DNA of 32,000 bases, taken from NCBI GenBank assembly GCA_041677685.1, contig JBAYPN010000003.1, positions 1 through 32,000 on the forward strand. Reading direction: 5' to 3'. This stretch comes from an archaeon (GTDB lineage: Archaea; Iainarchaeota; Iainarchaeia; Iainarchaeales; CSSED10-239). Position 1 is the stretch's first letter, and every line of letters begins with the position of its first letter. Under the pieces are notes generated by a model that was not told where the DNA came from, did not search any database, and saw nothing but the letters and a program-made list of their open reading frames with translations. The position numbers were made by a program, and so were the translations under genes. This document shows positions 1 to 32,000 of the stretch, one piece after another.

Positions 1-66
1 CTCTTCTTTCTTTTTACCTTTCTTAATCTCATCTAAGATAAAATTAACTAAATCCGAATCAACCAT
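1..66 (-). CDS. Partial CDS (first 22 codons, MVDSDLVNFILDEIKKGKKKEE...), continues beyond the left edge; product unknown
   Basis: ATG at 64-66 (plus cat). The frame stays open to position 1. It sits 17 nt downstream of the stop of the 84-380 ORF on the same strand. Too short to judge further. Confidence 0.3.
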   Translation of the reverse strand, partial: MVDSDLVNFILDEIKKGKKKEE

Positions 67-83
67 CTAAAATCACAAATAAC

Positions 84-380
84 TTAACAATTGTCTATAA
101 CTAAAGTATATTTTGAACCTAAATCTGTTGGGCAAAAATAACCTATAGATTTATTATACTCACAAGCAAAAATTGCATCTATATATTGGTTATTGTTTAA
201 TTTCACATTATACACACAATATTTTGTAGGGGTATTAACTTCTTTTGATTCATCTAATAGTCTTATACTATAACCTGTAGGACTATTTAGTTTTAAAAAT
301 AAAAAAAGAAACAAAATAAACAATACAAGCAATATAATAAAAAGAAATATTTTTGATGTAAATAATTTTTTAAAAGCCAT
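84..380 (-). CDS. Small signal-anchored/secreted Cys-containing protein (98 aa), function unknown
   Basis: ATG start. The N-terminal hydrophobic stretch KIFLFIILLVLFILFLFLFL is followed by a polar domain with 5 Cys (the last residue is Cys). Same strand and tight packing as its neighbours. Confidence 0.6.
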   Translation of the reverse strand: MAFKKLFTSKIFLFIILLVLFILFLFLFLKLNSPTGYSIRLLDESKEVNTPTKYCVYNVKLNNNQYIDAIFACEYNKSIGYFCPTDLGSKYTLVIDNC

Positions 381-521
381 AAAATCATCTTTTTTATAAT
401 AAATAAAGTAAGTTGGAAAGATTTTTAAAGGTTGTTAAAAGTTTTTGAGGGAAAGCAACAATAGATTCGATTGAAAATAATTGAAAATTAAAATTGGAAA
501 TAAAATCTTGAAATCTAACTT

Positions 522-1847
522 CTATTTAAAAAAGAAGTCTTTCAGGCAAGAGACTTCTAACAGCTCTTCCTTTCCTGTCATAAGGTTTTTAATTTTAATT
601 CTGTTTTCTTTAATTTCATCATTTCCTAAAAAACCAACAAAGGGAATTTTTAGCTTGTCTGCATAATCTAAATTCTTACTTACAGACTTGTTCATAAGGT
701 CAATGATGGTTGGGATATTTTGCTCTCTTATCTTTTGAGTTATTGAAATTGCAGAGTTTATATTTTCTTTACCAATTGGGATAACAAATAACTTTGCAGT
801 TGTTGATGAGCCTAACCCATCCCTTTTTTTTATAATCTCCATTATTGGCTCTAGTCCAAAGGAGACCCCAGTTGCTGGAAAAGAGGACTCTTCTTTATTT
901 AGGTACTTGCCTATCATGTTATCCCATCTCCCACCACCAGCAATAGATGAGTCCATGATTATTGTATTTTTTAAAAACACCTCATAGATTGGTCCTGTGT
1001 AATATCCAAGACCTCTTGCAAGGGATGGTAAAAATAAATAATCTACTTTAAAGCTTTCTAGGTATGAAAATAATTCAGTTAGTTCTTCAACACCTCTTTT
1101 AAGGTTTGCAACCTTAGAATCTCCAATTGCGTTTTTTATTTTCTCTAATTTTTCTAAGTTACTTCCCTCAACTAACAACACCTCAAGTAACTTTTCACAT
1201 TTCTCTTCAGCGATTCCTTTTAAGATTAATTCTTTTTTTACTTCTTTTCTCCCTATCTTTTTAAGTTTGTCAATTGTTATAATTGTTGTTATTTTTTTGT
1301 CTTTTGGTATTTCTATAACTTCCATTATGTCTTCTAATAACTTTCTACTATTAATCTCAATTACAACATCTAAATTTAATTTTTTAAAAACAAATGAAAG
1401 TAAAGAGATTATCTCTGCGTCTGCAAGTGTAGAACTTACTCCAACAACATCAACATCACATTGATAAAATTCTCTATACCTTCCAGCTTTGATAGGCCCA
1501 TCTCTAAAAACAGAACCTATCTGGTATCTTTTAAATGGTAGTTTTGTTTGGGGGTTCATTCCAATATACCTAGCTAAAGCAAAAGTAAACTCATACCTTA
1601 AGCCTAAGTCTCTTTTCCCTTGATCTTTAAATCTATAAATTTCACTAACAGCATCAGAGTCACTTCCTGCTCCAAACTTTGCTTCTAAAACATCAAGTCT
1701 TTCAATTGTTGGTGTCTCTAATGGTGAGTAACCATAAATCTCAAAGGCTTCTTTTATAATGTTAATAACATCCTCTCTTAATATCTTTTCTGCAGGAGGA
1801 AAATCTCTAAAGCCTCTTGCCAATTGCAATTCTAATTTTTCACTCAT
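522..1847 (-). CDS. hisS: Histidyl-tRNA synthetase (class II), eukaryote/archaeal-like type
   Basis: N-terminal ARGFRDFPP motif. LRYEFTFALARY and GRYREFYQCDVDVVG (motif 2) closely resemble the eukaryote-like HisRS signatures LRYDLTVPFARY and GRYREFYQCDFDIAG. GGGRWD is a motif 3-like element, and a C-terminal anticodon-binding-like segment is present. ATG start with GAGGA (plus 1855-1859) 7 nt upstream. Confidence 0.95.
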   Translation of the reverse strand: MSEKLELQLARGFRDFPPAEKILREDVINIIKEAFEIYGYSPLETPTIERLDVLEAKFGAGSDSDAVSEIYRFKDQGKRDLGLRYEFTFALARYIGMNPQTKLPFKRYQIGSVFRDGPIKAGRYREFYQCDVDVVGVSSTLADAEIISLLSFVFKKLNLDVVIEINSRKLLEDIMEVIEIPKDKKITTIITIDKLKKIGRKEVKKELILKGIAEEKCEKLLEVLLVEGSNLEKLEKIKNAIGDSKVANLKRGVEELTELFSYLESFKVDYLFLPSLARGLGYYTGPIYEVFLKNTIIMDSSIAGGGRWDNMIGKYLNKEESSFPATGVSFGLEPIMEIIKKRDGLGSSTTAKLFVIPIGKENINSAISITQKIREQNIPTIIDLMNKSVSKNLDYADKLKIPFVGFLGNDEIKENRIKIKNLMTGKEELLEVSCLKDFFFK

Positions 1848-1903
1848 TTTTAATTCCTCTGTTGTAACCTATAGATTATAGATAATCAAAAAATTTAAAA
1901 AAG

Positions 1904-1978
1904 GGTCTACACCGGGATTTGAACCCGGGCCAGGAGATCCACAGACTCCTATGCTAACCAAGCTACACTATATAGACC
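1904..1978 (-). tRNA. tRNA-His (anticodon GTG) with genome-encoded G-1
   Basis: The reverse complement folds as a cloverleaf. Elements: G-1 plus acceptor GTCTATA/TGTAGAC; D stem GTGT/GCAT; anticodon stem GGAGT/TCTCC (T-T at 31-39); loop CTGTGGA; 4-nt variable loop; T arm CCGGG-TTCAAAT-CCCGG. Discriminator C73 is opposite the encoded G-1. No CCA is encoded. Confidence 0.9.
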
Positions 1979-2029
1979 ATTTTAACACTTATAAATAACA
2001 ATTCCTTTTTTTAATAGTATAATTTTTAC

Positions 2030-2054
2030 AAAATCTTTAAAGCCTAAAGATTTT
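2030..2054 (-). terminator. Perfect 10-bp inverted repeat (aaaatcttta / taaagatttt, 5-nt loop) downstream of the 53-aa ORF
   Basis: Read directly from the sequence. It lies 31 nt after the stop at 2085. The AT-rich stem makes its function uncertain. Confidence 0.3.
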
Positions 2055-2084
2055 CTAACAGAAGAAGGGATAGTTATTCTCTTT

Positions 2085-2246
2085 TTAGAATCTAGGGTGA
2101 TGGGGATATGATGAGTTGTTATTTATAACAAAGTAAGAATTATTTAAATCAAATTCATAACTAAGGCAAGAATTATCTTTGAAGTTATTTAAAATATTAG
2201 AAGACAATCTTATTCTTCCTTTTTCATCTATTTTATATATCATCAT
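2085..2246 (-). CDS. Unlisted 53-aa ORF with an AbrB/MraZ/SpoVT-like N-terminal motif (MMIYKIDEKGRIRLSSNILNNF...)
   Basis: Hand translation of the minus strand: ATG ATG at 2241-2246, TAA at 2085-2087. IDEKGRIRL resembles the D-x-x-GR-hydrophobic motif of swapped-hairpin AbrB/MraZ domains. A canonical TTTATATA lies 20-27 nt upstream of the ATG. The ORF is below the size cutoff of the supplied track. Confidence 0.45.
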   Translation of the reverse strand: MMIYKIDEKGRIRLSSNILNNFKDNSCLSYEFDLNNSYFVINNNSSYPHHPRF

Positions 2247-2265
2247 ATCACTTTTTTATTAATTG

Positions 2266-2273
2266 TATATAAA
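2266..2273 (-). promoter_or_regulatory. Archaeal TATA-box-like element TTTATATA upstream of the 53-aa ORF (leaderless geometry)
   Basis: Plus tatataaa is minus TTTATATA, at -27 to -20 relative to the ATG at 2246. No SD motif lies in between. Confidence 0.4.
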
Positions 2274-2441
2274 TAATAAATGAAACGAATGTTTTTAAAG
2301 ACTTTGTGGGAATTAAAAAAAAGAAATATACTAAAAATGTTTTAAAATTAGAAACTTTAATTTAGGATATATGTTAATTCTATAACTAAATATATGGTTG
2401 TAAAATTTCATATTATTTTATATATATAAAATATGAAATAT

Positions 2442-2473
2442 AAAAAAAAGAAAAAAAAAGGAAAAATAAAAAA
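2442..2473 (-). terminator. Oligo-T tracts immediately after the HU stop codon
   Basis: Plus-strand A runs (aaaaaaaagaaaaaaaaaggaaaaataaaaaa) read as T tracts on the coding strand directly after the TAA at 2475-2477. Archaeal termination typically uses oligo-T. Confidence 0.4.
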
Positions 2474-2474
2474 C

Positions 2475-2735
2475 TTATAAAAAGTTTTTACTTGCCTTAA
2501 ACTTTACAACTTTCTTAGCTGCAATCTTTATAGCTTTTCCTGTTTGTGGATTTCTTCCCATTCTTGCTGCTCTTTTTTTAACTTGGAAAGTTCCAAATCC
2601 AACCAATTGTAATTTTCCATCTTTTTTTACAATCTTTGTCATTGTGTCTAATGTTAAATCAAGCAATCTACCTATTTCTGCTTTAGAGTAATCTGCTTTC
2701 TTTGACATTTCTTCTATTAAAGTACTTTTATTCAT
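2475..2735 (-). CDS. HU/IHF-family histone-like DNA-binding protein (86 aa)
   Basis: MNKSTLIEEM...LVGFGTFQVKKRAARMGRNPQTGKAIKIAAKKVVKFKASK matches the HU signature GFG-F-v-R-AR-GRNPqTG-I-I-a-v-Fk along its whole length. ATG start with AGGGGGT 10 nt upstream. Confidence 0.93.
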   Translation of the reverse strand: MNKSTLIEEMSKKADYSKAEIGRLLDLTLDTMTKIVKKDGKLQLVGFGTFQVKKRAARMGRNPQTGKAIKIAAKKVVKFKASKNFL

Positions 2736-2822
2736 ATCTTCTCTAACCCCCTATTTTATCATTATAGATATAATAGTAATTGTAACTATATATAAATAAA
2801 AACCTTTTTAAATACTTTGGTA

Positions 2823-2846
2823 AAAAACCCCCAAAATAGGGTTTTT
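2823..2846 (-). terminator. Stem-loop (aaaaaccc / gggttttt, 8-nt loop) with flanking T run, immediately 3' of tRNA-Arg
   Basis: Read from the sequence. On the minus strand the hairpin is followed by T residues. It separates the tRNA-Arg unit from the HU promoter region. Confidence 0.4.
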
Positions 2847-2850
2847 AACA

Positions 2851-2924
2851 CAGATCTATTGGGATTTGAACCCAAGTTATAAGCTCCGCAAGCTTATGTG
2901 CTATCCAGACTACACTATAGATCT
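2851..2924 (-). tRNA. tRNA-Arg (anticodon GCG)
   Basis: Cloverleaf on the reverse complement. Elements: acceptor AGATCTA/TAGATCT; D stem GTGT/GCAC with A20; anticodon stem TAAGC/GCTTA; loop TTGCGGA; T arm TTGGG-TTCAAAT-CCCAA; discriminator G. No CCA is encoded. Confidence 0.9.
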
Positions 2925-2936
2925 TAAACAAAAATA

Positions 2937-3287
2937 CTACTTTTTCCTTGAAAGAGTTGAGGTTCCCCAAAAGAAAACAGACACTAATCCAAATCCTAAA
3001 AACAAATAGAACATCATAAGGCTTGCTGTTAAATATAGATATTTATAGATTAAGAAATAAGATAAAACCCCTGTAATTATAAAAGTTAAAACATTATTTC
3101 CAATTGCTTGAGAAGTATTTTCATAAATAAAAAATACCAAGATCGCCATAATCACATACTTAACAATTGGAAAAGCAATCATTGCACCAGGAACAACTAA
3201 CACCGCCAAGACTGTTACAATTAAGATTTTTGCAATTAAAGGTACTCCCTTAAAAACTCCAAAAATACCTCCTCTTTGTCCCATCAT
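2937..3287 (-). CDS. Small polytopic membrane protein (116 aa, about 4 TM segments), function unknown
   Basis: ATG start. The sequence is almost entirely hydrophobic helices with a basic C-terminus (SRKK). Stop TAG lies 12 nt before the tRNA-Arg 5' end. Confidence 0.75.
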   Translation of the reverse strand: MMGQRGGIFGVFKGVPLIAKILIVTVLAVLVVPGAMIAFPIVKYVIMAILVFFIYENTSQAIGNNVLTFIITGVLSYFLIYKYLYLTASLMMFYLFLGFGLVSVFFWGTSTLSRKK

Positions 3288-3293
3288 AAAAGA

Positions 3294-3662
3294 TCATCTT
3301 CCTGGTCTTTTCCTTGCACTCTGCATAGCTTTATTTCTTGACATTTGCTCTAACCCACCAGGAGTCCCATGAGTCTCCATCTTCTTACCCATCATCTCTT
3401 CAGCAGAACCACCAGCACTAATGAAGAAGAAGTCAACTAATATCCCAGCAACACCAATAGCTAAGAGTGTGTAGATAATATATGCAGTTCTAAACAATGG
3501 CCAAAATAAAAACACCATAGCAACAATTGAAATTGTTATTAAAAATAAAGCAAATTTGTTGTGGGTAACTTTTTGTCTAACAAATGCAATTATGGCTAAT
3601 ACAAAAAAAATCTTTAAAATTAAATTGAAGTCATCTCCAAATCCTAAAATTGTTAAATCCAT
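3294..3662 (-). CDS. Small membrane protein (122 aa, about 3 TM segments plus basic C-terminal tail), function unknown
   Basis: ATG start. GGTAAT SD-like motif directly upstream (AAATACTGGTAATTT-ATG). Three hydrophobic segments are followed by a Gly/Met/Lys/Arg-rich tail. Confidence 0.75.
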   Translation of the reverse strand: MDLTILGFGDDFNLILKIFFVLAIIAFVRQKVTHNKFALFLITISIVAMVFLFWPLFRTAYIIYTLLAIGVAGILVDFFFISAGGSAEEMMGKKMETHGTPGGLEQMSRNKAMQSARKRPGR

Positions 3663-3851
3663 AAATTACCAGTATTTAGATAATATATTACAACAAAAGA
3701 TATATAAACTTAAAGATTTTTTTTGAACATCTCTAATGCTTGAGATTTTCTTTAAAGATTAAAAAAGAGCTTTCTTTACTTTTTTCTAAAATACCTTTCT
3801 ACTTTAAACAATAGATCTTAAACCCAAACAACCCTTACCTTTCTTAAACAA

Positions 3852-6800
3852 CTATTGGGTGGTTGTGTTGCCAGGACCAGAACCGCTAGAGCAAGTAGAA
3901 GGGTAACTTAAAAAATCCTCTTTAATAGAATCAATCTGTTCTTTTGTAAATTTTGTATTATCCTCATTCCATTTGATGTAAGTGCTCTCTTTACTTGAAT
4001 AGATACAGGCTTTATTGTCCTCAATCAAATCAAACAACTTGTTAATAGAAAAGACAATATTACTAATATTAGACTTTAATGCCATATCTTTAATTCCTTT
4101 AAGATCCTCTAACCCATAAAGGAAAGTGTTTTCATCATTAGTAGAATTCTCAATATTTCTTACAAACAATTTATAATTGTCTATAGTCTGAGATGCAGGG
4201 AAATATAGAGTTGTGCTAACTAATGCTGAGCTGATGTCATAACCTCCAATTTTAGATTTTAGATCTAAAGAATGATTATTATAACCCCCACTAGAAAGGC
4301 TTTGTTTATAGTCTTCTAATTTTGAAACAGAATCAAAACTAGAATCATTAATTTCTGAATTAAAGTCCCAAGTTAAAAAGTTGTTAGGTACAACCTCAAC
4401 TAAGTTATTTGGAGTTTTTAAAATATAATTTAGATTATTTTCTTTAAAGCAACCTGCTCTTGCAAAGATTGGAACTGGGTAGCTTGGGCTATAGTCTAGT
4501 TTTAGACTTACAATATCTTGACTTGAAGTTTCTTCTTTTGAAATATTTAACAAGGTACCATTAGAGTTTAAAACTCCTTTAACAGTTGAAGTCTCAAACC
4601 CTGAATCATAATTTCTTAAATTTAAGTTTATTGGATTTTCTTGGTAACCTTCTTTTTCTAGCTCTAATAATTTCAAAGTATCATTACTGTTTAAATAGTA
4701 TAATAATATTTCCTCAGAGGAAAGATTATCTATATAATCATTCTTTGTCCCATACCCAAACCTTGTCTGATCAGCACTTAAAGACATTCCAAGTGGACCA
4801 TCAATTGGTAGATAATAAAACATGTTTATTTGGTTTACAGGAATTTCTTGAACAAAAGAAATATTAAGATCTAATTTATTTTCTAAAAAACCATCTACTT
4901 CAACTTTATAGAGACCAGGTAAAGAAGAATCTTTTGTAATTTTAAAATCACTATTTCCAACTGAAACCTTGTTAAAGAAAGTTTCTTTAAAGTCACTAAA
5001 GTCAACATTTCCAAAGTCACCAGCATAATCTATAAAATCATTTAGAAGATCTTTTGAAACCTTATCTCCAACTAAATAAATATAAAAGTCTTCAGAGTTA
5101 TTATCTTTAAGCCTTACCAAACTTGTTATTAATAGTTGAGCAGAATCACAATAAAATTTTCCAGTTGTATCATACTCTTCTGAACTAGAAACACAGGTTA
5201 CTTCTGATGACTCTAGATTATAACCTTTCCAATTTATTTTATTTGAAGTGTTAACAGCCCAATCATACCTTACCTTTGGAAGTGCAGATTCTCCACTCCT
5301 ACATTGAGAATATTCATCCTTTACTTGACAATCTCCAAAGATAAACAAACTCCCATCCTCTTGAATGTTTGCGCCAACACCTAAACATAATTTTCCTCTT
5401 ATGCCCTCTGGCCACTCTACTTCAACGTTAGGAAGATATCTTGATTTTACAATTATGTTTTTTTTATAAAAACTTGATTTGTTACCAGCAAAATCAAACT
5501 TAAAGAAAATATCTAAATTAGAGTCTACATCTTTTTTTAGTTCTTCTAAGCTTTCAAAGTTACTATTTAATGTAAATTTTAAATTTTTATATTCCCCAAC
5601 TGATATGAAAGGCAAAGCACCATAACTTACCTCTATGTCTAAAAGATTAGAAGGTAGATTTTCATAAGTCAATTTAGTGAAATTAAGATCATAGGTTTGT
5701 GTTTTGTTTGTAGTTTTATATATTACCTCTAGATTACAGTCGCTATCAGAAGTACAATTAATAAAATAATCATCATGTGGATCGATCTCAAAAAGTTTAT
5801 CTTTATCTAGAACTCTTACAAGAACTTCTTTAGTAACAGTTATGTCTTTGTTTCCAAGTCCTAAATTAAATTCTAATCTTAGTTTGTCAAAGGTTTCTGG
5901 ATCTTGACTTATTGCTTTTGCTTTGATTGGAATCTTCAAGGTTTTTGGAATTGATGTGATTTCTAGGTTACTATAATCATTTTGTAATTGAGTATTTAGG
6001 GTTTGTAGGTTAATTATGTTTTCTAGGTGTGGGGTAACTGCACTTGCAACTATGTTATTTAAGGTTATGTTGTTGCCAGATCCTCCTTTACTTATGTCTG
6101 GCAAGAAAATATTGTAATCTAAATTTATGGTGTCTACCTTTTCTTTAATTAACTCAACAGTTGTTAATTTATCTTCTGTTTCTGTAATCAACCCATAAGT
6201 TGATTCTGAGACAAGATTAAGATTAAGATCTCCAAACTTTACAAAATTAAAGGTTAAGTTTGGTAAGTCTATGTACTGTGTTTTAGAAGAATTAACTTTA
6301 ATTAAATTTTCAAATTTTCCAGAAACAGTAAATGGTGTTTGTATTACTAAGTTTACTTGAGAACCATCTACAACAACTGGGGCTTTTATAATTTTAGCTT
6401 CTGCGTCTAAGAGTAATGGTAAACTATTTTGTGAACTTATTTTTTCTTTTGTTTGCAGAATCTTAAAATATTTAGAGTTGTTTGCTCCTGTAAGGTTTAA
6501 GGTAACCTCTTGTAACTTAACATCTTCTAAAGAACTATTCTTATTTGAGATATCATATGTGTTTTCTGAGATGTTATATTGTATGTTGTCATTTACATTT
6601 ATATAATTAATATTATAAGTTAAAGAAGAAGTCCCAACATACACTCCAGACATAACCTTCTTATTTACAGAGATGGTGTTATTTGGGAGACCTAAAGAGG
6701 AATCAAATAAAAAATTAAATTTGATGTTTGCACCTAACAACTCTAGATCAACAAACAAATCAAAATCATCTATTATTCCTGAGCTATTGGTTATACCAAC

Positions 6801-9800
6801 TGTATGTTCTGTAGAGTCAGGCAACACATATTTTACCTCAACTCCACCAATACCTATGTTATTAACGTTATCAATAACTTTAAAGGTAAGGTTATTGTCA
6901 CCAACAAAGATATCCCCATTTGGGTTACTACTAAGAACAGAAACTGAATATTGTAGAGTATCATTATATGTGTAGATTGGGATCTTTAAAGGAGTTGTGA
7001 AAGGATCAAATATCTTAGTAACTATCTTTGGTTCGTTTATAGTCTGACAAAAGCCATCTACTGAGATATTCTTTTTAACAGAGAAATAATAACCAAAGTA
7101 AGCGTTTAGATCAGAGATCAATAAGTTCGGGGAATTGACAGGAACATAGCTAGGGTTTCTATGATATTTATCTATAAACAAATAATTATCATAAATTAAA
7201 TTGTTGTTTGTGTATATTGAACTAGAGTTATAGTCTCCAGTTCTGTTCTGATCATTTAGGTAGATGTAATCTGTATTATATTTATAGTTTGCACCAACAT
7301 CTAAATAATAAGCACCACCTGTTTTTTCAAGAGGCACATCACTTGAGTCAAGTAACTCCCAATCAAGAATATAGTCTTCAGTATCAAAAGGTATCTCAAA
7401 CTTACTTGTCTTTGAGTAGAAATACCCTTGAGGAACAATTGTCCAATTTTCAGGATTACTAAAGCTTGGCTTAAAAACATAATTGCTATCATTTCTAGAA
7501 AGGGCTCTGTAATTAATAACATAATTCTCAAATGGAGAAATCATGTTCTGATTAAAATTAATACCAACACTAAACTCCACAATGTTTATGTTACTATCAG
7601 AGAAGTTAATCTCTAACCACTTAGACTCATCTTCTGTCCAAGAATAAGTGTGGTCAAACTCATAATTGTTATTATAGAATAGACTGTTCCAATCTGTTAA
7701 TTCCCCTGCAAAAGAATATCCAAAGGCTTTGTCTATTTCTTCTGATTGTATGTTAAGATTATTTATATAAATATAATCATTATCAATTAAATGTTGTTTA
7801 CCTGCTCTAATGTGTGCAAAGGACAACTCTTTATTTTCTAGACAAGAAATATATTTAAACTTTAGTTGGTAATTTTGGTTTAAGGTATTATTAACAAAAT
7901 CAATGTTTGAGATTTCTGACTCTCCACTTTCATCAAACAACCCCACAACAACAAGATCAAGGTCTTGACAACTTGAAAGTGATTCAAGTTCAATTTCTTT
8001 AAAGATCTCGTGATTAGGTCTTAAGGTAATCAGTTCTGTTTGGTAAGTTGTAAAGCCTTGTTTTGAAACCACAGCATAGACTTTTGAAACATCATCTTCA
8101 AAGATATATTGTTTATTATAATCTTGACCAGTTACAGGGTTTACAATATAGTTTAAGACAGGTTCGTTTACATAATTGTAGAAATTAATATCATAGTCAA
8201 TTTCATTTACTTTTAAATTTAAGATCTTTGGTATAAATTCTAAATCTATCTCTAGCTCTAAGACATCATTTGCATCCAATTCTTTTATGTTTGATTGACC
8301 TTGTAGATTTTCATAATTATGGATTGAGAAAGCATAATATTCTCTGTTTGCTCTTTGAGAATAGAAGTTAACATCTCCTTGTGAGTTTGTAATTTCTGGG
8401 ATCTCATTGATTAATATAAATTCTTCTTCATTTAAAGATTCTCTAAACAAATATACTTTTGCACCATTTACATTGTTTCCAAAGGTGTCATTAACATTTA
8501 CAGAGACTATTCCGCTATTTAGTTCTGAAGCATATTCTAAATAGATAGTTATATTTTGGTCTAAGGAGTTAACATCATATGGCTCTGGAGAAATATACCC
8601 ATAATCTTCTGTGCCTGAGACTCTAACTTGATAATCATAAAGATCAATTAAATCGAAATTTGCAGAACTTTCTTCAACAACTATTTGTCCAGTTGATGAA
8701 TAATTTGAGTCTGTTCCTTTTAGTTTACTGTACAATAAAATATTTCCAATCACTTCTTCATTTGTGTCAACATCTAACAATTCAACATTTAAATAACCAA
8801 TGTTTCCAATAGTACAGCCATCGCTTATTTGTGTAAGGTAAGGTTGTAAGAATGAATTTGAACAATCTATCTCTCCATCAACACAAAACATTGAATAATT
8901 TGGATCATCACAATCAAAATCCTCTAGCTCTTGAGCAGTAAATAAATATAAGTTAACGTCCTTATTTTGTCCAACATTTACTGTGTAAGGTCCTTGCTTT
9001 GGAATAAATAAAAAACCTTCTTTATTTAGGTTTGTTAAATAACTTCCAGGTAAGATATCAAAGACATGTCTTCCATAGGTGTCAGTTGTGCCTGTGTGTG
9101 CTATAAAGTCTGGGTGAGTGGAAGTGTAAAGATTAGCTGTTGCATCAGTAATTGCAGACTGGTCTATTCTTTTTGCATTAACAGTTAATGTTCCTTTGTC
9201 AGTATTATTTCTTGTAAGTATTACTTTATTATTTTCTGGAACAACTTTGTTGGAGATATCATTATAACTATCTGAACTTACACTTACTCTTAATTCCCCA
9301 CAATTTGCAGGTTGCTTAACTACAACAATTCCACTAGTCACATTCTTGTAACTTGGTTCAGGGATTATTCCTAAATTTGAACAACTAAAAGTTACACTTA
9401 AAGAACTAATGATCAATAGGTCTTGATTGTCAAAGAATTTAATTTCTCTATCTTGTTCTTGGTTGTTGCTGTTTATTAAAGCATATTCTGTGTTTATGTC
9501 TAAGGACACAGAGTGACTTAGATTTTTTTTATTTAATTTAAAACCTATATTTTTTGAAATATAATTTTCTTTAGAAACAATTAAGACTGCTAAGCCCTTA
9601 CCTTTTACCTCTAAAAATTGTGTTTCTCCAAACACATCTGTTGTTTGTGAAGTTATTACTTCATCATTTAATTTTAATTCAACCAAAGCATCGTTTAGTT
9701 GGTTGTTGAAACTATCTGTTACTTCTACAGAGATGTTGTGTACCTTAGAGATGTTAAAAGATATTGTTCCTGACACAAGTAAGTAAATGATTGCTGCAAT

Positions 9801-10064
9801 TATTATTAAGAATAAAATAAAGCTTGGAAATAGTTTATCTATTTTGTCTGTAAGTTTGTTAAGAGGTACCACTCTACTTATAAAGTCAACAAGATCATAA
9901 TATTTATCTTCTAGATAAAAATAAACCCTTTTTGGAAGAGTTGCTCTTTTTGAGAAAGTTACTTTTGGCTTTTTAATTTTAGAAGAGTCTTTTAAATTTC
10001 TCTCTAAATCTTTTTTAGCTTCTTCTAATTTTTTTAGCTTATCATCATTTGTTATTTCTGTCAT
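3852..10064 (-). CDS. Giant (2070 aa) N-terminally membrane-anchored surface protein with beta-sandwich (CarboxypepD_reg/PEGA-like) domains and the shared C-terminal module
   Basis: Uninterrupted 6.2-kb ORF in AT-rich DNA. A roughly 78-aa charged cytoplasmic head is followed by TM FPSFILFLIIIAAIIYLLV. Domains such as ISVEVTDSFNNQLNDALVELKLN...GETQFLEV fit the CarboxypepD_reg pattern. Many N-x-S/T sequons and Cys residues. The C-terminal ~500 aa are paralogous to the 2465-aa and 1009-aa proteins. Confidence 0.95.
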   Translation of the reverse strand: MTEITNDDKLKKLEEAKKDLERNLKDSSKIKKPKVTFSKRATLPKRVYFYLEDKYYDLVDFISRVVPLNKLTDKIDKLFPSFILFLIIIAAIIYLLVSGTISFNISKVHNISVEVTDSFNNQLNDALVELKLNDEVITSQTTDVFGETQFLEVKGKGLAVLIVSKENYISKNIGFKLNKKNLSHSVSLDINTEYALINSNNQEQDREIKFFDNQDLLIISSLSVTFSCSNLGIIPEPSYKNVTSGIVVVKQPANCGELRVSVSSDSYNDISNKVVPENNKVILTRNNTDKGTLTVNAKRIDQSAITDATANLYTSTHPDFIAHTGTTDTYGRHVFDILPGSYLTNLNKEGFLFIPKQGPYTVNVGQNKDVNLYLFTAQELEDFDCDDPNYSMFCVDGEIDCSNSFLQPYLTQISDGCTIGNIGYLNVELLDVDTNEEVIGNILLYSKLKGTDSNYSSTGQIVVEESSANFDLIDLYDYQVRVSGTEDYGYISPEPYDVNSLDQNITIYLEYASELNSGIVSVNVNDTFGNNVNGAKVYLFRESLNEEEFILINEIPEITNSQGDVNFYSQRANREYYAFSIHNYENLQGQSNIKELDANDVLELEIDLEFIPKILNLKVNEIDYDINFYNYVNEPVLNYIVNPVTGQDYNKQYIFEDDVSKVYAVVSKQGFTTYQTELITLRPNHEIFKEIELESLSSCQDLDLVVVGLFDESGESEISNIDFVNNTLNQNYQLKFKYISCLENKELSFAHIRAGKQHLIDNDYIYINNLNIQSEEIDKAFGYSFAGELTDWNSLFYNNNYEFDHTYSWTEDESKWLEINFSDSNINIVEFSVGINFNQNMISPFENYVINYRALSRNDSNYVFKPSFSNPENWTIVPQGYFYSKTSKFEIPFDTEDYILDWELLDSSDVPLEKTGGAYYLDVGANYKYNTDYIYLNDQNRTGDYNSSSIYTNNNLIYDNYLFIDKYHRNPSYVPVNSPNLLISDLNAYFGYYFSVKKNISVDGFCQTINEPKIVTKIFDPFTTPLKIPIYTYNDTLQYSVSVLSSNPNGDIFVGDNNLTFKVIDNVNNIGIGGVEVKYVLPDSTEHTVGITNSSGIIDDFDLFVDLELLGANIKFNFLFDSSLGLPNNTISVNKKVMSGVYVGTSSLTYNINYINVNDNIQYNISENTYDISNKNSSLEDVKLQEVTLNLTGANNSKYFKILQTKEKISSQNSLPLLLDAEAKIIKAPVVVDGSQVNLVIQTPFTVSGKFENLIKVNSSKTQYIDLPNLTFNFVKFGDLNLNLVSESTYGLITETEDKLTTVELIKEKVDTINLDYNIFLPDISKGGSGNNITLNNIVASAVTPHLENIINLQTLNTQLQNDYSNLEITSIPKTLKIPIKAKAISQDPETFDKLRLEFNLGLGNKDITVTKEVLVRVLDKDKLFEIDPHDDYFINCTSDSDCNLEVIYKTTNKTQTYDLNFTKLTYENLPSNLLDIEVSYGALPFISVGEYKNLKFTLNSNFESLEELKKDVDSNLDIFFKFDFAGNKSSFYKKNIIVKSRYLPNVEVEWPEGIRGKLCLGVGANIQEDGSLFIFGDCQVKDEYSQCRSGESALPKVRYDWAVNTSNKINWKGYNLESSEVTCVSSSEEYDTTGKFYCDSAQLLITSLVRLKDNNSEDFYIYLVGDKVSKDLLNDFIDYAGDFGNVDFSDFKETFFNKVSVGNSDFKITKDSSLPGLYKVEVDGFLENKLDLNISFVQEIPVNQINMFYYLPIDGPLGMSLSADQTRFGYGTKNDYIDNLSSEEILLYYLNSNDTLKLLELEKEGYQENPINLNLRNYDSGFETSTVKGVLNSNGTLLNISKEETSSQDIVSLKLDYSPSYPVPIFARAGCFKENNLNYILKTPNNLVEVVPNNFLTWDFNSEINDSSFDSVSKLEDYKQSLSSGGYNNHSLDLKSKIGGYDISSALVSTTLYFPASQTIDNYKLFVRNIENSTNDENTFLYGLEDLKGIKDMALKSNISNIVFSINKLFDLIEDNKACIYSSKESTYIKWNEDNTKFTKEQIDSIKEDFLSYPSTCSSGSGPGNTTTQ

Positions 10065-10067
10065 AAA

Positions 10068-12458
10068 TTACCAAGTATTTGAAATTTTAAAGATTGGTGT
10101 AAAAGGGATTTTAAAAAATTTTTGACTTTGAAAAGGCACAATTAAAGTTCCTCTTAAGACATAAGGCTGTCCTGCACAATAAAGATAATCGTTTTCTCTA
10201 AAGGTATATTCAGGATCATAATTCCATCTTAGATTGTCTTTAGTTACTTTATACTCATATAATCCTAGATCATCATCATAAACTGGAATGATGTCTTCGG
10301 TGTTTGTGTATATTGGAAGTTTCTGATTTTTAACATTTATTTTAAATATCCCATTAAAATTTGAATACTCAGAACTCCAAGTAGAAGGGTCCCAATTTAA
10401 AGAATCATAAGCATAATATATGTTTAGATCATTTGCTTTAATTGTTCCTTGTTTATCAGAATATAAAGAGTATTCTTGAGAAATTCTAAAAGAGGAATTA
10501 TCTAAAGAGATAATGTCACAATAAGGACAATATTTATAATCTATATCCTTAGAGCCAATAGCTATTTGATTTCTAAAAATATTATCCATGTCTAAATTGT
10601 TTGTTACAGAAAGATTAAGTTTATCTGTAAAATAATTAACATTTGAAGTAGTGTCAACATAACAACCATTAATATTTATTTGCCTACATTCTGAGTTGTA
10701 GCCTGAGGTCCTTGTTTTATCAACATTTACTGTATGTAAGGTCTTAGGCAAATAACTTCTTGTTTGTAAATAATTAATATTTATATTTGAATAATTGTAA
10801 CTATCACAATTAAAATTTCTCAGATCATCTTCACTAACCATTTTAATTTCTAAATCCTTTGATTTATTATCTAAATAATCAATATCTAAATCATATAATC
10901 TGCCAGGACTTCCATCAACTGCATTTTGTATACAGCTTTCTTTTTTTTCAGTAATTAAACCTTTTTTCCCAGTAGCCACATCTAAATTAAATTTAGATTC
11001 AAAAGTGTTTGTAATATTATCAAAAATTATTTCAGCAACAGTTCCGGCATTCCCACCATTCCCTGCATAACTTCTTTTTTTATCACAATGATTAATCTTT
11101 TTTCCACCGTTTCCACCATTTCCAGCAGTAATGTTTAAATCTAAAATTCCTTCATTATAAACAGAAGTATTATTTCTCCAAAAGATGTGACTTGAATTCC
11201 CACCGTTCCCACCATGTGCAAAATTAGCAGTATTTCCTCCTCCATGATCAAAACCAGAATCTCCTCCATTCCCACCATTTCCTGAGATTATAGAAATATT
11301 TAAATTTGAATCAATAGAATAGTTATTTATTTCAAAAACATTAAAATCGATATTTCCTGAATTTCCTCCATTTCCACCAAAACCTACAGAACCAGTATCG
11401 CCAATTGATTCAGAACCTTGCCCTGCTAAACCCCCATTTCCTGATTTTAAATTTAAATTTAAGTTTAAATAATTTTCAATTAAATTAGTATTAGTTATAG
11501 GAAGTAAAAATACAGATCCTCCATAACCCCCAAACCCACCTAGTTTCCCTTTATATTCTTTACCCCAAGAATACCCTTTATTTCCATTTGCAGCAATTAC
11601 ATCAATATTTAAATTTCCATAATTTGTAATTGATGAAAAATATAAACTAGAAGACCCACCCTTAATAATATCTCCAAAATTTCCTTCTTCAGATTGATCT
11701 CCAGGATTACAAATATTAGGATTATCATCATCAACTTTTGCAATAACTTTTATTTCTGATGGATTGTCAATATTGTTTTCTTCAACAACCACATCACTTA
11801 AAAATAATGAGACCCCATACTTTCTTTCTTTAGATAATGACGAACAAGCATTAGTTCCTCTTGGTTCTTCATCCATTGTTATATTAGAGCCTTTATTTAG
11901 AATTATCTTAGAATCTTCAATTCCAAATTTAAATTTTGTGTGCATGTCTAAAGAATTGTTTTCTGCAAGATCATCATTAGCAACATAAATTCTCACATCA
12001 TGTCCATTAGTTCTTAAGGTACCTCCAAATGAAAAGTTACCATCATAATCTTGTCCAGTAATATTTAAAACAATGTTTGAAGTTAAAATCAAAGTTGTGT
12101 TTTTTCCTTCACAAGCAGAATTTTTTGAAATTTCTAAAATGTTTGAAAAAGATAAAGGATTTGGAGTTAAAACATCATCAGCACAAGTCTCATAGCAAAG
12201 GACATTACCATCACTACAAGCAGATTCACATGTGCCAAAGTTTGAAATATTATTTTGGCTTGATTGGGGAAAAGAGATCAATGCAAAGTAACAATTTTGA
12301 TTAGAGCTATCACACCCAAGATTGTATAATTGAGCATTTTGAGGAGTTATCTGTGAACTTTCCAATTCACAAAGATCAGCAGATATAAAACTACTTAAAA
12401 ATATAAATGATATTATAATTAAAAATATTTTAATTTTGATTGTATTCTTGTAAACCAT
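10068..12458 (-). CDS. Secreted 796-aa protein: Cys-rich N-domain, Gly/Asn-rich (GNGGNGG) repeat region, Asn/Tyr-rich C-domain
   Basis: ATG start. Signal peptide ...FLSSFISA|D. Repeat region at aa ~280-500. Stop lies 3 nt before the start of the 2070-aa gene, suggesting an operon. Confidence 0.92.
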   Translation of the reverse strand: MVYKNTIKIKIFLIIISFIFLSSFISADLCELESSQITPQNAQLYNLGCDSSNQNCYFALISFPQSSQNNISNFGTCESACSDGNVLCYETCADDVLTPNPLSFSNILEISKNSACEGKNTTLILTSNIVLNITGQDYDGNFSFGGTLRTNGHDVRIYVANDDLAENNSLDMHTKFKFGIEDSKIILNKGSNITMDEEPRGTNACSSLSKERKYGVSLFLSDVVVEENNIDNPSEIKVIAKVDDDNPNICNPGDQSEEGNFGDIIKGGSSSLYFSSITNYGNLNIDVIAANGNKGYSWGKEYKGKLGGFGGYGGSVFLLPITNTNLIENYLNLNLNLKSGNGGLAGQGSESIGDTGSVGFGGNGGNSGNIDFNVFEINNYSIDSNLNISIISGNGGNGGDSGFDHGGGNTANFAHGGNGGNSSHIFWRNNTSVYNEGILDLNITAGNGGNGGKKINHCDKKRSYAGNGGNAGTVAEIIFDNITNTFESKFNLDVATGKKGLITEKKESCIQNAVDGSPGRLYDLDIDYLDNKSKDLEIKMVSEDDLRNFNCDSYNYSNININYLQTRSYLPKTLHTVNVDKTRTSGYNSECRQININGCYVDTTSNVNYFTDKLNLSVTNNLDMDNIFRNQIAIGSKDIDYKYCPYCDIISLDNSSFRISQEYSLYSDKQGTIKANDLNIYYAYDSLNWDPSTWSSEYSNFNGIFKINVKNQKLPIYTNTEDIIPVYDDDLGLYEYKVTKDNLRWNYDPEYTFRENDYLYCAGQPYVLRGTLIVPFQSQKFFKIPFTPIFKISNTW
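10959..11621 (-). repeat. Protein-level repeat array, about 50-54 aa period, each unit an L-N-(I/L)-x-(I/V/L) strand followed by GNGGNGG-type glycine runs
   Basis: Units begin at LNIDVIAANGNKG, LNLNLKSGNGGLAG, LNISIISGNGGNGG, LDLNITAGNGGNGG and FNLDVATGKKG. The DNA shows recurring ccaccattcccacc-type segments. Confidence 0.8.
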
Positions 12459-12613
12459 ATTTTTTCAAATTTAATTTATTTTATTATTTTAATTCTATTT
12501 ACTTTTACATTTTATGTATTCTAATTTAAATTTACACTATATTTTCTGTAATTTATTTTTACATTTTTTTTCTTAACTTAGACAAACATTATATTTTTTA
12601 AAAATGTTTATTT

Positions 12614-13279
12614 TTATTTTTTTAGCTCAAACCAAAAGGCAAAATCTTTATTACCGTAATCAACACTATTAAATACCATATTAAAATTATAAGAATTGTT
12701 ATAATTTCCTAAATAGGAATTGTTGTAAATATTTTGAGAACTGTTCTTAATATAAAATATAAATAAATCATTATTATATGTTTTTTGAGACAAAGTATAG
12801 TTTTTATTTTCGGAAGAATCTTTAAATTTTGGATCATTAAAAGTATAATCTTTATCTAACTCTAAATTGTTACCAACATTATCTTTTAAAACTCCAAAAA
12901 TAAAAGGTGTCATATATATATTTTTATCAAAAAGATCACCAGATATAGAAAAACCATCTCCTAAATCTTTAGGTTCTCCTTGTGGGTCTCCTGAAGGTTC
13001 TCCTTGTGGGTCTCCTGAAGGTTCTCCTTGTGGATCTTCAGGTAAAGTTGTGTTTTCTCCATAAGTTACTTCACATAAATCATAACAATTAACAAGATCA
13101 ATTTGACAATCAATCACACAAGTTTGTGGGTCAGGATCATCATTACAATTTATCAATTGAATAGAATACTCTACACCACATTCAGTCTTACATTCACTTA
13201 AGTCGTCTGCAGATATAAATGAGCTAAGCATAATAACTAACACAAATAATAAAAATATTTTTCCTAACTTCATAAGCAT
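12614..13279 (-). CDS. Secreted 221-aa protein: 7-Cys N-domain, PQGEPSGD tandem repeat linker, Asn/Tyr-rich C-domain
   Basis: ATG start. Signal peptide ...MLSSFISA|DD is nearly identical at the cleavage region to that of the 796-aa protein. AT-rich TATA-like element AAATATATTTA at -30 to -20. No SD motif. Confidence 0.88.
   Translation of the reverse strand: MLMKLGKIFLLFVLVIMLSSFISADDLSECKTECGVEYSIQLINCNDDPDPQTCVIDCQIDLVNCYDLCEVTYGENTTLPEDPQGEPSGDPQGEPSGDPQGEPKDLGDGFSISGDLFDKNIYMTPFIFGVLKDNVGNNLELDKDYTFNDPKFKDSSENKNYTLSQKTYNNDLFIFYIKNSSQNIYNNSYLGNYNNSYNFNMVFNSVDYGNKDFAFWFELKK
12972..13043 (-). repeat. 24-bp in-frame tandem repeat (2 perfect copies plus 1 degenerate copy) encoding (GEPSGDPQ)n
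   Basis: ggttctccttgtgggtctcctgaa occurs at 12972-12995 and 12996-13019, with a degenerate third copy at 13020-13043. The segment is locally GC-rich relative to its surroundings. Confidence 0.9.
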
Positions 13280-13424
13280 CTACACAATAGTATTTAGATA
13301 AATATATTTATTAATATATCTTTTAGCCTAATAACCTAAAAATCATCAATTTTAATTTAAAAAATAAAAATAAAATAAATTATAAAATAAAAATTAAAGA
13401 TAAAAATAAAAAAAATAATTGCCC

Positions 13425-16400
13425 TTAATTACAATCAAAGGCATCATCAGGAGCTTCTACATGTTTTTGAGCATCATAAATCTTTTCTGGATTCCACCAA
13501 AACTCAGAAACTGTACCATCTGCAGAGTTTGTTACACAAACTTCTCTAGATTTTATTTTTTCAAAAATATTATTAATTGATTTAATTTGAGATGCCTTGC
13601 CACTACTTCCAAAACTACTTGGGTCTAAAGAAACATCAATTCCATTTTGCTTTTGAACATTTATAGAATAATCTTTATTGTATGGTGTGTAAATTATTGA
13701 TCTTAAATAAACTTTGCCTTGGTAATTTACAATTGGCCATTCTAATTTATATCCGTTTTTAATTGGATCTCCTGCTAAGGTAATATGATCGAAGGTATTA
13801 TTAAATGAAGAATATATGTCTTCTCCTGAAAGATCACAACCTTGTCCAACACCAGTCCATCTTGTAAATGTTTCTTCTCCATAAACAGCAGTATTATTAG
13901 AGTTATCCATTATCTTATAGTAGACTTCAAAAGGAGTAATCTTTGAGTTTTTTACAGACATTAAAACTGGAGTTGCAACACTTGGACTAAATATTAAATT
14001 AACAATATCTTCTGTAGATGTTATTTTTAAAATATTTCCTCTTGTTCCTACTTCTGAATTTATTTTAAAAATATTATCTACTGCTTCTATGTTTAAATAT
14101 TTAAATGGATTTGAGCCTTTATCATAATAACTTCTTACTTGATCAACTTGTGAGGCATCTCCAATAATTATATCATCATTACCTGAATAAGCCAAACCAT
14201 ATCCTTGTCTATTATATCCTGTGTCTGCATAACCTACAAGTCCATTAAATGGTAGTCTATAGAAAGCACTACTTGTTTCTGGTCCTTTAACATATGAGAA
14301 AGTAACAAAAGAATTTAGGTCTACTTTGTTATTGTTAACCATCTTCCAACCATCATTACCAAATATAAAGTCTATATCTATATCATAAAGTCCAGGTGTA
14401 AGAATGGTTACTTCTTCTTGATTTCCTGAATATTTTAAACTATAATTTAGATTATTTATAAACAATTTAGATAAGTACCCATCATCTGTCTGACCATTAA
14501 ACATTCCTGGAGATGACATTAGAGCAAACTCTCCAACACCAGCACCACTATCAATAGATGCTTTTCCACCATAGGTTCTGTCGAAATCATTTTTGAAATT
14601 TATATTATAATTATCAGTTATTAGCTTTGCTTTAAATTTAAGTAAATTTCTTAAAGTTGAAATGTCTTCTTGACTCCAACCATTACCCCCATTAACAGTC
14701 ACATTTTCAGGATATTGGTTAGCATTAAACCACATGTCTATAAAGTCAATTCCATTATAAATTAAGGTCATTGCTGGAACTTTACAACCACTTGTTTCTG
14801 GAGCTTTATAATTTTCTAAAGTTATTTCTGTGGAGAAACTATTATACTCTGAATAGTTTCCTGTGTAGTTTAATGAAAGAGAAATGTTTTCATCTAATAT
14901 CTTTTGAGTATTGGAACCAAATCTAAAGATTATGTCTGAAAAGTTATCTTCTCCAGATGGTGTTATTATATCATAACTATTTGCAATTGATTGCTCATCA
15001 AACTCTCCTGTTGAGTGATTATAAATTTCTACTTTTGTTGCAGGGTAATTTTCAAAAGTAGCAGTAACTGTTCCTGTTCTACTATCATTTGTTCTATTCT
15101 CTACAGACATATGCACAATAAACTGATTATCCTCAGTTCCAAATTTAACATCTGAGATTCCAACTTTTCCAAGAGGTATTTCATTTGTTACTCCATCTTC
15201 TTCTGCAACATATTGGTAAGTTCCTTCTAATGCTTCATCAGCAACTTGTTTATTGCTCTTTGGGCATTGAACATTTCTTTGCTCAATAAATTTTTTTGCT
15301 TTATCAATTCTATTTAAAATTACTTGAGTTAGTTGTGTTGCATCACAATAATTATCTTCACAATCATAAATATTATCTAAATCCCACTTCCAATCTAAGT
15401 TAACTTCAGGAACCGCACCTGGTCCAGTAAATCCAAGTTTATCTGAGTCTGTCATACAAGAATATACATTCAGATCAACATTTGGTTTTTCTTCAGTTTT
15501 TGGTAAATGGAATTCCACTCTATATTTTCCAATTCTTTGTGAGTCTTTAAAAGCTAAGTCTTGTTGACTTAAAGAATCATTTAAGGTTGGGTAGAAGTCG
15601 TATGTTTTATATTGACTTAATCTTGAACTATTCTTTATAACGTCATAAGCTGAATTATCAATAACAAAAGTAATTGGTTTGATTCCTGCTTGTTCAGGCC
15701 AAACAGTTTCATCTGAATTACATATTGAATAAATATTAAACTCTGCATTTACTTTCTTTCTAGGAATTGAACCATCACAATCTATTTTGAAATTTGTATA
15801 ATCTTCATTTGATCCTGCTTCATCAACTCTTAAATTTGAACAAATACTAGTATTAATTATATCTAAAATATATTCTTGTTCTTCAACAACCGAATTTTGA
15901 TAATTACATTTTGGCACAACTACATTTAAAGTTTTATCTTCTGCTAACTTTCCTTTAATATTTACATATTTATTTAAATAAGTAGTATATCTTGCACCAG
16001 TAACATCAAAAATATTTAGATATTCTTCCTCTAATTCATAATTATTTAAATTAATAACTTTTAATTGTTCAAAATCACTAAAGGTATATTCATCTGAGAC
16101 ATCTAAAATTCTATTTGATTCCTGAATATCATAATCAGATATAAAAATTGGAGTAACTAACATTGCAATTGCTGCAGTACCGGCAAGTATCCAACCAAAT
16201 GGTGGCACTATACTACCTGTTACAATTATTGTTTTTAAACCAATTAATAATGCTACTGTAATAGTTGCTGCTGCTCCAGCCCCAATTGATGTTCCTAAAT
16301 AACTTCCAAATCCAGGTCCATTAGCGTTAACCAAATTCTCTTTTTCATTAAATAACATCTTTGCAAAGATAGAAGAATCACTATCAAAGCCATCACTCAT

Positions 16401-19400
16401 AAACTTAGAAAAACCATCTCCAGCTTTTTGAGTAGAATAATCCCAAGGTGTCTTTTTTAAATTATTATTATATAGTTTCTTTGTGGAAGTAACATAAGAA
16501 TTATTTATATCTTCATTTACTTCAAAGAAAGGGTCGTCCATCCAAAGTTGGTCCTTAACATTTACCTTTAATGGCTTAGTAACTGAAGCTATTGCTCTAT
16601 CATTATTATCAAGAGCCTCTACCAACACTTCTAAAGTGTAAGCCCCAGGAACATCAGGTTTTTTCACACCAACAATTTTCTCTGTCTCTCCACTTCCAAA
16701 AGTTATTTCATTTTGCTGAGTACCACTAACATTTTCAAACTTCAATTCTTGACAACCATAGTTTGTGGCTTTGTTAGGACATAAGGTTACCTTAAATCTT
16801 CCACTTTCAGAACAACTGTTTCTAATTATTAGTTCCTTACTTCCAACCTCATTTCCTAATACCCCAGAATCAATAACAAACATTCCACCAGGACTAATCT
16901 CTTTATCATCACTATAAAAATCAAAACATTCAGAAATTTCTGTAATCTTAATCTCAGCTTCTAAAAGTTCTTCACCAGCACCATTATTAACATAAACAAG
17001 ACCTTCATCAGTCTCTATCTGTGCATTTAGGTAAACTTTAGTTTTAATTTCTCCAAACTTGGTTCCAGCAGCATTATAACTTAAAACTGCAGAATAGTCT
17101 CTGTCAGCCTCAACATCTTCAACAACACTCTTATAAATCCCTTCTGTAAGCCTAATACTCTCTTGTCCAATCATCAAATCATAATAACCATATCTATCCC
17201 CTGAGGAAACAATCTTTGCTCTTATGTTTTTAAGGGTAGCTACTTGTTCTGGGTTTTCTTTTAGTCTACAATTGTTTTTAATAACAAAGTTTATCTGTTG
17301 ACTTCCCCCACCATTAATAACACTCTTCCAAGGGTTAAAAAAGCCCTCAGCTATCAAGCAATTGTCTGAGTAAACACCACTACCCACAGATATCTTTGTT
17401 TTAATTGGAATATCAAAAGCATACCTAGAACTTCCTTTCCTTAAATAACCAGTAATCACACCATCTAAGATCTCAGTTTCTACAAGATTTTTTGCATCTT
17501 GAGAAGGTACAATCTTAATGCTTAGCTCGTGAGAGGAGTTTGCAGGGATTACAAGTTCTCCTGAAATTTGAGTATTTAAGTAGTTTAAAGTTTTTCCAAG
17601 TGCTAATAATGAAGAATATTTAAAATAAATATTTTCTGTTATAAAGTCATCTAATACAAGATCATAATTACTTTTATTATTGATTGTTATCTTTTCAACA
17701 GTTCCATCAAAATCATTTTTATGAACATTTACAAGTAATGGTGAATCTGTTGTTAAAAGAGAACCATTTTTTGTAACTGACACAACTTCCTCAACAATTG
17801 GAATTTCTAAGTCTTTAGCAACATATGATGATTTATGTGCCCTAATTACAATTATTTCTCCTAGGTTAACAGCTGGCATAAGGATGTTTACTTTCCCTTC
17901 AGAATCTGTTTTTAGTTTGCCAACAGATATTGCAAACATGTAATTGTTCATCTTTTGATAAACATCAATTGTTGCTCCTTCAACAGGATTTCCTGAAGCA
18001 TCTTTTACCTTTACTAGCATATCAAAGTTTATGTTTGGTAAAATATTTTTTGGCTCATAATCAATTGTCATGTCATAGATCTTGTTTGAAAGTAAGTTAA
18101 GACCAAGATCATAAATAACCTCTTGTTCAGAAACAATAGTGTGTAATAATTTTGTTTGTCCAACATATAATGGGTTAATCTCCAAATTAAAATTTGTTTC
18201 TGAAAATCCAGGGATGGTTGGTGCTGTTAGTTCCTCTCCATCAAATGGTATCTTAAAATTTTCTTCTCCATTATTTGAGTAACCTTGATCATTAAACACT
18301 CCTTCAATCTCATAACTTCTAATATTTACTTTTTCTGTTTTATAGTTTGAAAGATCTGTGTTTTTAATTATCATTCTTGCATTATCATAACTTATGGTTT
18401 TTGCATTCTTTAAAGAATATTCTAATTTATAGTCTGAATTTATTAACATTGGAATTTCTAGGTTGCTTGCAATATCATATCTAAGATCTTCTTTAACATC
18501 TAAAAACTGACCACTAAAACAAAATACCTCTGTACAAAGGTTTTCTGCCTCTATGTAATATTGATATTGTTGATAAGTGGAGATGTTAACTAAACTTCCA
18601 GAATTAGAGATGTATGATTTAAAGTAAACTGGGATCATGTCTCCAATTACAGCATTTCTTACTCTAACAGGAACTGACAACTCATACACTCCAGGGGTAA
18701 TATCACTCCACAAAAGATCAACTAACTTTGCTTCATTTCCAGAAGCTACAGATGTATCAAATGGATTGTTTGCATAATAAACAGGTACACCTAGGCTATT
18801 TACAATTGCCTTAATATAAACAATATCATCACTAACATTATTTTTAGAACCAACTCTGAAAACAAAACCCATTCTGTCTTTTGAGATTGGGGTCACAATT
18901 CTAAATTTAAAATAAAAGACTTCATTATTTTTTAAAGATTCAACCTTGCTTCCAGAGGTATTATAGACCCCCAGATAATCAGCTAATGGGACTTCTCCTG
19001 AATATTCTGTGTACAGAACAACTTGTTTACTAACACTTCCATCTTTCTTTAGCTCTATGATGTCTGTAAAGTATGGCATATAGCCTTCTTTGTTAACTTT
19101 TAAATAAATCTTCTTATCAGCCTTTAAAAGCTTAGAAAAAATCCCTGAGCTGTTTGAAAAATCTTTACCTATAAAGTTTCCATCAGAAGAAAAAATACTA
19201 ACTTCACAATCACTAACATTATCCCCATAGGAATTCTTGATCGCCAATTGAACAGTTGCTCTTCCAATCTCTACAGAAACCTCTAAGTTACTATCAACTG
19301 GAGGGGTGTGATTAAAGTCAGAGGAGTCTCCTTCCAAATAGTTCTTTTTAACTTTTAAAAAATAATTTCCAATTGGGATATCTTCAAACAAAACATCTCC

Positions 19401-20822
19401 ATTAACATCTGTTGTTTCAAAATTAAATCTAACATCAATATACCCAGTCACAGCATCATAGATTAAGACTTTTGCATTATTTACAACCAAACCATCTTCA
19501 TCATAAACATTTGCTTTTATTTTTGAAACATTACTTATAGTTTTCTTCTCTAAGTTAAAAGTGTAGGTGTTAAGTGTTTTAGTTACAACCTTTACTTGTG
19601 GAATGTAGCCATCAACAGAGGCTTTTAAAGAATATTCTTTATTAGCATCTATGTCAAAGGTAAAACCTTGAGTGTGTGCTCTAATATCAATTGTTTGATT
19701 ACCATCTTCTAACAAAGTTATTGTTGGGTTAATTAATGGGTCTGTAATTTCTAGACCACTCTCTAAGTCTAAAATTGTGGCTGTAATTGTTCTTAAAGTT
19801 ATCTCTTGATTGGTGTCAGGATCAATTATTGGTCCTCCACCTTCTACTTGTGTGTCTACCATATTAATTTCTAGATTAATAAGATCATCTTTAATTATTG
19901 TAAAATCAGAATTGTTTGATAAATATCTTCCGTTTGGATCATTTGCCACTGCCCTATATTCTCCAACAGGTAGGTCATTAAACTTAACACTTGCCCAATT
20001 TGTTTGTTGACTTCTAATTGGATTAACAAGATCATCTTTTTCAAAAAGATTGACAGTGATGTCATCTAAAAAGCTAATCCCACTTTTAATTGTTAACTTT
20101 ACATCTCCTAGATTTTCAGAAATATTTCTTTTAGAGACATTAACAACAGATTGATTTTCTGGAATTAAAGTTCCTTCAACAAAATAATTTAGACCTTCAA
20201 CTGTAGCATATAGGTTACCACAATCACTAGGAACATCAAAAGAATAGTTACCATTCTCAATGGTTACAGAGCTTGGAGTGATTAGTTCTCCATTCTCACA
20301 CCTAACCATAACCTTTAGTTCATCATTAATTACTTGTGTTGTTAAAGAGTCTATAAAGGATAATGTCTTTTTACTATAGTCAGGTAGATTAAAGATACTT
20401 AAGATTACTTTAAATTCTGGTTGGGTAAGATCAATCTTCTTTTCAAACAACTCATAGCCTTGCTTTTGGACAATCAACATGTAGTCTGAAGAGGAATCTA
20501 AAGTGACTACCTTTGAACCATTTGCTTCTGTAAAGTATGTTTTTTCAGAATTTGTGTATATGTTTTTTATAGAAAATTCTAAATTTGATAGAATAGAGCC
20601 GTTGTTGTCTGCAATCTTTATTGTAATATCATTAAAGCTTTGTTTGTTTGAAGATAGAAAGTCATGTGGAATTACAAAATATAAGATTACTAAAATTATT
20701 AAAATTAAGATAACAAAAGAAAAAAGTGGAAAAATCTTATCTAAGGGCTGTGTTATTTTTTTAATTGGAATTCTGTTATTTACCTTATCTAAAAAAGATT
20801 GCCATTTTTCTGAAAAACTCAT
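13425..20822 (-). CDS. Giant (2465 aa) membrane protein: N-terminal anchor, at least five CarboxypepD_reg/PEGA-like beta-sandwiches, Ig/CARDB-like middle module, internal TM hairpin, shared C-terminal module
   Basis: Uninterrupted 7.4-kb ORF. ATG with AGGTGA (plus 20832-20837) 9 nt upstream. N-terminal TM FPLFSFVILILIILVILYFVIP. Example domain: KANVYDEDGLVVNNAKVLIYD...TDVNGDVLFEDIPIGNYFLKVKK. Hydrophobic hairpin at aa 1505-1561. Confidence 0.95.
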   Translation of the reverse strand: MSFSEKWQSFLDKVNNRIPIKKITQPLDKIFPLFSFVILILIILVILYFVIPHDFLSSNKQSFNDITIKIADNNGSILSNLEFSIKNIYTNSEKTYFTEANGSKVVTLDSSSDYMLIVQKQGYELFEKKIDLTQPEFKVILSIFNLPDYSKKTLSFIDSLTTQVINDELKVMVRCENGELITPSSVTIENGNYSFDVPSDCGNLYATVEGLNYFVEGTLIPENQSVVNVSKRNISENLGDVKLTIKSGISFLDDITVNLFEKDDLVNPIRSQQTNWASVKFNDLPVGEYRAVANDPNGRYLSNNSDFTIIKDDLINLEINMVDTQVEGGGPIIDPDTNQEITLRTITATILDLESGLEITDPLINPTITLLEDGNQTIDIRAHTQGFTFDIDANKEYSLKASVDGYIPQVKVVTKTLNTYTFNLEKKTISNVSKIKANVYDEDGLVVNNAKVLIYDAVTGYIDVRFNFETTDVNGDVLFEDIPIGNYFLKVKKNYLEGDSSDFNHTPPVDSNLEVSVEIGRATVQLAIKNSYGDNVSDCEVSIFSSDGNFIGKDFSNSSGIFSKLLKADKKIYLKVNKEGYMPYFTDIIELKKDGSVSKQVVLYTEYSGEVPLADYLGVYNTSGSKVESLKNNEVFYFKFRIVTPISKDRMGFVFRVGSKNNVSDDIVYIKAIVNSLGVPVYYANNPFDTSVASGNEAKLVDLLWSDITPGVYELSVPVRVRNAVIGDMIPVYFKSYISNSGSLVNISTYQQYQYYIEAENLCTEVFCFSGQFLDVKEDLRYDIASNLEIPMLINSDYKLEYSLKNAKTISYDNARMIIKNTDLSNYKTEKVNIRSYEIEGVFNDQGYSNNGEENFKIPFDGEELTAPTIPGFSETNFNLEINPLYVGQTKLLHTIVSEQEVIYDLGLNLLSNKIYDMTIDYEPKNILPNINFDMLVKVKDASGNPVEGATIDVYQKMNNYMFAISVGKLKTDSEGKVNILMPAVNLGEIIVIRAHKSSYVAKDLEIPIVEEVVSVTKNGSLLTTDSPLLVNVHKNDFDGTVEKITINNKSNYDLVLDDFITENIYFKYSSLLALGKTLNYLNTQISGELVIPANSSHELSIKIVPSQDAKNLVETEILDGVITGYLRKGSSRYAFDIPIKTKISVGSGVYSDNCLIAEGFFNPWKSVINGGGSQQINFVIKNNCRLKENPEQVATLKNIRAKIVSSGDRYGYYDLMIGQESIRLTEGIYKSVVEDVEADRDYSAVLSYNAAGTKFGEIKTKVYLNAQIETDEGLVYVNNGAGEELLEAEIKITEISECFDFYSDDKEISPGGMFVIDSGVLGNEVGSKELIIRNSCSESGRFKVTLCPNKATNYGCQELKFENVSGTQQNEITFGSGETEKIVGVKKPDVPGAYTLEVLVEALDNNDRAIASVTKPLKVNVKDQLWMDDPFFEVNEDINNSYVTSTKKLYNNNLKKTPWDYSTQKAGDGFSKFMSDGFDSDSSIFAKMLFNEKENLVNANGPGFGSYLGTSIGAGAAATITVALLIGLKTIIVTGSIVPPFGWILAGTAAIAMLVTPIFISDYDIQESNRILDVSDEYTFSDFEQLKVINLNNYELEEEYLNIFDVTGARYTTYLNKYVNIKGKLAEDKTLNVVVPKCNYQNSVVEEQEYILDIINTSICSNLRVDEAGSNEDYTNFKIDCDGSIPRKKVNAEFNIYSICNSDETVWPEQAGIKPITFVIDNSAYDVIKNSSRLSQYKTYDFYPTLNDSLSQQDLAFKDSQRIGKYRVEFHLPKTEEKPNVDLNVYSCMTDSDKLGFTGPGAVPEVNLDWKWDLDNIYDCEDNYCDATQLTQVILNRIDKAKKFIEQRNVQCPKSNKQVADEALEGTYQYVAEEDGVTNEIPLGKVGISDVKFGTEDNQFIVHMSVENRTNDSRTGTVTATFENYPATKVEIYNHSTGEFDEQSIANSYDIITPSGEDNFSDIIFRFGSNTQKILDENISLSLNYTGNYSEYNSFSTEITLENYKAPETSGCKVPAMTLIYNGIDFIDMWFNANQYPENVTVNGGNGWSQEDISTLRNLLKFKAKLITDNYNINFKNDFDRTYGGKASIDSGAGVGEFALMSSPGMFNGQTDDGYLSKLFINNLNYSLKYSGNQEEVTILTPGLYDIDIDFIFGNDGWKMVNNNKVDLNSFVTFSYVKGPETSSAFYRLPFNGLVGYADTGYNRQGYGLAYSGNDDIIIGDASQVDQVRSYYDKGSNPFKYLNIEAVDNIFKINSEVGTRGNILKITSTEDIVNLIFSPSVATPVLMSVKNSKITPFEVYYKIMDNSNNTAVYGEETFTRWTGVGQGCDLSGEDIYSSFNNTFDHITLAGDPIKNGYKLEWPIVNYQGKVYLRSIIYTPYNKDYSINVQKQNGIDVSLDPSSFGSSGKASQIKSINNIFEKIKSREVCVTNSADGTVSEFWWNPEKIYDAQKHVEAPDDAFDCN
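16140..16310 (-). other. Internal Gly/Ala-rich double hydrophobic segment (predicted TM hairpin) within the 2465-aa protein
   Basis: aa 1505-1561: FGSYLGTSIGAGAAATITVALLIGLKTIIVTGSIVPPFGWILAGTAAIAMLVTPIFI. These are two ~20-residue apolar stretches separated by KT..PP. Confidence 0.7.
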
Positions 20823-20850
20823 GTTTTACTTTCACCTAAAAAAATAAATT

Positions 20851-20879
20851 AAAATTAAAAAGGACAAAAAGAACTGTCC
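20851..20879 (-). terminator. Weak hairpin (ggaca/tgtcc) followed by T tracts between the 1009-aa and 2465-aa genes
   Basis: Minus strand reads TGGACAGTTCTTTTTGTCC-TTTTTAATTTTAATTTATTTTTTT, then AGGTGA and ATG. The stem is only 5 bp, so the call is tentative. Confidence 0.3.
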
Positions 20880-20911
20880 AACAAATAATGTAATATTATA
20901 AGCTATAAATT

Positions 20912-23900
20912 CTAATCTTTGATACATCCACCTTTACTTTCAGCCCAAACATTCTGTTCCTCATACTCCATAGAGTTATTAAAGAACTTTTCAATAATTG
21001 CTTTTGGATTATAATATACTTCTAAGTTTGTTGCTGAATAGTTGATACATGCTTTTTTCTCAGCCACAAGATCATATATTTGTTTTAAAGATTTAATATC
21101 ATAACTTTGTCCAAACACATTCTTAAGTTCAATATCTTTACCGCTAATTTCTTGGTTTCCATTATATGTATAAAGCATCATGTCATCACTATATGAGTCT
21201 GCATACAATTGACTAATTCCTGTTCCTGTTGTAAAGTTACTTGGAGTGTAGAATATTGTTCTTAAAAATACATTTCCTTTTCTTATGATAATGTCTTCTG
21301 GCCATTCAACACCATAACTATATGTTTGGGATGGTGTGTGTGGTGCCAATTGGGAGTTTGTTGCTAAAAGATCAGGCTTATTTAAAAACATCTGCTGTAT
21401 TGGTACTCCTGTAAAGTCATTACATTCTCCAACCCCAGTCCACTTTGTAAGCTCTTGACCAGGATGTGCTGCAACTCCTCCTAAATTTTCTGGGTTTCCA
21501 ATACTTAGTTTATAGAAAGCATATGCATCATTTAGTTGATTGCCTACCTTTAAAACAACAGGGCTTGCTCTTGATGGCACAAATCTTAAATTTGGATTTC
21601 TATGTGCTGAATCTGTGTTGATTGACAATATCATTCCTCTTGTTTGGTTGTTGTTCATGATTGCAAAGTCTTCTGCTCTTACCCCATATTCTTTAACACT
21701 CAGAGTATTTACTGTGTTTGAGGAAGTAAATGGTTCTGATCTCATATTAATTTCATGATCTAAATCTATAACATCTCCAATATAATCTAAACCATAACCT
21801 TGTCTAGCATTTGGTGTAGTGATTCCTACAACTCCATCAAATGGCATATAATAAACTGGAGAATCCATTTCAGGACCAATTTCTTTTGTTAACTTAATTG
21901 TTATGTCTCCTACTAAGTTATGAGCATCATCAAAAAGTCTCCATTGATCATCATATTCAATATTAACTTGAACTTCATATCTTCCAGGACCTGATAGGGT
22001 TTTACCTTCATCAAATCCAATTTGGAATTTAAATTTATCAGGATGTATGAAATATTTATATAGATCATCTCCATTTCCTGTTGGATTATAATAGAAGTTT
22101 GAAACTCCCATAAATTGTGTTCTATAATATTCATCAAAGTCCATTCTAAAGTCATCTGAGTAACCATCATACATTAACAATGATCTAAAATTAACATAAA
22201 CATCATCTTTAAACTTAGGGTTTATTTTCTTTGAAAATAATTTAATATTTTGGCTTGTGTGATCTAGTGCACATTCAACAGCTGAGGTGTTAAACATATT
22301 CTTTAACTCATCATCTCCTTTTAGATTAGGAATTGTTTCTACAAAGTTAATTAACTTAGCAGTTACTTCATAATCAGTAGAGTCAGGCAAATAACCAACA
22401 ATAAATTCCTCTGTGCCTTCAAACACTCCATGTATTCTAATATCATCTGCTATTATATTTAAAGTTACAGTATTACTAATTGGGTCTGCTTTACTAGTTG
22501 AATTAAATTTAATTTCTAGTTGTGCAATTGTTTGATTTGGAGCTGCCCAAACATCAAATCCACCTTCTACTCTATAATCAACTAAAATTTTATTTATTCC
22601 ATCATAGCTTGAATCTAAAGAAGACACTCCAATGTTGTTAACATCTGTTATTATTGGTCTGTTAACTCCTGGTTGAGGACAAATAAATTGAGATTTGTTT
22701 TGTTCTACAAATTTATTAATTTCATTTATTTTTCTTAAAACCTCAATTGAGAATTGAGTAGCATCACAATAAATTCCTGATTTTGTTTTATCATTTGGAT
22801 TAACATCACACCATTCTACTCTATCAAGTTGATTACCATTAATTGCTGTAGAGGTGTTTGACTTGTCTGCAAAAGTCCAATCAAAGGCAACCTTTGGTAG
22901 TGTTTCTTGTCCAGTTGTTCCAATTGGAAGTCCTGATTCATCAAAACAATCTAATTGATCATAATTAAGAGTTGCATTTTCATCATTTGTCCAAGAATTA
23001 AATTGTAAATGGAAAATTTGGTAAATGTCTTTTACTGTTCTTGCATTTCTTATTTCTTCGTTTAATTTTTTATTATCAGAAACTTTATCTAAGCTTAATA
23101 GGTTTTTACCTGTTGAGAAAGGAGATAGTAAGAAGGTTAACCATTCTCCATCTAAAAGATCAGAGGTTTTAAGAGACACATTAATATTACCTTTGTATTC
23201 TGCTTTTTTATATTTAGCAACTAGGTATCTATATTCATAAGAATTTTGAATACTTTTGTTTGGGTCTTCAAACAACATTCCTCTTTTTTGTCCTTGTACA
23301 GAATTGTTATCAAGATTATATAATTGTTGAACTGTTGTTTCTTTTTCTAATCTAAAAGCTGGAGAAGTGTTTTCTTCATAAAGTGTGGATAGAGGTTGAG
23401 TTTTTATATATTCTATATCAAAAACATTTTTGTCTGTTAACACCATTGTGTCATATGGACCATCTGAACTATTAATACTTCTAGAATTATTTGTTGTTTC
23501 TTCTCTTTGCACACCTTGTATTCTGCCTTCATAAAGTTGGTCTCCATAATTTGCATAATCTGCAGAATTAAATTTATCTTTATCAATATAGTCTCTTTCA
23601 TCTTCAGAGATGTTAACTTTATCTTTGGTTACTGTAAAATCAATATCTTTGTTTAGATTTTTATAAGTATTAAAACCTGAAAAGGCTCCACCTAAAAGTC
23701 CATGAACAATTGGATTTAAACCAATTAATTTATTGATACCAGTTCCAAATAGATTGAAAAGAGAATCTAATGCTGAAGAACCTTGATTAATTGCACCTGC
23801 TGTATTTGTTAGATTCCCTAAAATATTAGTATTTTGTGTAGTTTCTTCATCACCATCTGCATAGACACCAAAACTAAACACTCCTACAACTATAACAAAC

Positions 23901-23941
23901 ACAAACAACAAACTTATAAGTTTCATATTTTCTCTTTTCAT
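20912..23941 (-). CDS. Secreted 1009-aa protein; paralog of the C-terminal half of the 2465-aa protein
   Basis: ATG with AGGTG (plus 23949-23953) 7 nt upstream. Signal peptide ...FSFGVYA|DG. Gly-rich amphipathic segment at aa ~41-95. aa ~330-1009 align motif by motif with the C-termini of the two giants. Confidence 0.95.
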   Translation of the reverse strand: MKRENMKLISLLFVFVIVVGVFSFGVYADGDEETTQNTNILGNLTNTAGAINQGSSALDSLFNLFGTGINKLIGLNPIVHGLLGGAFSGFNTYKNLNKDIDFTVTKDKVNISEDERDYIDKDKFNSADYANYGDQLYEGRIQGVQREETTNNSRSINSSDGPYDTMVLTDKNVFDIEYIKTQPLSTLYEENTSPAFRLEKETTVQQLYNLDNNSVQGQKRGMLFEDPNKSIQNSYEYRYLVAKYKKAEYKGNINVSLKTSDLLDGEWLTFLLSPFSTGKNLLSLDKVSDNKKLNEEIRNARTVKDIYQIFHLQFNSWTNDENATLNYDQLDCFDESGLPIGTTGQETLPKVAFDWTFADKSNTSTAINGNQLDRVEWCDVNPNDKTKSGIYCDATQFSIEVLRKINEINKFVEQNKSQFICPQPGVNRPIITDVNNIGVSSLDSSYDGINKILVDYRVEGGFDVWAAPNQTIAQLEIKFNSTSKADPISNTVTLNIIADDIRIHGVFEGTEEFIVGYLPDSTDYEVTAKLINFVETIPNLKGDDELKNMFNTSAVECALDHTSQNIKLFSKKINPKFKDDVYVNFRSLLMYDGYSDDFRMDFDEYYRTQFMGVSNFYYNPTGNGDDLYKYFIHPDKFKFQIGFDEGKTLSGPGRYEVQVNIEYDDQWRLFDDAHNLVGDITIKLTKEIGPEMDSPVYYMPFDGVVGITTPNARQGYGLDYIGDVIDLDHEINMRSEPFTSSNTVNTLSVKEYGVRAEDFAIMNNNQTRGMILSINTDSAHRNPNLRFVPSRASPVVLKVGNQLNDAYAFYKLSIGNPENLGGVAAHPGQELTKWTGVGECNDFTGVPIQQMFLNKPDLLATNSQLAPHTPSQTYSYGVEWPEDIIIRKGNVFLRTIFYTPSNFTTGTGISQLYADSYSDDMMLYTYNGNQEISGKDIELKNVFGQSYDIKSLKQIYDLVAEKKACINYSATNLEVYYNPKAIIEKFFNNSMEYEEQNVWAESKGGCIKD

Positions 23942-24026
23942 TTTATTACACCTTTCTACTAATATAATACCTTAAATACATTTTTAAATGTTTATTAATC
24001 TTATATTTTTCCTCTTTAATTTAATT

Positions 24027-27000
24027 TTAACATTTTTTTTGTACATCTGCACCTTTTAATATTATAAAATAATTATTTACCACAGTTATTAAATTTCTAA
24101 TCTGCAATCTTGAAGAATATTCTATTGTATCTAATTGTTCTATTTCTAAAAGTTTATCTTTAATACTATCTAAATTATTATTATACCTATTTAATTCAGA
24201 TTGAGTATACATATCACTATTCTCAAAAATTATATCAGAATAACAATTATATTTTATATTAATACTATATATTTTACTATCAATTAAATTTCTAATCTCC
24301 TTATTTATTACCAAATTTGTTTGTAAAATTTCAGATGTAAAAGAATTAAGTTCATTAATTAAAGAACTAAATGTTGTTGAATCTCCAAAATAAGAACTAG
24401 ACTTATCTTCTGCAAGCGAATATCTACCAAGATATCTATCATAATGATTATCAACAACAGGCAAATTATTATCTAAAATTTCAAAATGATAATTTTTATA
24501 TAAATTTAAATATGATGTTAGATCCAAAAAAGCTAATTGTATTGACTTAATATTTTTTTGATTTAAATCATTTAAAGTAGAAGTTAACCTACTAATATCA
24601 TCAATTACAAAATTATATATATCATTAATATTTGTGTATAATTCTAAACTAACATCATAACTTATATTTTCAAATGCTCTTTTGCTTTCTTGTAATCTAT
24701 TATCTATTTCTTGTACATGATTAGGTGTTACATTCCCCATACTATCATAAATATTTTTTAAATAATTAAATTGATTTATAGATTCAACATATTTACTATA
24801 GTAAGTTGTATATTGATCATAACTTAAAATACTATCTAAATTATTAGTAGTTTTTAGACTAATTATATTTTTATTATATCTAGATAGCTGATCAGAATAT
24901 TCTAAATAGTTATTAATAATTAAATCATCGGTGATCTTATCTCTTAAATTATTATCAAAATCGTTTAATAAGTTACTTATTTTTGAATATATAACAGTAT
25001 ATTTCTCTATATTAAAAATACTATTATTTGATAAATTTAAAGATATCAAATTATCTAAAATTTCTTTTTTACCAAATAAATTATCATACTCTAGTTCAGA
25101 CTTAGCATATAAATCTTGTAATATCTTTTTATTCTCTAACAAAACAGAATCATATTCTATTTTTAATTGCTTACAACTTTTTTCAACCAAATTTTTATAT
25201 TTAGTAATCTCCTTATATTTTTCATCATTTGAAATTGAAGTATCATTCACACTATTTTGTAAATTTAATAAATTTAATTTGCAATCATCAAGATTATCAA
25301 ATCTTGTATAAGTTCGGTCCTTTAAATTTGAAGCATTATTTTTAATACTAGAATAATAACTAATATCTTTTTCAGCAATACTAACTAAATTTAAAATATC
25401 ATTGTCAGTAATTCTACTAACACAATTTTGTGTATAAAGATTATTAAATAAGTTTACTTTGGAATTATTTAAAGTATTTAAAGTACTATATTTAGAACTA
25501 ACAGTTGTATATTCATCTTGTAATTGAGAAGAAATATTTAATAACTCTTCGATCTTATCCATACTTGACTTAATATAACCTAACTCTTTAGCAACTTCTT
25601 TAGCCAAATAAGCAAAACTCTCAGTATTTTGACTATCTAGATAATTTTCACAAACACTTTTCTTTTTTAAGCCTAAAAATCCTTTTGGTAAATCATTAAA
25701 TGATTCTATATCTTTATATTCATTAACAAAATCTTGAAGTTCATCTAATTTATCAGAAGTGTGTTTTAATTGATTTATTGTATTTGAAACCAACTCACCT
25801 TGTGTTTTCTTATAATCTATAATTTGCAAATAAAATTTATAAGTTGTATCAAAATTAGATTTTAGAATTGAAAAATCCTTTCCTGACTTTAGATTTGGAG
25901 CTTCAATTTTCAATTTATTTATTTGTGCATATTCTTCCATTCCTGAATCTAAGTTATTTTTTGCAGATTCTAAAAGAGTATTAGTTAAAGTATCTAAAGT
26001 TTCATTTGTTTTTAAATTTAAACTATTTCTATATTGATTTAATTCATCTATCTTATTTGTAATATCAGAATCATAATCGCTATTAAATTTAATAATAAAA
26101 TCAGGATTATAATTTTTTGTAAAATCTTCATAAATTGGTTTTAAATAATTTTTAAATGAAAGTAATTTATCAGAATTAAACAAACTTAAATCAGATTCTA
26201 AATTATCTGCTAAAGAACTATATTGTGTTACACCATCTCTTTTAAATAAACCTAAAACATACTCTGCATTTTCAATTGCAATTTTATAGTCATTATCTTC
26301 TACAATAGTATCAAAATGTAATTTGTTATATATATTTTTTTTAGTTGGATTATCTTTTATAATATCTTCTTCCATAACAGAAATTATAAACACTATCTTT
26401 TCATTTAGTTTTTCTAGTTCAGAATTTTTAGATCTTAAATTATAAGTTGTAATAGTATTTATTTCTGATTCTATTTCTGAAATTTCAGAAGTACAATTAT
26501 ATATATAATATAATAAAGCCTGTGAAAAATCTTTTTTTAAATTATTGTAAATTTCACATTTATTTTTAGTATCTTCTAATAATTTATTATAATTTTCTAA
26601 ATCTGAAGAATCAAGCACATCTTCAAACACATCTTTAAATTCTTCAAAATATTCAGAATGTGATATCAACTCAGAATAATTTTTTGAAAATTCTAAATAA
26701 TTTTTCAAATCTACCTTTTTTGAAGAAGAAATATAGTTTATATTTTCTTTTAAAGAAGTAATTTTACTTTGAATATCAAGTTTAGAATATCCTTTTATTA
26801 TATCACTAGAAAACTTTTCAGATAATATTTTCTCAACAACTACTATTTGTGTGTTTAACTCAGAACTTAATTCTTTTGCATTTCCTAAAATCAAACTAAT
26901 TTGAGAATCTAACATTAATTGATTACCATCAACCAAATTTTTTTTATCTGTTAAAGAAATATGACTTTTAGCAATTTGGTTGCTACCAATTAAGTTATTA

Positions 27001-28004
27001 AGACTAGACATTTCTTTCTCTAAACCTTCTTTTGCTAATTTTGCTAACCTTATTTTCTCAGTATTTTGTTCTAATGATTTAATTGTATTTAATTTGTCTA
27101 AAATAATAATAGAGTTATTTAAATTATTAATTAAATCTTTTTTATGAATTGTTTTTTTTAATTTTTCTAAATCGTTACTTAAATCTTTTTGATTTATACA
27201 ATTTTTTGTATATAGTTCAGAAGCTTCTTTTTTAACAACTAAAAACTTTGCTTTTTCAGAATCTGAAAAGAAATTTTTAACATCTTGAGATAATTTTAAA
27301 ATATCAGGACAATTAGAAGTATTATAGTCCTTAGTAAGTTTATTTAAAAAAGATGAATATATATCTAAATTATATCCTGATAATGCAGAATTATTTTTTT
27401 TTAAGTTTTTACAAAGAAAATTTATATTTGAAGAATTATTTTCTTGTTGAGCTGCAAAAAATCCAGTTTTCGTATTATTATAATCTGTAATTTCTCTTGA
27501 TATTTCTTCTTTTATATTTACTATATAATCTATTTTTTCAGCACAATTTTTTGAGGATAAATCTGCTATCTCTGAATTTGCTTGTAAATCATTTGTTGCA
27601 CCTGTTAAATTAGTACTCAATTGATTTATTTGTTGACTTAAAGATTGTTTAAATTCTTGTGAAAAATGAGGTGAATTTTGAATATCTTTATATAATTTTC
27701 TCTTCTCTTTTAATATAAATCTTTCAATATCATCAAATTTTTTTTGTGCTTTTATTAATTGTACTTCTAGTTTAGAATTTTTATCAGGATCTGTTGATGT
27801 TTGATATTCTGTTAAAATTTTTTTAAGAAAAGCTATATGCTCATTTTGCTTTTTAACTAGTTCTATATTATATTCTTGAATTTTTTTTTTTATTTTATCT
27901 TTTGGAACTTCTTGAGAATAAATATTTGAACTAATAAAAATAACTATAAATAAAAGAATTAAAAAACTAAAAATTATTTTTTTACATATTTTATAATCAC
28001 TCAT
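24027..28004 (-). CDS. About 1325-aa secreted/anchored Asn/Lys/Glu/Ser-rich coiled-coil protein with scattered single Cys
   Basis: The long ORF in the track starts at a TTG (28016). The first ATG is at 28004 and gives MSDYKICKKIIFSFLILLFIVIFISSNIYS|QE, a typical signal peptide. The rest has heptad-like helical low complexity. It starts 14 nt after the stop of the upstream gene. Confidence 0.9.
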   Translation of the reverse strand: MSDYKICKKIIFSFLILLFIVIFISSNIYSQEVPKDKIKKKIQEYNIELVKKQNEHIAFLKKILTEYQTSTDPDKNSKLEVQLIKAQKKFDDIERFILKEKRKLYKDIQNSPHFSQEFKQSLSQQINQLSTNLTGATNDLQANSEIADLSSKNCAEKIDYIVNIKEEISREITDYNNTKTGFFAAQQENNSSNINFLCKNLKKNNSALSGYNLDIYSSFLNKLTKDYNTSNCPDILKLSQDVKNFFSDSEKAKFLVVKKEASELYTKNCINQKDLSNDLEKLKKTIHKKDLINNLNNSIIILDKLNTIKSLEQNTEKIRLAKLAKEGLEKEMSSLNNLIGSNQIAKSHISLTDKKNLVDGNQLMLDSQISLILGNAKELSSELNTQIVVVEKILSEKFSSDIIKGYSKLDIQSKITSLKENINYISSSKKVDLKNYLEFSKNYSELISHSEYFEEFKDVFEDVLDSSDLENYNKLLEDTKNKCEIYNNLKKDFSQALLYYIYNCTSEISEIESEINTITTYNLRSKNSELEKLNEKIVFIISVMEEDIIKDNPTKKNIYNKLHFDTIVEDNDYKIAIENAEYVLGLFKRDGVTQYSSLADNLESDLSLFNSDKLLSFKNYLKPIYEDFTKNYNPDFIIKFNSDYDSDITNKIDELNQYRNSLNLKTNETLDTLTNTLLESAKNNLDSGMEEYAQINKLKIEAPNLKSGKDFSILKSNFDTTYKFYLQIIDYKKTQGELVSNTINQLKHTSDKLDELQDFVNEYKDIESFNDLPKGFLGLKKKSVCENYLDSQNTESFAYLAKEVAKELGYIKSSMDKIEELLNISSQLQDEYTTVSSKYSTLNTLNNSKVNLFNNLYTQNCVSRITDNDILNLVSIAEKDISYYSSIKNNASNLKDRTYTRFDNLDDCKLNLLNLQNSVNDTSISNDEKYKEITKYKNLVEKSCKQLKIEYDSVLLENKKILQDLYAKSELEYDNLFGKKEILDNLISLNLSNNSIFNIEKYTVIYSKISNLLNDFDNNLRDKITDDLIINNYLEYSDQLSRYNKNIISLKTTNNLDSILSYDQYTTYYSKYVESINQFNYLKNIYDSMGNVTPNHVQEIDNRLQESKRAFENISYDVSLELYTNINDIYNFVIDDISRLTSTLNDLNQKNIKSIQLAFLDLTSYLNLYKNYHFEILDNNLPVVDNHYDRYLGRYSLAEDKSSSYFGDSTTFSSLINELNSFTSEILQTNLVINKEIRNLIDSKIYSINIKYNCYSDIIFENSDMYTQSELNRYNNNLDSIKDKLLEIEQLDTIEYSSRLQIRNLITVVNNYFIILKGADVQKKC

Positions 28005-28018
28005 AAAATTACACAACT

Positions 28019-28858
28019 TTAATTATTTACACAGCATTTTTGATACATTTCACCAGAAAAATTAGGTACATCACAATTTATTATTTCTATATTTAATTCT
28101 GTATTATCTACATTTAACCAAAAAAGATTAACAAAATTATCCAATTCAATATTTGATTCACAACCATATCTTTTTGTACCATCTGAAGTTGTATACGGAT
28201 ATTTATTTCTATATCCTTCTAAAAATAAGCTACAACATTCTTCAAAAACAATATGTCCTAAAGGAGAATTACAAGCATCAAAAGTTCCACCAACTACATT
28301 AGTATCTAATTTACAAGCTCTTGCAAGATTATCATTTTGTCCACTACACATATAAGCGTAAGGATCACCTTGCATTCTTAAATTATAACCAATACAATTT
28401 TCTTGAGGTTGAAGAACTTCTAAAGGATATTCACAAGCAGAATCAGCAAGATATTCACAAACATTAGACACATCTAAATTTTGATTATTCAAACAATTTT
28501 GTTTAAAATTATTATAAGCTAAAATATCTGCATTTAAATCATTATAAGTTCTATTAATATCATCTAGTTTTTCATCAATTTCCTTAATCTTAACCATTTT
28601 TTCTTCTAATAAAGGATATATACATGACCCATCTGAACTTTTAAAACAAGCTAATATCTCTTCTAAAACAGGCATAACTTCATCATATAATACTACAAGT
28701 GATGTGTTATAAGAATCAATATCTTTATTTAAACTATCTTTATAATTTTCTAAACCCTCACAAGTATAAGTACCTTCTGAAAATAAAAAACCTAAATTTA
28801 AAATACCTATAACTAAAATCATCAATAATGATAATAATATCTTATAATATCCTTTCAT
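28019..28858 (-). CDS. Secreted 279-aa Cys-rich protein (16 Cys, including two CC pairs)
   Basis: ATG with AGGTAAT SD-like motif upstream. N-terminal hydrophobic signal ILLSLLMILVIGILNLGFLFS. A helical N-half is followed by a Cys-dense C-half. Confidence 0.9.
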   Translation of the reverse strand: MKGYYKILLSLLMILVIGILNLGFLFSEGTYTCEGLENYKDSLNKDIDSYNTSLVVLYDEVMPVLEEILACFKSSDGSCIYPLLEEKMVKIKEIDEKLDDINRTYNDLNADILAYNNFKQNCLNNQNLDVSNVCEYLADSACEYPLEVLQPQENCIGYNLRMQGDPYAYMCSGQNDNLARACKLDTNVVGGTFDACNSPLGHIVFEECCSLFLEGYRNKYPYTTSDGTKRYGCESNIELDNFVNLFWLNVDNTELNIEIINCDVPNFSGEMYQKCCVNN

Positions 28859-28896
28859 ATTAATTACCTAATTTTTTAAAATTAATAAAAACAACT

Positions 28897-31800
28897 CTAT
28901 TCAACTTCTGGTAACATTTGATTAGAAAGTTTTTTTGTTTGTTCAATCATATCCTTTACCATATTAATTACATTTTGATTATCAGTATCTGAGCCAGAAG
29001 ATGCTACCTCTTGCCCAGGAGAATTAGTATATAAAAACCTCATCTTAATAGGTGATGGAGCAGGAGTACTAATTCCTGCTAATTTATTATATCTTTTTAA
29101 TTTCTCATTATACTGATTTATAAATGGAGTACATCCATTAATATTTTTCAACTCACCATTCTCATCAATACAACCATTATCTCTTAATTTTTGCAAAATA
29201 TCATCCAACTCATCTAAAGCTTCTTGTAACTTCTTATCTTTACTCTTAAAGAGGTTAGATATAGCACTAGATTGTATCAAAGCAGAACCACCAGCAGTCA
29301 TTAAAGCATCTCTTAGCCCTGACAAGAAAGCCATTCCAAGTCTGCTTGAGTTACTTAGCTTAGCTTGTCCTGTTATTTCTTGTTGATAACAAACATTAAT
29401 TAAGTTAGCTGTATCATATGATTTTGCCTTAACCTCTAAACCTGTATTTTCAGAAGTCTCACTTCTAAACAGATCAAACTCATATCTATCTAAGTCTAAA
29501 CAAGAATCAATTGGTCTAACAATTACTTTTATTTTTCCAACGTTTCTTTCACTTCCTCTTCCATCTGCTAACTTAGAATACACATTTATTTGGTATTGTC
29601 CAGGTATAGCATCATATGAGGTTACACTTATTTCATTACTTGATCCTGTTTCTGAAACATTAATTGCTTGTCTTGGTTGCATAACAATACCAGTACAGTC
29701 ATCACAAGATAGTCTGTAGGTAGTGTCTGCACCACAACCTTTATTTTCAATAACAAATGTATCTGGGTTCTTGTAAAGTGTTAAGACTTCTTTTGAAAAA
29801 AGTACACAATCTTTTAAACTTAAAACATCAATTGTAAAATTATATTCATTAATTATTTCTTGATCTCCAGAGCTTGTAGCATTTACAGATCTAAAGATTA
29901 TTTTTCCAGAAATTTCTCCTTTCATCCTTGATGCAGGTTCATATCTTACAATCACTGGATAACCTGTGTCTCTATCAAAGGCATCTAATACTCTTTTATA
30001 GTAACCATGTGAAAGCTCAACACTTCTACTTCCAACACTTAAATAAAACTTTCCTAAAGGACTACTTGTAAACTCAACTTTTGCTTCAAGTCCACCAGTT
30101 AAAGGCACAGTTCTTTCATTCATTGTACAAGTATTATTTATTGTAAATTGTTTTTCAATAGGTTTTTCTTGAGCTACTGCTGTCCAATCATACTCAGACA
30201 AAGTCAAACAACTTGAGTCATCTAACATTCCATCAAAACCAACAACAACATTTACTGGAATTTCATTTATCCAAACTGGTGAATCTCCAAGTTCTGATCT
30301 TAAGGATATTCTTAATCTCCCAGAAAGATTTTGAACTTCTCTAATTCCTTCAGCTCTTGGATTAATATTTAAAGTTATTTGTATATTTTTAGAAGCATCA
30401 TCGTTGTTTGGAAAATCATTAATTGTGTCTAGACCTTTGATAGTTGTTCCAGAGTAACCAACCAACTGAGCATTAATTCTATCAACATCAATAATATCTA
30501 AACCTTCTCCAAGAAGTTCCATTGATTCTATTTCTAAGTCAAGAGATGAAATATTATTAATGGTTATACTTTCTGTTTTTGATTTTTCATTATAAACATT
30601 TAAAGTGTATGATAATTTCTTTGGAGTTATTGTAAACAACTTATCAGTTGTTGTAATCTCTTGAATATATGTCTCATACTCAGGAGCAGTAACATACACA
30701 TAGATCTTTTCATTTGCACCTTGTTGAGGGATACCATCTACTGTTATTTCTCCTAACTTCCCTACTTCTCTAGGATTAATAAGATTATCTAAAAATCTAT
30801 CCTTAATGTTAACAATTGAGTCATCTACTTCTAAACCTGTTTGGTTATCTTTGACATTAACTAGTAAACTAAAGTCTTTTCCTGCAGGAATAACCATTGG
30901 CTTAACAGTAACTTTAAAGGTCTTGTCAGATAGAACATTAATAATTATTTCTTTTACAAATTGTATTTGTTGATCAGAAACAAATTTAATTACTAAATGT
31001 CTTTCTCCTGTCAACAATGTTCCAAATTCGATATCTCCTTCTACCTTTTGTTTAGAGGCAAGAGAAGAAATTGCATAATCAAATTCATAATCTCCTGCTT
31101 GTGGAGTTACATTATAGATATTTCCATTTGGTTGAGATATTAAAATCTTTGTAAAATTAAATCCTTCATCTTTATTTTCTATTAATAATCTTGAGTCTAT
31201 ATATTTTTTATTTTCTTGATTATTAACTAACATAAAATGTAATTTATAATCTTTATTTGGGTAAGCTTCATAGATGTCACTAACATCTGCTCTCAAGTCA
31301 TTTGTAACATCAACAATGTTTGCACTAAAACAAAAATCATCAGTACAAAAAATTTCATCTCCAATTCCATAGCTAACAACACTGTAAACATCAAAGTATT
31401 CCACAACATCTTCAGTCCCAGTATATGGGTTATATGTCTCAATACCGTTGTCTGTTTGCCCATAACCCAAATAATACATCTTTAGTTCTTCTCCAAAGAC
31501 AGCAATATCTTTTACTTTTATGGTTGCTGTTATCTCATAAGCATTCAAATATTCTAAAGATTCATCATTATCATAATTTGTTTCTTTAAAAATTACTTTT
31601 GCCCATTTAGCATCAGAGTCTGTTTCAGTTTCACTATCTCCAATTCCATCAACCTCATAAGGTTCACTCATGTCAGTATCAAATTGTGTGTATTTTTTAA
31701 TAGAGAAAGCATTTGGAACTTCAATAGACTTAATATATAAAGAATCATTCTCTAAATAAACTGTTGAACCAGTTCTAATAATTGCTCCAACACTCTCAAA

Positions 31801-32000
31801 TCTGTCATCTCCACTTCTATTCTGTGGGACTAACATAGTATATCTAGCTTCATATTCCCCATCCATCTTTAAGTTACCATTAACTTGCTCTTGTCCTTTA
31901 TAAAGTCCATTAAACACAAGCTGTGGCTTTTGTAAAGCTGAGGTGATAGGGTATAAGGTTACTTCTAAGTTTTTAGTTATTCCTGGAACCACTCTAACAT
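28897..32000 (-). CDS. C-terminal >1031 aa of a giant surface protein (5' end outside the window); paralog of aa ~600-1500 of the 2465-aa protein
   Basis: The frame stays open to the window edge. The M at 31992 in the track is a GTG inside the open frame. Strong motif-level similarity to the 2465-aa protein, for example FCTDDFCFSANIVDVTNDLRADV versus LCTEVFCFSGQFLDVKEDLRYDI. Confidence 0.93.
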   Translation of the reverse strand, partial: VRVVPGITKNLEVTLYPITSALQKPQLVFNGLYKGQEQVNGNLKMDGEYEARYTMLVPQNRSGDDRFESVGAIIRTGSTVYLENDSLYIKSIEVPNAFSIKKYTQFDTDMSEPYEVDGIGDSETETDSDAKWAKVIFKETNYDNDESLEYLNAYEITATIKVKDIAVFGEELKMYYLGYGQTDNGIETYNPYTGTEDVVEYFDVYSVVSYGIGDEIFCTDDFCFSANIVDVTNDLRADVSDIYEAYPNKDYKLHFMLVNNQENKKYIDSRLLIENKDEGFNFTKILISQPNGNIYNVTPQAGDYEFDYAISSLASKQKVEGDIEFGTLLTGERHLVIKFVSDQQIQFVKEIIINVLSDKTFKVTVKPMVIPAGKDFSLLVNVKDNQTGLEVDDSIVNIKDRFLDNLINPREVGKLGEITVDGIPQQGANEKIYVYVTAPEYETYIQEITTTDKLFTITPKKLSYTLNVYNEKSKTESITINNISSLDLEIESMELLGEGLDIIDVDRINAQLVGYSGTTIKGLDTINDFPNNDDASKNIQITLNINPRAEGIREVQNLSGRLRISLRSELGDSPVWINEIPVNVVVGFDGMLDDSSCLTLSEYDWTAVAQEKPIEKQFTINNTCTMNERTVPLTGGLEAKVEFTSSPLGKFYLSVGSRSVELSHGYYKRVLDAFDRDTGYPVIVRYEPASRMKGEISGKIIFRSVNATSSGDQEIINEYNFTIDVLSLKDCVLFSKEVLTLYKNPDTFVIENKGCGADTTYRLSCDDCTGIVMQPRQAINVSETGSSNEISVTSYDAIPGQYQINVYSKLADGRGSERNVGKIKVIVRPIDSCLDLDRYEFDLFRSETSENTGLEVKAKSYDTANLINVCYQQEITGQAKLSNSSRLGMAFLSGLRDALMTAGGSALIQSSAISNLFKSKDKKLQEALDELDDILQKLRDNGCIDENGELKNINGCTPFINQYNEKLKRYNKLAGISTPAPSPIKMRFLYTNSPGQEVASSGSDTDNQNVINMVKDMIEQTKKLSNQMLPEVE

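Follow-up and report, generated by a model that had tools for sequence, protein, structure and literature searches.

A phylum-wide operon of giant predicted surface proteins specific to the archaeal phylum Iainarchaeota

Results

Organization of the locus

The stretch of DNA analysed here (32,000 nucleotides, hereafter the window) carries, between positions 3852 and 32000, eight open reading frames (ORFs) on the minus strand, which cover 27,632 of 28,149 nt (98%) and are separated by gaps of 3, 155, 145, 89, 85, 2/14 and 38 nt, so that layout, sizes, coverage and spacing are as the original prediction described them. Because about 8% of random codons are stops at 29% GC, ORFs of 800-2465 codons cannot have arisen by chance. 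Named from the lowest coordinate upward, they are A (3852..10064), a divergent fourth giant paralogue of 2070 aa; B (10068..12458, 796 aa), predicted to be secreted; C (12614..13279, 221 aa), also predicted to be secreted and Cys-rich; D (13425..20822, 2465 aa), which holds the complete giant architecture within a single chain; E (20912..23941, 1009 aa), the C-terminal half of a split paralogue, HE; F (24027..28016), a putative secreted protein of 1329 aa from a TTG start codon, or 1325 aa from the ATG at 28004; G (28019..28858, 279 aa), likewise putatively secreted and Cys-rich; and H (28897..32000), the N-terminal half of HE, which runs off the window with at least 1033 codons of its C-terminal part inside it. 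In the source contigs (L002-L006), full-length H has 1623 aa, and its N-terminus, including the anchor motif, the transmembrane (TM) helix and most of the six Ig-like domains described below, lies beyond the window.

The boundaries first drawn around the cluster were too narrow on both sides. Upstream, it extends beyond the window with the N-terminus of H and a further paralogue of 2342 aa (giant X), and at 2937-3662, outside 3852-32000, lie two conserved operon members on the minus strand, encoding the membrane proteins s122 (3294..3662, 122 aa) and s116 (2937..3287, 116 aa). Positions 3852-32000 are part of an operon of roughly 37 kb. Nor do the eight ORFs form a uniform set: H and E are one protein, the split between them is occupied by F and G, which were inserted recently, are low in GC and are species-specific, and A, B and C are clade-specific additions to the operon.

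Architecture of the giant proteins

Four of the ORFs had been regarded as paralogous; all four are indeed related, but paralogy over the full length holds for A and D only, H and E being two halves of one further paralogue. Residues 600-1274 of D match H (2.5e-27) and residues 2061-2448 match E (6e-29), and a single protein of a relative (L009 g2625) is matched by H over its residues 600-1438 (3e-94) and by residues 279-984 of E over its residues 1929-2607 (2e-60); in distant relatives the H and E halves are fused. There are three ancestral paralogous giants, X, HE and D, to which the source clade has added a fourth, A. Full-length orthologues of D occur at 37-53% identity, and orthologues of A at 34-36% (L007 g2113 and L008 g2129).

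The giants open with a conserved cytoplasmic motif of ~35 residues and one TM helix, found in D at residues 1-51 (20670..20822, minus strand; signal-anchor helix at residues 33-51) and in A, which has a 78-aa cytoplasmic extension, at residues 45-97 (9774-9932; helix at residues 79-97). The cytoplasmic parts of the giants comprise only 30-80 residues, and among complete ORFs the motif was found only at the N-terminus of those of 1154-2895 aa. Directly after the anchor, D carries six tandem CarboxypepD_reg-like beta-sandwich domains of ~85 aa (residues 63-604, 19011..20636, minus strand; PF13620, 1.6e-20), that is, Ig-like domains of the transthyretin/CarboxypepD_reg type; iterated HMM searches recovered this six-domain layout in H, in L009 g2625 and g2366, and in P0038, and A has six Ig-like domains in a looser arrangement. 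About 900 more variable residues follow, including a seventh Ig-like domain (residues 932-1024 of D, and at about 930-1060 across the giants). The junction between this N-terminal region and the C-terminal domain is marked in D by a Gly/Ala-rich hydrophobic hairpin of two predicted TM helices (residues 1516-1556, 16155..16277, minus strand), with a Kyte-Doolittle hydrophobicity of 1.9-2.1 over 19 residues, which is kept in D-type orthologues; weaker Gly/Ala-rich segments occupy the same position in distant relatives and in the other paralogues examined except A, in which no mid-chain hydrophobic segment was detected. E has its own signal peptide, followed by a Gly/Ala-rich hydrophobic segment (~50-95) and the conserved C-terminal domain (~280-1009), which is present in A as well.

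The conserved C-terminal domain

Every giant is closed by a conserved Cys-containing domain of ~700 aa (in D, residues ~1760-2465, 13428..15545, minus strand), with invariant Cys and the motifs YCDATQ and RQGYG. An exhaustive profile search recovered 691 representative clusters, in which the domain stands at the extreme C-terminus of proteins of 1,800-3,250 aa or of split forms of roughly 850-1,100 aa. Shorter matches appear truncated. There were 185 matches in GTDB species genomes and, among the matches listed, the GTDB labels are nearly all Iainarchaeum, Diapherotrites or unclassified archaeon; a search of IMG/VR found the domain absent from viral contigs. The AlphaFold model of the E domain is confident (pLDDT 84.8). 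The Foldseek comparison, which covers this model of the C-terminal domain, returned PDB and BFVD matches only through an FN3-like insert: the best PDB matches are FN3/Ig sandwiches of ~110-130 residues with E of at least 1e-3, and no BFVD match with E < 1e-3 exceeds a TM-score of 0.36. Fusogens (fusexins or class II fusogens such as HAP2 and Fsx1, and class I viral fusion proteins) are not among the best 50 matches in either PDB or BFVD. The fold of the domain gave no functional clue in the structure comparison.

Small membrane proteins and putative secreted accessories

Genes for small polytopic membrane proteins invariably accompany those of the giants and are their most persistent partners; the operon studied here has two, s122 and s116, and other lineages have up to five. 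s122 has three predicted TM helices and a basic C-terminal tail, is 37% identical to L009 g127 and is present in 25/42 loci of more than 15 kb; its Asp77, within the last TM helix (ILVDFFF), is invariant in the 19 sequences aligned. s116 has four predicted TM helices and in some strains (L087, L090, P0248, P0250) is fused in frame with s122 into a protein of 241 aa, which, together with their compatible predicted topologies, suggests a physical link between the two. With 19 members of s122 and 17 of s116, no Pfam or PDB match was better than E ~0.005, the matches seen being unrelated, and neither protein matched the profiles of MotA_ExbB or ExbD/TolR-type families. The invariant intramembrane Asp of s122 recalls stator small subunits, a resemblance insufficient for membership.

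Among the putative secreted accessories, F has a GC content of 0.20-0.21 vs ~0.30, and neither F nor G has relatives in the viral contigs of IMG/VR. F is absent in relatives, and G is missing between H and E in L007, L008, L015 and L093. The N-terminus of F resembles that of G, and F, with 2.4% Pro+Gly and a hydrophobic periodicity of 3.5 residues, is probably a long alpha-helical fibre. C has weak orthologues in L008, L014 and L015 and contains a 24-nt VNTR at 12971-13037 (GEPSGDPQ), with length forms of 213, 219, 221 and 227 aa. B, specific to the Forterrea-like clade, has repeated glycine-rich motifs of the GNGGNGG type and conserved Cys.

Database matches and composition

A hydrophobic segment is found at the start of all seven proteins with a visible N-terminus, as expected of signal peptides or TM anchors; it is signal-peptide-like in B, C, E, F and G, and in A and D it is the anchor helix. 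Scans with Pfam and NCBIfam (all eight proteins, E <= 0.1), PHROGs and PADLOC gave only CarboxypepD_reg/SpaA/Big_1 Ig-like matches, which score strongly for D but stay under the curated cut-off for A, and these scans, with PDB, bear out the original statements that the proteins show no catalytic motif and match no named family or system. Sequence searches of the PDB with D, E, B, F and the profiles A1 and A4 yielded nothing meaningful; B has no Pfam or PDB match, and F no PDB relatives. No profile match to archaeal S-layer families (S_layer_N/S_layer_C, DUF1608/MSTP-type, PGF-CTERM-anchored) was obtained for the eight proteins with Pfam/NCBIfam at E <= 0.1, and lectin, laminin-G, protease and toxin domains were not detected in the same scans. 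There was no Pfam match to the PilB/FlaI ATPase or PilC/FlaJ platform of type IV pili and archaella in the cluster or its called neighbours, nor were class III signal peptide pilins found, the N-termini being ordinary signal peptides or the family-specific motif. Two compositional claims stand in part: sequon density is high (1.1-2.3 per 100 aa, vs 0.23 in HisRS) but mostly explained by Asn/Ser/Thr-rich composition, with shuffle z values of -1.3 to 2.2 and only A and E reaching ~2, and many Cys are present in G (5.7%), C (3.2%) and B (2.3%) only, whereas the giants have ~0.9%.

Distribution and strain variation

That the host is a DPANN archaeon, as suspected, is supported by identical genes on NCBI MAG contigs labelled 'Candidatus ainarchaeum sp.', and the nearest closed genome is that of Ca. 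Forterrea multitransposorum, phylum Iainarchaeota (Diapherotrites, DPANN). The original prediction had left room for a well-characterised family or for a gene order private to this genome; profile searches assigned the proteins to no such family, and the order is kept in dozens of relatives, down to ~22% identity. The arrangement X-(g147)-HE-D-s122-s116-g87-g106-g127b recurs in more than 40 Iainarchaeota loci, among them those of Ca. Forterrea and AR10, both closed genomes, and of Ca. Iainarchaeum andersonii, and the synteny extends over more than 40 species-level genomes, in which the chromosomal surroundings of the cluster differ, with the second and third giants keeping their HE-type and D-type identity phylum-wide. 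The cluster is flanked by tRNA and housekeeping genes; no integrase or transposase was present in the window, according to the ORF list and Pfam scans of the ORFs examined, and there was no PHROG or PADLOC match. This is a phylum-wide, Iainarchaeota-specific operon of giant proteins predicted to be surface-exposed or membrane-anchored, and we found no description of it in the literature searched.

Across all paralogues and the whole phylum, it is the anchor motif and the C-terminal domain that can be aligned, and conservation among D orthologues is lowest at residues 1500-1700 and 1900-2000. Near-identical strains differ in the island by 54 nonsynonymous to 3 synonymous SNPs, giving a dN/dS of about 3.5-5 (P = 0.0015), from an analysis of 57-68 variants in consensus metagenome assemblies, in which 12 clustered H variants may be a single event. 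B adds 8 nonsynonymous to 0-1 synonymous SNPs and A a further 3 nonsynonymous ones; the variants of D fall within residues 166-1989, with none in 1990-2465, and E has 0 SNPs. Likewise, no SNP falls within the ~10 kb of housekeeping genes next to the island (HU, HisRS, AlaRS, ProRS, PLD, methyltransferase, ligase), and a neighbouring ORF of 214 aa has 1. Such a nonsynonymous excess is as expected for an exposed surface, although positive selection and surface exposure are equally compatible with a host-contact organ.

Discussion

We tentatively favour the view that the operon encodes a heteromeric cell envelope, in the form of an S-layer-like coat or of arrayed surface spikes, over one in which the giants are interchangeable adhesins. 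The small proteins would make up a platform in the membrane, on which each giant would be held by its N-terminal motif and TM helix; the six Ig-like domains would serve as a stalk, and the C-terminal domains of different paralogues may bind one another to build an outer layer, leaving the variable middle regions as exposed faces that viruses, hosts or competitors could drive to change; B, C, F and G would be secreted accessories, added in the source lineage, that decorate or extend the structure. The fixed core operon found throughout the phylum and the conserved, variant-free C-terminal domain fit a constitutive envelope no less well than an adhesin. The number of components argues against a coat, since the S-layers we know of are built of one or two proteins, vs three or four giants and five small membrane proteins in this case, and a mid-chain TM hairpin such as that of D is unusual in an S-layer protein. 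Nevertheless, there is a precedent in Pyrobaculum, for which an S-layer protein of 292 kDa was reported that is membrane-anchored and contains 19 Ig-like domains (bioRxiv 10.64898/2026.08.21.746120). A survey of predicted S-layers names Altiarchaeota, Aenigmatarchaeota, Nanoarchaeota, Micrarchaeota and Nanohaloarchaeota among the DPANN and, as far as the accessible part of its text goes, gives none for Iainarchaeota (bioRxiv 10.1101/2024.05.28.596244).

The protein of Pyrobaculum arsenaticum (PySLP, 292 kDa) resembles the giants in being one of the archaeal proteins of 230-290 kDa with a single membrane anchor and a long Ig-like run, in its conserved Cys, and in two features that are putative in the Iainarchaeota proteins, exposed faces that diverge faster than assembly faces and an Ig-like stalk combined with a lattice-forming part (bioRxiv 10.64898/2026.08.21.746120). 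The tandem Ig-like array that marks PySLP-like proteins of more than 2000 aa has its counterpart in D and H (six domains and the seventh) and, in a looser arrangement, in A (six). In PySLP, however, the anchor is C-terminal and comes with a membrane-proximal beta-hairpin and a basic tail, and the layer is the product of one gene. The Iainarchaeota giants are anchored at the N-terminus, next to a cytoplasmic motif; there are three or four paralogues, encoded together with small membrane proteins, and the chains have a hydrophobic segment in their middle and end in a C-terminal domain that is not Ig-like and has no fold match. Their C-termini (...CIKD, ...DAFDCN, ...GNTTTQ) lack a C-terminal TM helix and basic tail of the PySLP type, and no sequence relationship between the two was detected. 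The SlaA/SlaB envelope of Sulfolobales is also multi-component, with an Ig-like membrane-anchored stalk that holds an outer canopy off the membrane (bioRxiv 10.64898/2026.08.21.746120), but the stalk of SlaB is a coiled coil, a soluble protein of its own makes up the canopy, and the system has no giant paralogue sets, small polytopic partners or homology to the operon. Closer in lineage are the SPEARE proteins of Nanohaloarchaeota, giant, mostly extracytoplasmic, TM-anchored DPANN proteins with variable extracellular parts, which take up ~4% of a ~1-Mb genome (PMC6642349). They differ in carrying serine-protease, laminin-G, toxin-like and cytoplasmic type III restriction-endonuclease domains, which the Pfam/NCBIfam scans did not find in the Iainarchaeota operon, and in having no conserved operon that includes small membrane proteins. 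In Mycoplasma mobile, the consecutive, co-directional genes for Gli123-Gli349-Gli521-P42 encode giant TM-anchored surface proteins that form one surface machine in a wall-less organism with a reduced genome. That gliding operon is bacterial and its motility is powered by an internal ATPase; it is unrelated in sequence to the Iainarchaeota operon, in which nothing indicates a motor. Giant1-5 of Apilactobacillus kunkeei are likewise encoded by five consecutive very large surface-protein genes that occupy several per cent of a small genome, but they are bacterial, restricted to a narrow lineage, composed of other domains and without phylum-wide conservation or fixed partners (PMC12863079).

The original prediction proposed a host-attachment or cell-cell contact apparatus, in which the giants would be long adhesins of an ectosymbiont and their variable regions would bind the host surface. 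This is possible, though we consider it rather unlikely. It would suit a small-genome DPANN archaeon with a relative, Ca. Forterrea, that is predicted to be symbiotic (PMC5905446), and giant surface proteins, the SPEARE with their ~4% of the genome, have been implicated in the host interaction of Nanohaloarchaeota (PMC6642349); the nonsynonymous excess among strains fits an arms race with a partner, and the lineage-specific additions A, B, C, F and G suggest adaptive tinkering. On the other hand, the operon order is fixed and the orthologous paralogue sets are stable phylum-wide, and the operon is also present in AR10 (1.24 Mb) and Ca. Iainarchaeum andersonii, in a phylum earlier proposed to be free-living (PMC5905446). 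The C-terminal domain, moreover, is the best conserved part phylum-wide and has no strain variants, which is unexpected for a receptor-binding tip, and no lectin, laminin-G, protease or toxin domain was detected in the Pfam and NCBIfam scans, which also speaks against this reading. Host attachment is for these reasons not favoured, the fixed core operon and the conserved C-terminal domain fitting an envelope.

A bolder proposal, which we regard as improbable, is an energised contact or bridge device unique to Iainarchaeota, in which three giants would be clamped by their N-termini to a small-protein platform with an intramembrane Asp, their hairpins would insert into the membrane of a partner, and the C-terminal domain would have a new fold. 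If true, the operon would be a previously unrecognised kind of archaeal surface machine, not a passive coat.

Two other mechanisms appear still more doubtful. One is an ion-coupled surface machine comparable to Ton/Tol, MotAB or GldLM-SprB, in which the small proteins would use an ion gradient and the Ig-stalk giants would transmit movement for motility, uptake or secretion. The invariant Asp inside the last TM helix of s122, the persistence of the small polytopic partners and the N-terminal anchoring of the giants, with a conserved cytoplasmic/TM module followed by Ig-like domains in a layout that resembles GldM/PorM and TonB, would all agree with it; yet s122 and s116 match no MotA/ExbB, ExbD/TolR or other Pfam/PDB family, one conserved acidic residue is weak evidence, and no ATPase or motor gene was found in the conserved neighbourhood. 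The other, to which we give even less credence, is a membrane-insertion or fusion device whose mid-chain Gly/Ala-rich segments would act as fusion peptides or loops that enter the host membrane and lead to cytoplasmic bridges. Their placement at the same junction in distant relatives and in the paralogues examined except A, the segment of E just behind its signal peptide, and the intercellular nanotubes observed between DPANN and hosts (PMC11329633) are consistent with this, but the D segment is hydrophobic enough for a plain TM hairpin in the cell's own membrane, no fusogen was among the best 50 Foldseek matches of the C-terminal-domain model, and no clear heptad-repeat region flanking the segment was found. 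Finally, a locus without joint function, be it an island, accumulated by chance or hypervariable, of large surface genes that have nothing to do with one another, or else a mobile or viral element, could be suspected from the distinct composition of the F and G insertion and from the annotation of all products as 'hypothetical' in database records, but is very hard to reconcile with the synteny, which is kept in more than 40 species-level genomes although the chromosomal surroundings differ, with the absence of the family from the viral contigs of IMG/VR and of PHROG/PADLOC matches, and with the lack of an integrase or transposase in the ORF list of the window and in the Pfam scans of the ORFs examined.

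Beyond the tentative preference for an envelope, the most likely function that we infer from sequence for this operon is the building of the cell's outer coat or of its contact surface.

Results

Eight co-directional ORFs on the minus strand, here called A to H from position 3852 to 32000, take up 27,632 of the 28,149 nt between these positions and measure 2070, 796, 221, 2465, 1009, 1329/1325, 279 and at least 1033 codons in that order, H running off the window. The ORF scan agreed exactly with the original prediction, including the gaps, and because about 8% of random codons are stops at 29% GC, such frames cannot be chance. A hydrophobicity scan bore out the claim that every protein with a visible start begins with a signal peptide or an anchor, finding an N-terminal hydrophobic segment in seven out of seven: those of B, C, E, F and G resemble ordinary signal peptides, and A (residues 79-97) and D (residues 33-51) carry signal anchors, each preceded by a cytoplasmic segment, with an additional hydrophobic hairpin at residues 1516-1556 of D. 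The proteins had been described as lacking any recognisable catalytic or nucleotide-binding motif, and Pfam, NCBIfam, PHROGs and PADLOC indeed returned only generic Ig-like domains for the eight, including a CarboxypepD_reg match in D at 1.6e-20, along with SpaA and Big_1; Pfam scans of the small proteins gave generic Ig-like domains at most. Nothing meaningful was retrieved from the PDB by sequence searches with D, E, B and F or by profile searches with A1, A4, A7 and A8. Two compositional claims stood only in part. The richness in N-x-S/T sequons is largely an effect of composition (shuffle z -1.3 to 2.2), so that its use as independent evidence of glycosylation was rejected, and the richness in Cys ascribed to most of the proteins holds for G, C and B and not for the others. 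GGTG-type motifs resembling Shine-Dalgarno sequences were read by eye upstream of D, E, G, A and the small gene s122, and the motif TATCTAAATACT, which lies 10-20 nt upstream of the starts of both C (13280-13300) and s122 (3663-3685), may be a promoter or translation signal common to the two.

The original prediction regarded four of the proteins as paralogues. All-against-all BLAST and comparison with relatives retained A and D as full-length paralogues, and revealed a third giant, HE, of which H is the N-terminal and E the C-terminal half (D 600-1274 against H, 2.5e-27; D 2061-2448 against E, 6e-29). A single protein of 2,400-2,900 aa spans both halves in distant genomes, as in g2625 of locus L009, where H corresponds to residues 600-1438 and E to residues 1929-2607. 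The source contigs continue upstream of the window with the remainder of H (1623 aa in total) and with X, a further paralogue of 2342 aa. Consecutive split pairs of 1135 + 785 aa and 1156 + 989 aa, followed by two intact giants, occur in a related locus (L010, ENA ERZ27254845), which indicates that the giants have been split repeatedly and independently at a mid-chain hydrophobic linker. The closed AR10 genome, CP010424, has an extra 2169-aa giant with the same N-terminal motif (L112, ~296-314 kb), far from its main operon (L097/L030, ~680-700 kb), and some lineages thus possess dispersed additional copies.

Each giant opens with a cytoplasmic motif of the approximate form YYxLEDKYYxxLDKIxxxxPVYKVxDPIDKVxPSF that runs directly into a TM helix. 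In a metagenome scan, this motif was found only at the N-terminus of large ORFs, of 1,154-2,895 aa if complete and at least 3,044 aa in one ORF at a contig edge; being confined to large proteins of this family, it is a family-specific anchor module, and the idea of a general sorting signal was rejected. Right behind the anchor, iterated HMM searches placed six tandem CarboxypepD_reg-like sandwiches of ~85 residues (D 63-604) and a seventh near residue 930-1060, and the Ig-like domains sit at the same positions in H, the two L009 giants and the relative P0038. A Gly/Ala-rich hydrophobic segment follows at ~1450-1560 in the paralogues examined except A, where it was not detected, as a strong two-helix hairpin in D-type proteins and more weakly in the others. 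No other region is as well conserved across the phylum as the last ~700 residues, which carry invariant Cys and the motifs YCDATQ and RQGYG. An exhaustive search with a profile, covering 1.84 billion representative proteins, recovered this C-terminal domain in 691 clusters, 409 of them at E <= 1e-30, at the extreme C-terminal end of proteins of 1,800-3,250 aa or of split forms of ~850-1,100 aa, shorter hits seeming to be truncated.

Full-length E, modelled by AlphaFold with 13 sequences, gave a poor prediction (pLDDT 53.7) and uninformative Foldseek hits; E 280-1009, modelled with 43 sequences, was confident (pLDDT 84.8, pTM 0.76). Against the PDB, the latter model matched only through an insert, an FN3/Ig-like sandwich ~110-130 residues long (best E 1e-3), and the six BFVD hits just under E = 0.001 had RMSD of 13-38 A and TM-scores near 0.1 for five and 0.36 for one short hit. 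The conserved core is therefore without a recognisable structural relative in the PDB or BFVD. The N-terminal anchor module, the ~700-aa C-terminal domain, B and the families of s122 and s116 are all without a match in Pfam, NCBIfam or the PDB.

When the ORFs of 71 fetched loci were classified against the proteins of the window, a stereotyped gene order was read from the 42 loci longer than 15 kb, conservation of order being one of the checks proposed with the original prediction. It consists of an X-type giant, sometimes the four-TM small protein g147, an HE-type giant (occasionally split), a D-type giant, s122, s116 and three further small membrane proteins, g87, g106 and g127b; in the Forterrea-like clade, C, B and A are inserted between D and s122. 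Homologues of g87, g106, g127b and g147 were not found in the window. The flanking genes vary by lineage (tRNAs, HU and HisRS here, PolB and an M24 peptidase in another), which identifies the cluster itself as the conserved unit. Two small membrane proteins, s122 (122 aa, 3294-3662) and s116 (116 aa, 2937-3287), belong to it, both outside the coordinates of the island, and share 37-41% identity with their counterparts in a genome where the giants reach only ~23%. A stop-codon polymorphism at 3288-3296, where s122 stops and s116 starts, produces an in-frame fusion of 241 aa in some strains (L087, L090, P0248 and P0250), which argues that both act together. Within the last TM helix of s122, Asp77 (3432-3434, motif ILVDFFF) is invariant in 19 sequences from across the phylum (alignment A7), as is a second Asp near the N-terminus, and the conservation of these residues hints that an ion or a partner is bound within the membrane.

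A bacterial-type HU gene (PF00216, 1.5e-30) is present in this archaeal genome at 2475-2735, between tRNA-Arg (2851-2924) and tRNA-His (1903-1977), unrelated to the giant operon and outside it. The identification of g87 of distant relatives as HU was rejected, since g87 is a membrane protein.

The block formed by F and G (24027-28858, 4.8 kb) has a GC content of ~20% versus ~30% elsewhere, lies precisely where H and E are split, and is missing from all relatives examined, among them the closest (57% identity in E). F (1,325 aa), with 2.4% Pro+Gly and a hydrophobic periodicity of 3.5 residues, is probably a long helical fibre, and G is a protein of 279 aa with 5.7% Cys. Neither F nor G nor the C-terminal domain of the giants has relatives among viral contigs, and a viral or mobile origin of F and G or of the giant family was rejected on these negative searches. 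C is a secreted, Cys-rich protein in which a 24-nt tandem repeat (12971-13037) encodes the octapeptide GEPSGDPQ; the copy number varies, and strains that are otherwise nearly identical have a C of 213, 219, 221 or 227 aa. B (10068-12458) contains four to five GNGGNGG-type glycine-rich repeats spaced by ~40-50 residues with conserved flanking Cys, retained in both aligned orthologues, which might form a beta-helix or beta-solenoid.

SNPs among seven near-identical contigs (99.5-99.97% identity) numbered 54 nonsynonymous versus 3 synonymous over H, G, F and D, and E had none. With ~80% of sites nonsynonymous, the island dN/dS is ~4.6 (binomial P = 0.0015), or ~3.5 (P = 0.012) once a cluster of 12 changes within 33 codons of H is removed, values to be read with the small counts, the consensus assemblies and the non-independence of the variants in mind. 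A single recombination tract may account for this cluster, which lies at residues 985-1017 of partial H. B had eight and A three nonsynonymous changes, and neither had a synonymous one, in a set of contigs that partly overlaps the first. The ~10 kb of adjacent housekeeping genes (HisRS, AlaRS, ProRS, ligase, PLD, methyltransferase and HU) carried no SNP; one was present in a neighbouring ORF of 214 aa whose function is unknown. The variants of D span residues 166-1989 and are densest at 1253-1390, with none in its conserved C-terminal core. The evidence shows giants whose two ends are conserved and whose middle is variable and under positive selection.

Discussion

Iainarchaeota (Diapherotrites) are the "D" of DPANN, and it is disputed whether they are free-living or host-dependent. 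We know of no cultured member, and no microscopy or description of the envelope was found in the literature searched. The host had been taken for a DPANN-like archaeon, correctly so; the nearest closed genome is that of Ca. Forterrea multitransposorum, CP045477, phylum Iainarchaeota (43% identity in E). A pattern scan with the E-family alignment, one genome per GTDB species, gave 185 relatives, and nearly all of the 80 listed are labelled Iainarchaeum, Diapherotrites or unclassified archaeon. Exact copies of the window proteins occur on contigs from several landfill or groundwater-type metagenomes, and identical proteins also on NCBI MAGs labelled "Candidatus ainarchaeum sp." or "archaeon", where every product is a "hypothetical protein". 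No description of the cluster was encountered in the literature searched on surface proteins and S-layers of DPANN and Iainarchaeota; the portion of the Forterrea genome paper available to us does not mention it (PMC5905446), and none of the gene-cluster terms sought is present in the paper on the YN1 attachment organelle.

On the evidence gathered, the operon is fixed across the phylum: its sets of paralogues are stable and orthologous, its giants are anchored in the membrane and carry Ig-like stalks, and small membrane proteins are its dedicated partners. We class the island among the giant Ig-rich surface proteins of archaea, and it fits none of the known systems compared. The giants fall outside the Pfam S-layer families; they differ from PySLP-type proteins, being anchored at the opposite end, and from SPEARE proteins, whose protease, laminin-G and endonuclease domains they lack. 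No fusogen fold appeared among the structure hits of the C-terminal domain, and the cluster could be assigned neither to pilus or archaellum systems nor to Mot/Ton-type stators.

The most economical reading, which we favour tentatively, is a heteromeric envelope assembly, either an S-layer-like coat or a spike array. In such an assembly, small membrane proteins would make up a platform that holds the anchor modules, with the Ig domains as the stalk, and the giants would assemble through their C-terminal domains. Archaeal coats made of such giants have a precedent in a recently described S-layer protein of Pyrobaculum, which measures 292 kDa and has 19 Ig-like domains (bioRxiv 10.64898/2026.08.21.746120), and a survey of predicted S-layers, in the part accessible to us, names other DPANN phyla and none for Iainarchaeota (bioRxiv 10.1101/2024.05.28.596244). 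A serious rival, which we consider rather less probable, is the host-contact apparatus of the original prediction: a role in host interaction is ascribed to DPANN giants such as SPEARE (PMC6642349), and positive selection fits a contact organ as well as it fits a coat, whereas the phylum-wide fixity and the conserved C-terminal domain oppose a simple adhesin. More speculative are an ion-coupled machine, to which the invariant intramembrane Asp of s122 and a layout like that of GldLM/TonB would point, and a device for membrane insertion, as the Gly/Ala-rich hydrophobic segments would suggest.

Should the envelope assembly prove to be an S-layer, its architecture would be new, i.e., heteromeric, N-terminally anchored and provided with a membrane platform; a contact organ would be a first candidate of that sort in Iainarchaeota, and the island could even prove to encode a machine of a new kind. 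By estimate, ~4% of a sub-megabase genome is devoted to the operon (~37 kb versus the 0.84 Mb of the closed Ca. Forterrea genome), and this share, together with its fixed order, its "hypothetical" products and the strong excess of amino-acid replacements that its exposed parts show between near-identical strains, makes it an obvious molecular handle on the cell surface, on how that surface looks in Iainarchaeota and on what the cells touch, while offering antigens and tags for enrichment and imaging as well as marker genes for the phylum.

What the first reader, a model, noticed from the sequence alone, without database searches (positions are those of the whole stretch)
13428..15455. Uncharacterised conserved C-terminal module shared by three proteins in the island
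The C-terminal ~500-680 aa of the 2465-aa protein (this interval), the 1009-aa protein (20915-22954) and the 2070-aa protein (3855-5357) are collinear. They share the following motifs. (1) LPKVRYDW / LPKVAFDW / VPEVNLDW. (2) YCDATQ (twice) / YCDSAQ. (3) FYRLPFNGLVG / VYYMPFDGVVG / FYYLPIDGPLG. (4) RQGYGLAYSG / RQGYGLDYIG. (5) FTRWTGVGQGCD / LTKWTGVGECND. (6) LEWP...KVYLRSIIYTP / VEWP...NVFLRTIFYTP. (7) A terminal K-ACI--S / VCVTNS motif followed by a last Cys. The 2070-aa copy is the most diverged. I do not recognise this motif set as any named domain.
Basis: seen in the sequence. Interest (0 to 1): 0.7.

Follow-up and report, generated by a model that had tools for sequence, protein, structure and literature searches.

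The report
Unnamed head domain of archaeal giants
Three neighbouring genes of a tiny-celled DPANN archaeon (Iainarchaeota-like) end in the same large, cysteine-locked extracellular domain, which matches no named family or known fold I could search; it is the hallmark C-terminal "head" of giant membrane-anchored envelope proteins found across that phylum, and its function is still unknown.

Summary
The C-terminal ~500-690 aa of the 2465-, 1009- and 2070-aa proteins are homologous and collinear. A profile built only from homologues outside the window scores E=5e-196, 2e-114 and 6e-14; the 2070-aa copy gets 44 bits, against at most 6.6 bits for its shuffled versions.

Pfam-A, NCBIfam, PHROGs, PDB sequences, and Foldseek against PDB and BFVD give nothing. 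The one exception is that a variable insert is a generic FN3/Ig-like sandwich.

The module is not rare. It has 841 clusters (50% identity) in 1.84 billion proteins. In the 181 members examined it always sits at the extreme C-terminus, mostly of ~2300-2700-aa proteins with an N-terminal membrane anchor and Ig-like repeats. Nearly all named records are Iainarchaeota (Diapherotrites).

Tandem arrays of two to four module-bearing genes are the rule. The paralogues are ancient, keep a fixed order, and are commonly followed by two small membrane-protein genes that are also present in this window.

My best reading (confidence about 0.45) is a disulfide-stabilised, non-enzymatic interaction or assembly head of a conserved envelope complex. 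A role as an enzyme or as S-layer lattice is not excluded.

It is a new domain family within a known kind, the giant surface proteins of reduced-genome archaea.

The parts
13425..20822 (-). Gene for the 2465-aa giant protein (p2465). It comprises an N-terminal TM anchor, a ~1400-aa block of beta-sandwich repeats, a variable linker with a hydrophobic hairpin, and the C-terminal module.
   Evidence: ORF. Pfam finds CarboxypepD_reg, SpaA and Big_1 only in aa 435-990. BLAST coverage over 73 loci shows conserved blocks at aa 1-1400 and 1750-2460, with a variable stretch at 1400-1750. The identical protein occurs on contigs from at least 3 samples.
13428..15500 (-). C-terminal module of p2465 (aa 1775-2465).
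   Evidence: E=4.7e-196 against a profile built without window sequences. All motifs located.
15267..15458 (-). p2465 module, Cys-rich head plus long helix (aa 1789-1852; VPEVNLDW, YCDATQ).
   Evidence: Conserved columns C332/W355/C378/Y391-C392-D393-x-T-Q396 in p1009 numbering, 93-96% over 181 members. The AF2 model of p1009 places helix 394-418 directly after YCDATQ.
14784..15266 (-). p2465 module, variable FN3/Ig-like insert (aa 1853-2013), bracketed by the conserved Cys of QCP and of SGCKVP.
   Evidence: The YCDATQ-to-RQGYG spacing varies from 130 to 380 aa among members. The bracket cysteines are absent in the insert-less members (P0007, P0008, p2070). In p1009 the insert is a 7-strand sandwich at 425-551. 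Foldseek hits are only FN3/Ig domains, with probability 0.97-1.0 and TMt 0.5-0.6.
13428..14783 (-). p2465 module, beta-rich core (aa 2014-2465): F.A.LI.D.Y..F..DF, PGLY, FYRLPFNGLVG, RQGYG, TRG, SPS.ATPV, W.G.G.C.D, YLRSIIYTP, CVTNS, WNP, terminal Cys.
   Evidence: The equivalent region of p1009 has pLDDT 80-95.
20912..23941 (-). Gene for the 1009-aa protein (p1009): signal peptide or anchor (aa 8-26), a ~170-aa disordered region with a Gly-rich amphipathic segment (aa 74-93), a small beta/alpha domain (aa 195-314) and the module.
   Evidence: It is the stand-alone form of the C-terminal half of a giant. The upstream N-block gene is p1031.
20915..22987 (-). Module of p1009 (aa 319-1009): head 22682-22954, Ig-like insert 22271-22681, core 20915-22270.
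   Evidence: E=1.7e-114 against the non-window profile. AF2 gives pLDDT 80-95 over aa 330-1009. It retains 96 of 100 conserved columns.
3852..10064 (-). Gene for the 2070-aa giant protein (p2070): TM anchor aa 79-97, an N-block homologous to that of p2465, a unique middle part, and a diverged module.
3855..5369 (-). Diverged, insert-less module of p2070 (aa 1566-2070): head 5088-5330, core 3855-5087.
   Evidence: 44 bits against at most 6.6 for shuffles, collinear with the profile. AF2 gives pTM 0.68 and pLDDT 62, with secondary-structure elements in the same order as in p1009. It retains 48 of 100 conserved columns and has lost the equivalents of R768, C840 and YTP.
16155..16298 (-). Hydrophobic helical hairpin in the p2465 linker (aa 1509-1527 and 1538-1556), ~270 aa upstream of the module.
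   Evidence: Kyte-Doolittle scan. 48 of 88 giant homologues have 1-2 such segments 60-450 aa upstream of YCDATQ. Membrane insertion is inferred, not shown.
20670..20726 (-). N-terminal TM anchor of p2465 (aa 33-51), preceded by a Lys-rich 32-aa tail.
   Evidence: 84 of 88 giant homologues have an N-terminal TM segment. The N-in topology is inferred from the positive-inside rule.
28897..31992 (-). 3' part of the gene for the N-block protein (p1031; complete length 1623 aa on contig L074). It is homologous to p2465 aa 600-1274 and is the split-off N-terminal half that goes with p1009.
   Evidence: BLASTP E=1e-27. Full length. Homologues in 66 of 73 loci.
3294..3662 (-). p122, a small polytopic membrane protein and conserved downstream partner of the giant array.
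   Evidence: A homologue lies on the same strand within 36-767 nt of the last module gene in 34 of 57 evaluable loci. No Pfam match.
2937..3287 (-). p116, a second small polytopic membrane protein and conserved partner after p122.
   Evidence: It follows the p122 homologue in 25 loci. No Pfam match.

Best explanation
The module is a real domain family that is unnamed in every library I could search. It is the extracellular, disulfide-locked C-terminal 'head' of giant envelope proteins of Iainarchaeota-type DPANN archaea.

Architecture of a complete subunit:
- an N-in transmembrane anchor;
- a ~1400-aa stalk of Ig/prealbumin-like beta-sandwich domains;
- a variable linker, often carrying a hydrophobic helical hairpin;
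- the head, made of a Cys-rich cap with the invariant YCDATQ motif leading into a long helix, an optional FN3/Ig-like insert clamped by its own cysteine pair, and a ~450-aa beta-rich core.

The gene is sometimes split in the linker into an N-block gene and a ~1000-aa head gene. In this window those are p1031 and p1009.

Genomes keep two to four ancient paralogues in a fixed tandem order, usually followed by two small polytopic membrane-protein genes. In this window the set is p1031+p1009, p2465 and the degenerate p2070, then p122 and p116.

I infer that these proteins are co-expressed and form one envelope complex. In that complex the heads act as the interaction surface: they bind each other (paralogue-paralogue assembly) and/or a glycan or protein ligand on the organism's own envelope or on a partner cell. 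I do not think they act as an enzyme.

Shown here: homology, architecture, distribution, paralogy and synteny, and the absence of any known family or fold match.

Inferred: extracellular location, disulfides, co-expression, and the binding/assembly role.
For: Homology and family size. There are 841 clusters at 50% identity in 1.84 billion proteins, 538 of them with E<=1e-30. The module sits at the extreme C-terminus in the 181 members examined.

Taxonomy. The genome scan found 183 confirmed stretches. Nearly all named records are Candidatus Iainarchaeum / Diapherotrites, including the complete genomes CP010424.1 (AR10) and CP064981.1.

Evidence for an extracellular location.
- N-terminal TM or signal segments occur on all window proteins of the cluster and on 84 of 88 giants.
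- Six cysteines are conserved at 88-98%, counting the terminal Cys present in 168 of 181 members.
- Two further cysteine pairs appear and disappear together with the insert.
- The only Pfam hits are Ig-like domains typical of surface proteins.

Structure. AF2 models the module confidently, with pLDDT 80-95.

Evidence for a conserved multi-subunit system.
- 49 of 73 loci carry at least 2 tandem module genes.
- 94 of 97 modules are closer to a gene in another genome than to their own neighbour.
- There are two orthogroups (48 and 49 members) in fixed order in 33 loci, often with a third copy at ~18-20% identity.
- Homologues of p122 and p116 lie directly downstream in 34 and 25 of 57 loci.

Evidence for a structural or binding role rather than an arms-race adhesin or an enzyme.
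- Conservation is even along the orthologues, at 25-45% mean pairwise identity per 100-column block apart from a low-conservation linker in one orthogroup (0.19-0.29).
- Conserved columns are dominated by Gly, Pro, Cys and aromatic residues plus Asp/Arg/Asn. No His, Glu or Ser column reaches near-invariance (at least 90%).
- The third paralogue has lost several of the invariant polar residues yet is retained.
- A minimal module is fused to an M64-like metalloprotease in another archaeon. That is how a targeting or binding domain behaves.
Against: There is no experimental or expression data. Function is inferred from architecture and context only.

- The strictly conserved polar residues (D393, Q396, D592, D597, D601, R713, R768, D842, D857, N978 in p1009 numbering) could form an active site or a metal site.
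- I had no model coordinates, so disulfide pairing and clustering of the conserved residues were not checked.
- Hetero-oligomerisation was not tested, because no multimer prediction was available.
- The hydrophobic hairpin is strong in only 48 of 88 giants, so the topology of the head relative to the membrane is uncertain.
- Fold searches used whole multi-domain models, and one model had low confidence (pLDDT 62). A remote domain-level fold match may therefore have been missed.
Confidence: 0.45

Rival explanations
1. The giants are the S-layer or outer canopy of these archaea. Under this reading the module is the lattice-forming domain, and the paralogues are co-assembling S-layer subunits (SlaA/SlaB-like logic, with the coiled-coil p1329 as a stalk).
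For: - The proteins are large, secreted or anchored, and rich in Ig-like domains, like many archaeal S-layer proteins.
- The family is phylum-wide and evenly conserved.
- The cluster takes about 28 kb of this window, in a lineage whose complete genomes are ~1-1.2 Mb.
- A 1329-aa coiled-coil-like secreted protein lies inside the cluster.
Against: - A preprint lists a different S-layer candidate for Iainarchaeota (A0A2G9N319, 1039 aa) in a survey that assigns DPANN S-layer proteins to the orthologous MSTP-like beta-sandwich class.
- The module and the giants have no Pfam S-layer hit.
- p1329 and p279 are lineage-specific and not part of the conserved array.
- An N-terminal anchor plus an internal hairpin is unusual for canopy proteins.
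Confidence: 0.2
2. The module is an extracellular enzyme domain of a new fold, for example a glycan- or envelope-remodelling hydrolase or lyase. It would be displayed on a long stalk and would use the invariant Asp/Arg/Asn/Gln residues.
For: - About ten polar residues are 87-100% conserved across 181 representatives that are at most 50% identical to one another.
- Conserved Trp and Tyr residues are abundant, as in carbohydrate-active sites.
- In one archaeon the module is fused to a metalloprotease-like region.
Against: - No His, Glu or Ser column reaches near-invariance (at least 90%), and the cysteines fall into an even-numbered, co-varying set consistent with disulfides, which leaves no obvious free thiol.
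- No match to any enzyme family or fold.
- The p2070 copy has lost R768 and other invariant positions yet is maintained.
- Three or four paralogous copies in fixed order are easier to explain as subunits than as isoenzymes.
Confidence: 0.15
3. The module is a host-attachment or membrane-insertion device. The giants would be symbiont adhesins like the SPEARE proteins of Nanohaloarchaeota, the head would recognise a host surface, and the hydrophobic hairpin would insert into the host membrane.
For: - Large surface proteins in reduced-genome DPANN are generally proposed to mediate host interaction.
- A recurrent hydrophobic hairpin lies upstream of the head.
- The variable Ig-like insert could carry specificity.
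Against: - Conservation is even and there is no hypervariability.
- The hairpin is not universal: 40 of 88 giants lack a strong one.
- No similarity to fusogens or to any PDB or BFVD entry.
- The module is absent from viral contigs.
- Host dependence of Iainarchaeota is itself unproven (my own knowledge).
Confidence: 0.15
4. The shared motifs are chance or compositional similarity between Asn/Ile/Lys-rich proteins of an AT-rich genome.
For: The genome has ~29% GC and strongly biased amino-acid composition. The p2070 similarity is weak by BLAST.
Against: Profile E-values range from 5e-196 to 6e-14, using a profile that contains no window sequence. The shuffled controls reach at most 6.6 bits against 44 bits for the real sequence. 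Hundreds of homologues with the same motif order come from genomes of different composition.
Confidence: 0.01

Closest known systems
Inverse-autotransporter adhesins (intimin/invasin)
   Same: The overall logic is the same: an N-terminal membrane anchor, a rod of Ig-like (Big_1-type) domains, and a C-terminal disulfide-stabilised head that makes the contact. Weak Big_1 and Invasin_D3 Pfam hits occur in the stalk.
   Different: These proteins are archaeal, with a single TM helix instead of a beta-barrel anchor. The head is 500-690 aa with no C-type-lectin or any other known fold match. They occur as 2-4 ancient paralogues with two small membrane partners.
Giant surface proteins of reduced-genome DPANN archaea (e.g. 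SPEARE proteins of Nanohaloarchaeota; tandem large membrane proteins of Ca. Sukunaarchaeum)
   Same: Very large, membrane-associated, lineage-specific proteins that take up a sizeable share of a ~1 Mb genome. They are often adjacent and on the same strand, and are proposed to mediate cell-cell interaction.
   Different: No sequence relationship was detected. SPEAREs are described as carrying protease, adhesion and endonuclease domains. Here Pfam detects only Ig-like repeats besides the new head. This family is phylum-wide, with conserved paralogue order.
Archaeal S-layer systems (Sulfolobales SlaA/SlaB; MSTP-like S-layer proteins of DPANN)
   Same: Secreted, Ig-like-rich, probably glycosylated envelope proteins encoded by adjacent genes. 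One partner is anchored and the other is distal.
   Different: No homology to S-layer families. A separate S-layer candidate has been proposed for Iainarchaeota. The anchor is N-terminal.
Mycoplasma P1/P40-P90 (P140/P110) adhesion complex
   Same: A reduced-genome organism with an operon of large membrane-anchored proteins that form a hetero-oligomeric surface complex, the heads binding ligand. This rests on my own knowledge and on the abstract of PMC7156367 listed.
   Different: Bacterial and unrelated in sequence and fold. This is an analogy of organisation only.
Thioester proteins (alpha-2-macroglobulin/C3, CGEQ motif)
   Same: Weak sub-threshold MG4 and bMG3 Pfam hits in the stalk. The invariant Cys and Gln lie close together in YCDATQ.
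   Different: The spacing is C-x3-Q, not C-x2-Q. There are no A2M, TED or receptor-binding domain hits. The cysteine count is even and consistent with disulfides.

Membership tests
   No Pfam-A hit in the module of any of 43 members at E<=0.01. No NCBIfam hit. The only PHROGs hit has E=0.044.
Any solved structure (PDB) or viral predicted structure (BFVD) | Sequence-profile or fold similarity over the head or the core | tested here: not met
   The PDB profile search with A2 finds only the HEV ORF2 P-domain at E=0.019 over 57 aa. That hit disappears with the 43-sequence profile A3. Foldseek of the p1009 model (module pLDDT 80-95) against PDB and BFVD gives no hit with a meaningful TM-score apart from Ig/FN3 sandwiches. 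Foldseek of the insert-less p2070 model gives a best E of 0.1. Caveat: whole multi-domain models were used, and AFDB was not available.
FN3/Ig-like beta-sandwich (insert only) | A ~100-130-aa seven-strand two-sheet sandwich | tested here: met
   Seven strands at aa 425-551 of p1009. Foldseek probability is 0.97-1.0 with TMt 0.5-0.6 to FN3 domains and monobodies. This is a structural class only, with no family-level sequence match.
Alpha-2-macroglobulin / thioester-containing proteins | CGEQ thioester motif within a TED domain, plus MG-domain array and A2M domains above threshold | tested here: not met
   The motif is YCDATQ. MG4 (21.4 bits against a cut-off of 24.7) and bMG3 (14.2 against 34.9) are sub-threshold and lie in the stalk. 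There are no TED or A2M hits.
Archaeal S-layer protein families (MSTP/DUF1608-type, SlaA/SlaB) | [quoted passage not shown] | tested here: inconclusive
   Homology was tested and not met. Lattice formation cannot be tested here. A different Iainarchaeota S-layer candidate is listed in 10.1101/2024.05.28.596244.
Class II fusogens / fusexins | Three-domain beta-rich ectodomain fold with a fusion loop, detectable by fold comparison with HAP2, Fsx1 or viral E proteins | tested here: not met
   No such entry appears among the 50 best Foldseek PDB matches listed for either model (963 and 624 matches at E<=10), or in the BFVD matches.
Iainarchaeota giant-protein C-terminal module (the family defined here) | Collinear motifs: C..G.TG..P.V...W, YCDATQ plus helix, F...L..D....DF..DF, PG.Y, Y..P..G..G, R.GYG, RG, P..ATP, W.G...C.D, Y.P, C(V/I), WNP and a terminal Cys, all at the extreme C-terminus of a secreted or anchored protein | tested here: met
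   p1009 and p2465 carry all motifs. p2070 carries most of them but has lost R768, C840 and YTP.

The most novel reading that the evidence does not exclude
The two to four ancient paralogous giants and the two small polytopic membrane proteins may form a previously unrecognised cell-surface machine specific to Iainarchaeota. The new-fold heads would hetero-oligomerise, as C1q or collagen NC1 heads do, into a distal tip that docks the cell to a partner or to a substrate. The conserved linker hairpins and p122/p116 would form its membrane base.
Probability: 0.25. Interest if true: 0.75.

Novelty: new variant of a known kind. Interest (0 to 1): 0.55.

Why it matters
Iainarchaeota (Diapherotrites) have no cultured member, and it is unresolved whether they are free-living or host-attached.

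This work defines a phylum-wide signature system:
- a domain of ~500-690 aa with no named family and no detectable fold relative;
- always at the end of ~2400-aa anchored proteins;
- present in fixed-order ancient paralogues, with two dedicated small membrane proteins;
- together occupying a few per cent of a ~1 Mb genome.

That gives three concrete handles on the envelope and interaction biology of this lineage:
- an HMM that can seed a new Pfam/InterPro entry;
- a marker for assigning mis-binned contigs;
- defined targets for multimer prediction, metaproteomics, antibody or cryo-ET labelling, and expression of a compact disulfide-bonded domain.

It is not a new principle of biology. Giant surface proteins in reduced-genome archaea are a known theme.

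Tried and rejected
1. Direct BLASTP between p2465 and p2070 C-termini found no HSP. Membership of p2070 had to be shown by profile and shuffles.

2. An HMM dominated by p1009-like sequences, with Z set to 1.8e9, missed p2070. I re-ran with balanced profiles.

3. The HEV ORF2 P-domain hit (E=0.019) is rejected as chance, because it vanished with the broader profile.

4. Foldseek on the full p1009 model (PDB, BFVD) and on the insert-less p2070 model (PDB) returned only generic Ig/FN3 or Fab-like matches. The top-ranked long alignments (GH66 3wno, complement C5, integrin) have TM-scores of 0.07-0.13 and are meaningless.

5. The thioester idea for YCDATQ is rejected. The spacing is wrong, there is no TED or A2M domain, and the cysteine number is even.

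6. Viral origin or a phage receptor-binding protein: no relative in IMG/VR and no PHROGs hit.

7. Mobile 'island': the array is syntenic across dozens of genomes. The 20% GC dip belongs to one coiled-coil gene.

8. Four literature searches and five papers consulted gave no description of this family.

9. Pfam at relaxed thresholds for p122 and p116 found nothing.

10. p796, p221, p279 and p1329 are not conserved partners. Their homologues occur only in the same or the nearest lineage.

11. Model coordinates are not exposed by the tools, so disulfide geometry and clustering of the conserved residues could not be examined.

Full report
**1. What is in the window**

The window has ~29% GC, and every large ORF is on the minus strand. 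In the direction of transcription it reads as follows.

- p1031 (28897-31992). This is the 3' part of a gene cut by the window end; the complete protein is 1623 aa on contig L074.
- p279, then p1329. The latter is coiled-coil-like and has 20% GC.
- p1009, then p2465.
- p221, then p796, which is Gly/Asn-rich.
- p2070.
- Two small polytopic membrane proteins, p122 and p116.
- tRNA-Arg, an HU-type gene, tRNA-His and histidyl-tRNA synthetase.

All cluster proteins whose N-terminus lies inside the window begin with a hydrophobic signal or anchor segment.

**2. Check of the observation**

All seven quoted motif groups are present in the stated proteins and in the same order.

- BLASTP of p1009 against p2465 gives E=2e-29 (30% identity over 431 aa) plus a second collinear HSP. 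BLASTP of p1009 against p2070 is weak. BLASTP of p2465 against p2070 finds nothing.
- I therefore built a profile from homologues found elsewhere, excluding every window sequence. It scores p2465 at 642 bits (E=4.7e-196), p1009 at 373 bits (E=1.7e-114) and p2070 at 40-44 bits (E=6e-14).
- The p2070 match is collinear over profile positions 226-850. The best of 444 scored shuffles of the p2070 C-terminus reaches 6.6 bits.
- No other window protein matches.

It keeps 48 of 100 conserved columns, against 96 for p1009 and 73 for p2465.

**3. Anatomy of the module**

The spacing between YCDATQ and RQGYG varies from about 130 aa (p2070, P0007, P0008) to about 380 aa (p2465). The spacing from RQGYG to the C(V/I) motif is constant at 223-251 aa.

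An AlphaFold2 model of full-length p1009, built on a 43-sequence alignment, is confident over the module (pLDDT 80-95). It is disordered over aa 1-190. The model shows three parts.

- A Cys-rich cap, in which YCDATQ leads into a 25-residue helix (394-418).
- A seven-strand sandwich (425-551).
- A beta-rich core (about 560-1009).

The sandwich is the variable insert. Foldseek matches it only to FN3/Ig domains. It is absent from p2070, whose model (pTM 0.68, pLDDT 62) has the remaining secondary-structure elements in the same order.

Across 181 members the following positions, in p1009 numbering, are at least 80% conserved:

- C332, G341, G344, P349, W355, C378;
- Y391-C392-D393-x-T-Q396, C421-P422;
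- F585, L589, D592, D597-F598, D601-F602;
- G653, Y655, Y697, P700, G703, G706;
- R713, Y716-G717, N763, R768-G769;
- P789, T793-P794, W834, G836, C840, D842, D857;
- Y876, G889, Y898-T-P900, C965, N978.

A final Cys lies 32-57 residues (two outliers at 70 and 580) after C965 in 168 of 181 members. The pair C421/C557 is absent in the insert-less members P0007, P0008 and p2070. A further pair, C495/C513, tends to co-occur inside the insert. The cysteines therefore form an even-numbered, co-varying set, as expected for disulfides in an extracellular domain. This is an inference, because I could not inspect model coordinates.

**4. Is it a named domain?**

No, in every library available here.

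- Pfam-A finds nothing in the module of p2465, p1009 or p2070, or in any of 43 family members. The only hit is a Peptidase_M64 match in the non-module part of P0007.
- NCBIfam finds nothing, and PHROGs finds nothing significant.
- A PDB sequence-profile search gave one borderline hit, the HEV ORF2 P-domain at E=0.019 over 57 aa. It disappeared with the broader profile.
- Foldseek of the p1009 model against PDB and BFVD, and of the insert-less p2070 model against PDB, returned only generic sandwiches or alignments with TM-scores near 0.1.

InterPro, arCOG and AFDB were not available.

**5. Distribution**

A word-seeded search with the p2465 module found 8 relatives. A profile search found 33 more, some named 'hypothetical protein [archaeon]' or '[Candidatus Diapherotrites archaeon]'.

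An exhaustive HMMER search of 1.84 billion cluster representatives found 841 clusters at E<=1e-3, of which 538 have E<=1e-30. In the 181 members examined the module is always at the extreme C-terminus. Host proteins fall into a main mode of 2250-2750 aa and a second mode of 750-1100 aa.

A scan of one genome per GTDB species found 183 confirmed stretches.

- Nearly all named records are Candidatus Iainarchaeum / Iainarchaeota.
- They include Ca. Iainarchaeum andersonii and the complete genomes CP010424.1 (AR10) and CP064981.1.
- A few are labelled Micrarchaeota.
- Two are probably mis-binned ('Chloroflexi', 'Thaumarchaeota').

No relative exists in IMG/VR viral contigs. The closest genome to the window is JBBISB010000001.1 (L007). 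It has the same order of a 964-aa module protein (51% identical core) followed by a 2426-aa giant (40.5%).

**6. The whole protein and the locus**

BLAST coverage over 73 loci shows that p2465 has three parts:

- a conserved N-block (aa 1-1400);
- a variable linker (1400-1750);
- the module (1750-2460).

The N-block gives only Ig-like or prealbumin-like Pfam hits (CarboxypepD_reg, SpaA, Big_1).

- 84 of 88 giants have an N-terminal TM segment.
- 48 of 88 have one or two strongly hydrophobic segments 60-450 aa upstream of YCDATQ. In p2465 this is a hairpin at aa 1509-1556.

p1031 is homologous to p2465 aa 600-1274 (E=1e-27). Together, p1031 and p1009 are the two halves of a giant split in the linker. 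In this lineage p279 and p1329 have been inserted between the halves. Independent splits occur elsewhere, for example the 1152-aa plus 966-aa pair in L001.

Tandem copies are the rule.

- 49 of 73 loci carry 2-4 module-bearing ORFs within ±10 kb.
- The paralogues are ancient: 94 of 97 modules are closer to a gene in another genome than to their neighbour.
- Clustering gives two main orthogroups of 48 and 49 members.
- Those two orthogroups occur in the fixed order 3→4 in 33 loci. In 14 of those loci they are preceded by a third copy that is only 17-22% identical. p2070 is of this divergent type.

Within orthogroups, conservation is fairly even along the whole protein, at 0.25-0.46 mean pairwise identity per 100 columns apart from the linker. 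The head and core are among the best conserved parts. The insert and, in orthogroup 3, the linker (0.19-0.29) are the least conserved.

Homologues of p122 lie on the same strand directly after the last giant in 34 of 57 evaluable loci, and p116 homologues follow in 25. Detection used a single distant query, so these counts are lower bounds. p796, p221, p279 and p1329 are not conserved.

**7. How it most likely works**

Shown:

- a real, phylum-wide domain family with no named relative;
- a fixed position at the C-terminus of anchored proteins rich in Ig-like repeats;
- ancient, fixed-order paralogues;
- two conserved small membrane partners.

Inferred:

- N-in topology of the anchor, from the Lys-rich 32-aa tail and the positive-inside rule;
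- an extracellular, disulfide-bonded head;
- co-expression as an operon.

My best explanation (confidence 0.45) is that the giants are subunits of one conserved envelope complex. In it the module is the interaction surface. It would either associate with the heads of the other paralogues or bind a glycan or protein ligand. The Ig-like insert would be an accessory, more variable element.

Four lines of evidence point to a non-enzymatic role.

- The conserved set is dominated by Gly, Pro, Cys and aromatic residues, and no His, Glu or Ser column reaches near-invariance (at least 90%).
- A degenerate third paralogue is retained although it has lost R768, C840 and YTP.
- The paralogues keep a fixed stoichiometry-like arrangement.
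- A minimal module is fused to an M64-like protease in an unrelated archaeal context, which is what a targeting domain would do.

Rivals:

- S-layer lattice domain (0.2). This is weakened because a preprint lists a different S-layer candidate for Iainarchaeota, in a survey that places DPANN S-layer proteins in the MSTP-like class.
- New-fold enzyme (0.15). The ten or so invariant Asp/Arg/Asn/Gln residues keep this open.
- Host-attachment or membrane-insertion device (0.15). This fits the literature theme for DPANN giants, but the even conservation and the non-universal hairpin argue against it.
- Chance similarity. This is refuted.

**8. Comparison with what is known**

In organisation the system works most like two groups:

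- inverse-autotransporter adhesins (anchor, Ig-like rod, disulfide-bonded head);
- the operon-encoded hetero-oligomeric surface complexes of other reduced-genome organisms.

It belongs to the known theme of giant surface proteins in DPANN (SPEARE, Sukunaarchaeum). It is not a member of any of these families. Every membership feature I could test was either not met or applied only to the generic FN3/Ig class of the insert.

**9. Verdict**

- It is a new domain family, probably a new fold, that defines a conserved multi-gene envelope system of Iainarchaeota.
- I rate it a new variant of a known kind, with interest 0.55.
- It would be valuable for Pfam/InterPro and for DPANN cell biology, and the mechanism is testable.
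- It is not a surprise in principle.

Noticed in passing
window 2937-3287 (-) and 3294-3662 (-): Two small polytopic membrane proteins (116 and 122 aa) with no Pfam match. They are conserved directly downstream of the last giant gene: 34 (p122) and 25 (p116) of 57 evaluable loci. They are probably dedicated partners of the giant proteins.
   Followed up: partly
window 16155-16298 (-), p2465 aa 1509-1556: A strongly hydrophobic Gly/Ala-rich helical hairpin lies in the linker ~270 aa upstream of the module. A similar element occurs in 48 of 88 giant homologues. In the split versions of the gene, the break falls in this linker region. I could not tell whether it is a resident TM hairpin or an insertion or assembly element.
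   Followed up: partly
window 24027-28016 (-) and 28019-28858 (-): A 1329-aa coiled-coil-like secreted protein at only ~20% GC, and a 279-aa Cys-rich secreted protein. They sit between the N-block gene and the module gene of the split giant. Both are lineage-specific and found only on the same contig elsewhere. Their N-termini resemble each other (BLASTP E=5e-5).
   Followed up: partly
window 10068-12458 (-): A 796-aa secreted protein with long Gly/Asn-rich GGNGGNxG-type repeats and no Pfam hit. Apart from copies of this same contig, its only homologue among the fetched loci is in the nearest relative, L007.
   Followed up: no
window 12971-13037 (within p221, 12614-13279 -): A 24-nt tandem repeat of 2.8 copies, 97% matching, encodes PQGEPSGD units. 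The same gene is 213 aa instead of 221 aa on contig L074, which fits one repeat unit fewer and suggests copy-number variation between populations.
   Followed up: partly
window 1903-1977 (-) and 522-1847 (-): tRNA-His (GTG) lies 55 nt upstream of the histidyl-tRNA synthetase gene on the same strand. A tRNA-Arg (GCG) lies at 2851-2924.
   Followed up: no
window 2475-2735 (-): A bacterial-type HU/IHF DNA-binding protein gene (Pfam Bac_DNA_binding, E=1.5e-30) on what is otherwise an Iainarchaeota-like archaeal contig.
   Followed up: no
P0007 / locus L077 883-4095: An archaeal contig with TrmB and DUF4013 neighbours encodes a 1070-aa lipoprotein-like protein. It has a minimal, insert-less module at the N-terminus and a C-terminal HEFGH / Peptidase_M64-like region. 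This is the only different domain context seen for the module.
   Followed up: partly
loci L025 (JAFCCG010000009.1) and L040 (JAGVNS010000003.1): Records titled 'Chloroflexi bacterium' and 'Thaumarchaeota archaeon' carry the same Iainarchaeota-type giant genes. These contigs are probably mis-binned, and the module HMM could flag such cases.
   Followed up: no
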